Of a stretch of DNA of 64,000 nt, positions 1 to 64,000 are shown piece after piece. Source of the stretch: Paramoeba atlantica (Eukaryota; Protista; Discosea). A program made the translations under genes and the position numbers. The notes below the pieces were generated by a model. It was not told where the DNA came from. It searched no databases and saw only the letters and a program-made list of their open reading frames with translations. Location of the stretch: contig CDRNVI010000009.1 in assembly GCA_977017575.1 (NCBI GenBank), positions 682,001-746,000 of the forward strand. Reading direction: 5' to 3'. Each line of letters begins with the position of its first letter. Within the stretch, counting starts at the first letter, position 1.

Positions 1-5
1 CATAC

Positions 6-1595
6 ATGAGCATTGATGCTTATACGGACCTCATCGTCCTGCTCATAAAATGTTGTGGTTGGGGCGCTCAAACGACAGAAAAAGATTTGTCAACTGTGGA
101 CCAAAAGGTTGCAGAGTCAACCGGCGAAACTGAAAAGCCTGACAGCGCCCGAATGCAATGCCTGCAAGCAGAAGTAGCTCTTGTGAGTCGTACTCTCGAC
201 GCGATTCAGAAAGTTTTATTGCGAAACCACAGCTACTTCGCTTCCAGAAGCTCGTCTCGAGATATTCCTGAAATGAGTTCTGCGCACGAGATGCAGCAAG
301 AGTTTCAACAGCAACCCTATTTTCGCATGCTGTCAAACCTATTCATTGTTCTGTTCACTCAAAGTGCGACCTCTCGAACCGACGAGTTTCGATCCTCTAC
401 AGTACAAAGGTACTTAAATGCAACAGTTGACACCTTGGTGAACCTTTCGCCACAAAGAGTTCCCGGGTTTGCGTTCGGATGGCTCGAGCTTGTATCTCAT
501 CGGTGCTTCTTGCCCAAGCTGCTCAGCGTGTCTCAGAAAGGTGTTTCGGAAACTGTCGTGCGCAGCTCTCGCGATCGATGCACGACGTTGCTCCGCGAGG
601 CTTTGACGTTTCTCAGCACAATGTCTCCCGTCCTACAAGATGGTACCATTTCCAATGGGTTTCGCCTTTTCCACAAGGCACTGCTTCGTACTCTTCTCAT
701 TCTCCTGCACGATTTTCCAAACTACATGTACACCTGTGGTGTTGCGCTGGCGGAGGTCATACCCAACGAGTGCATCCAACTCCGAAACATTCCTTTGGCT
801 GCGTTTCCTCGGACGCTTAAGCTGCCCGATCCCTTCACCGTGAAGCTTTTTGCTGACCAGGAACTTCCAGAAATGCGAACGTTACTCCCCTTTCCAGCAC
901 ACTACGGCACTCTGTTGCAATCCTCCAAGTCCGAGGCCTTGAATGTCACACTCTCTACCGAAATACAGAAATTCATTACCGAGAAACAGCCTGAGAATCT
1001 CCCACAGAAGTTAGCGCTGCTTTTTCGTGAGCACATGGGCGGTGAGTACGGGGCCCATCCCCAGTCCCGCTCCTTCCTCCCCGAGGCTGTGATTTCACGT
1101 CTCGTGCACCACGTGGCTGAGGTTTTCGTTCACGTCGCTCAAAACAAGGAGGAGGCTAGCCGCCGGTTAACCTTGTCCAGCGCAATCCAGAATGCAGTAG
1201 TGCTACTGGCCTCGGTGACATCCCGAATGGTCGCCTATGAGCGCTATGGTGTGTTCTGTGCTCTGGCCAACCACCTGCGGTATCCCTGTTCCCAGACCTA
1301 TGTGGCCTCCCGGCTAATTTTAAGTTTATATGAAAATTCTAGTCCTGTTTTGGCGAAGGAAAAAAATTCAGATGCCTTGCTGTACCGCGAGCAGCTCACC
1401 CGGGTGTTGCTGGAACGGGTCCTGGTGCACCGTCCCCATCCCTGGGGTCTGCTGGTGACGTTTGTAGAGCTCACAGGAAATCGTGCACAGTATGAGTTTT
1501 GGACCCAGCCCGCGCTACAGGCGATTCCAGAGATGGTGAAGTTACTGGATGCTGTGGGACGTAGAACGGGCACCGCGGCGAAGCGATCGACATAA
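6..1595 (+). CDS. NOT1: CCR4-NOT subunit NOT1, C-terminal domain (probably 5'-partial, continues upstream of the window)
   Basis: Not1 C-terminal motifs RVPGFAFGWLELVSHR, HDFP, CIQLRN...AFPR..KLPDPF, ANHLRYP, EQLTRVLLERVLVHRPHPWGLLVTFVEL. The frame is open to the window edge. Confidence 0.92.
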   Translation: MSIDAYTDLIVLLIKCCGWGAQTTEKDLSTVDQKVAESTGETEKPDSARMQCLQAEVALVSRTLDAIQKVLLRNHSYFASRSSSRDIPEMSSAHEMQQEFQQQPYFRMLSNLFIVLFTQSATSRTDEFRSSTVQRYLNATVDTLVNLSPQRVPGFAFGWLELVSHRCFLPKLLSVSQKGVSETVVRSSRDRCTTLLREALTFLSTMSPVLQDGTISNGFRLFHKALLRTLLILLHDFPNYMYTCGVALAEVIPNECIQLRNIPLAAFPRTLKLPDPFTVKLFADQELPEMRTLLPFPAHYGTLLQSSKSEALNVTLSTEIQKFITEKQPENLPQKLALLFREHMGGEYGAHPQSRSFLPEAVISRLVHHVAEVFVHVAQNKEEASRRLTLSSAIQNAVVLLASVTSRMVAYERYGVFCALANHLRYPCSQTYVASRLILSLYENSSPVLAKEKNSDALLYREQLTRVLLERVLVHRPHPWGLLVTFVELTGNRAQYEFWTQPALQAIPEMVKLLDAVGRRTGTAAKRST

Positions 1596-1989
1596 AAAAT
1601 CTGGCACGAAGCGTCAGGATCATGAATATGAAAGTGGACGTGCGCATTTCTAGCTTTCAAAAGGGAAAAAATATTTTATGAGCGGCATGGAACCATTTCG
1701 CTTTGTGCGGAGCTGAGCAAAGAATCGCCCTATGTTACCCTGTCATGTGTAGGCTTACAGGTACTTCAAAGGGTTCTATCACTATTTTACTACAGACCTT
1801 TATTTCTGTTATTGATAGATTACGTTGACCATATTGTATTTGTGTTGAGTTCTTTTTAATAGATTTGTTAACAGGACGAAAAAGCGAGCATTAAATGAGA
1901 AATCGACCTCAATGCCTCTGTACAAATTCTATCCAAGTCTCCACACACAATACAGCAACGTCGTTTTTTGAGCATTAGAAAGTTTTCTT

Positions 1990-3603
1990 ATGTGTGTATA
2001 CTCTTATGGGGTCCTTCCGGAAGGGAATCATCTTTCGCATACTCGAACCCGCGAAACACAACCTGATTCTAAAGAAAACTCTTTCTACGTTGAGGAACCT
2101 GTTAGCAAGGACACTCCGCTCTCCAATTTAGGTCGTTCGCTATGTCACCTTTCTCACTTTTTCGTCGTAGAAAATTTGCTAGAATATTGTGAACCTAAGG
2201 AACTCTGTGTTCTTTCGTGCACAAACAAATTATGGTACACACTGACGCATGCTGATGCTCTCTGGCGTAAGTTATATTGCATTGGCTATGTGAACGAAAA
2301 AGAAAAGTCTGCTCTCAAACACAATCAAAAAAATCTCAAAAATTTGCAAAGTCTTACCCTACAAAATCTTACCGGGCGAAATCGTGAAACGTTTTGGAAA
2401 ACTCTCGTAACGGGCCAACCTCATGTGCCCCTCTCGGTTTCCGGAGTATACAGCGATTATTTATTCCACTTGTGGCGATGCGCCGCAACCGACCCCTCCA
2501 CTTATTTAACAGAACAACGACGCCACACCGGTAAAACACTCCCCCAAGTCCCCGCCCTCCACGTCACCCAACTCCCTCCCCCCCAATTCACCGAGCACTA
2601 CGAAAAACCCAACACCCCCGTCATCCTCCGCGGGGCCGTACAACACTACTGGCCCCACCTCTCCCCCCTCTCCACCCCCGCCCACCTCCCCGCCCACCTC
2701 CCCGCCCTCCACAGCCCCGAGCGTCTCCTCCAGTGTGAGTCCCTCTCCCTCTCCCTCCCCGCCTACCACGCCTACCTCCACACCCCCACCCTCCACGGGG
2801 AGCGCCCCTTCTATCTCTTCGACCCCCATGTCCTTACCGGTGTGAACCTCTCCCTCCCGCATTTCCCCCAGGACTACTTCTCCGTGCTCGGGGAATCCGC
2901 CCGGCCCCACCATCGGTGGCTCGTGGTGGGGCCAACAAGAAGCGGGAGCAGTTTCCACACCGACCCGAACGGGACCAGCGCGTGGAACGCGACCCTTCGG
3001 GGACGTAAGTGGTGGCTGTTCTTCCCCCCGGAAGGTAGAGACCCCCCCGGGGTGGTGCGTAGCCCCGACGGGGTCGAGCTCGCCACCTCGCCCAGTTTAA
3101 TGGAGTGGGTGATGACGTACTACCGCGGGGTGGTGGAGGCGTATGGCACGGCTCCGGGGAGGGGGGGGATACAAAGAGGAAAAAAGAGGAGGAGCCGTGT
3201 CGCAGCGTCGTGGGGTGGGGCAACAAGGTCGCGTGTGATGTGTTGCGAAGCGGAGACGAGGACGGGGGATGTTCTTTTTGTCCCTTGTGGGTGGTGGCAT
3301 ATGGTGGTTAATCTCGAGGAAAGTATCGCGTTTACGGAGAATTATGTGGGGGATTACAACCTGCGGTATGTGTTGCGTTTTCTACATGCCTCTCCGAGGG
3401 GTATTACCGGGTTGAATGGGGTAGATGATGACTCAGAGAGTGATGCGGCAGAAAGGAAACGCGCGGAATTTTACAAAAAGTTTAGTAAAGCACTGAGGAA
3501 ACGGTTTCCTTCAATGAGTCCTTTGATTGACGAAGAAAATAGCGTGAAACCGTGTTCTCGTGTTGCTCCATTACTAGTGTCCGATACGCCCTTCGAATTT
3601 TGA
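1990..3603 (+). CDS. F-box + JmjC-domain protein (JMJD6-like oxygenase)
   Basis: F-box-like LLEYCEPKELCVLSCTNKLWY; JmjC motifs RWLVVGPTRSGSSFHTDPNGTSAWNA, GRKWWLFFPP, GDVLFVPCGWWHMVVNLEESIAFTENY. Confidence 0.88.
   Translation: MCVYSYGVLPEGNHLSHTRTRETQPDSKENSFYVEEPVSKDTPLSNLGRSLCHLSHFFVVENLLEYCEPKELCVLSCTNKLWYTLTHADALWRKLYCIGYVNEKEKSALKHNQKNLKNLQSLTLQNLTGRNRETFWKTLVTGQPHVPLSVSGVYSDYLFHLWRCAATDPSTYLTEQRRHTGKTLPQVPALHVTQLPPPQFTEHYEKPNTPVILRGAVQHYWPHLSPLSTPAHLPAHLPALHSPERLLQCESLSLSLPAYHAYLHTPTLHGERPFYLFDPHVLTGVNLSLPHFPQDYFSVLGESARPHHRWLVVGPTRSGSSFHTDPNGTSAWNATLRGRKWWLFFPPEGRDPPGVVRSPDGVELATSPSLMEWVMTYYRGVVEAYGTAPGRGGIQRGKKRRSRVAASWGGATRSRVMCCEAETRTGDVLFVPCGWWHMVVNLEESIAFTENYVGDYNLRYVLRFLHASPRGITGLNGVDDDSESDAAERKRAEFYKKFSKALRKRFPSMSPLIDEENSVKPCSRVAPLLVSDTPFEF
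2480..3430. other. C/A-rich to G/T-rich skew-switch island 1 (switch near 2900)
   Basis: Hand count at 2641-2700 gives 40 C vs 4 G; G-runs dominate from about 2930 to 3420. Lies inside the JmjC CDS. Confidence 0.8.
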
Positions 3604-3901
3604 TTCAGGGGCAATGCATATCTGGCAATCCCAATTATTGATGTCACAATGAAAGCGGAATCATATACCCGTTTAACATACCCCCCGGGATGTTGTCAAG
3701 GTATAGGTATGTTATCTAGGTATAGGTATGTTGCTTTTAATATTCGCGACATTGAGCAGTGGAGTGAGGGCACGTGCTCGTGAAGGTTTTAAAAACGTAG
3801 GAGAAACTCGTTTTGTGCGAGGATTGCATGCTAGTGATGCATCTTCTGGGTATCAATCTCTGCAGTTAAACTGCATGAATATCATATCTAGTGAAGAAAT
3901 A

Positions 3902-4665
3902 CAGGGGCGGTTGTTGATCTTGCCCCCTCTTGAGAAATTTTAATTTTTTTTATCCGTTTTCGCTTATCTTTGCAGCATTGAAGAGATCTCGTTCCCCTAG
4001 CGAAGCTCTTTGCCGCCTTTTTTTCATAGAGACCCTCTGATGCCCCCTGGGTTGAAAAACACAGTTTTTTTGGGATTTTTTTTGTGCACACAACCATTTT
4101 TTCCCCGCACTTTCATGTTTTTGTGGTTTATTTGAATGTGTATAAGCTTAAATAGACCTCTAATTTCTTTATGCTCAAGCAATATTTCAGTAGAAACAAC
4201 AATAGCTGCTTAATAGAAATTTTCAAACCTCAACAACACGAATACAAGACCGACTAACCCTAAAAGTGGTGAATATGTAGAAGGGTGGAAAGAAATTGGC
4301 AAAAATACCCCCTAATTTCGCACAGAAGAAAAAGGGTTAAACTCCATTGATTCGGTTTGCAATAGGCTTCGAAACATACTGCAAAACAGTGGAGGATCTT
4401 CTGGATATTGATTCGTTGTGGTCTTCTTCTAGGACAAACATTTTTTTTGTTGAAATCATGTTTTCTGAATATGATTAAAAATCCAAAATTTCCGATTTTT
4501 GTCAACTTTCGAGTCGCCGACAGGGCATCAGCGGGTCTCTATGAAAAAAAGGCGGCAAAGAGCTTCGCTAGGGGAACGAGATCTCTTCAATGCTGCAAAG
4601 ATGAGCAAAAACGGATAGAAAAATTAAAAATTCCCAGGAGGGGGCAAGATCAACAACCGCCCCTG
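3902..4665. mobile_element. Non-autonomous Tc1/mariner-type MITE, about 145-bp TIRs, TA TSD
   Basis: TA|CAGGGGCGGTTGTTGATCTTGCCCCCTC ... GGGGCAAGATCAACAACCGCCCCTG|TA; 3902-4047 is the reverse complement of 4520-4665; no internal coding capacity. Confidence 0.88.
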
Positions 4666-4755
4666 TAGAAAAGAGAAGAAAAGCACTTTCACTGTTAGAA
4701 CCTATACTGAACGATATACCGCGCGTAGTACTAAATAATAAAATGTGTTAGAATA

Positions 4756-5615
4756 CAGGGGGCATCAGCTCGATCTGGGGGGGTCTAAAAATTTGAATAC
4801 TTGGCCAATTTTGGAAAATCATAGCGCATTCGAGAGCTCTCACATAGCCCTCTGGTGGAATACATGTATATATCGTTTCCCGTGTAATTAGCAGTATCGT
4901 AAAATGGTAAGAGTACCAAAAACGTCAATTGCAAGTTTTTTAAAAAAAATCACCTTTTTCGCATAAAATTGAGCAGATGAACCTAGTACCCACAGTGTCC
5001 CCCCTCCTTTTCTATAACAATCCTCATTATGTTTGGCACACATTTTTGATGTGCGTTCAACGAAACGAACTTTAATAAGCAGCTCACTGTACGAAGCTGT
5101 GATGGATTCTTACAATAAATCACGGTTCAATGAATGTTTTCTGCACCTTATGACATCCATCATTGACCATAAATTTTCGATAGGAGTCATGTCTGGAGAT
5201 TTGGGTGGCCAATCCAGCATTCTAACCCCGTTATTCTTGATATGGGTACGTGCTTTGTTGTGCACAAAAACAGCTGAAGGGTGGCGGTTAAGAAATGAAA
5301 GAAATCCCCCCCTCTTTGTCATGGCCTTCGCTTGAGAGTTTGTTTGGAACACTGGAACCCAGCCTTATGAATTTCCCTCAGGATGTAATCCCAGGATGAA
5401 CATGGGCTATTCCTGCTAAGATCTTCATAAACTTGTAGAGCTGTTTCCAGCAAAGCATCGTTGCGCACAAAGCGAGATCTCTTGCCTGGTATGTTTTGAA
5501 CATCACCTGTCGCCCGATGACGTTCCACCCACAACTTGACAGTGCTTTCGTGCACATGAAATTTTCGAGCTGTTTCGGAAAATGACCCTGTTTTCTCGAA
5601 ATCTTCAACTAACAA
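4756..5615 (-). pseudogene. Degenerate Tc1/mariner (DD34E) transposase with one TIR
   Basis: TA|CAGGGGG TIR is homologous to 47896-48000. Fragments: HTH FSETARKFHVHESTVKLWV (5319-5615) and LDWPPKSPDMTPIENLW (5110-5352). Confidence 0.82.
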
Positions 5616-6245
5616 TATTCTGTGTGTCAGTTATGTTTTTCCTGGGGGTGAGAAATGGGTCTCAGAGAATTTTCCTCGAGAAGAACGCGAATGCACATCT
5701 GAAAACGCATAAAAGAAACATTTTTGTTAAAAAAGTACGTGATATTGCGGTTGGATTTTTGTCCCGTTGCACGAAAAAGCCATGGGACGAGGGGGGGGTA
5801 TGTTAAGTGTCGAGGGCCAGAATACATACCCCGGTGTGTTATCCAAGGTATATGTATGCTGAACGGCTATGTGGTTCATATTTCCGCACACCCCGAGAAG
5901 AAACATCTGGCGTGTGTCCAATCGCTTTTCCGATCTGTGTAGGGAGAAAACCGCAGTTCGCCAAGCAAGTCGCTGCCCCTCGCGGGCAAGAATGAACACT
6001 GAGACTTATGTCCTCCCGCTTCATTGAGCTGTATTTGACACGATACGTCTTGAAAGTTTTCGCCGGAGGTACATACCTCCATAGTGTGCGTTGTAACGAT
6101 CGCCTCGCTCCCCTTTTCGATTCCTCCCCCCAGTGATGGGCGATGGCCCAATGATACGTCCCTGATATACCTCAGGTCCTTCTTGTTCTCATTTGATACA
6201 TGCATTACTCTGAAACGTTGTGCTTTTTAGAAAATTGATGATTTT

Positions 6246-6776
6246 ATGGACTCGCTGGATCTTTTGATCGCCACCTTATCCTCCATGCGTGTGAAGCGTG
6301 GGTTAGACCAAAAAAGAGTCCAAGAAACATGCTTTGTCTACGAAGGGTGGACAGTATGCCAACGAAAACTGACATTCGCACTTGTGGCCCAGGTGCTCTG
6401 CATAATACAGCGAAGCTTTACTGTGGGTAAGTCGAAAGTTAATCGTCGTTCGGCAACTTCTGTTGCGGAATATTTTCGTCGTGAGCTTCCCTCTGGCGAC
6501 ATCTCTGTTCTATCGAAAACGTTGCGCCGCATGTGGGTAACGTACAAGGGAACTGCATCGAAGAATGTTAAAGAGCAAAGGGGTGAACGAATGGCGATGA
6601 TACTTTCTTCGGGGTCTTCCGACGAAAAACAAATACTGACAGCTACTCGCAGCGAATCACAGAAGCCCACAGCGACTCACAGACACCCGCACATATCTCC
6701 AGATACTAACTACAGACTCACCAATGGCCTATTTGGCATGATAAATACTAGTAGCATGTATAAGCAATATCGGTAA
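6246..6776 (+). CDS. Hypothetical protein (176 aa)
   Basis: ATG-initiated ORF on the coding strand with no recognised motif; sits within a TE cluster. Confidence 0.3.
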   Translation: MDSLDLLIATLSSMRVKRGLDQKRVQETCFVYEGWTVCQRKLTFALVAQVLCIIQRSFTVGKSKVNRRSATSVAEYFRRELPSGDISVLSKTLRRMWVTYKGTASKNVKEQRGERMAMILSSGSSDEKQILTATRSESQKPTATHRHPHISPDTNYRLTNGLFGMINTSSMYKQYR

Positions 6777-6803
6777 AATTAATCATAAAGAATAAAAGTA
6801 TAC

Positions 6804-8018
6804 GGTGGGATTGAACGAATAATGTACACTTTTTTTAAATAATTTTAAATTTTTATGAAATCCTTTTTTGTGTTTCCTAGGGTGATATGTATGAATTTTT
6901 TGGATTATTAGTCAATTTTTATCTTAAAATTACGGCTAGTATTGCTTCTCTAAGGTTTCAATGAACTGCACAGGTTGCCCTCGTTTTGATTGCGCTGCTC
7001 AAATTCGCTTGACTTCAGTCGGCTCTGCCGCAGAGGAAACGTGTATGTTGTGGATGCGAAACTACAAACTCACTGTACAAAGCGTTTCCTGCGAGCGTGG
7101 GCATGAGCGGGTACTGTGTAATCTGAAGGGAGGCAAGTTCCACTGCCCAGTACGCTCCTGCCGCAATTTGATGTCACAGGACGGTCCTCTCAAGCACTCA
7201 AAGACAAAGGTGTCCGCAAAGCAGATTCTAATTGGGATCGTTTCCTTTTCTTATAGCATGCTGGGAACAGAAGTTGCAAAGGAAGAAGAAGTCTCTCAAA
7301 GAACTGTAGTTTTGCAACGCCAAATTATCGAAAAATCATTGTCTGAGGTTCATAAAATCCGTCAGCGGAACGCCGAGGGAACAGTATCCTTTATGCAAGT
7401 CGATGAGACGTGGTTCTCAAAGATCAAGCGAGGGGGAAACAACCGAAACCAGCGGGTACGCGCTGGTGGTAGCCAGATAGTTCAGACTCTGGCCGAATGT
7501 ACTCGTGACAGCAAGCTGACAGAGATACATGTCACGCCTGTGCCTCAAAAAAGCGCAGAACACTTAATTCCCCCCATCGAGGCTATGTGTGCCTCCTCGC
7601 GTACGCGGATCCATACCGACGGGGCCAGGCACAACAATTTTCTTGAAGGAAAGTATCAATGGGATTCGGTTATCCACAGAAATGAGTGGATCAGTGATTC
7701 CGGTGTGCACACTAACACCGTAGAAGGAGCAAACAGCATGTTGAAGAGAACTTTGACGCGTTGTGGCGGCCAACTTGGTAGAAGCAATGAAAACCGGCAT
7801 GAGCGTGTGCGCGCCCTGGCAGAAAAATGTAACGGATCTCTACGGGTGAATGGAGCAAATGTTTTGAAGCGAGTTTTGGAGGATCTTCGCGTGTATTGTG
7901 CGCATTATGTTCTGCAGTAAGAAGCATTTTTTTTGTTAGATAATGATCGAAGGGAAAATATCGTCTTTTTAAAAATTCTGAAAACTGAAATTTTGTACAT
8001 TATTCGTTCAATCCGACC
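6804..8018 (+). mobile_element. Structurally intact Merlin (IS1595/IS1016-like) DNA transposon
   Basis: 25-bp TIRs GGT(G/C)GGATTGAACGAATAATGTACA at 6804-6828 and 7994-8018; perfect 8-bp TSD AAGTATAC at 6796-6803 and 8019-8026. Confidence 0.95.
6961..7920 (+). CDS. Merlin/IS1595-family DDE transposase
   Basis: N-terminal Cys/His zinc-ribbon-like region; MQVDETWF, RIHTDGA and VIHRNEWISDSGVHTNTVEGANSMLKR motifs; uninterrupted 319 aa. Confidence 0.93.
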   Translation: MNCTGCPRFDCAAQIRLTSVGSAAEETCMLWMRNYKLTVQSVSCERGHERVLCNLKGGKFHCPVRSCRNLMSQDGPLKHSKTKVSAKQILIGIVSFSYSMLGTEVAKEEEVSQRTVVLQRQIIEKSLSEVHKIRQRNAEGTVSFMQVDETWFSKIKRGGNNRNQRVRAGGSQIVQTLAECTRDSKLTEIHVTPVPQKSAEHLIPPIEAMCASSRTRIHTDGARHNNFLEGKYQWDSVIHRNEWISDSGVHTNTVEGANSMLKRTLTRCGGQLGRSNENRHERVRALAEKCNGSLRVNGANVLKRVLEDLRVYCAHYVLQ

Positions 8019-8100
8019 AAGTATACAAACAATGCGGAAATAGAATTTTAAAAAAGGCACCACAATTTCCTCTAAATCGCGAAAAAAAACAGGTGGAAAA

Positions 8101-8883
8101 ATGTACAATAATTTCAAACAGGATTTCAGGTATAAATGTACTGCATGTGTAATTCTGACGATGACTCATTCATACATATTGTATTATCTAGGTTTTACGG
8201 ACAATCAAGCGTCGTCCAGAAAGTGGAGTGAGACCGAATCGCATGGATCGCCCGGCGCACTACTCTCAGGGGCGAATCCCGATATTTCTCTCCACTCCCG
8301 ACCCGCTAAAGTCAGTTGCGTTTCTTTGCCCGTTGAGTACGAATTAATGAAACTTGTACAAAGAGTGGTAGATCGTCCCACTACATGGAACCTGGAAACA
8401 CCTGGTTGTAAATGGGTCGGAGTAGACTGTGACTTTAAAGGCAATGTGATTCGCATCAATTATCCGGCAAGACACATACGGAATGAGTTAGATATAAGAT
8501 TTTTGCCACAGACACTGAGACATTTCAACCTAAGTGCCAATAAGCTGTCCGGACGTTTTTCCTTCGTAAGCTTACCTTCGACCTTAACCTACCTTGCCAT
8601 CAATCACAACGAGTTCAGCGGCGCCACAAATTTTCTCCTTTTGCCCCTTCTGCTAACACATCTTGACATTGCGCATAACAAATTTGAAGGTGAGGTAGAT
8701 TTCTCGGCACTTCCTCCTCCCTTAGTCCGCATTTTTCTTAATGACAATGTGAAACTGGAGGGCACAGTAGACGTGCAGTGTTCATTAAAAGGTATGTACT
8801 ACAATATCGAAAACACAAAGATCATCGCACTCAACGGGCGGAGTCGCCGTCTTCTATATGAAAATTCGTTTTTCTTGTCATAG
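8101..8883 (+). CDS. Short leucine-rich-repeat protein, family copy 1 (true start may be downstream)
   Basis: LPVEYELMKL..W....CKWVGVDCD cap followed by LP..L..FNLSANKLSG-type repeats. Confidence 0.85.
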   Translation: MYNNFKQDFRYKCTACVILTMTHSYILYYLGFTDNQASSRKWSETESHGSPGALLSGANPDISLHSRPAKVSCVSLPVEYELMKLVQRVVDRPTTWNLETPGCKWVGVDCDFKGNVIRINYPARHIRNELDIRFLPQTLRHFNLSANKLSGRFSFVSLPSTLTYLAINHNEFSGATNFLLLPLLLTHLDIAHNKFEGEVDFSALPPPLVRIFLNDNVKLEGTVDVQCSLKGMYYNIENTKIIALNGRSRRLLYENSFFLS

Positions 8884-8985
8884 TGCATAAAATGCAACGA
8901 GGGTGGGAAAGCGCATTTCTTTTCGAAACTTTATAGTTCCAACTGTTGAACTTCACTGGGACTACTCCCCCTCTCATCAATAACG

Positions 8986-9500
8986 TTTTTAGGCTCCTCG
9001 TTAAACGCGGTGGTTGTTTTCAACTTAGAAGTCACTCATGCTGCTTCGCGTTGAAAACTACCTCCGCGTTTAACGAAGAGCCTAAAAAAGAAAAATCGCC
9101 AAAAGATCATGAATAATCTATTTTTTTGGGTGAAAAAGCTGGATTTTTCAGGCAAAATGCGAAATTTCAAGCCGAATTTGGGCCGTTTTTGATGCCTTAC
9201 CAGTAGGTGCAGGAGGCGAATCTGTCGAAAAAAACGTCGTAGAATGGTAGCCGAGGTGCAAAACTCTTAAAATACGTTTTAGGAGTCGATTTTAGAAAAA
9301 TAATATTTTATTTTTATTTTTTTTTGGGTCAAATTTTCTTTTTTTTGGTCACCCCAAAAATTTCGGAAATTTTGACCTTGTCGGATCCCTCCTGCGCGTA
9401 CCAGGGGGGGGGGGTGGAAAATTATCGCCGCGGCCTACTCTACCACTTCCCTGCGCTCGATTTTGAAAAGCCCCCATGGACCCCCCCATGGATGGATGGA
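8986..9500. repeat. Dispersed hairpin-terminated repeat (family A), inverted relative to the 56.56-57.10 kb copy
   Basis: Terminal stem of about 38 bp (8986-9089): TTTTAGGCTCCTCGTTAAACGCGGTGGTTGTTTTCAAC / GTTGAAAACTACCTCCGCGTTTAACGAAGAGCCTAAAA. The body 9090-9500 is the reverse complement of about 56560-57000. Confidence 0.88.
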
Positions 9501-9905
9501 TGCCCGATTTTTGTGCCCGATTTCGTTTCAGGTGAGTTTTCGAACAAAATATTTAAAAAGACGTAAGAATCGAATTGAGTGACAAGATCAATAGTTTTTC
9601 AAGAATTCCGGTAGGTACCCGCTGCCCGCCCCCCTCCCCACCAGGGTGATCATAGCAATCTTTGAAATTTATATACCCGTATACTCTTTGGTTTCATTTG
9701 ATATTTATTCACCCTGTCCCGGTAATGAACCTACAAAGGCCAAAATTTACCTGGAAGCGTGTGACACGCAAGGCCGTAGAGGAAGGAGGAGGCGCAAGGC
9801 AAAAAGACAGAAGGAGGAGCCTTCTGTCTTTTTGCCGCGGCGACGACGACTTCTTCGCGTGGGAAGCTGTAAGGGAACCTAAGGAGCATGTTCCGATGGC
9901 TATGT

Positions 9906-10099
9906 AACCCAGGCTAAAGTGGACGATGGAGATACTAAAGGCACCTTTGTAAAACCACCTCAAAACTGGAATGGTATCGCCCGGTTTGTAGAGCAATCTG
10001 ATGTGACAAAAGGGTCTCTAACGGGGGATACCATTCCAGTTTTGAGGTGGTTTTCCAAAGGTGACTTTCGTATCTCCCTCGTCCACTTCAGCCTGGGTT
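9906..10099. repeat. Inverted repeat with about 78-bp arms and about 37-bp spacer
   Basis: 9906-9984 is the reverse complement of 10022-10099 (GATACCATTCCAGTTTTGAGGTGGTTTT..AAAGGTG...GTCCACTT.AGCCTGGGTT). Confidence 0.82.
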
Positions 10100-10473
10100 T
10101 ATTAATGAGAGGGCGATGTTCCTTCGCAATTTGCAGCTAGTGGTGAGATAACCAGCTTGGTGAGAGATCATTTCGCATTTTACCTTGGCAAAGCTGTGTT
10201 TACAAGAGAATTTTTTCTCGGAAAGTCAAAATTTGAGTCTTTCGATTCCTAGGGGGGTACGGCGGGTATGCAAAATGTGGAGGTATCTTGAACGATTAAA
10301 ATTACATGAACGATTGAAAATACATGCCACCCCGTCATTTATTAATTTTTCCTCATTTTTTAAGCAACATTTTGTGCACTTTCGTATTCACGTATTTCGC
10401 TCCAATTGTGATGTTACCCTTGCTCCAGCTTGCTGATGACGCGGAGAAATCAACGGGTTGTGAGAAAAAACAA

Positions 10474-11103
10474 ATGAGCACAACAGATCAGCCTGTATGT
10501 CATTCTCTACCTGCGAAAATCAGCTCTATTTTGTTGCCTCCTGAGCATGAGTTATCACGTTTGTTCAAAGATGCAGAAAACCTACACGTTTCATGGACAA
10601 CAAATACTTCCCTGGAACATTGGCATGGTATTGACTGCGACACAGAGCGTAACATAAAAAGAATACACTGGCCTGGTTTAGGTTTGCGTGGGGTACTGCA
10701 CTGGGAACACTTACCCACTCATCTTTGGTACTTCAACATTGCGGATAACAACCTTTTTGGGGAAGTGCCGTTTGATTGCTTACCTGCTACTCTAGAATCG
10801 CTCTATCTCTACATGAACCAGTTTTACGGTAGTAGCTTGAAGTTGTCAAGTTTGCCACAGGATCTTGAGGAACTTTCGTTGGCTGCCAATTGTTTCGAAG
10901 GCCTTGTTGATTTCGATTTGCTTCCAATATCGTTACGCTTGCTACATTTACAGCACAACCCAAAACTTGAAGGCACGTTTGATGCAGTTGAATGGCGTGA
11001 TTTGATCTACGATTTTAGAGCGACGAAAATATCGTCCAGTAACGGTATATTGCGACGTAGATCGCCCGAATTTGATCATATCGATGCCTTTTATGAGGAC
11101 TAA
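10474..11103 (+). CDS. Short LRR protein, family copy 2
   Basis: LPPEHELSRL..SW..SLEHWHGIDCD cap plus LP..L..L.L..N.F.G repeats. ATG at 10474 is preferred over the ORF-track start at 10324. Confidence 0.88.
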   Translation: MSTTDQPVCHSLPAKISSILLPPEHELSRLFKDAENLHVSWTTNTSLEHWHGIDCDTERNIKRIHWPGLGLRGVLHWEHLPTHLWYFNIADNNLFGEVPFDCLPATLESLYLYMNQFYGSSLKLSSLPQDLEELSLAANCFEGLVDFDLLPISLRLLHLQHNPKLEGTFDAVEWRDLIYDFRATKISSSNGILRRRSPEFDHIDAFYED

Positions 11104-11329
11104 ACGACCTACATATTTACGAAAGACAGGATTTCTGAGAAGGGGTGTCGGGGGGAACATAAGTTGAGTCAACATTGTGTTAATTTTTGAGGTTAACAAG
11201 TAAGGGGGATTATACTCTTTTGCCATGAATCCTTTTCCGAGTACTATAGTGATAGGCTTTGGCAAAACAAAGGGCTGATGGACACTTTCAGAAAGAATAA
11301 ATAAATTGTTGATTCTTAGAGATTTAGAT

Positions 11330-11460
11330 TTTTGAAGAAGATTGGGCAAGCAAACCGCGAACACGTCCTGGTGACCATCGGGTTTCCCATCCAACCTGGA
11401 AACGCCCAGATGCCCCGCACAGCCTCGTGCGCGGCAGATTGGGATGAGAGGGGAGAACTC
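11330..11460 (+). pseudogene. Relic of the 3' end of an RLE-type (CRE-like) non-LTR retroposon
   Basis: Translates as FLKKIGQANREHVLVTIGFPIQPGNAQM, homologous to 56200-56320 (IGVAIQKGNAQI). Confidence 0.5.
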
Positions 11461-11663
11461 ACTCGTAGGATTAATTTACAGTCATGATTATTTATGAATT
11501 GAATGTCTTATTTATGAAAGTTTATAAATTATTCCTAGAAATGTTTTTATGGTTCGGTTAGTTTTGTTCTTGCAACTAGTAGTAGTATACATGTAATTCT
11601 TCACAGCGAAATAGATCCTTTTTCCATTCTTTAACATGCTGTCTGATACGCTCTCAATATAAT

Positions 11664-12800
11664 ATGGCGATCAAGGACCATTTTCCCGATTTTGTTGCCC
11701 GTCGCTCACGGTATCACAAAATTTCGCACAGTAGTGAGAATTTAAGTGATGTTGAAGCACAAAGCGGGGAATTTGAAACAAAGTCAAAAGATAGAAATAC
11801 ATTGAGTTCTTCACCTTCGAGGTCACTAATCACCATTGACGAGGTTAGCACTCCTTGTGATGCATCCTGGAAAATCGAATCCTTTTATAGAGCACAGCTC
11901 AGCGGTTTGCTTCCAAGCGTACCACAGTTTTGCATTGAGCTTATCGTTGCTTTGCGTATAGGGGTTGAAGAAGTAAGCGAAAAGTTAGACAGCTTACTCC
12001 AGTTACAAAGGGCACACTTAACTATCCATTTTCGTTCACCAGCAGAACGCGATCAAGAAGAAAGGAACATTGAACATTTTACAGAGACTATTTCAGACTC
12101 TTTCAAAGCACTCGAAAGGAAACTGCATAAACTTGAGCGTGAAATCGAAAAAAATAAAAGCCTCATTCTTTTCGGAACGCAACACACGCTCGTTTCCAAT
12201 ATAAGAAAAGCAATCGTCATAAAAGCTGGAAAAATATCACGACTGTTTCGCGAGCACCAAGCGGAGTATCTATCAGACCTTCGTTCTCACAAAGCAAAGG
12301 TAGCGAAGTTTCGCCAGGGAGTTCTAGGGGAAAGACCTGTAAGCTTTGCTGTGAACGTAGACAACTGCGACGCAAAGGAGCGCGCGACGCTTGATACTAA
12401 GGAAGACTCCTTTGAAAATGATTTTGAAAAGTTGGATCGCTTAGAGCAGCTCGACCGTTATGAGGCCGAGGGGATGTCTACAGAGGAAGCACAGGCAATG
12501 CTTCTGCAGCAACAAGAGCTTCAGAGGAATGACACAGAACTGCTACGGATACGAAAGTCAATACGATCTGTGCACGATCTGTTCTCTACTGTCAATTCTT
12601 TTGTAACGGAGCAGGGAACTTTGCTGGACCGGATCGACTGTAACCTTACGATGACTCGGGATCATGTGACTTCTGGAGTTCAAGAGCTAATCAAAACAAG
12701 AAAGTACCAGAGACAGACAAAGTACAAGCTCATCTTTTTGCTTATATTTGTTTTGATTCTTAGTGCCGTAGTATTAATAGGGGTTCGCGTTGCAAAGTAG
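11664..12800 (+). CDS. STX16: Qa-SNARE syntaxin 16 / Tlg2-like
   Basis: N-peptide MAIKDHFPDFV, Habc-like helices, SNARE motif VHDLF..V...VTEQGTLLDRIDCNL, C-terminal transmembrane segment. Confidence 0.85.
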   Translation: MAIKDHFPDFVARRSRYHKISHSSENLSDVEAQSGEFETKSKDRNTLSSSPSRSLITIDEVSTPCDASWKIESFYRAQLSGLLPSVPQFCIELIVALRIGVEEVSEKLDSLLQLQRAHLTIHFRSPAERDQEERNIEHFTETISDSFKALERKLHKLEREIEKNKSLILFGTQHTLVSNIRKAIVIKAGKISRLFREHQAEYLSDLRSHKAKVAKFRQGVLGERPVSFAVNVDNCDAKERATLDTKEDSFENDFEKLDRLEQLDRYEAEGMSTEEAQAMLLQQQELQRNDTELLRIRKSIRSVHDLFSTVNSFVTEQGTLLDRIDCNLTMTRDHVTSGVQELIKTRKYQRQTKYKLIFLLIFVLILSAVVLIGVRVAK

Positions 12801-12959
12801 AATACAAAGATAAGATGACTTGCACACACTTCACCTCGGCATTTATTCCATCTCAAGGAAGTTTCGCAACATTTCGGAACCAAGCTCGTTATTAAGGTGT
12901 GTCAGATTTACCTCACACTTACCTTTCTTCCTCTCTTTTATCCTTTTTTCCGGATATCC

Positions 12960-13690
12960 AATTCTCGCATTATTCCTCTCTCCAACCTCTACCACTTTCC
13001 TCCACCCTCACCCCCTCCCCCCATGGACACCCCCATCCACAAATACTACGTCGGCACGCAAACCACCCGGGACCAAGCCCACCGGTTCATGGACCGCGCC
13101 CTACGGGACTACGCCCCCACGCTCCTCACCATTGTCGACGAGTTTGCAAAGCCCGCGACGGGAACCGGAGATAAGCACTTCGACTCAAAAACTGAAATGT
13201 CTCCCTCCCCCCCCAGACTGCCGTATCTTCCTCTGGTCGTGGCCGTGACCCCCCCGGGGGTTGTGCGGGATGTGCTCAACACGTTATGGGGGGTGCAGTC
13301 CCCTCCCGGGGATGGGGCCATGGCCCCGGGGCGTGCCGAACTGAACCCCGAGGCCCTGGAGGGGCTGCTGCGGCGCCACCCCGAGCGCGGCTCGGAGGTC
13401 CGGGAACTGTGTGTCCTGTTAGCGAAGTTTGCCGCGTCCGGGGTGCGGGTGTTCTTTGTGTGGACCACCGACGGGGCGCTGCTTCCGGTGGTGGGGGGGA
13501 GCGGGGGGGAGGGGGGGGAGGAGGGGGAGGGGTGGGAAAAGCTCAGCGCGCGGGATGTTTCGCGGTTGACGGGGATTATGAATCGGGTGCTGGCGGCGGA
13601 GGGGAGGCGGATAACGCCGAAATCGTAGGAAGGGCGGGGAGGTTGTATTTTTTGAGGGGCGTTCATCGTGGTGGGGATGGCAAAGAATGT
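12960..13690. other. Skew-switch island 2 (switch near 13240)
   Basis: C-rich 12980-13220; hand count at 13501-13560 gives 38 G vs 6 C, with G4-like runs. Confidence 0.8.
13023..13628 (+). CDS. Hypothetical protein (201 aa from ATG 13023)
   Basis: Coding-strand ORF MDTPIHKYYVG... with globular-looking composition; no family recognised. Confidence 0.6.
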   Translation: MDTPIHKYYVGTQTTRDQAHRFMDRALRDYAPTLLTIVDEFAKPATGTGDKHFDSKTEMSPSPPRLPYLPLVVAVTPPGVVRDVLNTLWGVQSPPGDGAMAPGRAELNPEALEGLLRRHPERGSEVRELCVLLAKFAASGVRVFFVWTTDGALLPVVGGSGGEGGEEGEGWEKLSARDVSRLTGIMNRVLAAEGRRITPKS

Positions 13691-13769
13691 GAACGGAAGT
13701 AAACATTTACGTGAGTTTAAGGCATGTATATTCACCATTTAGACGTTAGATCTAATTTATAAAAACAGT

Positions 13770-14735
13770 ATGACACGACAAAAACGGAAAGCTGGAGGTG
13801 CGCAGCCTCCGACAAAGCCTCCAATATATGAGAACGTTCTCTTGCAACAGGACATCGATACAAGCTCCGTGAAGATGTTGTGCCAACGATTAAGCAGTAG
13901 TGATGTTAGACTACGGGATCGAGCCCTTGAGAGAGTTCCTGCGATGTTGAGTGCAAGAGTAAGACAGGCGGTAGACGACACACGTGCGGAGGTGTGGGAC
14001 ATGCTGGAGGAGGACATGAAGTACCTGTGGAAGGGTTTATTCTTTTATTACTACCACACGGATGGCTGGAAAGCCCAGGATGCTGCCGCTGACACGATCA
14101 CCCGGTGGACGTCTGAAGTGTTCTCTAAGGAAACTACTTTGAAGTCGTGCGTGTTGTGGGCAAAGGTAGGCTGGGTTGCACTTACGCGCGAGTGGCCTCA
14201 CATCGATAAGTGGAGATTGAACAAGTACATGTACTTTGTGCGACGATATGTTTTCCATCTTTTGCGAACTATCCCAATCGACGAGTTCAGCACCCTCGTT
14301 CGAAGTTTATTCGCTCATGACGATGTACAGGACCTTTGTATGCATGTCGTTGACGTGCTTCTTGACGAGTGTTTGCGAGCCCCTAGACTTTCCAATGGCG
14401 TGCTTGACGAAGTGTTGGAGACTGTCGTCCTACGGACATTGACAAGACATCCGAATCGAGCACTGCTCAATCGCATTGAGGTCTGGGTTCTGAAGCCATT
14501 AAAACGATTATGCTTCGAAATAGAATCCCCAGAAACAGACCCAAAAACTGCGTCAAAAAATCTGTCAGTGCCCCAACAGGAGCAAACTACGTCTCGTAGT
14601 CATCTCATTAAGACAGTACGCACTCTGGTTAAGAAAATGAAACATTCTATTATTGATCCTGACACATTAGATGCAAATCGATCTAATTTAATTCGCCTAC
14701 ATAAAGATCTCTCCTTAAAAGTCCTGGACGAGTGA
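13770..14735 (+). CDS. RRP1: Ribosomal RNA processing protein RRP1/Nop52
   Basis: LSSSDVRLRDRAL, LWKGLFF, REWPHIDKWRLNKYMYFVRR Nop52 motifs. Confidence 0.9.
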   Translation: MTRQKRKAGGAQPPTKPPIYENVLLQQDIDTSSVKMLCQRLSSSDVRLRDRALERVPAMLSARVRQAVDDTRAEVWDMLEEDMKYLWKGLFFYYYHTDGWKAQDAAADTITRWTSEVFSKETTLKSCVLWAKVGWVALTREWPHIDKWRLNKYMYFVRRYVFHLLRTIPIDEFSTLVRSLFAHDDVQDLCMHVVDVLLDECLRAPRLSNGVLDEVLETVVLRTLTRHPNRALLNRIEVWVLKPLKRLCFEIESPETDPKTASKNLSVPQQEQTTSRSHLIKTVRTLVKKMKHSIIDPDTLDANRSNLIRLHKDLSLKVLDE

Positions 14736-15223
14736 AGCTAAGAGATTTCATGACATTTTTGGGGCGAAGTACGAAAACGTAGTGTGAGCTGTGCGTGCTT
14801 TGCTGTGGCCTATGAAATGACGCAAAACTTGTTCATGCGAAATCATTTTAAAGGTCCGGACGTGTATCTGAACACTTCCCCCATAAGTCAATGGCCTGTA
14901 TTCCATGGTTTGACACGAAAAGCTGAACGCTATCGGATAAACTGATTTCTGTTATGAATAGTACAATACATTAAATGGAAAAACAAAAGAATGTCATTTG
15001 CTCTTGCAAGTAAGAAAACTTAGCTTCTTTTCTGAAGTAGGACTACATTGGATGTTGTCTTTTTGAAAGATTAGAAAAGTTTTTTTCTCAATAGTCCCCA
15101 TGGCCTGGTCACAGGCTAATTTGCATGATGTTTCGAGTTTACCAATTTTTGCATGGTGTATCAAGTTAGCATGTCTGAGCTGACACCCTTGCTCAGGAAT
15201 TCAGCGACATTGCAGTGAAGTTG

Positions 15224-17071
15224 ATGAACGCTGGTAGACCTTTTCGTGTTCTATGCATCGACGGAGGTGGAGTAAGGGGTTTGGTTCCAGCTGTGATTCT
15301 TCTTCATATGGAAAGGTACGCAGGCCGACCGATCTACGAAATGTTTGATCTTGTTGCAGGAACCAGCACTGGCGCACTTTTGGCGAGTATGGTGGTCTCT
15401 CGGCACCGGGACACTCCTGGTCACGTGCGTGATTTATGGAAGGCTGAAAATATGGTGAAGTTTTATTGCAATATGGCTCCCCAAATATTTCCTACTTATG
15501 AGTCGGATTCTGAGCCTCTTCAATCCAGCGTTTCTTCGTGTGAAAGTTGTGCAACAGATAAAGAGAGGACTCAGTACGAAAGAAATCAGAGCAATAATCA
15601 TACGAAAAATAGAACAAAAAACTTCAATGTTCTCAGAAGGCCCTTAAAAGTAACGTCAGGAAACAGAAATTCTCGTGTACGTATTGTGCGTCGCCTTTCG
15701 GACAGGAAAGTGTTACATATCCGTTCACCTCCAATGCGGTTCAATTCTGGATCACTCGTAATATCTGAGCTGAGAAGACGAAATAGAATAATTTTAAACA
15801 GATACTCTAGGAGGGACAAGAACAATCCACCATGGTCTACACTGTTCGAGCCATTTCTTTCCATGTTCCAATCGCGCCTTCCCAAACAGCCCAACATGTC
15901 GCACCCACAATATAAGAATATTCCTAATACACGAGTGAAGAAAAAGGAAACGTTTGATTCCCCCCCCTTCTCCGTGGAAGAACCCATTACTTTGCACACC
16001 ACTGCATGTGAGGAAACCAAGCTCGCGGATCGTATTCTGTACACCGAGGCGGATGTCTGGGTACGACGGTTTACAAATCTCAATGCCTCCTCGCTTCACT
16101 CCGTAAAAGAATCACTCAAGAGCACCACGGCCGTGGCGCCCAGTGCCGTCGCCCAGTCCGTTACTCGGCTGGTCGACAAAGTCCGATCTCGAAGCACTCG
16201 ACTTATCCGCCCAGCGTACTGTTCCCGACGTCTCGAGGAGTTGCTTTTGGAATTTTGCGGAGACGACACTTTGCTGGACTTAAGAAAGCCTTTATTGGTT
16301 CCCGCGTATAATATCACAAAGCATCGTCCAGCGTTATTCTCAACAGGACGCTGCCTGAGTCGTGAAATCGCAAATGGGATGTACCACTCAAAGCGAAAAA
16401 CAGGCCATAAGGTATCGAAAGATCTGAACGGCAGAGAGAAAACAAATAGGGAGGAAATAAGCGAAGGAACCGACAAAGAAATGGATCACATCTCAGTTAA
16501 TTATTACCTTCGCGACGTTCTGCGCGCGACGTGCGCTGCACCCACTTTTTTTGCACCTCATAATATTAACGGAGACGCGTACGTTGACGGGTGTGTGTAT
16601 GCGAACAACCCGGCACTGCTAGCTTTACTTGAAGCCCAGCAACCGGGCAGAAGCATGGGGTCCTCCATGGTGGTCGTCTCCTTGGGGACAGGACGTCACG
16701 TACAACCGATATTACCGAAAGAAAGCGCCTCCTGGGGCGTCCTGCAGTGGGCTTCCCCTGCGGTTGATATCTTCGTAGACAGCAGTTCTGAAATGGTGCA
16801 TCGCCAGATGACGCAACTACTGGGGAACGTCCATCAACAAAAGCTAAGCGTTCAGAGCCAACATAGCCAAAAACGTGTTTGTTCAAGCAATTTTTGCGGC
16901 TCACAATATTTTCGGTTTCAACCCCCTCTGCCCCCGGAACGAGGACCTATTGATAATGCGGAAGGTGAAAACATGAGAGCGTTGAAGACCTGCGCTGAAA
17001 AGTATTTAAGTAGTAACAAGGAAGAGTTCGACAGAATGATGCAAACTCTACTTGCTTTAATGAAAACGTGA
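15224..17071 (+). CDS. Patatin-like phospholipase with a long low-complexity insertion
   Basis: LCIDGGGVRG, GTSTG (catalytic Ser), ATCAAPTFF, YVDGCVYANNP (catalytic Asp), VVSLGTG. Confidence 0.9.
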   Translation: MNAGRPFRVLCIDGGGVRGLVPAVILLHMERYAGRPIYEMFDLVAGTSTGALLASMVVSRHRDTPGHVRDLWKAENMVKFYCNMAPQIFPTYESDSEPLQSSVSSCESCATDKERTQYERNQSNNHTKNRTKNFNVLRRPLKVTSGNRNSRVRIVRRLSDRKVLHIRSPPMRFNSGSLVISELRRRNRIILNRYSRRDKNNPPWSTLFEPFLSMFQSRLPKQPNMSHPQYKNIPNTRVKKKETFDSPPFSVEEPITLHTTACEETKLADRILYTEADVWVRRFTNLNASSLHSVKESLKSTTAVAPSAVAQSVTRLVDKVRSRSTRLIRPAYCSRRLEELLLEFCGDDTLLDLRKPLLVPAYNITKHRPALFSTGRCLSREIANGMYHSKRKTGHKVSKDLNGREKTNREEISEGTDKEMDHISVNYYLRDVLRATCAAPTFFAPHNINGDAYVDGCVYANNPALLALLEAQQPGRSMGSSMVVVSLGTGRHVQPILPKESASWGVLQWASPAVDIFVDSSSEMVHRQMTQLLGNVHQQKLSVQSQHSQKRVCSSNFCGSQYFRFQPPLPPERGPIDNAEGENMRALKTCAEKYLSSNKEEFDRMMQTLLALMKT

Positions 17072-17240
17072 CATGTCTGCGAAAGGTCTTACCTAGAGGC
17101 ATACATGTACGTTTTCTGGTACGAATCATATCAATAATATTACTGGGGCCCAATATATTCACGAGAAATACTCTGTATCTTTGTGATTAGTGTATCTTAA
17201 TGCGAAAATAGGCAACCAATTATTCTAACAGTACTCTATC

Positions 17241-17879
17241 ATGGACGGACAAGTTCGCGCTGGTAAGGTTAGAGGAAGTGTGCTCCCCCAGGAAGTGAAA
17301 ATGTCACGCTTTGTGGGAAACATTTCTGGAGGAAGGTCGGTCATTTACGAGAGTTCGTATTTTAAAGATACTTGGACAACAGCAACGCCTGCGTGCAACT
17401 GGAGGCACGTACACTGCGACATGGAAGGGAATGTTAAAGAGCTGCACTGGGGCAATCTTCGGCTTTCTGGAAGCCTTTCGTGGAGTGATTTGCCATCTAC
17501 TGTCACAGTACTGGAGCTGAGTTTTAATTTCCCATACCCTACGCAACTCACGGGCCAGATCGACACCGCGAGTTTGCCGAACTCGTTGGAAAAGTTTATA
17601 GCTGCCACGTCTCGTTTTGTGGGTAGCATTGACTTTTCGCACCTTCCACCAAAATTAGGGTTCTTTGCCGTAGGAAGAAATCTCTTGTCTGGGCCTGTCG
17701 ATCTGACAGAGTTACCCCGAGGCATCGAATTGATAAGTCTGTGTCATAACAATTTCTCTGGAGTTGTGGATGTATCGCGCCTTCCCCCGAAATTAAAAAT
17801 GGTAGAGCTCTATGGAAATCAGTTACAGCTGCTACAAGAAACCGCACCTGAATGTGTCTATATGGAAGACCCCCTCTAA
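17241..17879 (+). CDS. Short LRR protein, family copy 3
   Basis: LPQEVKMSRFVGNI..W...CNWRHVHCD cap; VDLTELPRGIELISLCHNNFSG repeats. Confidence 0.88.
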   Translation: MDGQVRAGKVRGSVLPQEVKMSRFVGNISGGRSVIYESSYFKDTWTTATPACNWRHVHCDMEGNVKELHWGNLRLSGSLSWSDLPSTVTVLELSFNFPYPTQLTGQIDTASLPNSLEKFIAATSRFVGSIDFSHLPPKLGFFAVGRNLLSGPVDLTELPRGIELISLCHNNFSGVVDVSRLPPKLKMVELYGNQLQLLQETAPECVYMEDPL

Positions 17880-18111
17880 GGTAGACAAAGCAAAGACATG
17901 ACATGTTGAGAAAGTCTAAACTTTTAATAATTAAGACACACTCTCCATGGTTGCATAATCTACGTGCACATCATGTATCATGTATCTACATTTACATCTA
18001 TTTACAGGCGATGGCGCTAGAACCTATGGGGGATCCAAAAGTTTCGTAAAGTGTTCCGTACAATACAGATTTCGTTCAATTAATCTCGTTTTACAAAGTA
18101 AATATACAAGA

Positions 18112-20139
18112 ATGTGTTTATTTCATCGATTAGAGCGCTTACGGCGAGTACTTCGCGAGAGGAATCTATACGCGTACATCATCCCCACAAGCGACGCCCA
18201 TAATTCTGAGTACGTCGCTGCATGTGACGCGCGCAGAGAATACCTTACCGGATTCACAGGAAGTGCGGGAACCGCTGTAGTGACACCGTCCTCTGCCTTG
18301 TTGTGGACCGACGGGAGGTACTATGTGCAAGCTGAACAGGAACTAAGTAAACCCTGGGTTCTTATGAGACAAGGTTTGCCGAACACACCAAGTATCGTTG
18401 ATTATCTCCACAAAGATATCACAAAAAGAAATTCACCTTCATCCTTTGTTGAGAAACGTATTGGTGCGGACCCCAGGTTGTTTACAACCAAGGCATGGGA
18501 AGAATATAAAAAGAAGCAGATCCAGCTTGTTCCGGTGACTGACAATTTGGTTGACGTAGTTAGGAAATCTGAAGATTCTGTGATTTTTGAAAACTCACTG
18601 GATGTCCGGAACCAAATTCATATACTTTCTGATGTATTCACAGGTAAATCTATGCAAGCAAAGCTGAAATATATGCATGCAGAGATGCTAAAATTAGAGG
18701 TTGACTATTTCGTGCTAAGTGCATTAGACGATATCGCGTGGATCACCAACCTACGCGGCAACGATATTCCGTATAACCCTGTGTTCTTTTCCTATGCGGT
18801 AATAAGAATATATCGTGACAAGCCCGGCGGAGAGCTCCACCTGTTTCTAGACAAAGCAAAACTTTCTCCCGACATACAAGCATCTTTACAAGGGTCTGGA
18901 AACGACCAAGAGGCCTTTGAGATTCACATTCATGCGTACGATCATATTGCAAATTGGCTAGAATCTGAACTCCGGGATCTCACTGGAGAGAGTTGTAAGG
19001 TTCGCGTAGCGTATGACCCTCTGCAAACTAGTTACTTCCTGAGTCATATAATTGACAATTTTTCGAGGGCAGTGGATACACTTGAAGTGCCTTCTATAGC
19101 CATGATGGCCAAAAGTGTAAAGAATGAATCAGAAGTTGAAGGGTTTCGTGCTAGTCACATAGAGGACGGAGTAGCTGTGACGCGTTACCTTTACTGGCTG
19201 GAAAAACGTTTTATTCCTGAAAACATGACAAAAGAGATAAGTCCTCTCACCGAGTTTGCAGGGGCGGAACAACTACGCCACTTTCGGAGTTTGGGAATAC
19301 ACTATTTGGGACTGTCTTTCCCCACAATCTCTGCGGCAGGAGAAAACTCGGCTGTGATTCACTACTCCCCACCGGAAGTCATGACTGTGACACAATCTTT
19401 GAGAAGTGGTGATAAGGTTCCCGAGAACCCACCTATCGCTTGCATCACCAATCAAGCTATTTACCTTGTTGACAGTGGGGGACAGTACTTGAATGGAACA
19501 ACCGATGTAACACGTACGGTCCACTTGGGGAACCCAACGGAACAGGAAAAAGAGGCCTACACGTTGGTCTTGAAAGGTAATATTGCCTTACAGTTAGCTA
19601 TATTTCCATCCGAGACAACGTCAGGTCATGCCTTAGATGTCCTGGCGCGCCAATTTCTTTGGAGGCAGGGATATAACTATGCCCACGGCACCGGCCACGG
19701 CGTCGGGCATTATCTCAACGTCCATGAAGGGCCCATGAGTATCGCCGCAAAACCTGGGGCGCGTCCCAATGTGGTTATGCGAGCGGGTAATGTGCTCTCC
19801 AATGAACCTGGGTGCTACCTTCCAGGACAGTTTGGCATTAGAATCGAAAATTTAATGGCCGTAGTGGCGAGGGACACGAAGTATGGCCATAGCAGTTGCG
19901 AAACTGCTACGACATCCTCCGACAGAGTAAAGAGAGATGCCTACCTTGGGTTTGAAGTGCTTACAATGGTGCCCCTATGCCGATGCCTGATTGCAACTCA
20001 GATGCTGACTGAGGAGGAAAGAACGTGGGTGGATAGCTACCACGAAACGGTATTACAGAAGATTGGAGAGAAACTGCAGGAGAAAAAATTGAATGATGAA
20101 CTACAATGGCTGAAGGACGCGTGCCTACCTTTGACTTAG
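18112..20139 (+). CDS. XPNPEP1: Xaa-Pro aminopeptidase (aminopeptidase P, M24B)
   Basis: PTSDAHNSEY, GFTGSAG, WTDGRY, DSGGQYLNGTTDVTRT, HGTGHGVGHYLNVHEGP, SNEPG, GIRIEN. ATG at 18112. Confidence 0.95.
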   Translation: MCLFHRLERLRRVLRERNLYAYIIPTSDAHNSEYVAACDARREYLTGFTGSAGTAVVTPSSALLWTDGRYYVQAEQELSKPWVLMRQGLPNTPSIVDYLHKDITKRNSPSSFVEKRIGADPRLFTTKAWEEYKKKQIQLVPVTDNLVDVVRKSEDSVIFENSLDVRNQIHILSDVFTGKSMQAKLKYMHAEMLKLEVDYFVLSALDDIAWITNLRGNDIPYNPVFFSYAVIRIYRDKPGGELHLFLDKAKLSPDIQASLQGSGNDQEAFEIHIHAYDHIANWLESELRDLTGESCKVRVAYDPLQTSYFLSHIIDNFSRAVDTLEVPSIAMMAKSVKNESEVEGFRASHIEDGVAVTRYLYWLEKRFIPENMTKEISPLTEFAGAEQLRHFRSLGIHYLGLSFPTISAAGENSAVIHYSPPEVMTVTQSLRSGDKVPENPPIACITNQAIYLVDSGGQYLNGTTDVTRTVHLGNPTEQEKEAYTLVLKGNIALQLAIFPSETTSGHALDVLARQFLWRQGYNYAHGTGHGVGHYLNVHEGPMSIAAKPGARPNVVMRAGNVLSNEPGCYLPGQFGIRIENLMAVVARDTKYGHSSCETATTSSDRVKRDAYLGFEVLTMVPLCRCLIATQMLTEEERTWVDSYHETVLQKIGEKLQEKKLNDELQWLKDACLPLT

Positions 20140-20507
20140 TTTTATCAGGTCGTGCAGGCATCTCGAACTCGAGGGGGACACAGTAGTTTAGCCGAGTGGC
20201 CTCTTTCATAGGGTACTCAATGTCATCAGTGCCTATTTCAGTATCTTTTTATAGACTCAACAAATACAAATATTGTTATCTTTCATGGTGCACTATGTGG
20301 CATTGTTACAAAACCTATAGCATTATTTTTACAAAGCTAACTTCTAGCATATTCTAAAAGTATGCAGACAGAATAGAACAACAAATGGTAACAAATTTGT
20401 TACCATTGCATTGGAAATGAATTACCATAACTGAACAACTGTATGATTCATGAATTATCATTATGTTTTAATTACTAGCATATTTTAGTGCAACTTCGTT
20501 AGGTGCA

Positions 20508-21320
20508 ATGGACCTCTCAGATTCCTTTCTGCGGAAGAGTTTCGAAACAGCTGTGCAAGTATTCGGCTGCGGAAACTGGAAGATGATGGTACAGCTTGGT
20601 CTTTTTCCGCATCACGAAAGCGACCACCTTCCTGTATGGGCTCGATTTCTCAGTCGACAAACATCATTGGTCACTCTTTCCGACCTTCACATTGATTTCT
20701 CGAAGATTGTTCAATACAATACCGACCGCTCGAGTTGCTCTTTGTACGTTTTCCAGAAATTTGGTGTAAGTCACATAGAGCAGATAAATGAGTGCGAAAA
20801 TGGCGCTGCAAAAGAGAGGTCTTCTCAAATGAGCTCTACGATCAATAAAACCACAAAAATTCCTGTCTTAGTACATCACAACTGTAGAACCCGTTGTCAA
20901 CTTGCGACTGAGCGACGTATCATAGCAACGAAATGTTGCCACTCAAAAGACAATTCCGGATTAAGCCTTCTCAAAGAAAGAATTATAGTTAGTAGGGAGA
21001 AATGCAAAAGCCCACATCAAAGAAAGCGCAGAAAAGACGAAGGAAACGCTGAACCCCACATGGATACAAATTTGCTGAACGATGACATTTCATACGTTTC
21101 AGAAAACTTCAAAGCTATTGATGATCTTTTTGGATACAAAAGGATCTGCCTCGAGAGGTATCGAAAACGTGGAGACACGCAACAATGCGCTGAAAGTAAC
21201 CCAGAACGTTTGCAGAAGCGCACTTTAACTTCTGAAGAACTTGCTGAATTTTTTGCCATTGAGAAACAAGAGATTAGCACACGAGAGCGTCTACTCACTC
21301 AAAAGTCATCTTGTCTTTGA
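20508..21320 (+). CDS. Myb/homeodomain-like HTH protein resembling p1 (AMTP1) of the MTA1c 6mA methyltransferase complex
   Basis: AVQVFGCGNWKMMVQLGLFP...RFLSRQTSLVTLSDLHID matches my recalled ciliate p1 pattern ALQLFGIGKWKKIMESGCLP...RLLGQQSL..F.GLQID. No search was run. Confidence 0.55.
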   Translation: MDLSDSFLRKSFETAVQVFGCGNWKMMVQLGLFPHHESDHLPVWARFLSRQTSLVTLSDLHIDFSKIVQYNTDRSSCSLYVFQKFGVSHIEQINECENGAAKERSSQMSSTINKTTKIPVLVHHNCRTRCQLATERRIIATKCCHSKDNSGLSLLKERIIVSREKCKSPHQRKRRKDEGNAEPHMDTNLLNDDISYVSENFKAIDDLFGYKRICLERYRKRGDTQQCAESNPERLQKRTLTSEELAEFFAIEKQEISTRERLLTQKSSCL

Positions 21321-22980
21321 TGTCAAAATGAGTATTAGTCACAACAAACCCTCCCCATGTTACAGATTCCAGGACATTAATTTTTTTTGCAAGTAAGACT
21401 ACATTTCACACATGCTCAAAACTTGAATCCAAGAGCGAAATTTATCGTCCTTCTTATACTACTCTTTATTTCCACACCGTTTATCCCCTGTAATAAACGG
21501 GTAAGCACATCCACCCTCTCCTTATTTCTCCTTAACAACGTTGCATCATCCGCTACATACGGCTCTTTCCTCTTCCCCTCTTCCTCCATGTGCCCCTTCA
21601 TTTTATACACCGCGAGACCTCCAATGCGCTACTATTTTACATTACCCAATTAAACAGCGTTTACAAATTTTAGACCAGCTCAGATGAAAAAAATCACTTA
21701 ATTTAGAGGGCTGAACCCTATGAAAGGCAAAACCGGGCAAAGCCCACAAAGCCCACTCTTACGTAGTGAAAAAAAGTACTTGGCCAAAAATAGTGAAGGA
21801 TAGTTGGCCCCCGTCGTGCCCCTTACTGACATTATTCTGATAACATTATTCGTTCTGCTTAAACATTTTCTTGTTCATGCTTTGCGAAACTTTCTCTTGA
21901 AAGTTTGTTCTTCATCGTGTAGGAGTTTCAGCATTTTGCTTTTCCTGAGTTTCACTTTTCACTAGCTTTGTATGTTACATCCGATTTCTTGGCATGTGCT
22001 GGACACTTTCCTGCATTACTGACCCCAGCAGTGTGAAGTTCTCGTTTCATGTGTATGTACTGTCGCGGTAATCTTTTGTTGCTTCTTTGTCTCCAGTATT
22101 ATTAGGTCTCCAGTAATACTAAGTATCATCTTTAAGAAATGTACACGAGCAATCTTCCTAGATTTCCACTTGTTTGCATACTTCGACTCAGCATCTAACA
22201 TAACATAACCATCGTGTCGCGATAGAATTCTCGCTCGCAAAATTTCCACAGATGCATTCTGCTTTCCAAAGCAGTCCAAAGTCGTATTTAACAAAATCAA
22301 TGCAGTGTTTCTTGCACCTTCTCCTTAAGATTTTTACTGTTATCGAGGTGCACTCTGCCGTACTCAGTAGTACCACCTCGTGGACTACGCCACCTTGTTT
22401 TGAACCATTGAATTACAACCTCCCGATCCCGCTTGCTATCTTCATATACCCCACCATAACACTTCTTTAAAAATTACATCATACGTTGATTCGAAAAATT
22501 GTGATGGCATCAAATGGAACCTCACTGACATCTAAGTTCCAGCCTGTTTTGTCGGATTCCAGCGCCAGTGTCCGGGTATTTCCGCTCCCTTTACGCCATG
22601 TATTTCCGACTTTTCGGCGTCTTTAACAAAGAAGTCCTGCTTATCGCGCCTTCGTCAAAAGGAGGAGTCCCTGCAACAAAATGTCAATGTCGATTGGGAC
22701 ATTACATAAGGACATGAGAACATTACTCTCCGGATCAGAGAGTTGGCGAATGCGCGTCGTTATCGACTGTGCGCACATCTCAATGATGTTATCCTCCATT
22801 CGCTGGGTAAGATCAGGAGGAGGAAGACGATCCGGGGCGTATTTGATGGTATTCTTCTCGACACTACTCTTGCGTAGCCATTCGAGAGAAGTTTTTGAAA
22901 ATTCAAAAACAAATCAACTTCGCAAAAAACATGGCATAAAAAAGAGTTTGTCAAAAACGTTTCACATATTGTGTTTTGAG

Positions 22981-23075
22981 AGTTTGAGACCTCTACCTGC
23001 TTTCTACGCCGTTGTTTTCACAAAATACCTCTTCTTGAAGCCGTGGCACGCCTCCCCAAAATGACCCCCCCCCCA
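22981..23075. repeat. Diverged fragment of repeat family A
   Basis: AGTTTG.GACC...CT.GCTTTCTACGCCGTTGTTTTC.CAA...CAAAATGACCC is shared with 57782-57870. Confidence 0.6.
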
Positions 23076-23195
23076 AAAAAAAAATAGGTGTCCTGACAAA
23101 CCAAGCAAAACCCGGCAAAACTTGACAAGGCGCTTGCGAACGATGCATTTTCTCATCTGTCCACGATCCTCCCTTGAATTTTATGGTGGAATTCA

Positions 23196-23657
23196 AGGAA
23201 GATTGTACACTTTTTAAAAAATAAGTAATATCTGTTTATTCTGAACAAAAATTGTGCAGAAAAGCATCTTACGAAGTGATATAAACTTTACTTATTGCTA
23301 TTCACTAAGAACATTTTTTTCTCGCTATTCTTGTATCTCAATGGTCTGCTCTGGATGCCCCGACACGAGATGCGCAGAGCAGTTGGCTTTAACGGACGTG
23401 GGTGCTTGGAATGATACAAGTGCTCTTGTGTGATTAAGATCTCATACAAAATTTGGCGGACTTCCGTACCCGATAGGAGAGCGGAAACGTTGATACCACT
23501 CGTTGAAGAAAAGGCTCGTGCACTCCGTTGTCGCATCTCGACCGATGGAGCACGCCACAACCAGACAGGTTTCTCAGGCAAGTACCGCTGGATCCACGTA
23601 TTCCATCGGAATGAATGGGTAACACCAGAAGGTGTGCACACAAAAATAATTGAATGA
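23196..23657 (+). pseudogene. Decayed Merlin transposase fragment
   Basis: VPDRRAETLIPLVEE..RISTDGARHN..VFHRNEWVTPEGVHT is homologous to 6961-7920; TIR-like TTGTACACTTTTT near 23205. Confidence 0.8.
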
Positions 23658-24214
23658 GGCAATTCGATGCTCAAGAAGCGATTGATAAGTACGAGGTGAT
23701 AAGTTATGTAAATTTGGAGAAAAGGGAAAAGTATGCAATTTTCCTTGAATGTAACCATCTTCAGGCGTAGCGCAGAGTCTAGTAGTTGTAGAGCCTAGTT
23801 ATTCCGAAGATGATTTCTTATTTTGCATGAATATGATACCACAAAAAATTAAAAGAAAAAAGATTCCATTATCTTGTGGCGCGCCTTTTTTAAGGGAGGA
23901 GATTTCTTACCCCCCTATTTAGTGTGAATTTTTTCGAATTTCACTCAACAGTAAATCAGGGGGGGCACTAAAAAAGAACAGTGTCGGAAAAAACGTCAAG
24001 AGTGATTTAGAAGAACAATTGGGCCCATGTAAAGCGCAAAAAGACCGCATTTCAAGCTACTCTTTGCACGCTAAACGTACTTTTTCGGACTAGAATAGTT
24101 CATTTTGGCCCCAAATGCGAAACGCGGGTTCGGTGCGGGTTCGGTGATGCACACCCGCAGCCCCTTGTTTTTTTTAAAATTTTTATTTTATCCCCTGCAA
24201 TAAACTGGTAGCCA

Positions 24215-25080
24215 GTTGACCCCCCTTACTTACATACTCCTCCCTCCTCAAAAAAAAGTCCTTCGTTATCCTATCTTGCTCTTCCCCCCTCCCCCATGCG
24301 CCCCTCCCTCCCCCTCCACGCCCGTGTATTCAACATGGGAACGCGCCCGGTGAACCCCACCACCCTTGCCGCGGAGAACACCCACAAGCAACGCCACGGG
24401 GCTCGTGTGGACGCCATCAAGCGTTCCCTCACCATGTTCCTGGACGACCCCGCGGAGCTCTCCCGGCACTGCTCCGGGCTCCCTGGGGTGCGGTTCTCCA
24501 GTGAGCTCCCCGCGGACCCGTTAACCCGGCTGTTCTTTCAAGTTAAAGGACACCAGGCGCTCTACCAGACCTCGTTTGAGGAGGAGAACGGGAATTCGTT
24601 TTCTAGAGTCCAGGATCACACGAGTATGGATGGGGACCGGCCCACACTGCGTACACGACCGCGGCTACCGGTGTATGACATGGGCGCTCGACTGATGGAG
24701 GCTACGGAGCGGATGAAACGCTTTGTGGTGGTCCCGAGTACTGTGGAGACTCGTGGGGTGGCTCGGATTATGCACTACCATGGGATCATCGCCGGGATGC
24801 GGGATTTTAACAACCGCCGGGCGTTCGCGGTTGAGCTGAAGTACTACCAGGGCGCTGGGGTTTTGCAGTTCTTTACTGCGGTGCGATGCAATGAGGAGAC
24901 CAATGAGACGGAGTGGTCCCCGATGATGGTACGGAGGCTGGCGTCCTCGACCGCCGCGGGGGCGATACGCATTGTGTGCGTGCGCGCCTGGGATGGGAGG
25001 ATTCTAGACCAGTTCCAGGCAATGAAGGAGGGAATCGGGGGGACGGGGTTGTGTATGATTCATTGAAGGTGGAGTGCGTA
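24215..25080. other. Skew-switch island 3 (switch near 24600)
   Basis: C-ending codons in the 5' half of uS8m, G/T-ending codons in the 3' half. Confidence 0.78.
24296..25066 (+). CDS. uS8m: Mitochondrial ribosomal protein uS8m, kinetoplastid type
   Basis: S8 fold pattern PVYDMGARL..VVVPSTVETRGVARIMHYHGIIAGMRDF..RAFAVELKYY..QAMKEGIGGTGLCMIH with an N-terminal extension as in trypanosomatid uS8m (recalled). Confidence 0.8.
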   Translation: MRPSLPLHARVFNMGTRPVNPTTLAAENTHKQRHGARVDAIKRSLTMFLDDPAELSRHCSGLPGVRFSSELPADPLTRLFFQVKGHQALYQTSFEEENGNSFSRVQDHTSMDGDRPTLRTRPRLPVYDMGARLMEATERMKRFVVVPSTVETRGVARIMHYHGIIAGMRDFNNRRAFAVELKYYQGAGVLQFFTAVRCNEETNETEWSPMMVRRLASSTAAGAIRIVCVRAWDGRILDQFQAMKEGIGGTGLCMIH

Positions 25081-25269
25081 TAATACATGGTATCTTACAT
25101 AGGGGTGATCAGAAAACTATAAATATTAGCACCTGATTTACGGTGTTCAGGAACGTAATATTAAAAATCATTGGGCTAATAATCGGTTATGATTTCACGC
25201 TTGTACTTCTGACTATAAAATGCATCAATAGTTAGTCACGGCGAACTACTCGACGGCCGAAACGTGAAC

Positions 25270-28200
25270 ATGAGGAGAAGTCTGATAATATTGCTGTTGC
25301 TGTCGAATCTCCTTGGAAGCGATTTACATGACACTACTAAAAACACATCGAAGGAGAGCGCCGGACTTCCCAAACAACAAGACGCCGCAAGACTCGGAAA
25401 TGCTTCTCTCCCCTTTATTGAAAAGGAAGGTAGTTCGAAGAGTCCTCAGTCGGATGTTCAACATCCAGATACCAAGGAGCATTCGCAGGTTACGGAACCC
25501 GCCACGACCCCGCATGGTGTCGCTGATTCGTCTGTTGAAGCACATTTACATTCGCCTTCTGAGGAGTTAATCCCTGCGCCTGTGACGATGCTTCCGAAAG
25601 ATCCGCAACAAAGGCGTCGCTTGTCGATTGATAGCCCTGTTCCACACCCTGTTCAAGATCGACGCAAGATTGCTCGATCCGGTCGACCATATATTCCGGC
25701 CCCCAAATCCGGTCGTAGGAATGCATCACAGCCGTATCCAATGCCTGAACGACCAGGTGCATCTTCTCCGGAGGAAAGCCCGCCTCGCTTTGAAGGGGAA
25801 CTACCTGTGCATCAAATAGGAATTCCAAGGCAGTATATGGGTCCTCCGTCCAGCACAACGATGCTGGGTCGTTTCCAGTACTCGACACTTCCCTCGTTGC
25901 AAACCTCCTTTCAACGCAAAGTGCCGTACGGCGCAGAGCGAATACTCCGGGAATCTGCCGAGAGCAATCCTTCACGAGACGCTCGTCTAAGGCGCATGTC
26001 AGTTTCTAGGGCACAAGAACAACAAAATCTTGATGATACTAACCGGTCGTCTGTTGGGCGGCAGACACCAGTAACTCCGACTACGGAAAAGACACAAGCA
26101 CAGCCTGTTTTTAAGGAACCGCAACGTGTACGAAGCTTTGAACTCCGCGAAACACTTGCTCCCCGACGTAAATCTCAGGAAAAAGTTCTCTCCGCCATCG
26201 GAAAATTCGGGTCGAGGCGATCATCCAAGCCTTTGAACGTGGAGGGCTCCTCTGACAATGCTTCCTTACCTTCACAGACCTCTGTAGAGGAGACTTTTCA
26301 AGGACGTCGCATTCCTCCTCCTCGACCTACCTCAGCACCGATTACAGAACAAGTACCACTTCGATCGAAGCCGTTAACCTCTGTGTTTTCGCAAAGTACA
26401 TCTGAACTGAGCAGCCCAACACACCCATCCCAGGGCTCTACCCGAAAGAAGTCTCCTCGAGAGAAACATGGCATATTTAGCATAAACAGGTATTTCAAAC
26501 CTCAAGCAACCCCTCCACGAATTGGACGAAAAGAAGGTACATTGCCTGCGCAGAAAGCTGCGAAACCTCCTGTCGACCCTACAAAGATCACGGGAAAAGA
26601 AACCCCGCGAAGGAGGCGCTCGATTGAACCACCGCACGCCCAAAAACCTGTTCCTCCGATCCAGCGATCTCAAAGCGTCGCTTTGGGAGCCACTCTGTCT
26701 TCCTCCGAACCCCAACAACACCGTGGATGGTGGAAGCAAGAATTACAAAACAAACTAGAGAACGAGGAGCGTGAGTTAAAAACGCGGTCAACCCCACGAG
26801 CCAGTCCACGACAGGGTCCGCGTCTGCAACGCACACCGGAGAGTAGTGCCTCACGAAGTCTCCCTCCCATGACCCCTCCGATGCCTTCTCCTTCCCAAAC
26901 CCCAAAGAGAAGGGAGTCATTGGGACCGGTAGCATTGCTTACGATGGGAGGTCTTACTAAAGATAAGCGATTCACAGCCCCCTTGTCCCGACGAAGCAAA
27001 TACTCCTCCCTCTCGGATGTGCGCCAGTATGTGCAAAAGAAAGAGGCGGGAGATTTAAGCCCCATATCCAGTTTACCCAACGTCGCGGAGAGAATGCGAG
27101 AGCGCTGGGGTAGCGAGCTTCGACGACCACGCTCGATGGCTCCGGAGAAAATAAATCGTCTGCACTCGTCGCTTTCGAGAAGCAGCTCCTCGAGTGATTT
27201 AATGAGGCTGACTCGACCCTCAACGCGCCCGCGGAGGACAGAAAATAGGATTGAAGAGGAGAGTGAGAATGAGGAAGAAGCTTTGGAGGACCTAGACATG
27301 GGTGTGTCATCACCTCATCAACCGAGGAGTCGAGAACTAGCGTCCTCGTCGAAATTGTCAGACACGGATAGCTCACCGTCGCTTACGCCAGTCTTTGAAG
27401 AAAAGGAATCTGAGGAAACTCCAGACTTAGATCCCCGAGAGGCGTTGCAGTACGCTCTTTCCATTGTCCGAACGACCGTAGAGGGCGAGATTCCGGTGCG
27501 ACTCCCAGAAGAAAAAGTAACCATCCAACCGCGACAAGACTTCGTGCGTGAGCTTCTGCTTGTGGATGGGCTTGCCGACGACACGTTAAGCGCTCGGCAG
27601 GCAATTCTTGGACAGCATGTACGACACATACTCACACCGCAGCGCTACTTCCTGAGTGTTTGCAAAAACTACCTACCCGGTATTGCATACATCATCCACG
27701 AGCTACCTCCTTTAGAAGGTTATTATGGTACCCCGATTGCAACATTCAAGCCCGTAAATCTAGAAATGGGCACAACGATGTTCAGAAAATATCATTCCGG
27801 GTACAAGTTTGCATTTCACCGTGCCTTTCCGAAGGGTCAAGGTGTTCATCGTGAGATAGCGGCCCATCGTTTGAACTCAATAGTGAATGCGATGACCGCA
27901 GTACGCGTGGGTTTCCGTATTCCTACCGGTCTCCCCTTGCGCATTGGTGGTTTAGGTGGCGGCTACTTACAGGAAAGAGTTCTACCAGTTACCGTTCCCG
28001 ATTTTCACCACCCCATGTCACTTGACTACATGGTTGATTGTCAAATGAACCACATATTCAACCTGCTAACCATGAACTCCTATACGCAAGGCACAATTTA
28101 CGGTCACATACGAGAGCTCCTAACCGCGGGGGTTATCGCGCAGGAACAAACCCATGCCGCGCAAACATTTTTTCGTCCCGGTCTGTACAGTACGAACAAC

Positions 28201-28917
28201 GCGTACATTCTCCCAGACACCGAAAAAATGCTGAGTATTACCGATCTGTCACTACGCTTAACCAGGACGCCATACCTTGACATTCCATTCCTACCCCCCG
28301 TAGATGCCTTTCTCCGTGCGTTAAAAATGGACCAGTTTCAGGAACTGCTGGAGAATCTGAAGTTCTCGCCTACAATACAAACCAATGTTCAAATCGCGAT
28401 TCGTGTCATCCAAGCGTGCGCGTTGCGAGGCCTTACTCCGATTCAAGCCATGCGATTCCTTTACACACAACGTCCTGTTAATTTTTTCGCTATTTTATAC
28501 ATCCGTCTACCGCGGGAAAACGGAGCGTTCAGTGAGGAACAATGGCAACACTTTGAACGCATTCTTGATCATTCGTTAAATGAAATCTTTGTACCCAATG
28601 CGTACCATTGTGATACGATAGCCCAACCGGACTACAGCAAAAGTCCGAGGGGCCTTGAGGTTTGTCCCTCACGCCTTCGAACGGGTCCCGACGGACAGTT
28701 AATTGATCGTTCTGCGGTGAGCTGGGGCAGAGCTCTCACACACTACGAGGGGGACGAAAAAGTCATTCCCTCTGCCTACACAAAAATGGCCTTTGAGCAC
28801 ACGGTTTCAGGTTCTAAAATTTCATGGTGGCGACGTTGGCTCTACAATATAAAACAATTTTTGCGGCCCTACGTGTGGAATTTCCGTAGACTCATGCGTG
28901 AGGAATACCGGTGGTAG
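25270..28917 (+). CDS. Signal-peptide protein with a long disordered region and a C-terminal PI4K type II-like (pseudo)kinase domain, paralogue 1
   Basis: MRRSLIILLLLSNLLGS; TFKP, REIAAHRLN, FRIPT, GYLQERV, TMNSY, NNAYILPD, RGLTP motifs. Confidence 0.82.
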   Translation: MRRSLIILLLLSNLLGSDLHDTTKNTSKESAGLPKQQDAARLGNASLPFIEKEGSSKSPQSDVQHPDTKEHSQVTEPATTPHGVADSSVEAHLHSPSEELIPAPVTMLPKDPQQRRRLSIDSPVPHPVQDRRKIARSGRPYIPAPKSGRRNASQPYPMPERPGASSPEESPPRFEGELPVHQIGIPRQYMGPPSSTTMLGRFQYSTLPSLQTSFQRKVPYGAERILRESAESNPSRDARLRRMSVSRAQEQQNLDDTNRSSVGRQTPVTPTTEKTQAQPVFKEPQRVRSFELRETLAPRRKSQEKVLSAIGKFGSRRSSKPLNVEGSSDNASLPSQTSVEETFQGRRIPPPRPTSAPITEQVPLRSKPLTSVFSQSTSELSSPTHPSQGSTRKKSPREKHGIFSINRYFKPQATPPRIGRKEGTLPAQKAAKPPVDPTKITGKETPRRRRSIEPPHAQKPVPPIQRSQSVALGATLSSSEPQQHRGWWKQELQNKLENEERELKTRSTPRASPRQGPRLQRTPESSASRSLPPMTPPMPSPSQTPKRRESLGPVALLTMGGLTKDKRFTAPLSRRSKYSSLSDVRQYVQKKEAGDLSPISSLPNVAERMRERWGSELRRPRSMAPEKINRLHSSLSRSSSSSDLMRLTRPSTRPRRTENRIEEESENEEEALEDLDMGVSSPHQPRSRELASSSKLSDTDSSPSLTPVFEEKESEETPDLDPREALQYALSIVRTTVEGEIPVRLPEEKVTIQPRQDFVRELLLVDGLADDTLSARQAILGQHVRHILTPQRYFLSVCKNYLPGIAYIIHELPPLEGYYGTPIATFKPVNLEMGTTMFRKYHSGYKFAFHRAFPKGQGVHREIAAHRLNSIVNAMTAVRVGFRIPTGLPLRIGGLGGGYLQERVLPVTVPDFHHPMSLDYMVDCQMNHIFNLLTMNSYTQGTIYGHIRELLTAGVIAQEQTHAAQTFFRPGLYSTNNAYILPDTEKMLSITDLSLRLTRTPYLDIPFLPPVDAFLRALKMDQFQELLENLKFSPTIQTNVQIAIRVIQACALRGLTPIQAMRFLYTQRPVNFFAILYIRLPRENGAFSEEQWQHFERILDHSLNEIFVPNAYHCDTIAQPDYSKSPRGLEVCPSRLRTGPDGQLIDRSAVSWGRALTHYEGDEKVIPSAYTKMAFEHTVSGSKISWWRRWLYNIKQFLRPYVWNFRRLMREEYRW

Positions 28918-29227
28918 AGTTAGAAGCCTTCACTTTGTAAATACCTAACCAACCATCTTTGAGCTTTTCTGTGTATTTTCATGGTAAGTTTGCGTTTGCG
29001 CTCTTATTATCTACTTGCATTTTGTGTATATCCTTTTTTCGTTATTTTGTACATAACTTTGAACTAGAAGTAGGACGGTTAAACTAAAATTTTGTCGTAC
29101 CAAATTTTATAAACTAGCATAAGTCGTCTGAACCACTACACTGATAAGTCAATCACAGGTATCTATAGATTATTTTTACCTTTTCAAAGATTTCTTGCAG
29201 TGAATTCCCAGCCTTTTTCTAACGCGA

Positions 29228-30649
29228 ATGCTGATCTTCGTTGGCCTACTCAGCTGTCTTGGGCTGTGCTGCCATGAGGAGAAAACGTTTCAAACGAGAA
29301 CCCCCGTCCCGAGAATTTCGAAACATGGGAACAGAGAGAAATCTCCTTCCCGTTCGCGGCCAAAAGTTCATGAAAATGTGCGCTCTCTAAGAGAAACATT
29401 AGCTCCACCGATGCCGCATGATATTGAAGAGCTCTCCCCCATCCTTCCCCCACGTGAAGACTCTTCTAACTCCCCTCTTGGGGGTCAACCACTATTCGCG
29501 TCGCCTTTCCGACTTGCGACTCAATTCGTATCACCGAATTTTGATAACTCTATTTCTCGAGCCGTTCAGTCTCTAGTCGAAGAAAGTTCTCTGAACGAGT
29601 TCGAAATAGCTTTGTTGCGCAAAGCTCAAGAAGTGTTTGGCAACAAGCGGGGCTACCACATTGAAAAGGAGGAGGGACGACCGATGTCAGGCAATTTTTA
29701 TACCGTCCGTGCATCACATAGAATTCTGGATTTATGGAGTCAGCCGGATATTCTATTTAATTTCCGACCAACGAATTTGGAGGTCGGAACACTGAACTAC
29801 CGCATGCATACTCACGCAGGTCGATTCCCTTTTGAAAAAGAGTACACCCCGGGGTTAGGTGCCGTGCGAGAATATGCTTCCTATCGACTACATGCCCTAA
29901 TGGCGGCAAGAGGGTGCAATTTCCTGTTCAGCATCCCTCCAACTATCCCTGTATGGATTGAAGGCTTTGGTACTGGAATACTACAGCAAGAAGTCCAAAA
30001 ACCATCACTCGGGTGCTCTACACCCGATCATCCTCCGAATCTTACGGCGGAATACCAACTACGAGTCCTTTTCCAGATACTAACGTTGAATCCAGAGGAA
30101 GACCTGGGCTGCATAGGAAAGCTTTCTTCAAAAACCCGGAGAGAGGAAGTCCAACGAAACAAACGAAATGCTCTATTTTTTTCAAAGCATATATTGAGTT
30201 TTCCCGATTCAAAGCATATCATGAATGTTACCACCATGGGGTTCCGTGCTCTTAGAGTTCCTTATATGAAGGAGACGTTTGATCCTAAGGTCCGTGCTAT
30301 AGTTTTGGGCTTGAAAGCAGAAGAGTACGTTCCAATGCTGCGAGTTTTTGGATTTTCCACAGCAGTGTGTATCAATTTCGAGATAGCACTTGAGGCCATA
30401 CAGTTCTGTGTAAGGAAAAAGAAGTTTACACCTTTGCAAACGATACGCTTCGCGCTAACTGAAGAGCCCATTGCTTTCCTTCCCTTTATATTCTCACAAC
30501 TCGAAGGGAGCGAGGAGGCCGACACACGTACCTTTGTGCGCGAAATGCTTACTTTGTTTAGCCAGCGAGTCAAGCCGTCTAATAAATACAAGTACGAATA
30601 CGATGGAGTATCTGAACATGATTACCGAGGCGTGCTCACAGGATGCTAA
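29228..30649 (+). CDS. Signal-peptide PI4K type II-like pseudokinase, paralogue 2
   Basis: MLIFVGLLSCLGLCC; NFRP, REYASYRLH, FSIPPT, GILQQEV, TLNPEE, KKFTP motifs colinear with paralogue 1. Confidence 0.8.
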   Translation: MLIFVGLLSCLGLCCHEEKTFQTRTPVPRISKHGNREKSPSRSRPKVHENVRSLRETLAPPMPHDIEELSPILPPREDSSNSPLGGQPLFASPFRLATQFVSPNFDNSISRAVQSLVEESSLNEFEIALLRKAQEVFGNKRGYHIEKEEGRPMSGNFYTVRASHRILDLWSQPDILFNFRPTNLEVGTLNYRMHTHAGRFPFEKEYTPGLGAVREYASYRLHALMAARGCNFLFSIPPTIPVWIEGFGTGILQQEVQKPSLGCSTPDHPPNLTAEYQLRVLFQILTLNPEEDLGCIGKLSSKTRREEVQRNKRNALFFSKHILSFPDSKHIMNVTTMGFRALRVPYMKETFDPKVRAIVLGLKAEEYVPMLRVFGFSTAVCINFEIALEAIQFCVRKKKFTPLQTIRFALTEEPIAFLPFIFSQLEGSEEADTRTFVREMLTLFSQRVKPSNKYKYEYDGVSEHDYRGVLTGC

Positions 30650-31310
30650 GTCTCTTCTTTTGCCATGGGTGATAGCCCATGACGTAAAACTTCCCGACCA
30701 TGGACTGTCACATCTACTCGATACAATGCAGTTTTTCTACTCTCATTTTTCGTTGGTAGGAAATGGTGCCTTTCTCAGTGGGTATGATTTTTAGACGTTG
30801 TATTTCCTGTCGTGAATCAATTTTTTCGCGATCCGGCGCTCCATGCGAAGAAAAGTTTACGTGATTATTTTTTAGTGCATTATGATGTTCATTGTGCGGA
30901 ATATTTAGGAGGGGGCTTGAATTTCTTTCCCTAAGAAAGCAAGGTGCAGCCTTTTCAATGATCCAATAGCATTACGCTTGCAGGATGACTCCCTCTCACT
31001 TCCTGGGAAGGACGGCTTATTTGCATTGAATGTAACGTGCAGCAAAAGGCGATGTGATTTTTGGAGGGACCCAGCGAAGCAAAAAAGGCTCGAATAATTC
31101 ACTTTTTCAGTGGCTAATGTACTGAATATAATTATTCATGTGTATGCGATTGATGTTCGTATGATTGATGTATATTTCGAGACTATTGGTACCGTAGGCT
31201 ATACGGCCGTTTACACACTATAGCGAGAGATCTATTTTGATAACTTCAGCTTAAAATGTATATTTTTTCTACACGAGACGGTTTCTATAGAGCTTTTTAA
31301 AGAATTTTTT

Positions 31311-34043
31311 ATGCCGCGATTGCTAATTCCCAAGTGCTCCTTTCCGAGCCCTATCCGCGTGCTCCTGTGCTTAACCCTTTTCTTGTCCGCTACTCGGGCA
31401 CCCCCTAGAACGGGAATCGGTAACCCTCTCCCCACCCTCACCCCACGCATTTCTCTTCCCCCCATCACCGCCGCCGAGGTCCAACCCCGACACCACCAAC
31501 CCCCTCGTGAGACTCACCCGCACCGCAGCCCCACCTTCGCCCTCCCCCCCGCCCATGTCACAAACCTTACCCGTTCCTACGAGTCCTACCTGCAACCCCA
31601 CCCGGGGAGCCTCGAAAATGCGTCCTCTCTCCCCTACGCTCATCCGCTCACCCACCCCTCCCATGGACCCTCCCGTGGCAGCGCGGACCCCCAGCCCCCA
31701 CCCCCCCTACGTTGGCTCCCCCCGCGTGAGACCCTTGCGGGCTATCCTAACCCACAAAGCCGTGGGAATGGGAGTAGCCGTAGCCGTAACCCCCGTGATC
31801 CCTATCCCGAATCCCACACAGGCGCCCCGAATCCCCCCGAGGCGTACAGCCCCGCGCGGGGCGCCTACCCGTGGCCCGGGCCTCCGTTGTACCGTGTGCC
31901 GTACCCTACCCCCTGTGGTTCGTCTCCTGAGTCGGTGGATGAGACCATGATAAAAGGGGGGCACGGGGGAAGCTCGGAAGAGACAGCGTCCCATCCTTTT
32001 TTGAAACGGTATGCTGCTGCTACTGTGGCAGTGGCGAACACTACGGCAGCTACGACAAGTACAAGTCGTAGTACAACGAATCAAGAAGGGGAGGCTGTGA
32101 AGGTGGCTCGACCTACCGCCCATTTGCCCTCTCCGCGTAATCCCCCGTATTCCCCGTTTGCGGATGTCCCGGTGGGTACGACCCCGGAGAACCCCGGGAG
32201 TCGGTTTCTTTCGCGAGCCCCGAGCCCCGCGACCTTGGGGGGTTCCGCGGGGGGAAATCTCGCGGGTACCCCTCGTCGTACCATGACGGAGGAGGAGCTG
32301 GAGGTACGGCGCGAGCTGGCTGCGATTTTCAACCTCGAGCAAGCCCCCTGCCCGTCGCCGTTGCCCGATCAGGAGTACGGGGAGCAGTGTATGGGGAAAA
32401 AGGGAGCCGGGTCGTGTCCCACAGGGTACGCGAATCCGTTTCCTCAATATGTGAAGGAGGGAAAGTACGGGGAGAATCCTCCGATGGTTTATCCCGCCCC
32501 GCAACACCTTCCGCTGGGAAAAGATGAGGCCGAGGAGGGGGACGCGATGCAGCATCTTCTCCACGCCCTGGCCGAGGAGGCGGTCGCGACCCATGCCGCG
32601 GAGTACCCCGTGAGTCCGCACAGCTTTCGTACCCGGATGGATGCCCCCGCCAAGATCCTACGTGACTCCCTGGACAATGCCCGGGCCCGGAGCTGTCACG
32701 TGGTAAGCCCCCTCGGGACCCACCCGCCCGAAATGGACCCCGCGGTGGGGTACCTCGTAGAGGCCGTCTCCCAGCGCCTTAGCCAACCCTTTGACTACCG
32801 TCTGAAAGCGAAGGAGACGCCCAGCGGGCAGGCCTACGTGATCCAGAACGGGTCCTGGGGGGTGTGGCAGCGCGTCCACGAGTACTTCTACCCCAGCCAG
32901 GTTGCCCTGTTCAAGCCGCTCGCCCAGGAGCGCGGCAACGCGGTCAACCCGCAGGGACGAAAGAACCTCTACGGCGGGGGGGACGGCCACTGCGTGTTCC
33001 CCTCCGGGGAGTTCTACCTGCGGGATGCGGTGGCGTACGCGCTGGACCAGCACAGTGCCGGGGTGTTCCACATCCCGGTGACGACGGTGTCCCACATGGA
33101 GGGACTCGGGGAGGGGGTGCTCTCGGAGTATATTACCCCTGCGAATTCCGATGCCACCCCCCATTTGGGATTGGAACGTACCCGGGCGCGACAATTTCGG
33201 CTGTTGTTTGATCTGTTTTTTATGAACGGTGACGCTCGAAGGGAGCCGATGTTTGGGAAGAATCTGTGGGCTACACGGCATAGTCCCGGGGAACGGCCCG
33301 AGCCGGATGGGGTGGAGGAGGAAGGCTCCATGACCGGAGGGAGCGGTACGCGAGGAGGCCGCACGCCGTTGCCTCAGGGTCGTACGGGGCACTACTACTT
33401 ACACAACTCCTACATCTTACCGGAGACATTTCCACGGTATGATGAGCTTATTGCGAGTTTTCGAAATGCCTACGGGTGTGGTCGGACCCCTGGAAAAGGG
33501 ACGCCGGGAAGTCAAGATGGTCGTGGCTCCGTTCCCAATGTGAGCGCGGGCTCCGAGGATAGTGACGCCTACGAGCTCGAGTCCTGGCACCCCGATGTGT
33601 TGCGCTTCCTGAACTCGATTGAAGACCCATGGTACAAGTACTACTCCGTACTTCGTCGGTTTGGATTCTCCTCGCAGACAATTTCGCGAGTCGCGTTGTC
33701 GGTGTATACTGTGCAGCGCTGTGCGGCGTCGGGCTTAACTCCGGACGAGATTGTACACTTTGCTTATACCTCTGCTCACCCCTTTATGCCTTTCGTGTTT
33801 CGGTTATTATCGGGGCTGGAGAAAGGGGTGGGGACTCGGGAACAAGTGTTGCGTGCTCCCCAAGTCATTCATCGAGTGTTGGAAGGATCTTTACAGGCGT
33901 TTAAGCGAGAGACAGCGTCGAATTCTCACGAGCAGGGTTCCGCCAGGTCGAAGTCCTATTTTTCCCTGTTTTCAAGGGAAAAAGTACCAGAATCCCATGG
34001 GAGTTATTATGACTTACAGCGTAAAGCAGATGGATGGTGGTAG
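31311..34043 (+). CDS. Signal-peptide PI4K type II-like (pseudo)kinase, paralogue 3
   Basis: RVLLCLTLFLSA; ALFKPLAQERGNAVNPQG, RDAVAYALD, FHIPVT, GVLSEYI, FMNGDAR, LHNSYILPE, SGLTP motifs. Confidence 0.82.
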   Translation: MPRLLIPKCSFPSPIRVLLCLTLFLSATRAPPRTGIGNPLPTLTPRISLPPITAAEVQPRHHQPPRETHPHRSPTFALPPAHVTNLTRSYESYLQPHPGSLENASSLPYAHPLTHPSHGPSRGSADPQPPPPLRWLPPRETLAGYPNPQSRGNGSSRSRNPRDPYPESHTGAPNPPEAYSPARGAYPWPGPPLYRVPYPTPCGSSPESVDETMIKGGHGGSSEETASHPFLKRYAAATVAVANTTAATTSTSRSTTNQEGEAVKVARPTAHLPSPRNPPYSPFADVPVGTTPENPGSRFLSRAPSPATLGGSAGGNLAGTPRRTMTEEELEVRRELAAIFNLEQAPCPSPLPDQEYGEQCMGKKGAGSCPTGYANPFPQYVKEGKYGENPPMVYPAPQHLPLGKDEAEEGDAMQHLLHALAEEAVATHAAEYPVSPHSFRTRMDAPAKILRDSLDNARARSCHVVSPLGTHPPEMDPAVGYLVEAVSQRLSQPFDYRLKAKETPSGQAYVIQNGSWGVWQRVHEYFYPSQVALFKPLAQERGNAVNPQGRKNLYGGGDGHCVFPSGEFYLRDAVAYALDQHSAGVFHIPVTTVSHMEGLGEGVLSEYITPANSDATPHLGLERTRARQFRLLFDLFFMNGDARREPMFGKNLWATRHSPGERPEPDGVEEEGSMTGGSGTRGGRTPLPQGRTGHYYLHNSYILPETFPRYDELIASFRNAYGCGRTPGKGTPGSQDGRGSVPNVSAGSEDSDAYELESWHPDVLRFLNSIEDPWYKYYSVLRRFGFSSQTISRVALSVYTVQRCAASGLTPDEIVHFAYTSAHPFMPFVFRLLSGLEKGVGTREQVLRAPQVIHRVLEGSLQAFKRETASNSHEQGSARSKSYFSLFSREKVPESHGSYYDLQRKADGWW
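31370..33500. other. Skew-switch island 4 (main switch near 31950, second weaker cycle at 32.6-33.4 kb)
   Basis: C-runs at 31420-31720 and G-runs at 32150-32600 and 33060-33400 within paralogue 3. Confidence 0.7.
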
Positions 34044-34439
34044 CTTAAGTGAGGCTTTTCGATTTTTTTTCGGTTCGATTATTTTCATACACGTCACATT
34101 TTTAAATCGCCGCGAGACGTAGATTATGCTTTACGTGTTAATTACGCACCTCAGATCCCCTGTTCAATATCTCACAAATAAGTCACCGCAAGAACATATA
34201 GAAAACTGGTTCTGGGTGTCCGAATATCTATATCGCATACATGTGTTGTAGGAATTAATTGTGTTGTAGGAAATAAAGGAAGAGTATTCAAATTTACATA
34301 AAGTTTTAAAAGTGTCTCGTAGCGGATACTAATTCTTTTTGTCCGAAATCTGCGCGATGAGTTGGTAAGCATTGAATTCACGCAGAAGTTAGAAAAATAA
34401 TTTATCCCAAAATCGACTTTTTATAAACCCCTTCTTTCC

Positions 34440-34931
34440 ATGTCAGACACACCCACGCAGGAGACGCAAACAGCCGTAAATCCGACGTCAGAGCAAGATG
34501 ATACTTCCATAACAATGAAGAATACATCTGGCCCTTCTATGCGCGATGTGTTCTTCGGATCCTCCGGCTTCCCCCAGCCCTGCCTTTGTTGGGGACTCAC
34601 CTGCTATGGCTTTAGCGCTGCCATGTCCGTCACAAATCAATCTAGACCTTTTACTACGCTGAGCATGTGGATGGCGGGCACATATTTCTTCATAAATGGT
34701 GTTAACCGAGCTCAGGCTGAGAAGCTCGGCGAAAATATTCCTCGGAAGGGCTGGTCTGTGCGTAAGGAGTATGGAAATAACGCCGTGGCCGCGACACTAT
34801 GGATGGCGTGTTCGCTGCGGCAATTTATGATCCATCGCCGTCTGGCGTACGCCGGGTTAAGTAGTTGGACTGGATTCGGGCTTACAACATACTATGGATT
34901 TCGATATCTCCTAACCCCAGACGAGGAATAA
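34440..34931 (+). CDS. Small multi-pass membrane protein, function unknown
   Basis: 163-aa ORF with about 3-4 hydrophobic segments on the coding strand. Confidence 0.7.
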   Translation: MSDTPTQETQTAVNPTSEQDDTSITMKNTSGPSMRDVFFGSSGFPQPCLCWGLTCYGFSAAMSVTNQSRPFTTLSMWMAGTYFFINGVNRAQAEKLGENIPRKGWSVRKEYGNNAVAATLWMACSLRQFMIHRRLAYAGLSSWTGFGLTTYYGFRYLLTPDEE

Positions 34932-35291
34932 TTTCGCTATCTCCGAAATGTGTGAAAAACGCAACGTGGAGAGGAAGCACTTCTACTAATTGGCATTTAT
35001 TTCGGTTTTACATTGATGCTCTCAGGAGTCAACATTTCAAATGATTAGTAGACGTAGTCAGATGATGTCAGAACAATATTGGTTAAATGCTTTTGAACAC
35101 CAGTGGTACCCTATATTTTTTCAGAGTTAGTGTTTTTTGAGAGCGTATAATTATGAATCTAATTCTTCTGACTCGCAAAATAGAAACAAGAAGTCTTGCA
35201 TCTTTCTTTAAACTCAACTATGTAAAATATATCCCGACGAGCCGAACTCTACACCTTGATAGCTAGCAAAGCGCCAACCCTTTGTTCCTCC

Positions 35292-36572
35292 ATGTTTGAC
35301 AACAAAGTAATTGCCGCCCCTATGGTACGCGTCTCCCATCTTGGCTTTCGACAACAATGCGCTTACTATGGAGCTCAGGTCGTATTCACCGAGGAAATCA
35401 TGGCGCCGCGACTAATGAAGGCGACTCGAGAGGTTGTTCCCTCCCACATTCTCCCGATCTACCAATCTGCGCTCTCCGAGGCCTGTGGTACGGAATCTAA
35501 AGAGATTTCTAAAGATTCTTGTCAACTCGATTATCTCATTCCCCCCTGCTCTGCATTACTGCGGGACCGCGTTGAGTATGTTGTCTACGAACCTGTCGGG
35601 AAGAAAGCCAATAAAACGGTAAAACGAGTCCCAGTGTTCACCACGCTTCTCGGAGGGGAAGCTGTTCCTTTAATTCTGCAACTCGCGGCCAGTAACGCTG
35701 AAACCGCCCTGGCTGCGGCAAGACTCGTCCAGCACGACGTGCAGGGGATTGATTTAAATATGGGGTGCCCGAAACGATCCGCCACAGGGAGTGGGATGGG
35801 AGCGGAGCTGATGAAACATCCGGAGAGAGCGTGTGAGATTCTTTCTACGCTGGTACAAAATATCAAAGTCCCGATTAGTGTAAAGACAAGATTATGCGAG
35901 ACCGATGAGCAGAGTGTTGCGTTGATTCGGCAACTGGCGGAGACCGGGGTACATGCGGTGACACTCCATGCACGAACTGTGGAGCAGCGTAGCTCCACAG
36001 AGGCGCTACATTGCAGATTCCGCGTGATTCGAGACGCTCTGGGGGGAGATTTTGCTCCTTCACTGATTTTAAATGGAGATGTCATGCCACGAAAGTTTGA
36101 TCAGCTACGGCACGAAACGCAGTGTTCAGGGGTTATGGTTGCGAGGGAGGCTTTTTGGGATCCTATGGTTTTTACCGAACACATGGGGCAGGGTTTGCCT
36201 ACGCAAACAGAAGGTCGAGATTCTGAAGATTTGAAGATTGTCCAAACAATGCTTTGTTGGCATCTTGCTTTTCACACACCCTTTTCTGCGATAAAGTATC
36301 ACGTATGCAGAGCAATGCAGGAGCAAAACATTTGCAAAGGAATACTTGCTGCGGCAACGTCGGCACGAACACCCCCTGACTTGTGTTGCGCACTATACAT
36401 GTTTTCCAGTGCCGAAGTCAGTGATAACAAAAACGTTCTTTATACTCCCACGTTGTTTGGATTACACATTCCTTTATTTCTTCTCATCAATGCATATAGA
36501 GAACCTAAACAAATTGTAGAAGCACCTGAAGCATACGTGTATCCACCGTCGTACGGGGTACCTACGAATTGA
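35292..36572 (+). CDS. DUS2: tRNA-dihydrouridine synthase (DUS2-like)
   Basis: APMVRVS..FR, TEEI, ILQL, GIDLNMGCPK, PISVKTR, LHART, ILNGD motifs. Confidence 0.88.
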   Translation: MFDNKVIAAPMVRVSHLGFRQQCAYYGAQVVFTEEIMAPRLMKATREVVPSHILPIYQSALSEACGTESKEISKDSCQLDYLIPPCSALLRDRVEYVVYEPVGKKANKTVKRVPVFTTLLGGEAVPLILQLAASNAETALAAARLVQHDVQGIDLNMGCPKRSATGSGMGAELMKHPERACEILSTLVQNIKVPISVKTRLCETDEQSVALIRQLAETGVHAVTLHARTVEQRSSTEALHCRFRVIRDALGGDFAPSLILNGDVMPRKFDQLRHETQCSGVMVAREAFWDPMVFTEHMGQGLPTQTEGRDSEDLKIVQTMLCWHLAFHTPFSAIKYHVCRAMQEQNICKGILAAATSARTPPDLCCALYMFSSAEVSDNKNVLYTPTLFGLHIPLFLLINAYREPKQIVEAPEAYVYPPSYGVPTN

Positions 36573-36770
36573 ACAGTTTCTTCCAGGTAAGTATTGTGGT
36601 GTTGTGCAGAATAGAAAATTTGTAAGTCATTTGTTACTTTTTGAAGTTATTCTATCACTGCATGCAACGTATAATGCACTTAATATAGCGCATTTTTATC
36701 AATTTAGAGTCTACCACAATAATAAATAAATTTTCGCATATATTTTTCTGTTACTTACTTATTGTTACCA

Positions 36771-37019
36771 ATGGTGTTGAACCCGAAACCGTTCCTGAAA
36801 TCGTTGATAGGGAAGCGTGTGATCATTCGTCTTAAATGGGGAATGCAGTACGTGGGACACTTGATATCGACAGACGAGTACATGAACATTCATTTGACAG
36901 AATGCTCTGAATACATTGGTAACGCGTTGCAGGGGTATGTTGGAGAAGTCCTCATCAGATGTAACAATGTGCTGACTGTACGTTCCGGTGAAGAGGATAG
37001 CGCTGTGGAAACTTCTTAA
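36771..37019 (+). CDS. SNRPF: Spliceosomal Sm protein F
   Basis: [31 protein letters not shown]...[11 protein letters not shown]. Confidence 0.93.
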
Positions 37020-37322
37020 TTGTCGAGGGGTATAGTAGATGTCAGAGGTACTCTGTCACATACTATAGTTTGGGTGTGAAGAGCACGTAGGTTACACTTA
37101 AGTAAGAGACTTTGGTCAGATACATGCACTTGTCGAACTATTAATTTAGCCTCTGTCATTCGAACAATTTTTAAAGGGTAATGCAGAGAAGCATAATGTA
37201 AAATTTAATTTTTCCCAATTGCGTAGTTATCCAATTGCATAGCTATCCATTTTGTATTTTACAAAATTTATGCTAGAAGGTGTCTGAGGTTTGCAGTAAC
37301 CTGTTGGCCTGCAAGCGACGTA

Positions 37323-38702
37323 ATGAATAGTAAACTTCCAATTAAGTCACAGGAAGAGAAAAGTATTCGTCGGTCATACGGTTCGACTATTAGCATTCCT
37401 GCTTCCCGATTTTCGAAAATAATCCCGAGGAAAATTGATTCATCCCCGAACGACTTCATTAAGCCTCGAGTTCCACACAGACAAATGCAGTCTGCAACTC
37501 CCTACCCTGGCTATGAAAGAAAAGACGTTGCGTTCTCTTCCCTTCGCACTTTTTCGGGGAATTCACCCCAAGTGCAGTGCCCTTTGATAGCTGCCGAACC
37601 TGAAAAGTTGTGCCCAGGGGCTTCCTCCGAACAATCAAACTTAGGTGACACTTTGCTAAATCACACGACAGAGAATCCGGATATAAAAGCCGAAGAAAGC
37701 ATAGGCAACCTTGAGTCAAGCCCTCGGGTCAAAGCTGTATCTCCTATCTCATCTTTTCCTCGCCAGTTGAATTTCACCCCCGGCACGATCGAGAAACAAT
37801 TCAGTCACTTTGTAAGAACGCCGATTCAAAAAGAGAGTCAAGCAGATAAGGAGAACACTTCCTCTTTACACAATGTAAAACGTGCGACTCCAACTCCAAA
37901 AGCTCAAAGATCGGCAAGAAAAGAGAGCACTGCGGCTCCACTATCATACTACAAGAAGTGGCAGGATTGTTTAGAGGAAAAACAGAAACTAATCCACGAG
38001 AAAATTTGTCTGCAGGGGAGAAACACCGAACTTAGGAAACGAATATTACACTTGAAAACGCTTCTTCGAACTTCAGAATCCAAAAGAGATGTTGCGCATG
38101 TTGCGAACTCTACCCTTTCATTACGTTACGGCATATTGGGACAAATAGGCGATCTTGCCATTAACCAAGCTGAAAAAATTCTAGCAGATATGCGAATTCG
38201 TAAACTGGCGCCACCTCTATATGGAAACGCAAGGAAATCAGGTGGAATCGACAAAGTCAGTGGCAATCCTCTCAAAAGCGACCAAAGGAGTATACCGAAA
38301 GCGAAAGGAGATCCTACCTTGGGTGCTGCGTTCGCATCTCGTGATTCATTGGGTGCAGATCATGACACAATTAATCTCGCGGAACAGAAGTCACAGGTGT
38401 ATGAGACTACGATGGAAAATAAACTGATGCAGGAACGTGACCTGTTTCGTAGCCTGTTGCGTGAAGTATTGATCGAGAAAATGTCACAAAATGTGGAACT
38501 ACGCGAGTACCACGAGTCTCACATAGCCCTAAGAGAGGAAATCAGTGCACTGAAACTGGAAATTAGTACGATGCATCGAATCAGTGGTGAACGTGAGAAG
38601 CCATTGGCGTCGATTGCCACTGAGAAAGCCTGTCGTTTACAACGTACGGAGACTTATGAAAAAGCTTTATTAGCATCTTTTACTGTACCGCCAAAGACAT
38701 GA
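37323..38702 (+). CDS. Hypothetical protein with disordered N-terminus and coiled-coil C-terminal half
   Basis: 459-aa ORF with heptad-rich segments (LEEKQKLIHEKICLQGRNTELRKRILHLK; LREEISALKLEI). Confidence 0.7.
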   Translation: MNSKLPIKSQEEKSIRRSYGSTISIPASRFSKIIPRKIDSSPNDFIKPRVPHRQMQSATPYPGYERKDVAFSSLRTFSGNSPQVQCPLIAAEPEKLCPGASSEQSNLGDTLLNHTTENPDIKAEESIGNLESSPRVKAVSPISSFPRQLNFTPGTIEKQFSHFVRTPIQKESQADKENTSSLHNVKRATPTPKAQRSARKESTAAPLSYYKKWQDCLEEKQKLIHEKICLQGRNTELRKRILHLKTLLRTSESKRDVAHVANSTLSLRYGILGQIGDLAINQAEKILADMRIRKLAPPLYGNARKSGGIDKVSGNPLKSDQRSIPKAKGDPTLGAAFASRDSLGADHDTINLAEQKSQVYETTMENKLMQERDLFRSLLREVLIEKMSQNVELREYHESHIALREEISALKLEISTMHRISGEREKPLASIATEKACRLQRTETYEKALLASFTVPPKT

Positions 38703-39011
38703 GATGGTTCTGCCTTCTTCCACAAACTTAGAACTGAAAGTGGCGATGACGAGGCTTTACTTGAAGTGCTTGCCCCGGTATTTGATGCTTCCGTCATAAA
38801 ATACATCCAAATTGCCAATGTAGAAAAAAAAAAGAGTTCTCTAGATTGACCTCTAGATTGGTTGCCCGTATGTGGATGACCAAATTTTGTACAAAGGGGG
38901 AGATAATTCTTTTTATTTATGAAGTACGTAATAGTAATGTACATTCGGATTTGTGGGAGTAAATTAGAAAACCCGAGCCCCTTTTTTTGTTAATAATCTA
39001 ACAATTAACGC

Positions 39012-39209
39012 ATGCACCTTCAGTATTACCTGGAAAACGGAAAGCGTGTTTACACTCTAAAGAAAGTTTCTCCGAGCGGCGAAGCTACTATTTCTGCTCA
39101 TCCTGCGAAATTTTCTCCTCACGACCCGTACAGCGAGCAGCGCCTGATGATCAAAAGACGATTTCGAATTCTCCGTCGAAAGAAAAGGGTCAGGGAAGCG
39201 TCGTCTTAG
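39012..39209 (+). CDS. NOP10: H/ACA snoRNP subunit NOP10
   Basis: [37 protein letters not shown]. Confidence 0.95.
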
Positions 39210-39515
39210 TCTTTTTTAGCAATTTTTTTATAGTTTTTATGACGATTATACTCCCGTTTTATTGCATGTAAAATTACGTAATCATTGGGACACTGGGTCT
39301 CCCGCCACAAGCATTTGGAACTAGCGTTTGAAACTCAACAAACTCTGTATAAATACGCATATGTTTTTCACAATTACAGTCGACATACAAACTTCATGTT
39401 CAGGAATCAAGTTCGAATCATTATGGCTATTTAACAGCACTACAGATGTGGAAAGAAATATCATTGAACTTACAGCTCCTTTTTCACTTTTAAAGAGCTT
39501 TTTTAAAGTACTACA

Positions 39516-40154
39516 ATGTCACGCCTTTGTACCTTCCAGGACGACCTTCCGCTTCTCCGGACGTCCAAAATCCGTCACGTCGGATTTCCTGTAGAATACG
39601 AGATGGAGCGTTTTCTGCAAGGGGTGTTTGAACAACACAACTCATGGAGTGCGCACATTCCCATCGCTGAGTGGCATGGGATCGAGGTAGGGAAGGGCTC
39701 GAAGGCCTCCGCAGTGTTAGAAGTGAATTGGCGTTCTCAGCGTATCCGTGGGATCCCGCAGTGGTCTTTACTTCCCAAATCGGTCCGAAAATTGGATGTC
39801 GGGAGTAACAGTCTGACGGGGGAGATTGATCTTGCTGCGTTTCCACGAGAAATGAGGCACTTGTATCTTTGCTACAATGAGTTTCACGGACACATCGATT
39901 TAAACGCATGTCCACCGGAATTGCTCCATTTGTATCTCAATCATAACCATTTCTCTGGCCCCGTGAGGTTGGCATCACTGCCATCTAACATCCAGTTTCT
40001 TCACTTGGGAAGTAATCGGTTCGGAGGCATAGCAGATGTAGAGCACCTACCTGTAACTTTAATTACATTGGATTTAACGCACAACGGTTTCCGAGGCTTT
40101 GCTCCTGAGGATATACCGGACAACGTGCGAGTTGGACACCAAATCGTGGCATAG
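39516..40154 (+). CDS. Short LRR protein, family copy 4
   Basis: FPVEYEMERF..SW..IAEWHGIEV cap; IDL..LP..L..L.L..N.F.G repeats. Confidence 0.88.
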   Translation: MSRLCTFQDDLPLLRTSKIRHVGFPVEYEMERFLQGVFEQHNSWSAHIPIAEWHGIEVGKGSKASAVLEVNWRSQRIRGIPQWSLLPKSVRKLDVGSNSLTGEIDLAAFPREMRHLYLCYNEFHGHIDLNACPPELLHLYLNHNHFSGPVRLASLPSNIQFLHLGSNRFGGIADVEHLPVTLITLDLTHNGFRGFAPEDIPDNVRVGHQIVA

Positions 40155-40543
40155 TAAAAGGCAAATCGTGGACGTAGCACACTGGAATACGTAAACTACA
40201 TGTTCTCGGAAAATGGGCGTCGTTTAACAGATTATTAATAAAAAATCTCGCCTTATTCGTCTTGAAGGCCGTTTTTTATTTTGAAGACATTTGAATACAT
40301 CCAACACATGCGAGTATGAGCAGCTACATGTACATGTATGTAGGTGAGGAGACGATAAACATGTTGTATTAGCTACGAGAACATAAAGCCATCAAGCTTC
40401 CGACGTGTTTAATTTATCATTTCAGGTGGTAAATATGCATTTAAGAAAGTAAATACATGTGTATGTACGTGAGTAACAGAAAATAATCATGATAAAACTG
40501 ATAATTTGATATGAAGCAAACATGAATCTCAGGGAAGGATACA

Positions 40544-41812
40544 ATGTGCGAAATTGCAGAGCGACGTGCAACCGAGAAACGATTGTTGGAGTTTCTTGAC
40601 GGGAATGTTTGTAGTGAAACGTCATCGTCACTTCTAGCCATCTTGTGGCACGAGCTGTTCGGTTACCCTACCTTATGGAAATCCGTGTGTCCTTTCCATG
40701 TTGGGATTATCGAATACTGTGATTCAAGGAAAGATTCTTTTCCCTTTGGCATTCCTTTGTGTACCCGTCCCACACAGGAACTGCTGTCAAATTACTACGA
40801 TTTCGAAGGTCACAAACTAAATCTTTGCGCTGCTCGATTCCTGTGCTCATTAAACCAGCAAGCTCATCTTTTTGAACTTAATAGAGACGTCTCAATCGAA
40901 AGCGAAAGTTTAGCGAGTTTTTACTTGTCTGACTTCTTGGAGGACAGATTTTACATTATTGAAGGAAGAGATCCGAGTTTTTATGGACGAAAACATTTTC
41001 CCATGGAATCCCGTAGAACGAAGTGGTACGGCCCGTCCTTTGTAGGTCGATACTTTGCTTTAAGAGTATCCTGTGCAGGTCCTTCGCTACTCTTGCCCAT
41101 TTCTGAGACAGAATTCGAATCCTGTGTAGAATTTCTACGGCGAAAAGCAGTGCGCGACGACTTATCTGCCTCAAGATACTTATTTCAGGATACACGTCCG
41201 TCTTATTCTCTGGACGGTCCGCTTGAGTCCCCCTGCGCGCGTTCAGTTACCACACGGTATCTATGTGCTCTATCTGATGATAGAAGAAAAAATCATGCTA
41301 GCGGGTCCACAGAAATGCCATTTCTAAGTTACCAAGAATATTGCGATGCTCAAAATTCAGTGAATGGTAGGAGACAGTTCAGTAAAAAAGATTTTTCAGG
41401 CGTCTCTATGGCATTAGCATTTAATGCACGAAATAATGACGTATTGATTCCCTCTCAGATAGACGGGGTCAAGAGAAGTTACTGTCTTCTTGGAGCAACT
41501 GTCGGTGCTCTGCTTTTCTTATATAGATTTGTCCCATCGTGTTACTATTCACCCTACCTATCGTATCTTGTGCACAAGCATGCACCACTAAAGACGGTCT
41601 TCTCAAATCTATTCTTACCTACAGATCCCGTAGCAACGTTGACCACGTTTGAGAGCCTCCCGCCTTCACTAGAGCCCTATGTTGACTCTGTACACCTGAC
41701 GCCAGGTTATTTGTTTTGTCGGTTTGGTTCGACTGCCCTACGATTTCTACAGAGCAATATGATTTCTACAGGTCATGTTACTAATACAAATTCGTCTTAT
41801 CATTTTACATAA
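40544..41812 (+). CDS. Hypothetical protein (422 aa)
   Basis: Long coding-strand ORF; no family recognised. Confidence 0.65.
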   Translation: MCEIAERRATEKRLLEFLDGNVCSETSSSLLAILWHELFGYPTLWKSVCPFHVGIIEYCDSRKDSFPFGIPLCTRPTQELLSNYYDFEGHKLNLCAARFLCSLNQQAHLFELNRDVSIESESLASFYLSDFLEDRFYIIEGRDPSFYGRKHFPMESRRTKWYGPSFVGRYFALRVSCAGPSLLLPISETEFESCVEFLRRKAVRDDLSASRYLFQDTRPSYSLDGPLESPCARSVTTRYLCALSDDRRKNHASGSTEMPFLSYQEYCDAQNSVNGRRQFSKKDFSGVSMALAFNARNNDVLIPSQIDGVKRSYCLLGATVGALLFLYRFVPSCYYSPYLSYLVHKHAPLKTVFSNLFLPTDPVATLTTFESLPPSLEPYVDSVHLTPGYLFCRFGSTALRFLQSNMISTGHVTNTNSSYHFT

Positions 41813-41910
41813 AAAGAGAATGTGCACTCACGGTTATTTTTTCAGGTTATTTGTCCGGGAGAAAATAAAAAAAGAATTCATACTTTTTGAATCAAACATA
41901 TGGACATTGA

Positions 41911-42282
41911 GTGGATTCTATTGAACTACCGAGGGAAAATTGGTATATCAGAAATTGGAAAATATCTTTTAAGAACACTTGCATGAAAACTGTGTCACTT
42001 TCGGAATGTGACCCAATTATTTGCGCCACAGCTTTGGAACAACTTATTTCTGTTCCTCCACACGGGCCGTTTCTTTGGATCGCAGCGCTCGCCGTGCGGG
42101 ATGTTATTGCCGAACGGCACCAGGTTTCCGTATCACTCACGGATGCGCTACAGTTTATCCGAGCACACTACAATCCAACCCATATGCAAAGTTACAGCTC
42201 GTTCTACTCCGTCCTTGGCGGATCAGATTCTCACTTGACGTCGGGTTACTGGAAGCCTGATGCTGAGTTGAGGCTTGAGTAG
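41911..42282 (+). CDS. Probable EAF7/MRGBP (CT20 family) NuA4/TINTIN subunit
   Basis: PPHG-x9-VRD..V..Y spacing in LISVPPHGPFLWIAALAVRDVIAERHQVSVSLTDALQFIRAHY matches recalled MRGBP KPVG-x9-IRD..V..MY. Confidence 0.5.
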   Translation: MDSIELPRENWYIRNWKISFKNTCMKTVSLSECDPIICATALEQLISVPPHGPFLWIAALAVRDVIAERHQVSVSLTDALQFIRAHYNPTHMQSYSSFYSVLGGSDSHLTSGYWKPDAELRLE

Positions 42283-42729
42283 ATGTCGGGTCTCCATATT
42301 CCAAACTTTGAATTACTACACGTGTGCTACACGTGTAGTAAGTGATAAAGTGACCCCCGTCTTCGTATGTTTGAAGTCGTGGCAGTGAATGTTGAAGACT
42401 TGTGGCGCAGATGTACCGCCTTTTTCGTGTAATCGTCGTGTAGACAGCTGTACAGCATTCGTACTGCCTCCCTTGAAGCGGATATATGGGTTGAACAGGC
42501 TTGTCAAAGGTTGCGCAAGTTTTTTTCGCCAGACAGAAGATATTGTTTTATCGTCCTTTGTATCAAGTTAGTTACCTGTATGTGTCTTTAGTATTCGCTT
42601 ATGTACAGTAAGCCTGTATCTTAGTACAATATTTGCTACTTCTCACAAGCCACGTAAGCTAGAAAACGTGCCAATTAAACACACTTCAACATCGTTCCAA
42701 AGTTCCGATTAATTTCAATAGTCTAATTT

Positions 42730-42924
42730 ATGGGCAAAGTACACGGATCACTCGCTCGTGCAGGAAAGGTCCGGAATCAAACCCCAAAGGTTGCCAAGAA
42801 AGAGAAAATGAAGGCGCCGCGTGGAAGGGCAAAGAAAAGACTGCTTTATAAGAAGCGAAACATAATGACTGCTATGGTTCCCGGTCAAAAGAGGCGCGCC
42901 AATCCTCAAAGCGTTACCAAATAA
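42730..42924 (+). CDS. RPS30: 40S ribosomal protein eS30
   Basis: [36 protein letters not shown]. Confidence 0.97.
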
Positions 42925-43782
42925 GCGCCATTTTAATGAAGACACATCCTGCGAAAAAACAATTCGCACAGCGAGCTGCAACGCGGTCAAGAAGTGGGTA
43001 AAAAGTATTCAAGTCATTTGTAATGTTTAGCGTAGAAAAAGGTCTGCGAATGTATGTTTTCCTATATTGTATTAGGCTTCGGTTCACAGAAATAAAGGAA
43101 ATTTTTTGCTAAACTAAAAAAGTATTTTTCAAAGTTCGAAAGGCCATTAGTACTTCGGATGCGGACTATACTTATTAGATTGTCGGTGAAGAAGTGTTCT
43201 TCTACTCAAGAATCATTAGGTTGCTCTATCTTTGTTTCTAGCATTCCTCTACATGTCATTCGTTGTTCAGTCGAAGAAGAAGTTTGTGATGAAATTTTCC
43301 TGTGATGAATTTAGCTGCGAAGATATTCAGATGTGTGAGGTAAAACATTGAATAAAAGGTAGCAACATTGAATGTTGCTGGAACAAGAAAGTCGTAGATT
43401 TTTTTTACTTGCCTTAGTCTACAGGGAGTTGAATTTTTAAGTCGTTTTGTTGGAAAAGCGGACCATTATGACTGCACTGTCAGTGATTGGTCTCTGGGGC
43501 ACTTTTCGCGGAGCTGCCGAGAAAGCAAATGCTATATCAAGAAGAACGGCCTTTCATGATCCCAAGGGAATTGAAACATCTGTTTTGTGACATTTTGATG
43601 AATCGAGGTCTATTCTTTGGCTGTTCGTAGGAAATATTATGGATCCCCGCTTTTTACCATTTTGTAAGACCCAATTTTTAACCAGGGAAAAGAGCGACGA
43701 TTCGTAAGAATCGGTAAATCGGCTGCGGGTGCAATCACAGAAAAGGAATGAAGAATATTCATTCAAGTTGTTTTCTCGCCTA

Positions 43783-44370
43783 ATGGTGGCTCTACAAACC
43801 TGTTTGGCGGCTGATTTGTTCCGTTCGTGCGATATTGTGTGTGTTCTAATTCCCGGGGTGACGATCAGTGTCTCCGAACTTCAGGTTTTTAGAACTTTGT
43901 ATGCATTAAAAAGGAATCCGAAAGGCTTACTCGCGATGCATGTGGGCGAGAGCGACTCAAAGACTTTGACACACAGAGGTTCAAGTGAGCTTCATGTTAC
44001 ATCTGATGAAATGAATCAGAGCGTGGGTTCATGCCGTTCTGAGACACCTTATTTGGTGTTCCTTGTGTGTTCCGAGGAGTCGCAGATAGCTGCGTATTTC
44101 GCTACAACGTTTCGCCGTTCAATGCAGGCTTGCGGCTTATGTGCCCCTGATGACGGGCAGACCTCTATACGAAATGATCGTGTATCTTCAAAATCCACAC
44201 GATACTTGTTTCGGACGGCGCAGGTGGCATTTCACTGTGTCATGCAAACAGACTTTGATGGCATATGTGGCTACTTGGACAGAATTCGTCAAACTTTTCT
44301 TCAAGCTGCTGGACGTTACGAAGAATCAATCCAACGCTATGCCTCACTCACTTTCAGATGGAAGGCGTAG
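43783..44370 (+). CDS. Hypothetical protein; may be part of a longer frameshifted gene with 44141-44752
   Basis: 195 aa from ATG 43783; overlapped by a second + strand ORF in another frame. Confidence 0.4.
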   Translation: MVALQTCLAADLFRSCDIVCVLIPGVTISVSELQVFRTLYALKRNPKGLLAMHVGESDSKTLTHRGSSELHVTSDEMNQSVGSCRSETPYLVFLVCSEESQIAAYFATTFRRSMQACGLCAPDDGQTSIRNDRVSSKSTRYLFRTAQVAFHCVMQTDFDGICGYLDRIRQTFLQAAGRYEESIQRYASLTFRWKA

Positions 44371-45018
44371 AAATGAATACGAAGATAACGCCACTTTTCA
44401 ACTCAGGAGCGATCACGAGCTGCGGTTCCTTCATCAAACCTTGAAATACGGCCATGAGGTGCGTCGTGTAATAGAAGATAATTTTTTAGGGAAAGAGTAC
44501 GACACCCTTGATTTCAGTGGAGCTTCTACTCATAAATGCGCAACGAATCAGAAGCATGAAGAAGGCGTCTCAATAGCCTTAGAGAAACAAGCGTCCGAGA
44601 TTATACATTGGCATAGTCATCGTGATAACTGGCTTAATACTCACTCAACAAATGATATAAAAAAAGAATTCAGGAAAAATTCAGGGCTAAAGGATGCTCA
44701 GTTTAAGTCAGCTAGTAGGCGACCTTTAAGAAATGTACCCACCGAGTCCTGAAATTTCAGGACTCAATCCAAAATTTTATTTTAACTTTAGCAAAAAGTG
44801 TGGCAAATAAGACCTACTTTGACATACAATAGTCTCCAATATTACAGTATTCTAAACAGACAGAGGTTTACTTATATCAAAATAGCTGGAACATGCATTT
44901 CCCCAATCTCCATTCGAATTAGCTCGAATCCTTTGAAACGATTTTTCAAAAGTCGTTGCGTCTTAGAAATGAGAAGCTGCTGCAGTGCACGGAACATATT
45001 AACTTTTGATTGTTGACG

Positions 45019-45112
45019 TACAACTCTGTGAGAGCTCTCCAATCCCATCCAAAGGGCGCTATTATTTCCTGAAACAGAACAAATTTTGCACAATTTGACC
45101 CCCACCCCCACA
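45019..45112. mobile_element. Solo/degenerate Tc1 TIR
   Basis: TACAACTCTGTGAGAGCTCTC...GCGCTATTATTT...GACCCCC matches TIR 49168-49272. Confidence 0.65.
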
Positions 45113-45339
45113 TTTAAGTGCCACCTCCTATAATTATTCTAGAATTTTATAGAATTTTTCACCCCCTGGCCTGTCTCGGAGGTAGGACGTACAGCCTGTA
45201 GGTCAACAAACTTTGCAGAGGATGGATTTTTACAGCTAAAGGAATGGAATTATCAAATTCATATGTACCTTCTGCATTGCTTATTTTAGAACACGCGGAG
45301 AATAAGAAGAATATACTCACCACGATTCCACTATTTCTG

Positions 45340-46340
45340 ATAACGACGCCTTTTCCTCTTCTCGTTTACCCTTTCATCCATGTCCCACTTCATTAACGGG
45401 TACCCCGTCCCCGAACGGCTAACCGAAAAGCAAATCCGATCCCTATTCCCCAAAGGCATCCTGGGCCTCACCACATCCTCCGGTATCCCCATCTTCCCCT
45501 CCCCCAACGGCGATCTCCTCCTCACCGCCGAGGAAACCCACTACACCCTCCCCGGGGCTAACTCCCTCCTCCCCCACCTCACCTCCACCGCCACCTCCGC
45601 CTCCACCCCCTCAAGCCCCACCCAGGACGACTCCCTCATCACCCCCCACGCCCAAGGACCACAACGGTTCTCCCAACAGTGGGCCCACAAGGGCAAGGTT
45701 CTCCAAGACCGGGTCCATGACCACATCACCATGCCCCCCCTCCTGATCACGTTTATTGACACCCCCGAGTTCCAACGGCTCCGTGGGCTGCGACAGCTCG
45801 GCTCCACCCACTACCTCTACCCCGGTGCCACCAACACCCGATTCGAACACTCCCTGGGCGTCGCCTTCCTCGGCGGCGTAATGGTACGACACATCCGGAA
45901 GCACCAGCCCGAGCTCCGGGTGGATTACCGTGATGAGATGGCCGTGATGCTCGCGGGCCTGTGTCATGATTTAGGACATGGCCCGTTCTCCCATCTGTTT
46001 GAGGAGTTTGTGAATCGCACAAGGGGTAGTCCGGGGAATAATAGTGGTGGTGGGAGTGGTACGTCCTTCCCACGATGGCGTCATGAGGATATGTCGGTCC
46101 GTGTGTTTCGGCATATTATACAAAAGCATGAGATTCGGTTTGAGGATTTTGGATTGCTGGAGGAGGACATACAGTTTGTGACACATCTGATTAAAGGGGT
46201 GAAGCCAGGACATCGGGCTCCGATGGGAAGCCGATCCGAGACGAAACGGTTCTTATTTGATATTGTCTCCAACAAGCGAAATGGGATAGATGTGGATAAG
46301 CTGGACTACTTTATGCGGGACAGTGCGTGTTGCTGGGGTC
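45340..46340. other. Skew-switch island 5 (switch near 45900)
   Basis: Third codon positions are almost all C through LGSTHYLYPGATNTRFEHSLG, then G/T after about 45900. Confidence 0.8.
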
Positions 46341-47239
46341 GCGTTGCTGTGGACTGTCACATCAATCGTTTGATTAAGTCAACCCGTGCGGTCAATTTCA
46401 ACAGTGAGTGGCAAATTTGCTTTGAGGAGAAAATGGCGCTGAGCCTTGGAGACATTTTCAGTCTTCGAGCGAAGTTGCACAAGTACGTGTACCAACACCG
46501 CATTGTGAAAGTAATTGACCACATGATTTTGAATGTCTTAGAGCTTGCGGAGGGTCACTACATGATTCTGGGCGGCGGGGGCCAGTCCTACAGTATCGGG
46601 GCATGTGTCGATGACATTGACGCGTATGTCCGCCTGGGTGACTGGATACTGGACGCCTTGGAGGCCTGCCCCTCGACGGCTCTTTTACCCGCTCAGGCGA
46701 TAATTTCCCGTATACGGGCCCGGGACTTCTACCACTTAGCCGGAATCGCGGCCTATCGCAGTGGGGAAGTACCTCGCGCGGAGATTGAGATTACGCATGA
46801 GATTTTAACCCATCTTCCACCACAGAGCACGGTGATAACGATGAGCGACGTGGTTGTTCACGTGACGCGCATCACGTACGGTAGCAGTGACCATCAGGGA
46901 GCCGCGGATGATCCCATAAGCCATGTAGGATTTTTTAACCCCAAAAAGAACCAAGACGAGGCATTTCACTTGAGTGCCAAGCGAAAAAGCCCTCTTTTTA
47001 CTCCCACAGCATTTGAGGAAAGTACAGTGTTTGTGTATGCCAAGGCTCCGGAGCATTTACTTCCAGTCACGCTAGCCTTTGAGGCGTGGAAAGAAGACAA
47101 TTGTGAACTTTTCTCAACCCCTGTCCCAACGATGAACTTTACGCCTAGTATGAAACGTCGAGCCCTGGAGTCATCTATTACACGGCGAGAGGTTGCGCAA
47201 ATGCAACTTTCTCAGCCCTCACTTACACCGCCCGAATGA
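45380..47239 (+). CDS. SAMHD1: SAMHD1-like HD-domain dNTP triphosphohydrolase (no SAM domain)
   Basis: IDTPEFQRLR..QLG..YPGATNTRFEHSLG, AGLCHDLGHGPFSH, HEDMS, DIVSNKRNGIDVDKLDY..RD, VYQH. Confidence 0.92.
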   Translation: MSHFINGYPVPERLTEKQIRSLFPKGILGLTTSSGIPIFPSPNGDLLLTAEETHYTLPGANSLLPHLTSTATSASTPSSPTQDDSLITPHAQGPQRFSQQWAHKGKVLQDRVHDHITMPPLLITFIDTPEFQRLRGLRQLGSTHYLYPGATNTRFEHSLGVAFLGGVMVRHIRKHQPELRVDYRDEMAVMLAGLCHDLGHGPFSHLFEEFVNRTRGSPGNNSGGGSGTSFPRWRHEDMSVRVFRHIIQKHEIRFEDFGLLEEDIQFVTHLIKGVKPGHRAPMGSRSETKRFLFDIVSNKRNGIDVDKLDYFMRDSACCWGRVAVDCHINRLIKSTRAVNFNSEWQICFEEKMALSLGDIFSLRAKLHKYVYQHRIVKVIDHMILNVLELAEGHYMILGGGGQSYSIGACVDDIDAYVRLGDWILDALEACPSTALLPAQAIISRIRARDFYHLAGIAAYRSGEVPRAEIEITHEILTHLPPQSTVITMSDVVVHVTRITYGSSDHQGAADDPISHVGFFNPKKNQDEAFHLSAKRKSPLFTPTAFEESTVFVYAKAPEHLLPVTLAFEAWKEDNCELFSTPVPTMNFTPSMKRRALESSITRREVAQMQLSQPSLTPPE

Positions 47240-47403
47240 AAAAGTCAACTTATTTTTGGTTATATTGACGGATTGTGCACGTTTCTCTCTCTCTCTCTCT
47301 TAAAGGAAGACCTTATTGTACGATATTCCAAATTTCTGTTACTGCCTTGTAACCCTTCTTATTTCTTTCAGTTACAAGGAGAAAGCATAATAATACTATA
47401 CCC

Positions 47404-47723
47404 CTCCCGCTTATGAGTTCCCCCAATTCTGGTACGCTTATGAGTTCTTTTTTCTAAGGCGAATGTTTTTGTACCCACTTTTCGCGAAGCGATTTTTTTG
47501 GCTCGGAACGAAAATTCATAAAATTCCCAACAACTGTACGTCAGGCTGCTCTACAGAATCGCTCACAGAGCGGATAATCTTTTTAGCGCCAGTATCATTG
47601 TCAAGGAGAACCCGCGACGCGAAGCGCCACGGGCCCGAATTTTCGCGTTTTCATGGCTCGATTTCTGGCATGGTACCTTATGAGTACCTTTTTCTCAAAA
47701 CCGGGGAACTCATAAGCAGGGAG
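47404..47723. mobile_element. MITE-like element with about 20-bp TIRs
   Basis: CTCCCGCTTATGAGTTCCCC ... GGGGAACTCATAAGCAGGGAG; internal CTTATGAG repeats. Confidence 0.6.
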
Positions 47724-47895
47724 TTAAGTGTTCATTTACTTATAGTACAGATATTTAAGCTTCATCGGAAAAATTAAGCGAACTTAATAATGCGCGCACA
47801 ATACGCGCTTTCCGACGACTATCATTCCCCATCACCCGCCGCAGCGTCATTCGCGTTCCAAGAAGGAGAATCACGGTTTTGAAAGATAATACATA

Positions 47896-49272
47896 CAGGG
47901 GTGAAAATCCCATGGTGGGGGGGGTCTAAAATTCGTAAAATTTGTCCAATTTTGGAAAATAATAGCGCGTTCGAGAGCTCTCGCAGAGTTGTATGTTTTA
48001 AGATAGGCAGTTTGCGGTGGTTAGGGGGGTACCCCCCTTTGATGGAAGGGTCAAAAACACGATTTGCAAATTTGAAAAACTGTAAAAAATGGTCAAACAT
48101 TACCCTTAATACCCACAGGAAGACCCGTTTCGCTCAATAACGATGCGACAACGCTTGCGGAAACTGCTCATCGTGTTAATACATTCTTGCTTGCGTTCTG
48201 ATTGTAATCTTTCGAACGCTGTCTCAATGGCCGATACTAATTCAGCCCGATTCTTGGGTCGAAGATCATTTTTGATCCTGTCCATGGTCCCCCAAAGGTT
48301 TTCAATGGTGTTTAAATCGGGGGATTTTGCAGGCCAAGAGAGTACATTAATACCTTCGTTGCGAAAGGTTGTTCGCGCAGAATTATGAACAGGACAATTA
48401 TCAAGGATACCAAGGTTCTAGCTCTCCCTGCTGTTCCTTGGCGGGGTCAGTCTTCCGGCAAAGGTAAGTAGTAATTTTGTTTCGTCCCCTACCGCAAGTG
48501 AACTTCTTCTCATCGCAGAAAACAATTTGTCTCAGTTGGGTATCTGACCAAGTGAGCATCTCAGAACAAAAATGCACTCGTTTCCTCTTGTGTTCATCGG
48601 TCAGTGCGGGCTTTCTTTTTAAAGTTCGCATGATCATACCATGGCTCTTCATGGCGTTAACCAAAGTTGGTCTTGAACACTGAAATCCAAGAGAAAGCAC
48701 AACTCTATGGAGTGCACACCAGTTCTCAGTCCCGTACGGGAGGTCACGGTATCCCTCATCAATGAGGCGGATAGCTGCTTCGTGCAGCGCAGGGGTACTG
48801 ACAGGAGATGGGCGTGAAATAGGAGAGCTTTCCACGTCTCCAGTGTTCTCATAGCGTATCACAAGATGTTTTACTGTATTTTCGTGGACGCCGAAGTTTT
48901 GGGCTGTCCGAGAATAGGACCCTGTCTCAAGATAATCTGAGACAAGAAGCATACGGTGACTTGGTATCACCCGTGCGGGGGAGGAATAGGACCTGTCGCT
49001 GAGTACTCCACGTGAGGTTCGGGAACGAATCCGTTTCTGGGGCATATAGTGCTAATATTGACTGAAAAACAGCTAAAAACTGAAAAAACGTAAATTTGGG
49101 CAAGAAACAAAATCATGATTTTTTTTGTCTCATCGTTTCATGTTGAGTCACAGGCCGCAAATAGTGCTAAAACATACAACTCTGTGAGATCTCTCGAATG
49201 CGCTATTACTTTCCAAAATTGGATAATTTTTACGAATTTTAGACCCCCCCCACCACGAGGTTTTCACCCCTG
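47896..49272 (-). mobile_element. Tc1/mariner element with about 105-bp TIRs and TA TSD
   Basis: TA|CAGGGGTGAAAA ... TTTTCACCCCTG|TA; 47896-48000 is the reverse complement of 49168-49272. Confidence 0.93.
48106..49045 (-). pseudogene. Tc1 DD34E transposase with an internal deletion and frameshift
   Basis: HTH, RKPALT..HKRKRV.FC and VFCDEKKF in the first frame; DNCPVH..WPAKSPDLNTIENLW..Y* in a second frame; the middle of the catalytic domain is missing near 48400. Confidence 0.88.
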
Positions 49273-49279
49273 TATATAA

Positions 49280-49570
49280 CTACCGCGTAGTACCCTGTAG
49301 ACCATTGATTCTCGACACGCGCTCGCCGGGCTCTTGTTGCAGTGAGACTACCGCGTCAGGGCGCTGCAGGGTCCCGGCCTCGACAAGCCAATGTGGGGGG
49401 TTCCTGAGACCTGGGAGATCAAAGTGTATGCTGTGGGTCTCATTTGAGCTCATAACGGCTTTAGCTAGAGCCCTTAGCACCAAATCGTGGCGCAGGGTGT
49501 ATCGTGGCGCAGGGTGTGTTGATTTATCGTACTAACTGTTATCCCCACTCGGGGCATGCCTACCCACACC
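49280..49570 (-). pseudogene. Relic of the RLE endonuclease region of a non-LTR retroposon
   Basis: After removing a 17-bp tandem duplication it reads HTLRHDLVLRALAKAV...QRPDAVV (RHD and RPD motifs). Confidence 0.5.
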
Positions 49571-49889
49571 TCCCCCAACGCCCCCCAGGCGCCAAACGAC
49601 CTCCATCGAGGATATGCCAGCGCAACCCCATCACAACCGCAATCGTTACACTTCGTTCAAAGCAGGGAGGGTATAGTAATAATGCGTGTATGTAGTAGAG
49701 TTACATTGAAAATTCCATTTTTACTCGCTTCGTTAAAAGTGGTGGTTGTTTTACAACTTAGGCACTACTTTCGAGACGAACAATCCTCTGAGTTTAACGA
49801 AGGAACTAAAAAAGAAAATAAATGGGAGAAACGAAAGTCCATTGTTTGGGTGTAAAAATACAATTTCTAGACCAAAAAATACCGCCCCC

Positions 49890-50065
49890 GCCCTCCAGAT
49901 TTCGGTCGTTTTTGGAGCCTCACAAGTAGGGGTAGGAGGAACATCTGATAGAAAAAACGTCGGAGAACGGTAGCTCCGGCCCCAAACACTCAAAATACGT
50001 TGTAGGAGTCAATTGCAGAAAATAATTTTGTTTTCATTTTTTGTCAAATATACCTTTTTTTGGTC
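49890..50065. repeat. Diverged copy of the repeat family A body
   Basis: Similar to 9170-9355 (CAGTAGG.G.AGGAG...AAAAAACGTCG.AGAA.GGTAGC...AAAATACGTT.TAGGAGTC). Confidence 0.7.
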
Positions 50066-50168
50066 ACACTACGTAATAGTATACAGCAGTGAGTTGTATC
50101 CCATAGTTTGAGAAGCCTTTTAATATTGTTACTCATTTCAATCTTTTTATTAGCTCCTTTTGGATTGT

Positions 50169-51409
50169 ATGAATTCTATTTTTCGATGCGCAGACGGTGG
50201 GCGCCAGTGTTCAGGGAAAATCCGAGGGAATGCCATGCCTCATGAATACGATTAAGTACGTTTTGTTGGGAATATTACGAATCCAGATCCTTCCTGGACG
50301 TTGGCGGCGGATGTTTGCTCGTGGCATGGCATTAAGTGCGACAAGAGTGGGGCGATTCGTAAGATATTTTGGTCATACTGGATCCGTTCTCATAATGGTA
50401 CACTTGATCAAAGCCCCGCCATTCACGGGAAAAGCCCCGCCATTGACATGGAAGTTTATGCCCCGTACAGTGCAAGAATTTTCTTCACTTGGGCAGGCCG
50501 AGCTGGTTGGCCAGATTTGTCTCTCTGACTTCGTAGCTTCCTTGATCGAATTTGAAGTTATGTGTAATTCTCATCATGGCGAAATAGATCTTACAGTCTT
50601 ACCTCCACAAATCGAATCTGTACCTTGTTGCCCTTCCTTTCTTTTCCCGGAAACGGGCATATTCTTACTTTTAAATGCCCGTTTCCGGCTGACGGCTAGC
50701 TGGAACTGTCCCTCTTTGTCGCGGAAGTAGGGGACGCACTTCGCACTCTTCACCCCTCCCCGGCTCGCTCTCTTCGAGTGAGCTTTCTTCCCTCCCCGGC
50801 TCTCTACTTCTCGTGCTTTCTTATCCCGGGAGCTATGCGCCATGGTGGCCTCCTTTGAGGACCACTGGGCGTGCTACAGCGGGAGGACACGTTGTATGCG
50901 TGTATAGGGGATGCGAACTTGCACCCCTCTCTCCCTACATGCTGTAGCGAGTGCGGCGGTAACGGACCTCCCCATGATGCATCATGATCCACGATAGACC
51001 ATCTGACAGCATGAACCCACGGCTTGACCGTGTTGCAGCATGAACCATGGCTATACGTGCTGTAGCATGACCGATGGGCGACTCGTCTCCTACCTCGCAC
51101 TCCACTCTCTGTGTGACACCCGTCGTATGCGGGTCATGCGCCGATGGTATCGGCCGTCACACAGAGAGACGTATCTCTGCGCCACGAGCGTATGATCATA
51201 ACCTTTCATACAACAAGTTGTCCGGGGGGCTCGATTTTAGTTGCCTTCCACCAGGTTTACAAGTACTGTCCCTGAGCGCGAATGATTTCTCAGGCCGTGT
51301 GAATTTTTCAAACCTTCCACCTTCCCTTACTTCCCTTAATTTGTCGCAGAATGAGCATCTAATCGTTTCTTCACCCGTTCCTTCGTTTGTAAGTCTTGAT
51401 ACGGTGTAA
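50169..51409 (+). pseudogene. LRR family copy 5, pseudogenised and interrupted by an insertion of about 560 bp
   Basis: MNSIFR..GKIRGNAMPHEYD*VRFVGNI (nonsense codon in the conserved EYEL cap); 14-bp duplication AAAGCCCCGCCATT causes a frameshift; foreign DNA at about 50630-51190; LRRs resume at NLSYNKLSG. Confidence 0.8.
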
Positions 51410-51742
51410 ACTACAATGAAAGGTTTATTTATAAAGGGTTTCAGTTGATCTTGTTGTAGTTCAACTTGAGTTAAGTTTGTTCATGGATCTTAACCTCGGT
51501 TGTCTCCACAGGTGTTCGCGAAGGTTGTCTTCATGTCGTGTATATTCATACACTATATTCACTGTATTTTTTCACTCATGATGCTGCATGGCATACACGT
51601 TCAGAAAATCTGTACAATTCCTTTATTCGCCCCACTAATCAATCACTTAGTGCAGCAGAACCCTAAAAATAATGAGGTGGTAAAGCACTCTCTGAATATG
51701 ATATTTACGATCAAACCTGTACATTTTAATAAATAATTCTCC

Positions 51743-52918
51743 ATGCCTTCACCTCTGTTCGATATTTTGTTACCACTTGCGGTTTTTAGTCTTTTGTGCT
51801 ACCAGCTAACATCCCGCTTTCTTCCTCCGTGTTGTGAGATCCTTAAGAGGCGCGGTATTTATGGTATCGACATTAATAAGATTACCACTGAGGAGCTCAA
51901 CAGACTGAGAAAACTACGTGACGTGCGCAGCACGGCATTTTTACTGCAACAAGTGTCTTTTGCTCCGCGCCTCATACCGGAGAGCGCTGGACTTATCACA
52001 GGATGTTTTTGTATTGTCACAATAATTCTATGTGCATTATTTTTTTCCATCCCACTTCGAGAGCTACACGCCGCACTTTGCTCTCTTTCCCTGACGCTTC
52101 TTCTTGGCTTTGTGGATGATGTGCTGGATGTCCGTTGGCGATATAAACTTATTCTCTCGATATTATCCACTGTTCCCCTTGTGACGAGTTATTCCGGAAG
52201 TACCACACTTTTACTCCCCATACCAATGCGTGGAGGACTGATTGCCAACATCCTCGGATTTTTTTTTCACATGCCTTCACATGAGAGTGTAAACCTTGGA
52301 TGGGTCTATCTTTTGGTTCTAATGTCTCTTTGTGTCTTCTGTGCAAATTCAATTAATATTTTAGCTGGTGTGAATGGAGTAGAAGCCGGACAGTCTATTC
52401 TAATTGCATTTTCCCTTTCAATACACTGTATTGTCCAGTTTATCAAAGGTGAACAAGAGGCCTCGAAACTCACTTTGACTCTCACTTTGTTGCTTCCGTT
52501 TATTTCAACGACGCTCGCACTTTTAAAATATAATAAATATCCGGCTCGTATTTTTCCTGGAGACAGCTTCACATATTTTGCTGGAATGCTTCTTGCCGTA
52601 AGTTCCTTTATTGGCCAATGCCCAAAAACAATGTTACTGTTCTTTGTGCCTCAAATCTTGAATTTTCTTATTAGCTTGCCACAGTTGTTTGGTATCATGC
52701 ACTGTCCTAAGCACCGAGTACCACGCTGGATCAAGGAAAAAGATGCGCTAACGAACTCTCATAATTACACTCTTCTCAACGCGTTGCTTTATGTCATGGG
52801 AGACATGCATGAGCGTTCTCTTACTGTTGTAGTAATGATTTTTCAATTTTTCTGCTCGCTTTTTGCATTTTTTACTCGATACTATTTAGCCCACCTTCTG
52901 TACGAGGAGGTTAAGTAA
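51743..52918 (+). CDS. DPAGT1: UDP-GlcNAc:dolichyl-phosphate GlcNAc-1-phosphate transferase (ALG7)
   Basis: GIDINK, PESAG, GFVDDVLDVRWRYK, FCANSINILAGVNGVE, KYPARIFPGDSFTYFAG, PQI.NF..SLPQL..CPKHRVP. Confidence 0.96.
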   Translation: MPSPLFDILLPLAVFSLLCYQLTSRFLPPCCEILKRRGIYGIDINKITTEELNRLRKLRDVRSTAFLLQQVSFAPRLIPESAGLITGCFCIVTIILCALFFSIPLRELHAALCSLSLTLLLGFVDDVLDVRWRYKLILSILSTVPLVTSYSGSTTLLLPIPMRGGLIANILGFFFHMPSHESVNLGWVYLLVLMSLCVFCANSINILAGVNGVEAGQSILIAFSLSIHCIVQFIKGEQEASKLTLTLTLLLPFISTTLALLKYNKYPARIFPGDSFTYFAGMLLAVSSFIGQCPKTMLLFFVPQILNFLISLPQLFGIMHCPKHRVPRWIKEKDALTNSHNYTLLNALLYVMGDMHERSLTVVVMIFQFFCSLFAFFTRYYLAHLLYEEVK

Positions 52919-53220
52919 CGCGAAAGCGAAGCCGGATACAAATATCGCCCGCAAATAATAATCACACGACGTCACTATGGTGGCTGGGAAGCAGATTTAA
53001 TTGAAGGTGCAAAGAAAAGTTAAAGTGATCCTGACCCTTTGTGAACGGCAGAGTAGGTTTGTTGTCCGTGTAAAAACAATGGGGTTAACTATGGTGAAAA
53101 TGTACCCTAAAAATAGAAATTTTTAAATTTCGTTGTAATGAAAAACGAATGTGATTTTAGGTTATTCCAAGATATTCTAAGACACTTTAAGACGATTTTC
53201 CGCCATATACGCAATAATAA

Positions 53221-53904
53221 TTATCGTAGCCCTCTAAGATCACCACGCGTAAACTCAGATTTCGAAAAAACTGGGTGATCTTCATTGACAAGGAGTTTCT
53301 TCATTAAAACGAAGTAAACATGCTTACATCTATTACCGCGACGTCCGTCAGGACAAGTGCATTCAGTGCCCCCAGTACCAATGTACATGTATATCGTATA
53401 ATGGCGGTCCGTAGATCCTTGAATCATGTACTTATAATTTCCCATCTCAGTCATTCCATATCTACGCTTTAGGCGGATGTGCTCCGACATTGCTCGGCCT
53501 AATCGTGTACTGGGTGCCTCAGGGTCGGAGTCATCACTCAGGTCATCAGAATCCATGTCAACAGGGCCTTCAGTTATATCGTTCGAGTCGCATGAATTCG
53601 ATTCATTTTCGTCCACTGCGCTATTTCCTTGAGCAATCAGCAGCCAACTCCGAAATTTGGCGACTATTTGGGATTTAGAACGGAAAAAAGGGTCAAATTC
53701 GGGTATGTTTAAATAGCATTTAGAGCCATCTTCAAGCTTCTTGAAGCTTTGCTTTTTACGAGGCCTCTCTCCGCAGCGAATACAAGGTGTATTTGCCCCA
53801 AAACAGTGGTTCTTTAGCCAGAGAAAGACATTTTCCGCTATTATTTGCAAAATTGAAGTGACAAAGACTAGGCAAGCCAACGTGGTGCACCCCGGACAAT
53901 CCAT
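53221..53904 (-). CDS. SWIM zinc-finger protein (only clear minus-strand host gene)
   Basis: RLGRA..QGSTDRHYTIY..CTCPD..CKHVYFVL SWIM signature; N-terminal CxxC motifs. Confidence 0.8.
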   Translation of the reverse strand: MDCPGCTTLACLVFVTSILQIIAENVFLWLKNHCFGANTPCIRCGERPRKKQSFKKLEDGSKCYLNIPEFDPFFRSKSQIVAKFRSWLLIAQGNSAVDENESNSCDSNDITEGPVDMDSDDLSDDSDPEAPSTRLGRAMSEHIRLKRRYGMTEMGNYKYMIQGSTDRHYTIYMYIGTGGTECTCPDGRRGNRCKHVYFVLMKKLLVNEDHPVFSKSEFTRGDLRGLR

Positions 53905-54862
53905 ACAGAGAAGAACGGATCAAAAACTCAAGAAAAAACGGGTGCAGTCAATAAAATAACCGAATGCGATGATTATGAGAACATTTTTCTTCAATTTTTT
54001 TTCATGAAAAAATAAAACTTTTAGGGTACATTTTCACCATAGAATACCCAAACAATGTTACACTGAGTATGCGAAAATCTTGATATCCGGAACACACCCA
54101 TATTTTTCAAATTTTTGTTACGCTGAGTACGACAAAAATGTGTTGCACTGAGTATGACAATCCACATACAGTGGACACATACAGTGTGTATAAGTGGGGC
54201 CACGAAAACTGATTAGCCTCGCATTTTAACCTTATGAGGCCGTATGAGCTCATTTTTGTTGCCAACGAAAGATCTCATTCTGAAAAAATTCTACACTATT
54301 TAAAGTACAAAAACATTCGCCGGAAAACGTTTCCAACGAGTCGGAAAACTGAAAATATTAAGATTTTGCAATGTGGAAAATGGGTCTAAAATAGTAATTT
54401 TTCCTGCCTACACTCCAAAAAGTACTCGAAAAGTAGGTCTTCATACCCAGTATTCCCACCTCCACGCTCGCATTGTAAATTTACAACGAGGCGCGTGGGA
54501 ATATTCTATAACGTGTTCATACACGTATACGCTTCGTGACACTCGTTCAAAAAAACGCACTCCCAGAGACAGAGCTCTCCGAGAGACGGTTCATCATGCG
54601 TGCTGTATCGGCAGTAGTTATCACGCGGTCTTTCGTATGCGTAGAGAATGCGAACAGGATAAGAACACTTTTCTGGGGATAACTGGCGGCATATTTTTTG
54701 CGATACGAATTTTTGTACTAACTTTCGCCGCCGTTGAAATTCTCCTGCAATGGAGAGTCTCCAGGTAGTCCCTTTGAGCGTTCAAAAATCATCACCGCTG
54801 CTGATGTTGTTGAATGATTTCGCCGCTGTTGAAATTCTCCTGCAATGGAGAGTCTGCAGGTA

Positions 54863-55175
54863 CCGTAGACCCCCCCAGTAATAGACTGCCTCCAGTAACA
54901 AGGATTTGACCCTTTCTCGGCTGACCCCCAGTAACAAGGATTTGTCTCGGGAGGGTCGTTGGAGGGGGGAGGGGGTGTTTGGCCGGGTAGGGGTGTTTGG
55001 GCGGGGTGAGGGCGGTTGCGAGGGAGGGAATCGCGTGGTTGCGGGGTTGGATGGTCTGAAAATCAACGCACTAATGAACAAAAAAGGTCCTTTCTCACCC
55101 AAAAAGTATACCCCCCAGTAACAAGGATTTGGCCATTTTGGTCCAAAATGGATTCTATTACTGGGGGGTCTACGG
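54863..55175. mobile_element. MITE-like element with about 22-bp TIRs
   Basis: CCGTAGACCCCCCCAGTAATAGA ... TCTATTACTGGGGGGTCTACGG; internal CCAGTAACAAGGATTT three times; TA present on the left flank only. Confidence 0.65.
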
Positions 55176-55257
55176 CCCTTTGGGCGTTCGAAAATGATTA
55201 CCGGTCTCTTCTGATCCACACTGATCTCCACCGACCTGCACGGCGAATATTTGCATA

Positions 55258-55755
55258 CTATCCAGTGTACTGTACATCAGAGGAGCTCTCCTGCCACCTA
55301 CTGTACGCCTTCGAAATGATCAGTGCACCAGCGTGCGGCACCACCGAGATGTTATTTAGTTCCATAATCTCTCTGCCTTCCTCGTATATAAATATTCGTG
55401 GTGTGCCTCGCCACGTTTCTGCTTGTGGGCTGCCGTCAGTCGGGTACCACTTGATTTCAATGATTACCGGGCGAATGCGCAGGATAGCTGCGATTTCATC
55501 GATTTTGCCCTGTATCTCTTGTCCGGTCAGTGGAGTGGGCATATCCACGTTGGACGATGACGTTTGCTCCGCAGTTTGCGTTGGACGGACCGTTGGTAGT
55601 CGTTGCGCATGAGATGTCGGACGCGGCGGTTCTGAAACGGTATCCGCAGGCCTGTATTGTTGCGCAACGCTATGTTCCTGAATTCGTTGTTGCAGCTCAC
55701 ACGCTCGTGTGGCAGCGTGTTCTGCGGAGATGGAAATGGCGACATTAAGACGAGG
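55258..55755 (-). pseudogene. Start-less ORF, possibly a retroelement ORF1-like relic
   Basis: The frame stays open about 165 codons upstream to a TAA near 55757; IEIKWYPTDGSPQAETWRGT resembles protist retroelement N-termini (weak, recalled). Confidence 0.3.
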
Positions 55756-56199
55756 TTAGCAGGAGGATTAAGAGGAGGTTAGCAATTCGCCCAGGAGGAC
55801 TGTACTCATGCAAGTTGGGAGGATAAATTTGAAACTTGCGCAGCGAGCTGCTGTACTATTTGTTCAAGAGAATTCTGCGCTGCTGCCGCTGACTGGATCT
55901 TCTTGATTGGCATTCCTCCGGGCTTTGACTGGAGGCGTCTCCACCTGTCGCGTAGGTCGTGAGGCCCAAGATTTCGGCGATGACGTGCGGGGGGTGCTGG
56001 GGGGAGTTAGGGCTCACCCCGATCCGCGGCTTCTCGTGCTTGCGAGCGGGTGACAATCATTCCTCAAAGTTTTTTAAATGCTGGATACGAAAAATGATGC
56101 TATAATGGCTGAAAAGTGCTTTTTGAAACTGTTCAATGTATCATAATAAATTATGTTTACAATATGAAAATCACTATCGCATGTTAACATATCACACGC

Positions 56200-56320
56200 C
56201 GCGAAGCGACGCGAAAATTTATTTTACCTCATCATGGCAATTGGGGTAGCCATCCAAAAGGGGAACGCCCAGATAGCGCACGCCGCGGTTCAAAATTGGT
56301 ACCGGAGGGGCGTGCGCTAA
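56200..56320 (+). pseudogene. 3' end relic of a CRE/SLACS-like RLE retroposon
   Basis: RENLFYLIMAIGVAIQKGNAQIAHAAVQNWYRRGVR* contains the A(I/L)Q(R/K)GNA C-terminal motif of RLE non-LTR elements. Confidence 0.65.
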
Positions 56321-56336
56321 CTGGGCCACGGTGAAA

Positions 56337-58222
56337 AAAAATGTCTAATTTCTTGTATAACTACCGCAGGATTGTTAATAAGTCAGTTCGGTAATAATAA
56401 ATGCGGTGGTTGTATAACTACCGCTCTACCCTCGATTATAAAAAAAAAGTGAACAAAAACAGTGAAAATATAAAGAGAAACACAGTAATATAATAGAAGA
56501 AAAAAATATAAAAAGGGGCCCCGGTGGTCCAAAACTGAAAAAAAAAATTCAAAAAAATGTGGGGTCCATGGGGGGGGGGGTATACGTCGCGAATTTTTTT
56601 TCGAATTTTTTGCTTTTTAAAATCGAGCGCAGGGAAGTGGTAGAGTAGGCCGCGGCGATAATTTTCCACCGCCCCCCTGGGGGTACCCCACCCTGGTACA
56701 CGCAGGAGGGGTCCGACAAGGTCAAAATTTCCGAAATTTTTAGGGTGACCAATTGTTTTTTTTTGACCCCAAAAAAAGTAAAAATATTATTATTATCGAC
56801 TCCTAAATCGTATTCGGAGAGTTTGGGACCTCAGCTACCATTCTACGACGCTTTTTTCGACAGAGTCGACTCCTGCCCCTACTGGGAAGGCATCCAAAAC
56901 GGCCCAAATTCGGTGTAAAATTTCGCAATTTTTGCCGAAAAATCGAACTTTTCCCCCAAAAAAGTTGATTATTCATGATCTTTTCACGATTTTTCTTTTT
57001 TAGGCTCTTCGTTAAACGCGGTGGTTTTCAACGCGAAGCGCGCATCATGAGTGACTTCGAAGTTGAAAACGACCACCGCGTTTAACGAAGAGCCTAAAAA
57101 AGAAAATTGATCAATTGCGGTGGTTGTATAACTACCGCTCTACCCTCGATTATTGAAAAGAAAGTGAACAAAAACAGTGAAAATATAAAGGGGAAGACAG
57201 TAATAAATTCTTCTATTATAACAGAAGAAAAATATATAAAAGGGGCTCCGGTGGTCCAAAACCCTTGGGGGGTCCATGAGGGGGCATACCGCACGAATTT
57301 TTTTTTCGAATTTTTTTTTTCGAAACAATTATTTTTGAACAAAATTATTTTTGATAGATTGCGGTCGTTGTAAAACTACCGCTCTACACTCGATTATTGA
57401 AAAAAAAGTGAACAAAAACAGTGAAAATATAAAGGGGAACACAGTAATATAATAGAAGAAAAAAATACAAAAGGGGGCTCCGGTCGTCCAAAACTGAAAA
57501 AAAAAAATTGAAAAAAATGGGGGGTCCAGGGGGGGGTGTCATGGTCGAGCAATTTTTTTCGAAAAAATTAGTTTTCGATAAAAAACCGCAGAAAGGGTAG
57601 CCGGGGTGTTGGCGCGCATTTTCCACGCCCCTACCCGGGGGTGACCCCCCCGCGTATCAGCAGGACGGGTCCGCCAAGTTGGAATTTTTCGGAAAAAAAA
57701 TTTTGAAAAAAAATTCAACTTGGCGAAAAAAATGGCAAAAAAAATATTTTTCCAAAATCGTTTCCCCTATTGTATTTTGATAGTTTGGGACCAACACTAG
57801 CTTTCTACGCCGTTGTTTTCGCAAGGCATTACTTTCTCGAACCGTGGTGCGCCCCTCAAAATGACCCATTTTTGACTAAAAAATGTGAAACCGTATTTTT
57901 CGGACCTTGAGGGGCATTTTTATGTCGAAAGAATGGTATGGTTGGAGTCGTATTCTCTACCTAATACGTTCGGTAGGCTTTCATTCATGCCTACGAGTGA
58001 TTTCCCACGCGCAAATGTCGGATTTAGTGCTCTGACAGCAAAAATACGCGAAAATCACCCCATTTTTACCCAAAATTCGGCTATTTTTGGCTATGATCTT
58101 TCCGTTTTCCAGGCTAAATTTTCTTTTTTAAGCTCTTCGTTAAACGCAGCGGTAGTTTTCAACGCGAAGCGCGCAGCATGAGTGACTTCTAAGTTGAAAA
58201 CAACCACCGCGTTTAACGAAGA
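56337..58222. repeat. Tandem array of family A (palindrome-headed unit + body + terminal hairpin, about two copies)
   Basis: Units start GCGGTGGTTGTATAACTACCGC at 56403, 57117 and 57361; hairpins at about 56992-57105 and 58115-58222. Confidence 0.85.
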
Positions 58223-59354
58223 CCCACTCGCACATTGATAATGCATAGTTACTGCACATTGATAATGCATAACGTACCGCACATTGATAATGCATATAGC
58301 ACATTAATAATGCATATAGCACATTGATAATGCATATAGCACATTGATAGTGCATACTAAGCGGCACATTGATATTGCATAGTTACTGCACATTGATAAT
58401 GCATATAGCACATTGATAATGCATATAGCACATTGATATTGCATACAGCACATTGATAATGCATACAGCACATTGATAATGCATACAGCACATTGATAAT
58501 GCATACAGCACATTGATGATGCATTGTTTGGAAATTAAAGGTGTTTTCAAGAAATAGTGAACACTCGTCTCTGCTCCCGGTGAGGCCCCGGAGTTGCGAG
58601 AGGCCTCCATACCCCACAACTACCACCTTCCCCCCCTATTTAGCGGGGGTCGCGCGAGCGACCCCTGATAAATGGGGGGAAGGTGGTAGTTGTTTTGGGG
58701 AATATGAGAGGCCGAACGCACGGAGGGGCCGGCCGGGCCAATGAACCCAGACACCATACCCAACCCCTAGCAAAGCCTAGACCTTGTTTACCCGTTTGCA
58801 AGACAAGAATGTGTGTCGTTAGTGGGAAGCAATTTGCGAAGTCGAAAGGCTGTGTGATATTAGTGTAACGCGCATAAGTACATGCCCGTGTATATAAAGG
58901 ACGCACATTTATGGATAAGAATCGGATGTCTTTGTCACTCTTATCAATGTGCTATATGCAATATCAATGTGCTATATGCATTATCAATGTGCTATATGCA
59001 TTATCAATGGGCTATATGCATTATCAATGTGCTATATGCATTATCAATGTGCTATATGCATTATCAATGTGCTATATGCATTATCAATGGGCTATATGCA
59101 TTATCAATGTGCTATATGCATTATCAATGTGCCGCTTAATATGCATTATCAATGTGCCGCTTAGTATGCATTATCAATGTGCTATATGCATTATCAATGT
59201 GCTATATGCATTATCAATGTGCTATATGCATTATCAATGTGCTATATGCATTATCAATGTGCTATATGCATTATCAATGTGCTATATGCAATATCGCTGT
59301 GCTATATGCATTATCAATGTGCCGCTTAGTATGCATTATCAATGTGCGGGCGCC
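58223..59354. mobile_element. Foldback-like element: inverted 20-bp satellite arrays around a 416-bp core
   Basis: Left array 58230-58524 (GCACATTGATAATGCATATA) and right array 58941-59347 (reverse complement); inserted into a family A hairpin arm with AGA duplicated (58220-58222 and 59355-59357). Confidence 0.8.
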
Positions 59355-60446
59355 AGAGCCTAAAAAAGAATTATTAATATATTATCAAAATTTTTTATTG
59401 GGCTTTAACACTCAGATTTCTCGCTCTTAATTTTGTATCAAACAATATTTTCATCCCGAAAAGGAGCATTGATGGGGATCTCCTTATGGAGTCGATGATG
59501 ATGCTTCCAGCATCATTATATACACCTCAACCTACGCGGGAAGTAGGTAGGAGCCTACGCCTGACGCAGGTAAATGGGCTGTACCAACGACAACTCCTTA
59601 TGAAGTGCTGATACCGAGGGCCGGGAAATGCCAAACTCTGTATTTGTGTGATGTGTAAAATGAGCTTTCTGGATCTCCTCGCAGTTTTCCCTGGTACTGC
59701 CACCATACTGCTGCAAATGACGCCGACCACATGTCGGGGCTCCTCCACATGCGAGGGGCTCCTCGTGTGTCACTCGCAGCCGCTCGTATAAATGCATATT
59801 GAATTATTAATAATATTAATGGGTACAGACCACTTATATTGCACCCACTTTCAAAATAATGATATGAATGCATTGAAATGTTTTCTTGCGCAGCGTAACT
59901 TCACACACTTTATCTCATTTCCTCCTTCCGCCTACTTTACGTCAAAAAAATGTTGCAGTATGCTTATAGTTCACCACATTACACGTCAAATGCCCATGCG
60001 CAGATAAAATGCCTGCGGGCAGATAAAATGCCACAATAAAAAAGCTTGGCGTCAGTGCCACATGGCAGTGGCGGGGAAGACCGCTAGGAGGTCCCATGTT
60101 GGACCATGCTGCCCCATGTTAGGGCTGTGGGAAATATTGAGAAGACTCCTAGTTTACCTGTCTGGAGGTAAGGCCCAACTTTGAACGTCTGTGAGCAAAG
60201 CCCAACTGTGGGTGTAGCCCTGAGACAGAATTATATTTTAGCGCCCCCGCGCACTGAAGGGAGTGGGGGCGCGTTCTCAGAACCAACGTTTGTCCCTTCC
60301 GCAGGATTGTGTACTTGTTTCCCTATGTTGTGTGACCGGGCGTGTGATCCAGTAGCTTTTTAGGTTATGCTGTCCACTTCAACTCTGTGGCACAGTTTGA
60401 CCCAAAAAATAGAAAAGTGGGTGCAATATAAGTGGGCATTACCCAT

Positions 60447-61383
60447 ATTAATAAACCCCCCACAGCGAATAAGTCACCCCCCTCTTTTTTTGGTACAACG
60501 AGGCTTAGGGGGGTTGCTGCACAACTTTTTCGTTCAAAATTTTGAGATCCGCACGTTCCCGCTGTTTTTAGACCTCTTCACAGATAACAAATTAAAACTC
60601 ATTTTTTTAATGAAGTTTTTGCATAGTCTTGCCAACATTACCTGAAAAATCTCATGTTCCTCGACCAGGGGGGGAGAAGGGGGTCAACATGAAAATGGTG
60701 TCACAGATCTTCGCTAGGGGAACGCGATCTCTCGATTGCAACAAAAATGATCATAAACAGATAACAAACATTCAATTTGTCACGTGGTGGAATATTTGTC
60801 TTTGATTGGTTCTTTCTTGAAACAGTGATAAATCAACTTTTTTAAGCTGTCCCCTTTACTTTTTGCTTGAAGGGGCCTAAGGGGGTTAGGATATCATTTT
60901 CTCGTTCAAAATTCTGAGATCTACACGTTCCCACCATTTTTAGATCATTTTAGAAACTGAAAAAAAAAATTGTTTTTAGGTTCTATTTTTTTGCATCGTC
61001 ATACCACACTAATTTAAGAAAACAAACACTCTGCGGACAGGGGGCACAAGTGGGTCAATATTAAAAATAGCGGCAAAGATCTTTGCTAGGAGAACGAGAT
61101 CTCTCGTTTGCAACAAAAATCAGCAAAAACGGACAGAAATAATTGATTTCCTCATGGGAGGAGAATATTTAATTAGTTAAAGTGTGAGAAATTGGTCTCT
61201 TGAAAAACGTGAAGAAAGTGATAATCCATCTATGGGATGCACGCATTTGAGAGTTTTGGTTCCATGCTATAACGCGCAAAATCTTTGTGTTGGGAACAGC
61301 AAAATGCAACAAAAATGAACTCAAACGGACACTTGACTGAAAAGTTAGAGAGGGTGACTTTTCGCTGTGGGGGGGTTATTAAT
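60447..61383. mobile_element. TIR element containing two diverged copies of about 370 bp related to the 3902-4665 MITE TIR
   Basis: ATTAATAAACCCCCCACAGCGAATAAGTCACCC vs the reverse complement of 61352-61383; GCTAGG.GAACG.GATCTCTC at 60714 and 61084. Confidence 0.65.
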
Positions 61384-61499
61384 AATATTAATAATTTGAT
61401 TTTTTGAAATAATGATAATTATTATTACAAAAATTATTATTACAGCTATGTTTCGCACAACTCTATTCATCGCTTCATGAAAGCCATAAAATCGTAAAA

Positions 61500-62520
61500 A
61501 AAGACATTCACTCCACACTCCCACAACAAACCAACATATTTTTTCAACCTTCCCCCCATGAAACTCTCCTCGTACACCCTCTACAGTCTCCTCGCCACCC
61601 TGGCCTACATCGTCCACACTGCCTACTCCACCCACCCCACCGCGGCCTACTTCCCCACCGCCCTCGCCCTCACCCGTTCGAAACCCTTTGCCGCGCTCAC
61701 CGCCAACAACGCCCTCCTCGCCGCCCTCTGGGGTTTCCTCCTCACCCGTCGCCTTCTGCTCGGAACCGTACGCGACCACGAGGGGGAGGGGGTCGCGGAC
61801 ACCGTCACCCTCCACGCCCTGCAATCCCTCTTCGCGCTGTCCTATTTCGATTTCCACCTTACCGCAGGTCTCGCCGCGGTGCTTCTCGGGACCGCATTCG
61901 CGAAAGCGCTCCATTTGCTCGCGCACGCCCGGGGCGACACGATTGAGTCCAGTGCGGAGACCAACCCGCGGGAGGTGTTGCGGCTATCCCTGTGTTTGAG
62001 TTTTCTTCTCCATGCCGCGGTGCGGATGTTGCTGTACGCCACGGAGGTGATTCGAAACGAGGGGTGCTGTGTGTGGGTGGTGATAGCCCTGGATTGGGCC
62101 CTGATGTTGGTGGCCGCGACCGGGATCTCATTAAGGCTGATGTTGCACATCGCGGATCGAAGATTTCACCGTTCAAGTATTGCCGCGAAGTATTATCTTA
62201 CGTTAGGGTGTACCTTAGTGGCGTGTGTGCTGGAGCTTGTGTTTTTTGCGGTGCTGTTCCAGCATGTTGGGGTTCCGGTGCATTTACTGCGGGAGCTTTA
62301 TCTAACGATTCGTGGCCTGATGCAGACCCTGCGACGGGTGTTGGTGTATCGCACGCATTGTAGGGTTGTGCGGGAGTGTGAGGTTCCGCAGGAGGATGAG
62401 ATTGCAAAGGATCCGAGTTGTGTGATATGTATGGAGGAGATGACCGGGGGAGGGGTATCTGGGAGCTGTACCACACGAAAGCTTCCGTGTGGTCATGTGC
62501 TACACACGGAGTGCTTGTAC
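61500..62520. other. Skew-switch island 6 (switch near 61950)
   Basis: C-rich 61500-61870 and G/T-rich 61960-62500 within HRD1. Confidence 0.8.
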
Positions 62521-63066
62521 CGTTTCGTCGAGAAAGATCAGAATTGTCCAATATGTAGGCGTGACTTTGTGAGTGTGGCGTTAGAAAAGATGAGACGCAA
62601 GAAACGGCCAGTCGTCCGCATACGGAGGGACTGGACGCAGCAAGTGTCGGAAAGTCAGCAAAGTCAGGTGCCGAAAAAAATGGACGCACAGCAGTCTTAC
62701 GCATCGAATGTTGAGGATATGGAAGCAGCGTATCAGGAATATTTAGCGAGAATGAACAACAGAACAGGTACCTCGCTGACAGAAACGGAACCTGTAAAGG
62801 ACTCCGCTTTGCACGATGTGCCGAATCATTTTTCACTTTCTGCTACAGAAAGAGAGGCTATTCTACGAAATATTGAGACCTCGGTAGATCATGATAGTAT
62901 TCTTATTAAGAAGAGTAATCCTGAAGAATCGTTATCAATGATACTGCCCCGGAACGAAGCCACGGCTGCCGCATACAGGATATTTTACTCTGATCTTAGC
63001 GGGGCGTTTGGAAAATTAGAAGCCTCACTCCGAACTAGTCGATCAGATGACAGAACTTCCAGTTAG
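61558..63066 (+). CDS. HRD1: HRD1/synoviolin-like ERAD RING-H2 E3 ligase
   Basis: Multi-pass N-terminus; CVICMEEM..RKLPCGHVLHTECLYRF..CPICR. Confidence 0.87.
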   Translation: MKLSSYTLYSLLATLAYIVHTAYSTHPTAAYFPTALALTRSKPFAALTANNALLAALWGFLLTRRLLLGTVRDHEGEGVADTVTLHALQSLFALSYFDFHLTAGLAAVLLGTAFAKALHLLAHARGDTIESSAETNPREVLRLSLCLSFLLHAAVRMLLYATEVIRNEGCCVWVVIALDWALMLVAATGISLRLMLHIADRRFHRSSIAAKYYLTLGCTLVACVLELVFFAVLFQHVGVPVHLLRELYLTIRGLMQTLRRVLVYRTHCRVVRECEVPQEDEIAKDPSCVICMEEMTGGGVSGSCTTRKLPCGHVLHTECLYRFVEKDQNCPICRRDFVSVALEKMRRKKRPVVRIRRDWTQQVSESQQSQVPKKMDAQQSYASNVEDMEAAYQEYLARMNNRTGTSLTETEPVKDSALHDVPNHFSLSATEREAILRNIETSVDHDSILIKKSNPEESLSMILPRNEATAAAYRIFYSDLSGAFGKLEASLRTSRSDDRTSS

Positions 63067-63313
63067 GACGTCGAGTAATCATGCACGTTTTTCGTGCTGA
63101 GCTTGCCGAATAAATAATTTTATCGCTTCTTTAATGTATTGAGTACGTTACATTAGTACAACTCCGTATGTACGATTGTATGATGAGGGGTTCCACAATA
63201 TAAATTTCTTTCCCGATGTGGATTTCAAATACATGTGTCGTAGACGGTTGCCTTTTGTTTATTTTGCTTGTCGGCTACGTTTTTTCCAATTCTATATATT
63301 GTGTATATATTGC

Positions 63314-64000
63314 ATGAGTTCGGTTCGCCTTGCTAAAGGTGCTCACGGGAGCGAATTGCCTGCCGAATACGAACTAATACGATTACTGAGCGATGTGTCG
63401 AACCCACTGCCCTCATGGAACGAGAAATGGTCGGTGCGAGAGTGGCATGGAGTCACTTGCGACAAAGAACATCGTGTGATCTCTATCTTTTGGCACGAAC
63501 TGTCTCTGAAGGGTTCAGTTTTGTGGCAACACTTGCCCTGGTCCCTGTCTACATTGACGATACGCGGAAACCGATTAGAGGGCAGGGTACCTACGGACCT
63601 ACTACCGAGAGGCCTTCGTAGTTTTGATATTCAAGACAACCTGTTCTATGGTGAGTTCTTCACTGAGACGCTTCCCAATAAACTCCAACACCTTCACATT
63701 GAACGCAACAGATTTTGCGGTAATATAAATCTTCGTGAGTTGCCTAGAAGTCTGCTGCAATGTCGGTTAGGGAAAAATTTATTCAATGGTACAATAGATT
63801 TAAGTCGCCTGCCTCCAAACCTGGAAGAGCTGACAGCAGAGGACAATTTACTGGACGGAACTCTATCATTAAAGCTTATTCCAGAATCTTTGATTGTTCT
63901 AAGCCTGGCACATAACCGACTGAGCGGAGAAATCAATCTTACAGAAGTAAACCAAAAAACATTAATGAGTTTGGGAGGAAATGTCCAACTGAAATTCATA
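63314..64000 (+). CDS. Short LRR protein, family copy 6 (3'-partial; missed by the ORF track)
   Basis: Translated by hand: MSSVRLAKGAHGSELPAEYELIRLL..SW..VREWHGVTCD..LPWSLSTLTIRGNRLEG..; open to the window end. Confidence 0.88.
   Translation, partial: MSSVRLAKGAHGSELPAEYELIRLLSDVSNPLPSWNEKWSVREWHGVTCDKEHRVISIFWHELSLKGSVLWQHLPWSLSTLTIRGNRLEGRVPTDLLPRGLRSFDIQDNLFYGEFFTETLPNKLQHLHIERNRFCGNINLRELPRSLLQCRLGKNLFNGTIDLSRLPPNLEELTAEDNLLDGTLSLKLIPESLIVLSLAHNRLSGEINLTEVNQKTLMSLGGNVQLKFI

What the first reader, a model, noticed from the sequence alone, without database searches (positions are those of the whole stretch)
2480..62520. Periodic C/A-to-G/T skew-switch islands overprinted on coding sequences (candidate origins or internal transcription start regions)
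Seen: six GC-rich islands of about 1-2 kb with switch points near 2.9, 13.2, 24.6, 32.0, 45.9 and 62.0 kb. Each is C/A-rich on the left and G/T-rich on the right (40 C:4 G at 2641-2700; 38 G:6 C at 13501-13560). The flip occurs at synonymous sites inside conserved domains (JmjC, uS8m, HD, HRD1), so it is imposed at the DNA level; between islands the skew relaxes. Five of the six begin at a gene 5' end, several just after TE clusters. Inference: the polarity fits single-strand exposure at a bidirectional replication origin or bidirectional Pol II initiation (GT-rich promoter elements are described in T. brucei), and is opposite to what resected double-strand breaks would give. Both halves can form G-quadruplexes on opposite strands. 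I do not know of this being described for this lineage.
Basis: partly seen in the sequence, partly recalled or inferred. Interest (0 to 1): 0.82.

Follow-up and report, generated by a model that had tools for sequence, protein, structure and literature searches.

The report
GC-rich strand-skew flip islands in genes
About one gene in four in this kinetoplastid-like genome carries a 1-kb GC-rich patch whose silent codon positions switch from almost all C to almost all G. This is a DNA-level footprint of some two-way process such as replication start, and it could allow such sites to be mapped from sequence alone.

Summary
Six islands of about 1 kb (GC 0.60-0.73) flip from GC skew about -0.6 to +0.6 at 2914, 13307, 24573, 31723-31913, 45865 and 61901. 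At fourfold-degenerate sites the left arms reach 27-28 C of about 30, and the right arms up to 29 G of 32; the background is about 21-22% each.

The change is strand-specific AT→GC. In left arms only pyrimidine-ending twofold codons gain GC (C 82%). In right arms only purine-ending ones do (G 79%). Amino-acid composition and UTRs shift too, so it is not codon or protein selection.

A rebuilt second contig of the same genome (50 kb) has six more islands. Left edges lie 43-121 bp upstream of an ORF's ATG in 9 of 12 islands (chance about 0.15 each). Two islands are mid-gene.

"Periodic" does not hold: spacing on the second contig is 2-26 kb, and about 78 kb of transposon-rich DNA has no full island.

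A SNP-dense haplotype block ends within about 30 bp of island 2's flip point (n=1).

The mechanism is unresolved. My ranking:
- fixed replication-initiation sites, 0.33
- divergent Pol II initiation, 0.22
- recombination hotspots, 0.18

The scan's first readers noted the same pattern in many other windows of this genome.

The parts
2480..3500 (.). Island 1. C/A-rich arm 2480-2914, flip at 2914, G/T-rich arm 2915-3500. It lies mid-gene in the F-box/JmjC ORF 1990-3603 (+) and both edges are gradual.
   Evidence: GC up to 0.70 and skew -0.65 to +0.50. Fourfold sites run 1:27:1:1 and then 1:10:16:2 (A:C:G:T). Pfam hits.
12902..13700 (.). Island 2. The C arm starts 121 bp upstream of the ATG at 13023, the flip is at 13255-13307, and the G arm runs through the stop (13628) into the 3' UTR. 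It covers the whole small ORF 13023-13628 (+).
   Evidence: GC to 0.73 and skew -0.60 to +0.62. The last 50 codons have fourfold counts 0:1:29:2. The SNP block ends at 13279.
24219..25150 (.). Island 3. The C arm starts 77 bp upstream of the uS8m ATG (24296), the flip is at 24573, and the G arm runs to the gene end (25066).
   Evidence: uS8m identity (T. brucei 6hiv, E 3e-50).
31330..33400 (.). Island 4, broad and compound. C arm 31330-31900, flip at 31723-31913, G arm to about 32500, then a second weaker flip near 32950. It lies in ORF 31311-34043 (+), which has no Pfam hit.
   Evidence: (S 0.33 and 0.18). Five canonical G4 motifs on the minus strand at 31424-31815.
45317..46400 (.). Island 5. 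The C arm starts 63 bp upstream of the ATG (45380) of a SAMHD1-like HD dNTPase gene. The flip at 45865-45917 falls inside the conserved HD core. The G/T arm runs to about 46400.
   Evidence: fourfold sites 3:27:2:1 and then 3:5:10:6. Alignment to SAMHD1 over aa 93-558.
61491..62560 (.). Island 6. The C arm starts 67 bp upstream of the HRD1 ATG (61558) at an abrupt edge against 29%-GC DNA. The flip is at 61901-61930 and the G/T arm runs to about 62560.
   Evidence: fourfold sites 0:28:5:2 and then 3:2:17:6. Pfam TPR_SYVN1_N covers aa 4-269 and so spans both arms.
35256..36200 (.). A weak island of the same polarity at the 5' end of the Dus gene (35256-36572 +), with a flip near 35560.
   Evidence: S 0.20; fourfold sites go from 6:11:2:6 to 5:5:14:3.
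900..1595 (.). A weak island of the same polarity in the 3' part of the Not1 ORF, with a flip near 1300.
   Evidence: fourfold sites run 2:12:4:6, 5:11:5:7, then 5:9:11:3 and 5:3:9:2.

Best explanation
Each island is the accumulated DNA-level footprint of a process that starts at a fixed point and runs about 0.5 kb both ways. On each side, the strand that leaves the centre 5'→3' gains G at the expense of A and T. GC therefore rises, and the plus strand reads C/A-rich and then G/T-rich.

The process I think most likely is replication initiation at fixed, efficient origins. This would be an extreme local form of the origin 'S-jump', in which error-prone or biased synthesis and repair close to the start site drive local GC gain, skew and G-runs.

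The start point usually lies about 250-500 bp inside the 5' end of a gene. The upstream arm is cut off at the AT-rich intergenic spacer.

Shown here: the composition, its strand logic, the override of codons and amino acids, the recurrence, and the anchoring to gene 5' ends.

Inferred: that the process is replication initiation, and that it acts by mutation or repair bias rather than by selection.
For: - The polarity is C/A→G/T in all 12 islands.
- The arms are roughly mirror-like, at 350-700 bp each.
- The gain is strand-specific AT→GC. Twofold Y-ending codons are C 82% in left arms but R-ending G is only 43% there. In right arms R-ending G is 79% and Y-ending C 38%. Background is 46% and 45%.
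- G3+ runs are enriched 3-6 fold on the strand leaving the centre.
- Leishmania major's constitutive origins show the same local negative-to-positive G/T skew switch and the same G4 strand arrangement, even inside one-way transcription (PMC7511235).
- At human constitutive origins, initiation-linked mutagenesis was modelled to produce a local GC rise, skews (S-jumps), CpG islands and G4s, with breaks at origin centres (PMC9645720).
- The SNP block ending at island 2's flip fits breakage at the centre.
- There are no full islands in about 78 kb of transposon-rich DNA.
Against: - The amplitude (skew about 0.6, fourfold sites about 90% one base) is far beyond any replication skew I know of.
- No significant replicon-wide skew lies between islands. 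Fourfold GC skew goes from +0.07 to -0.03 with a standard error of 0.05-0.1.
- Nothing in origin biology explains why 9 of 12 left edges sit 43-121 bp upstream of an ATG. It also does not explain why the upstream arm is shorter, sharper and stronger than the downstream one.
- GC at fourfold sites decays only downstream, from 0.51 to 0.38. That polarity follows transcription.
- Spacings of 2 kb and of 26 kb both occur.
Confidence: 0.33

Rival explanations
1. The islands are divergent RNA polymerase II initiation zones, like miniature kinetoplastid transcription start regions. G/T-rich sequence on each outgoing sense strand promotes directional initiation and open chromatin. The sense arm tails off downstream and the antisense arm is short.
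For: - In T. brucei, GT-rich elements of 210-416 bp on the coding strand drive orientation-dependent transcription and H2A.Z deposition (PMC5579346).
- Divergent start regions there give the same plus-strand polarity.
- The islands are tied to gene 5' ends.
- The downstream arm is longer and the GC tail runs only downstream.
- Two islands follow repeat-rich gaps that could be unit boundaries.
Against: - Flip points lie 244-485 bp inside coding sequence, for example in the HD catalytic core. The host gene could then only be expressed by read-through from upstream.
- The 'antisense' arm is the stronger one, although every gene is on one strand.
- Outside the islands the coding strand has almost no skew (background), so transcription as such leaves little mark here.
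- There are no tRNA genes or other known landmarks of internal start sites.
- GC gain is not a known feature of trypanosome start regions.
Confidence: 0.22
2. The islands are recombination-initiation hotspots at gene 5' ends, meiotic or mitotic. [quoted passage not shown]
For: - AT→GC gain overrides synonymous and amino-acid sites, which is the hallmark of biased gene conversion.
- The islands prefer gene 5' ends, as hotspots do in eukaryotes without PRDM9.
- Island strength forms a continuum.
- They are absent from transposon-rich DNA.
- A 1.7%-SNP block (38 differences in 11000-13279) gives way to zero differences over 3.6 kb, within 30 bp of island 2's flip.
Against: - Biased gene conversion as known enriches G and C on both strands. 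Here the twofold-codon test shows gain of only one of them per arm.
- The known mutational asymmetry at human meiotic breaks has the opposite polarity (PMC7615360).
- My own heteroduplex model gives the observed polarity only if default repair favours restoration, which is not the usual case.
- Sex is not documented for this organism.
- The haplotype boundary is a single case.
Confidence: 0.18
3. The pattern is a one-way, transcription-phase skew anchored at a start site just upstream of the gene. The coding strand is C-biased in the first 350 nt or so and G-biased afterwards, as in genes of many fungi and at plant start sites, but far stronger.
For: - The left edge is abrupt and lies 43-121 bp upstream of the ATG in 9 of 12 islands.
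- The right-hand decay is gradual.
- Short genes are covered end to end with the flip in the middle (island 2; the RPE gene on ctg3794l).
- Fungal genes show 5' C-bias and 3' G-bias that affects fourfold sites, amino acids and UTRs (PMC3315797).
Against: - Two islands (JmjC, fumarase) lie mid-gene with gradual, symmetric edges and no nearby in-frame start.
- In long genes the G arm ends after about 1 kb and not at the 3' end, so it does not scale with the transcription unit.
- Only about a quarter of genes are affected.
- The GC enrichment has no counterpart in the fungal pattern.
Confidence: 0.12
4. The pattern is selection on the proteins, on codon usage or on an mRNA hairpin: low-complexity Pro/Ser/Thr-rich then Gly/Val/Arg-rich segments, translational ramps, or C arm pairing with G arm.
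For: - Amino-acid composition does shift. First and second codon positions are C-rich in left arms and G-rich in right arms.
- Some arms encode low-complexity N-terminal extensions.
- The two arms are complementary in composition.
Against: - The effect is strongest at fourfold sites inside conserved domains.
- It extends into UTRs and spacers.
- A ribosomal protein gene nearby (eS30) has no island.
- Folding energies of three islands equal those of locally shuffled controls (z -0.4, -2.2, +0.7).
Confidence: 0.02

Closest known systems
Local G/T-skew and G4 polarity switch at the constitutive (MFA-seq) origins of Leishmania major (Damasceno et al. 2020, PMC7511235)
   Same: It is in a kinetoplastid. 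The switch is local, from negative to positive G and T skew. G4s lie on the reverse strand upstream and on the forward strand downstream. It is seen even where flanking transcription is one-way.
   Different: In Leishmania there is one site per chromosome, between transcription units, coincident with kinetochore and base J marks. It was measured in 1-kb windows and is much milder. Here there is one island per 2-26 kb, inside coding sequence, with a strong GC rise and near-saturated silent sites.
Origin S-jumps and initiation-linked mutagenesis at human constitutive origins (Murat et al. 2022, PMC9645720; Touchon et al. 2005, cited there)
   Same: The skew jump is upward at a fixed initiation site. 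There is a local GC rise, G4 and CpG enrichment, and breaks at the centre. The features are attributed to mutation rather than to selection.
   Different: Human skews are small and origins are defined experimentally. Here the amplitude is about 0.6 and no replication data exist.
GT-rich dispersed promoters and divergent transcription start regions of Trypanosoma brucei (Wedel et al. 2017, PMC5579346)
   Same: G/T-rich sequence lies on the outgoing coding strand, elements of a few hundred bp are enough, and the action depends on orientation. The lineage is related.
   Different: The T. brucei elements lie at unit boundaries over several kb of mostly non-coding DNA and are not reported as GC-rich overprints of codons. 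Here the flips are inside genes of a one-way array.
Opposite GC skews at the 5' and 3' ends of fungal genes (McLean and Tirosh 2011, PMC3315797), and C>G skew at plant and fungal start sites (Fujimori et al. 2005, PMC555766)
   Same: The coding strand is C-biased at the 5' end and G-biased later. The bias affects fourfold sites, amino acids and UTRs. Many genes but not all are affected.
   Different: The fungal effect is weak, scales with the gene and carries no GC enrichment. Here the module has a fixed length of about 1 kb and extreme amplitude, and some copies are mid-gene.
GC-rich footprints of biased gene conversion (e.g. gerbil Pdx1 and runaway GC regions, PMC6573468 and PMC7403616; the 5' GC gradients of grass genes, from my own knowledge)
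   Same: There is local AT→GC gain strong enough to change conserved amino acids. It prefers gene 5' ends and decays downstream.
   Different: Those footprints are not known to place G on one strand and C on the other in mirror fashion around a centre.

Membership tests
Replication-origin skew jump (S-jump) | Upward jump of G-C and T-A skew (C/A-rich to G/T-rich) at the initiation site | tested here: met
   All 12 islands share this polarity. The keto skew follows it.
Replication-origin skew jump (S-jump) | The skew persists, declining, across the replicon to the next termination zone | tested here: inconclusive
   Fourfold GC skew between islands goes from +0.07 to -0.03. The direction is right but the change is within error.
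Replication-origin skew jump (S-jump) | Nascent strands, ORC/MCM binding or a fork-direction switch at the site | not testable with these tools
   Only DNA and Hi-C-like runs and one tiny RNA run were available.
Kinetoplastid Pol II transcription start region / GT-rich promoter | G/T-rich elements on the coding strand in the direction of transcription | tested here: met
   Right arms: G 52% and T 15% at fourfold sites, with T-ending twofold codons favoured. Left arms are the mirror image.
Kinetoplastid Pol II transcription start region / GT-rich promoter | Located at boundaries of polycistronic units (strand switches, head-to-tail gaps, often next to tRNA genes) | tested here: not met
   Flips lie 244-485 bp inside ORFs of a one-way array. 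There are no tRNA genes or Rfam hits. Only 2 of 6 islands follow repeat-rich gaps.
Kinetoplastid Pol II transcription start region / GT-rich promoter | Primary (5'-triphosphate) transcripts and H2A.Z/H2B.V or acetyl-histone enrichment | not testable with these tools
   No suitable data could be reached.
GC-biased gene conversion hotspot | AT→GC enrichment at silent and replacement sites within about 1 kb | tested here: met
   Third-position G+C reaches about 28 of 30 codons in the peaks. Codon positions 1 and 2 are shifted as well.
GC-biased gene conversion hotspot | GC gain without regard to strand (both G and C rise) | tested here: not met
   In left arms, R-ending twofold codons are G 43% against 45% background. 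In right arms, Y-ending codons are C 38% against 46%.
GC-biased gene conversion hotspot | Recombination breakpoints concentrated at the site | tested here: inconclusive
   One heterozygous-to-homozygous boundary lies at 13279/13280, inside island 2's flip zone. Only one read-laying run was allowed.
Fungal-type 5' C / 3' G gene skew | The skew runs from the gene start to the gene end and is seen in a large share of genes | tested here: not met
   The module has a fixed length of about 1 kb and the G arm ends long before the stop in genes of 500-900 codons. Only 5-6 of about 29 window ORFs are affected.
Codon-usage or protein low-complexity effect | The bias is explained by amino-acid content or by uniform preferred codons | tested here: not met
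   The preferred silent base switches from C to G within one gene and inside conserved domains.

The most novel reading that the evidence does not exclude
A previously undescribed strand-specific AT→GC drive acts within about 0.5 kb of fixed initiation points anchored about 300 bp inside the 5' ends of a quarter of the genes of a kinetoplastid-like flagellate. It places G on the strand leaving the centre. It is strong enough to saturate silent sites and rewrite amino acids of housekeeping enzymes. If so, the genome carries a sequence-readable map of its initiation sites, whether replication origins or recombination or transcription starts.
Probability: 0.3. Interest if true: 0.88.

Novelty: new variant of a known kind. 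Interest (0 to 1): 0.72.

Why it matters
How kinetoplastid-type genomes choose where to start replication and transcription is an open problem, because consensus sequences are lacking. Here the sites of some bidirectional DNA process seem to be written into the sequence at base-pair resolution, with a very large signal. They occur hundreds of times per genome according to the scan's other notes.

Any single mapping experiment could be scored directly against thousands of predicted flip points. Suitable experiments are nascent strands, BrdU-nanopore, primary transcripts or a recombination map.

The islands also show a non-adaptive force that overrides protein sequence in conserved enzymes. That matters for codon-usage, phylogenetic and selection analyses in this lineage.

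Tried and rejected
- **RNA evidence.** The only RNA-labelled run (X5) held almost nothing of the stretch. Runs X1-X4 are DNA, and X4 has GATC-ended fragments. No transcript ends could be read.
- **Sampling other loci through transposase relatives**. This mostly gave transposon-rich DNA without islands. One look-up returned an overlapping stretch.
- **Search for paralogues of the LRR protein.** It found only the query itself.
- **Comparing two equal-length neighbouring ORFs on ctg3794l as paralogues.** They are unrelated.
- **Window versus ENA contig as two haplotypes.** They are 99.97% identical, so they give no haplotype information.
- **RNA hairpin between the arms.** There is no energy excess over locally shuffled controls. 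The first attempt timed out.
- **tRNA and Rfam scans.** Nothing was found.
- **A shared motif at the flip points.** None is apparent in the six centres, by inspection only.
- **Single-strand deamination as sole cause.** Rejected, because GC rises and C→T is at most slight.
- **Literature searches** for this pattern in bodonids or free-living kinetoplastids. Nothing was found.

Full report
**What is there**

The window is a one-way array of intronless genes, nearly all long ORFs on the plus strand, interspersed with DNA transposons. Its uS8m ORF matches the mitoribosomal uS8m of T. brucei, T. cruzi and Leishmania at E 1e-46 to 1e-50. The kinetoplastid affinity is therefore real, although the nearest database relatives of an aminopeptidase P were only about 40% identical.

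Against a background GC of about 0.43, six islands of about 1 kb reach GC 0.60-0.73. GC skew swings from about -0.6 to +0.6. A left/right skew-difference statistic picks out exactly six sites at S>=0.3: 2914, 13307, 24573, 31723, 45865 and 61901. Every strong opposite-sign change is just the left edge of one of these islands. Block shuffles give 0.23 such sites on average.

**It is a DNA-level overprint, and it has a simple strand logic**

In the reading frames, third positions go from 26-28 C of 30 to 15-22 G of 30 within the same gene.

| Site class | Left arms | Right arms | Background genes |
|---|---|---|---|
| Fourfold sites | C 64% | G 52% | A 27, C 21, G 22, T 30% |
| Fourfold peaks | 1:27:1:1, 3:27:2:1, 0:28:5:2 (A:C:G:T) | 0:1:29:2 | - |
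| Twofold Y-ending codons, % C | 82% | 38% | 46% |
| Twofold R-ending codons, % G | 43% | 79% | 45% |

The twofold codons are the most telling. The gain is AT→GC, but only toward C on the plus strand on the left and toward G on the plus strand on the right. Equivalently, the strand that leaves the centre 5'→3' gains G from both A and T.

Plain cytosine deamination of an exposed strand would lower GC and make T-rich arms, so it cannot be the main driver.

First and second codon positions shift the same way. So do 5' UTRs and the 3' UTR of island 2. Conserved domains lie under the arms:
- Cupin_8/JmjC, uS8m and the HRD1 TPR domain.
- The SAMHD1-type HD core, with the flip inside the catalytic motif region.

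Protein-level, codon-usage and RNA-hairpin explanations fail. Folding energies equal those of locally shuffled controls.

**Recurrence and distribution**

The scan's first readers flagged the same pattern in many other windows of this genome: 53 notes mention skew. I did not check those windows.

Instead I rebuilt 50,132 bp of another contig of the same assembly, ctg3794l, from loci L006 and L008-L011. It carries six more islands of the same polarity. They include ones on E1 dehydrogenase, fumarase, TCP1 and ribulose-phosphate epimerase genes.

Spacing there is 2.1-25.8 kb. The even spacing in the window (p about 0.007) is therefore not a general rule, and 'periodic' is not supported.

Four transposon-rich loci totalling about 78 kb have no complete island. 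Weaker islands of the same polarity also exist (Dus 5' end, Not1 3' part, patatin), so strength is a continuum.

**Relation to genes**

An algorithmic left edge lies 43-121 bp upstream of an ORF's ATG in 9 of 12 islands. A random position falls within 150 bp of an ATG with probability about 0.15, which gives a binomial p of about 5e-6.

In those islands the flip is 244-485 bp inside the ORF; the island at the contig end (782 bp) has an edge clipped by the end of the data. The upstream arm is short, intense and abruptly bounded by AT-rich spacer. The downstream arm is longer, weaker and tails off. Fourfold GC between islands decays only downstream, from 0.51 to 0.38.

The two mid-gene islands (JmjC and fumarase) have gradual, roughly symmetric edges.

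The module is therefore basically mirror-symmetric. It is preferentially placed so that its centre is a few hundred bp inside a gene's 5' end, and its upstream arm is clipped at the spacer.

**Reads**

Contigs of two DNA runs show the strain is heterozygous. There are 38 differences between 11000 and 13279, and none from 13280 to 16900. The boundary lies within about 30 bp of island 2's flip at 13255-13307. This is one case only, because read-laying was capped at one call. It does link an island centre to a recombination or loss-of-heterozygosity breakpoint. The RNA run was uninformative.

**Mechanism**

The polarity fits three centre-out processes.

(a) Replication initiation.
- Leishmania major's constitutive origins show the same local skew switch and the same strand arrangement of G4s, even within one-way transcription (PMC7511235).
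- At human constitutive origins, initiation-linked mutagenesis was shown by modelling to generate a local GC rise, S-jump skews, CpG islands and G4s, with breaks at the centre (PMC9645720).

(b) Divergent Pol II initiation.
- T. brucei GT-rich elements of a few hundred bp drive directional transcription (PMC5579346).

(c) Recombination initiation with GC-biased repair.
- This best explains the override of amino acids, the 5' preference and the haplotype boundary.
- Its known mutational asymmetry has the opposite polarity (PMC7615360), and biased conversion is not known to be strand-specific.

A fourth reading, edge-in, is a transcription-phase skew like that of fungal genes (PMC3315797). It fits the 5' anchoring but not the mid-gene islands or the fixed length.

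I rank origins first (0.33), because they alone have precedents for GC rise, skew and G-runs together, one of them in this lineage. Weighing against them:
- The amplitude.
- The lack of a significant replicon-wide skew.
- The unexplained 5' anchoring.
- The opposite G4 arrangement reported for T. brucei SNS-seq origins (PMC13179062).

G4 potential is asymmetric. Canonical motifs occur on the minus strand in 5 of 6 left arms, but on the plus strand in only 1 of 6 right arms.

**Verdict**

This is a real, very strong, recurrent feature that searches of the held paper library did not find described for free-living kinetoplastids. I class it as an extreme, coding-sequence-overprinting variant of known initiation-site skew switches. 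The underlying process is undecided but directly testable.

Noticed in passing
window 11000-16900: The sequenced strain is heterozygous in blocks. Contigs of runs X1 and X2 show 38 SNPs in 11000-13279 and none in 13280-16900. Run X4 has a 9-bp in-frame insertion (GCAAAGCCC) after 13145.
   Followed up: partly
window 47890-49278: A Tc1/mariner-type element with 111-bp terminal inverted repeats (47890-48000 and 49168-49278) and a truncated transposase ORF at 48401-49045 (-). Related copies of 46-98% identity lie on other contigs of the same assembly.
   Followed up: partly
window 3936-4632: A MITE-like element with 110-bp inverted arms that are 95% complementary, just downstream of island 1. A related 99-bp segment recurs at 60692 and 61064.
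   Followed up: no
window 58255-59427: Two arrays of a 20-bp repeat (GCACATTGATAATGCATATA-like) in inverted orientation, at 58255-58566 and 58895-59427. They form a long imperfect palindrome inside the repeat-rich gap upstream of island 6.
   Followed up: no
window 6961-7920 and 53221-53904: An IS1595/ISXO2-like DDE transposase ORF (+), and a SWIM-zinc-finger (MULE-like) ORF (-), both in an otherwise one-way gene array.
   Followed up: no
L006 6600-7240 (ctg3794l): A 640-bp array of a 20-bp G-rich, C-free repeat lies directly upstream of the TCP1 gene start. Read in the gene's sense it is G-free, and it prolongs the G-poor arm of that island.
   Followed up: partly
window 43729-44752: Two ORFs (43729-44370 and 44141-44752) overlap in different frames and have no Pfam hit. 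This may be a frameshifted gene or pseudogene. A small eS30 gene lies at about 42730-42924 and has no island.
   Followed up: no
window 45380-45690: The SAMHD1-like protein has a Ser/Thr/Pro-rich N-terminal extension of about 100 residues that lies entirely in the C arm. Its composition looks like a by-product of the C drive.
   Followed up: no

Follow-up and report, generated by a model that had tools for sequence, protein, structure and literature searches.

A tandem trio of predicted secretory pseudokinases derived from type II PI4K, with orthologues in Perkinsela

Three adjacent genes and their products

Three adjacent genes are located on the forward strand of the window, the whole 64-kb stretch of DNA analyzed here. 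All are intact, with up to 1215 codons. ORF1 (25270..28917, +) encodes a protein of 1215 residues, composed of a signal-like N-terminus, a Ser/Pro/Arg-rich linker of ~780 residues, a predicted pseudokinase domain and a C-terminal tail rich in Trp, Arg and Tyr. The PI4K-II-like domain and the tail following it span 27610..28914 (+). ORF2 (29228..30649, +; 473 residues) has a signal-like N-terminus, a short linker of ~85 residues and a PI4K-II-like predicted pseudokinase domain (29528..30646, +), which was used for structure modeling. ORF3 (31311..34043, +; 910 residues) has a signal-like N-terminus, a Pro-rich linker of ~440 residues and a domain of the same type (32712..34040, +) with large loop insertions. 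The C-terminal domains measure ~330-430 residues and are diverged paralogues. In tblastn, ORF1 matched ORF2 with an E value of 1.6e-30 and ORF3 with 5e-8, and the ORF2-ORF3 match was ~1e-5. No further copy of the domain was found elsewhere in the 64-kb window by tblastn. The positions of the three reading frames and the paralogy of their domains thus agree with a preliminary description of the locus.

Segments of ORF1 and ORF3 are matched by contigs that are 100% identical, from a run that we guess to be RNA. The reads, in which no run was clearly RNA covering the 5′ ends, yielded no spliced-leader evidence. Loose ends in sequencing run X4 begin with GATC and therefore resemble Hi-C ligation junctions. 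Rfam gave zero matches across the whole 64-kb window. Its aminopeptidase P and Hrd1 have their best named matches in fungi and animals at ~40% identity, and one metagenomic Hrd1 reaches 47%. These matches were of no use for taxonomic placement.

Each protein of the trio contains a single hydrophobic stretch of 11-13 residues at its N-terminus, with a maximum Kyte-Doolittle value over 11 residues of 2.6-2.9. By hydropathy and rule-based inspection, all three are putative cleavable signal peptides of the classical kind, with n, h and c regions. The predicted signal peptide of ORF1 (MRRSLIILLLLSNLLGS; 25270..25320, +) has a basic n-region and a short h-region, with a KD11 of 2.85. Those of ORF2 (MLIFVGLLSCLGLCC; 29228..29272, +) and ORF3 (31311..31400, +; h-region VLLCLTLFLSA, residues 17-27) were assigned by the same rules. 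Hydropathy analysis found no transmembrane-like segment elsewhere in the three proteins, and no C-terminal hydrophobic tail. In passing, no ER-retention-like C-terminus was noticed in the trio sequences. The ATG of ORF2 is the first one past a pyrimidine tract and AG that lie just upstream. For ORF3, the automatic gene call (P0002) starts at Met213 and not at 31311. The region upstream of Met213 is probably translated, since it contains a conserved RETLA motif at residue 139. Among Perkinsela orthologues, hydrophobic N-termini are clear in the ORF1 type (P0004) and the ORF3 type (P0009) and weak in the ORF2 type. The signal peptides proposed earlier are supported in the window proteins by rule-based inspection, and the picture in the orthologues is mixed. 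One gene model begins with MGPSLGVCC, which resembles an acylation site.

The linkers contain 9-14% Ser, 12-17% Pro and 7-11% Arg, with no tandem repeats of note. They cannot be aligned with one another except for an exact RETLA motif, located at 26146..26160 (+; residues 293-297) in ORF1, 29390..29404 (+; residues 55-59) in ORF2 and 31725..31739 (+; residues 139-143) in ORF3. The codons differ between the copies. In the six-frame translation of the 64 kb, RETLA occurs exactly three times, once in each linker. The motif may serve in processing or sorting of the proteins. We also considered the PEXEL pattern RxLxE, which is matched in ORF2 only (RSLRE). ORF1 and ORF3 fail to match it, and therefore the RETLA motif is not a PEXEL.

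Ancestry of the C-terminal domain and its active site

The relationship of the domain to PI4K is invisible to several standard searches. Hmmscan detected no PF00454 in the three full proteins even at E<1, and none in the orthologues P0004-P0010. The sole Pfam result in the trio, DUF7849 at E 0.2, was dismissed as noise. A sequence search of the PDB with a profile of the three domains came back empty, and a word-indexed homology search with ORF2 returned only ORF2 itself. Searching the three-domain profile against 1.84 billion proteins retrieved the window proteins and six relatives (P0004, P0005 and P0007-P0010) with E values of 1e-43 to 3e-17. The weaker matches all carry PF00454, save one repetitive protein (P0011). 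PI4K-γ-type kinases outside the family were matched at 4e-8 to 9e-4. A profile built only from the family was then aligned by hhalign with one built only from true PI4Ks, giving a probability of 99.5% and an E value of 3.5e-22 over 232 columns. The colinear motifs reported earlier, F[KR]P, RE.A.Y.L, IP.T, G.L[QS], YILP and GLTP, are all present and align with those of true PI4Ks.

Structure prediction agrees with this assignment. AF2 models of the ORF2 domain reached pTM values of 0.75 and 0.62 at a pLDDT of 59-68, which is moderate confidence. Models were made from alignments with and without true PI4Ks, and PI4K IIα and IIβ ranked first for both. Foldseek and VIA-align each placed PI4KII at the top. 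Nine PI4KII entries gave VIA-align Z scores of 15.6-17.2 over ~250 residues. The next fold scored ~10, and Fam20C and Fam20A are among these weaker neighbors. Other PI kinases scored lower, with 9.2 for PI4KIIIβ and at most ~8 for Vps34 and PI3K-γ, and the model from the family-only alignment ranked them alike. The best fold matches in AFDB are PI4K-γ-type proteins. Profile, profile-profile and fold evidence together strongly support derivation of the trio domain from a kinetoplastid type-II-like (plant γ-like) PI4-kinase. The PI3/4K-like fold and the ancestry put forward in the preliminary description are therefore upheld.

The residues expected to catalyze phosphotransfer are largely missing. 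The metal-binding Asp of IDHG, equivalent to that of DFG, is present in all seven aligned true PI4Ks and absent from all nine family members. In its place the window trio has N, K or H, and the orthologues have H, H, P, N, N and H. IDHG aligns with TNNA in ORF1, SKHI in ORF2 and LHNS in ORF3. The DRHxxN catalytic loop is likewise lost in nine of nine members. Where true PI4Ks have LNxDRHxGN, the DRH column reads YTQ in ORF1, EED in ORF2 and DAR in ORF3, and the loop Asn is gone. This loop is deleted altogether in the Perkinsela ORF2 type. ORF3 retains an Asp at the catalytic-Asp column. The Gly-rich loop is mostly lost in the family and is deleted in the ORF1 type. The Lys of FKP is kept in ORF1, ORF3, P0004 and P0005, replaced by Arg in ORF2, P0007 and P0010, and by Cys or Ala in P0008 and P0009. 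Erosion of the catalytic motifs, as first described, is real, but the DRH triplets given then were displaced by one or two residues, and the ORF3 equivalent of IDHG is LHNS rather than YLHN. Because the IDHG Asp and the DRHxxN loop are lost in all nine members, we predict that the family members are pseudokinases. Nucleotide binding or unusual chemistry may still occur, given the FKP Lys in ORF1 and ORF3 and the catalytic-loop Asp in ORF3.

Orthologues and evolution of the family

Phylogenetic analysis separated the family into three clades, one for each window gene (support 98/96, 92/92 and 97/94). ORF1 groups with P0004 (29% identity; 98/96). The orthologues of ORF2 are P0005/P0022 (Perkinsela KNH05176.1), P0007 and P0010, and those of ORF3 are P0008 (Perkinsela KNH05665.1) and P0009. 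Judged from these sequences, the trio is ancient, each gene having a one-to-one orthologue in Perkinsela genomes. The orthologues are intact in three deeply diverged Perkinsela genomes, between which Pelota is 45% identical. They are dispersed in these genomes and are labeled ‘hypothetical protein’ or, wrongly, ‘replicase’ (KNH05665.1). The neighbor of the Perkinsela ORF3-type gene was considered as a possible paralogue and ruled out (hhalign probability 0.1%), and the tandem order is therefore not a conserved feature.

Free-living prokinetoplastids supplied the closest active PI4Ks. Their transcriptomes returned only catalytically intact PI4Ks and no family members. Orthologues in free-living bodonids, which had been named beforehand as a refuting result, were thus not encountered in these transcriptomes.

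The preliminary description had likened the trio to exported kinases such as the ROPs and FIKKs, which form expanded effector families. The tree instead shows three ancient paralogues that stay constant in number, with one-to-one-to-one orthologues and no lineage-specific expansion. Between Perkinsela lineages the family is 31-45% identical, and the neighboring genes are similar (SNARE 38-41%, MIF4G 40-43%, Pelota 45%). An arms race is unsupported, since the family is small and has diverged about as much as its neighbors. Twelve changes separate the samples within the species, nine nonsynonymous and three synonymous. Their dN/dS is ~1, a value from just these 12 changes, and seven of the nine nonsynonymous differences fall within linkers.

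Proposed role and relation to known systems

With moderate confidence, we propose that the trio is an old three-member family which descends from type II PI4K and whose proteins, secreted or located at the surface, serve as binding or scaffold modules without catalytic activity. In this descent, an N-terminal signal peptide and a disordered linker rich in Ser, Pro and Arg would have been added, and the parts needed for phosphotransfer, namely the IDHG Asp, the DRHxxN loop and the greater part of the Gly-rich loop, would have been lost. The proteins would enter the ER. Since they have no further transmembrane segment and no C-terminal hydrophobic tail, they would most likely exit the cell or stay at its surface, and act there as binding or scaffold modules. 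If the organism lives in the host cytoplasm like Perkinsela, this location would be the host interface. In the Perkinsela genome paper, Tanifuji et al. (2017; PMC5601477) proposed that proteins of the symbiont may be secreted either to its own plasma membrane or to the cytoplasm of the host. Export into the host, and an action on host phosphoinositides as first suggested, might also occur. A more specific version of this idea is speculative and, in our judgment, doubtful. Here Perkinsela-type endosymbionts would export the trio to the amoeba cytoplasm, where the dead domains would dock to host PI/PI4P membranes or to partners of the host’s type II PI4K and control traffic around the symbiont, with RETLA as a processing or export signal, the kinetoplastid counterpart of PEXEL/TEXEL. 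If true, a non-plastid eukaryote-in-eukaryote endosymbiosis would have its first effector proteins.

The predicted signal peptides would fit equally well if the proteins stayed in the lumen of the organism’s own ER, Golgi or lysosome, with a housekeeping non-catalytic or regulatory function of the Fam20A kind and no role in the host. Three genes kept one-to-one-to-one and diverging no more than usual are what a cellular function, and not an effector arms race, would give, and Fam20C and Fam20A do appear at Z ~10. We regard this as unlikely, although it is the alternative to be taken most seriously. The trio has neither a noticeable ER-retention-like C-terminus nor a transmembrane anchor, and long, fast-changing disordered linkers are unusual in luminal housekeeping proteins. 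In addition, the family is found in Perkinsela genomes and their relative in the window, and not in free-living prokinetoplastid transcriptomes. True type II PI4Ks are membrane proteins of the cytosolic face, which raises the question of whether the hydrophobic N-termini are membrane anchors or mis-assigned starts, and the trio are cytosolic pseudokinase partners that modulate the organism’s own PI4K or membrane traffic. The weak N-termini of the Perkinsela ORF2 type, the acylation-like MGPSLGVCC model and the automatic ORF3 start at Met213 point in this direction. Against it, the h-regions, at 11-13 residues, do not have the length of a transmembrane anchor, the linkers stay open for ~85-780 codons, RETLA upstream of Met213 is conserved at the protein level, and the ORF2 ATG is the first after the pyrimidine tract and AG. 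This makes a cytosolic location improbable.

Activity of some other kind deserves mention because of the Lys of FKP (ORF1, ORF3, P0004 and P0005) and the Asp at the ORF3 catalytic column. Plant PI4K-γ relatives have been reported as protein kinases, and the trio could be secreted atypical kinases with a non-canonical active site, like WNK, SelO or Fam20-type oddities. However, none of the candidate catalytic residues is kept in all orthologues. The Lys becomes Cys or Ala in the Perkinsela ORF3 type and Arg in the ORF2 type, the IDHG Asp is missing in nine of nine, and neither the loop Asn nor, in the ORF1 type, the Gly-rich loop remains, so we give this very little weight. A dN/dS of ~1 (nine nonsynonymous to three synonymous differences) would also be expected of decaying relics under relaxed constraint. 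That the genes are such relics is scarcely credible, with three intact reading frames of up to 1215 codons, intact orthologues in three deeply diverged Perkinsela genomes, motifs conserved across the family, and seven of the nine nonsynonymous changes confined to linkers.

Returning to the secreted or surface-located modules that we favor, the trio appears to form a family that has not been described before and may have a role where symbiont and host meet, with export as a prediction. In the literature that we searched, we found no description of a PI4K-type-II-derived secretory pseudokinase family. By sequence comparison, what is new here is the age of the trio with its Perkinsela orthologues, the active PI4K relatives in free-living prokinetoplastids, and RETLA, a short motif conserved in the linkers, which could indicate that these organisms process or sort the proteins there. 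With the trio, the pseudokinases gain a lineage that descends from type II PI4K and is apparently routed to the secretory pathway. The trio also offers three specific, conserved candidates for communication between Perkinsela and the amoeba, and corrects the public annotation of KNH05665.1 as a ‘replicase’.

Human PI4K2A and PI4K2B (PDB 4HNE, 4YC4 and 4WTV; Z 15.6-17.2) have their fold in common with the trio, and their FKP, RExAAY, VPxT, GxLQ and YxLP motifs are colinear with it. Unlike these enzymes, the trio carries a signal-peptide-like segment at the N-terminus and then a long disordered linker, no longer has the catalytic loop or the IDxG Asp, and is not recognized by PF00454. The CCPCC palmitoylation motif of metazoan type II PI4Ks is absent, and the three domains contain no adjacent cysteines. 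The nearest sequence relatives outside the family are plant and protist PI4K-γ-type kinases, among them those of the free-living prokinetoplastids Apiculatamorpha spiralis (P0013) and Papus ankaliazontas (P0017), separated from it by a branch of 1.9 changes per site. ORF3 and its orthologues retain a resemblance to the FKPxxxExGxxxNPxG segment of these kinases. GGTY, the Lys, DRHxGN and IDHG are invariant in the PI4K-γ-type kinases of alignment A4, whereas in the trio family the Lys varies and the other motifs are eroded. The PI4K-γ-type sequences that we read have no hydrophobic N-terminus, unlike the trio. Some contain a ubiquitin-like domain (P0018). No Pfam match to this domain was found in the trio, where the signal-like segment is followed by low-complexity linker.

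Toxoplasma ROP5 and ROP2 and vertebrate Fam20A follow a similar logic, combining a signal peptide, which in the trio is predicted, with a kinase-like fold whose catalytic residues are degraded. These pseudokinases act by binding and not by phosphotransfer. Their folds belong to the ePK or Fam20 lineages, whereas that of the trio derives from type II PI4K. ROP families are large and rapidly diversifying, in contrast to the fixed set here, for which secretion is predicted. The N-terminal PI 4-kinase domain of Legionella LepB (PDB 4JW1) is a distant structural neighbor of the trio (Z 7.3), and a LepB_N cluster is among its language-model neighbors. No specific sequence relationship between the two was found. 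LepB, a bacterial protein, reaches its target through a type IV secretion system and is an active enzyme. The trio would share with LepB and other translocated bacterial PI kinases the principle of bringing a PI-kinase-like module into the host.

The three-gene cluster and its C-terminal domain

The three genes lie next to each other on the + strand, at 25270-28917 (ORF1, 1215 residues counted from the ATG), 29228-30649 (ORF2, 473 residues) and 31311-34043 (ORF3, 910 residues). Their C-terminal 370-440 residues are paralogous, as indicated by tblastn and an alignment of the three domains. The tblastn E values are 1.6e-30 for ORF1-ORF2, 5e-8 for ORF1-ORF3 and ~1e-5 for ORF2-ORF3, and no fourth copy was found by tblastn within the 64-kb window. 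The window genes are all on one strand and without introns, a kinetoplastid-type array that also contains Not1, a JmjC/F-box protein, a SNARE, Nop52, a patatin, aminopeptidase P, a ribosomal S8-like protein, Dus and Hrd1. Three leucine-rich-repeat genes scattered in it (8101-8883, 10324-11103 and 39516-40154, +; 212-260 residues) may be a small paralogous family. Embedded in the same array is a bacterial-type transposase ORF of 319 residues (6961-7920, +), which matches the ISXO2-like/IS1595 DDE domain (PF12762, E 1.2e-9).

Direct Pfam and PDB sequence searches with the three proteins found nothing. A HMMER search of 1.84 billion representative proteins with a three-domain profile returned 21 matches: the window's own proteins, six relatives (P0004, P0005 and P0007-P0010; E 1e-43 to 3e-17), one repetitive protein and ten weaker matches (E 4e-8 to 9e-4). 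All ten weaker matches carry PF00454, one of them together with a ubiquitin-like domain, as in plant PI4K-gamma. Comparison of a family-only profile with one of true PI4Ks only gave a probability of 99.5% (E 3.5e-22, 232 columns). The AlphaFold model of the ORF2 domain (pTM 0.75, pLDDT 68) has PI4K IIalpha/beta as its top eight Foldseek matches, and its AFDB cluster matches are PI4K-gamma-type proteins (E down to 1.7e-9). VIA-align scored nine PI4KII entries at Z 15.6-17.2; the next folds, CtkA, Fam20C and HipA, reach only Z ~10. A control model was built from family sequences alone, uninformed by any true PI4K (pTM 0.62), and PI4KII still fills its first eleven ranks. The weaker matches, the profile comparison and the fold ranking thus establish the type-II/gamma-like ancestry proposed in the preliminary description; models with and without true PI4Ks both place PI4KII first.

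Catalytic residues

GGTY, FKP, LNxDRHxGN and IDHG are invariant among the aligned true PI4Ks. In the family, the FKP lysine position is K in ORF1, ORF3, P0004 and P0005, R in ORF2, P0007 and P0010, and C or A in P0008 and P0009. DRH is replaced by YTQ (ORF1), EED (ORF2) and DAR (ORF3), so that ORF3 alone of the three keeps an Asp, and the downstream Asn is lost throughout the family. The IDHG Asp is N, K or H in the three proteins and H, P or N in their orthologues. The Gly-rich loop is degraded, and in ORF1-type proteins it is deleted. The family alignment reveals no alternative catalytic set common to the orthologues. The family is catalytically degraded, in agreement with the motif erosion described earlier, and its members are best read from these residues as predicted pseudokinases.

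The helical C-lobe is the best-conserved and best-modelled region (GFS...N..A...IQ.C..GLTP.E..F.YT, pLDDT ~90), which suggests a putative conserved binding surface. A Trp/Arg/Tyr-rich tail (28730-28914 in ORF1) is conserved at the C-terminus of the ORF1-type proteins, ...ISWWRRWLYNIKQFLRPYVWNFRRLMREEYRW in ORF1 and ...LFIQPLLYEVQKFFYGYYRF in P0004; by its sequence it resembles an amphipathic, membrane-interface helix. ORF3 likewise ends in WW.

N-termini, linkers and the RETLA motif

Each of the three proteins contains one hydrophobic N-terminal stretch of 11-13 residues, in ORF1 MRRSLIILLLLSNLLGS, in ORF2 MLIFVGLLSCLGLCC and in ORF3 ...IRVLLCLTLFLSATRA. These fall below membrane-anchor length and are predicted by rules to be shaped like cleavable signal peptides, which is in keeping with the N-terminal signal claimed for all three. 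A hydropathy scan found no further TM-like segment in any of them. The linkers of ~780 (ORF1), ~85 (ORF2) and ~440 (ORF3) residues are rich in Ser (9-14%), Pro (12-17%) and Arg (7-11%), also as first described; repeats were looked for, and the linkers are not repetitive. Two antisense ORFs (-; 31707-32621, 304 residues, and 32658-33392, 244 residues) oppose the Pro-rich linker of ORF3, which is 60% G+C. They are most likely a by-product of composition, not genes.

Translated in six frames, the window contains exactly three copies of the pentapeptide RETLA, one in frame per linker, at residues 293 (ORF1), 55 (ORF2) and 139 (ORF3). Since the copies use different codons (CGC GAA ACA CTT GCT; AGA GAA ACA TTA GCT; CGT GAG ACC CTT GCG), it is the protein sequence that has been kept, and recent gene conversion does not account for the motif. 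In ORF1 and ORF2 the resemblance extends to VRS..LRETLAP, and P0004, the orthologue of ORF1, contains the similar segment ELRQLAE. The conservation across the three linkers is a new observation. RETLA was considered as a PEXEL and rejected, because only ORF2 fits RxLxE; our guess is a putative processing or sorting site. An automatic gene call starts ORF3 at Met213. We favour the long form, because RETLA sits upstream of that residue. A pyrimidine tract and AG precede ORF2, whose ATG is the first thereafter.

Relatives, age and possible role

P0008 is KNH05665.1 of Perkinsela sp. CCAP 1560/4, and P0005 differs from KNH05176.1 ("hypothetical protein") in its start and one residue. The public label of KNH05665.1, "replicase" (L002:10001-11536), is unsupported; the protein has no Pfam match and is a PI4K-II-like pseudokinase. 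Another Perkinsela-like assembly supplied P0004, P0007 and P0009, which lie on three contigs similar in depth; P0010 is from a third assembly. A maximum-likelihood tree resolved three orthologous groups, joining ORF1 with P0004 (support 98/96), ORF2 with P0005, P0007 and P0010 (92/92), and ORF3 with P0008 and P0009 (97/94). In the ORF2 and ORF3 clades, those with more than one Perkinsela sequence, the window copy lies outside the Perkinsela sequences. The triplication is therefore older than the split from Perkinsela, and the family is firmly conserved between the two organisms. They are distant (36% identity for Hrd1 and 29-31% for the family, against CCAP 1560/4); the genes are dispersed in Perkinsela and tandem in the window. 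A SNARE-Nop52 pair is found near the three genes (11664-14735) and near an ORF2-type gene in two Perkinsela-like genomes (L007:1860-3952, L008:1448-3398), residual microsynteny despite 21-38% protein identity. This proximity is a trace of common locus ancestry.

Among the nearest active PI4Ks are the enzymes of two free-living prokinetoplastids, Apiculatamorpha spiralis and Papus ankaliazontas, organisms described in PMC7859406. No family member turned up in the transcriptomes of these two, in Bodo or in trypanosomatids. The database searched is very large, but this does not prove absence; the expected absence from free-living kinetoplastids is upheld to this extent.

The three public Perkinsela-like genomes are syntenic, and their divergence is far above what the shared genus label suggests. 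Between these lineages, identity is 68% for RsmB, 45% for Pelota, 38-41% for SNARE and 40-43% for MIF4G. With 31-45%, the family does not clearly diverge faster. Over 5.3 kb, contigs from other samples of the window organism show 12 differing sites, all inside ORF2 or ORF3. Nine changes are nonsynonymous (seven in linkers) and three synonymous, giving a dN/dS of ~1 that is based on too few changes to be conclusive. In a run that we guess to be RNA, identical contigs cover the ORF1 3' end and part of ORF3, which is weak evidence for transcription. Loose contig ends in run X4 (29237, 30833, 33836 and 33889) begin with GATC at GATC sites, with patchy coverage; they were rejected as biological junctions, the run resembling a Hi-C library of a genome project.

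The family is real; its N-termini are signal-like and its linkers carry a conserved motif. From sequence, its proteins would enter the ER and then reach the cell surface or exterior, a destination suggested by the absence of a TM segment and a C-terminal hydrophobic tail; no retention-like C-terminus was seen in the three sequences. If the organism lives free in the cytoplasm of a host like Perkinsela does, the exterior would be the host cytosol. Our literature search (Perkinsela with PI4K, secretion or effectors; PI4K pseudokinases with a signal peptide) found no description of the family. The Perkinsela genome paper speculates that proteins may be secreted to the plasma membrane or into the cytoplasm of the host (PMC5601477). 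Action on host phosphoinositide membranes is an attractive but hypothetical idea. A fixed three-gene family with ordinary divergence is less what one would expect of an effector arms race than of a conserved role in the cell or at the interface.
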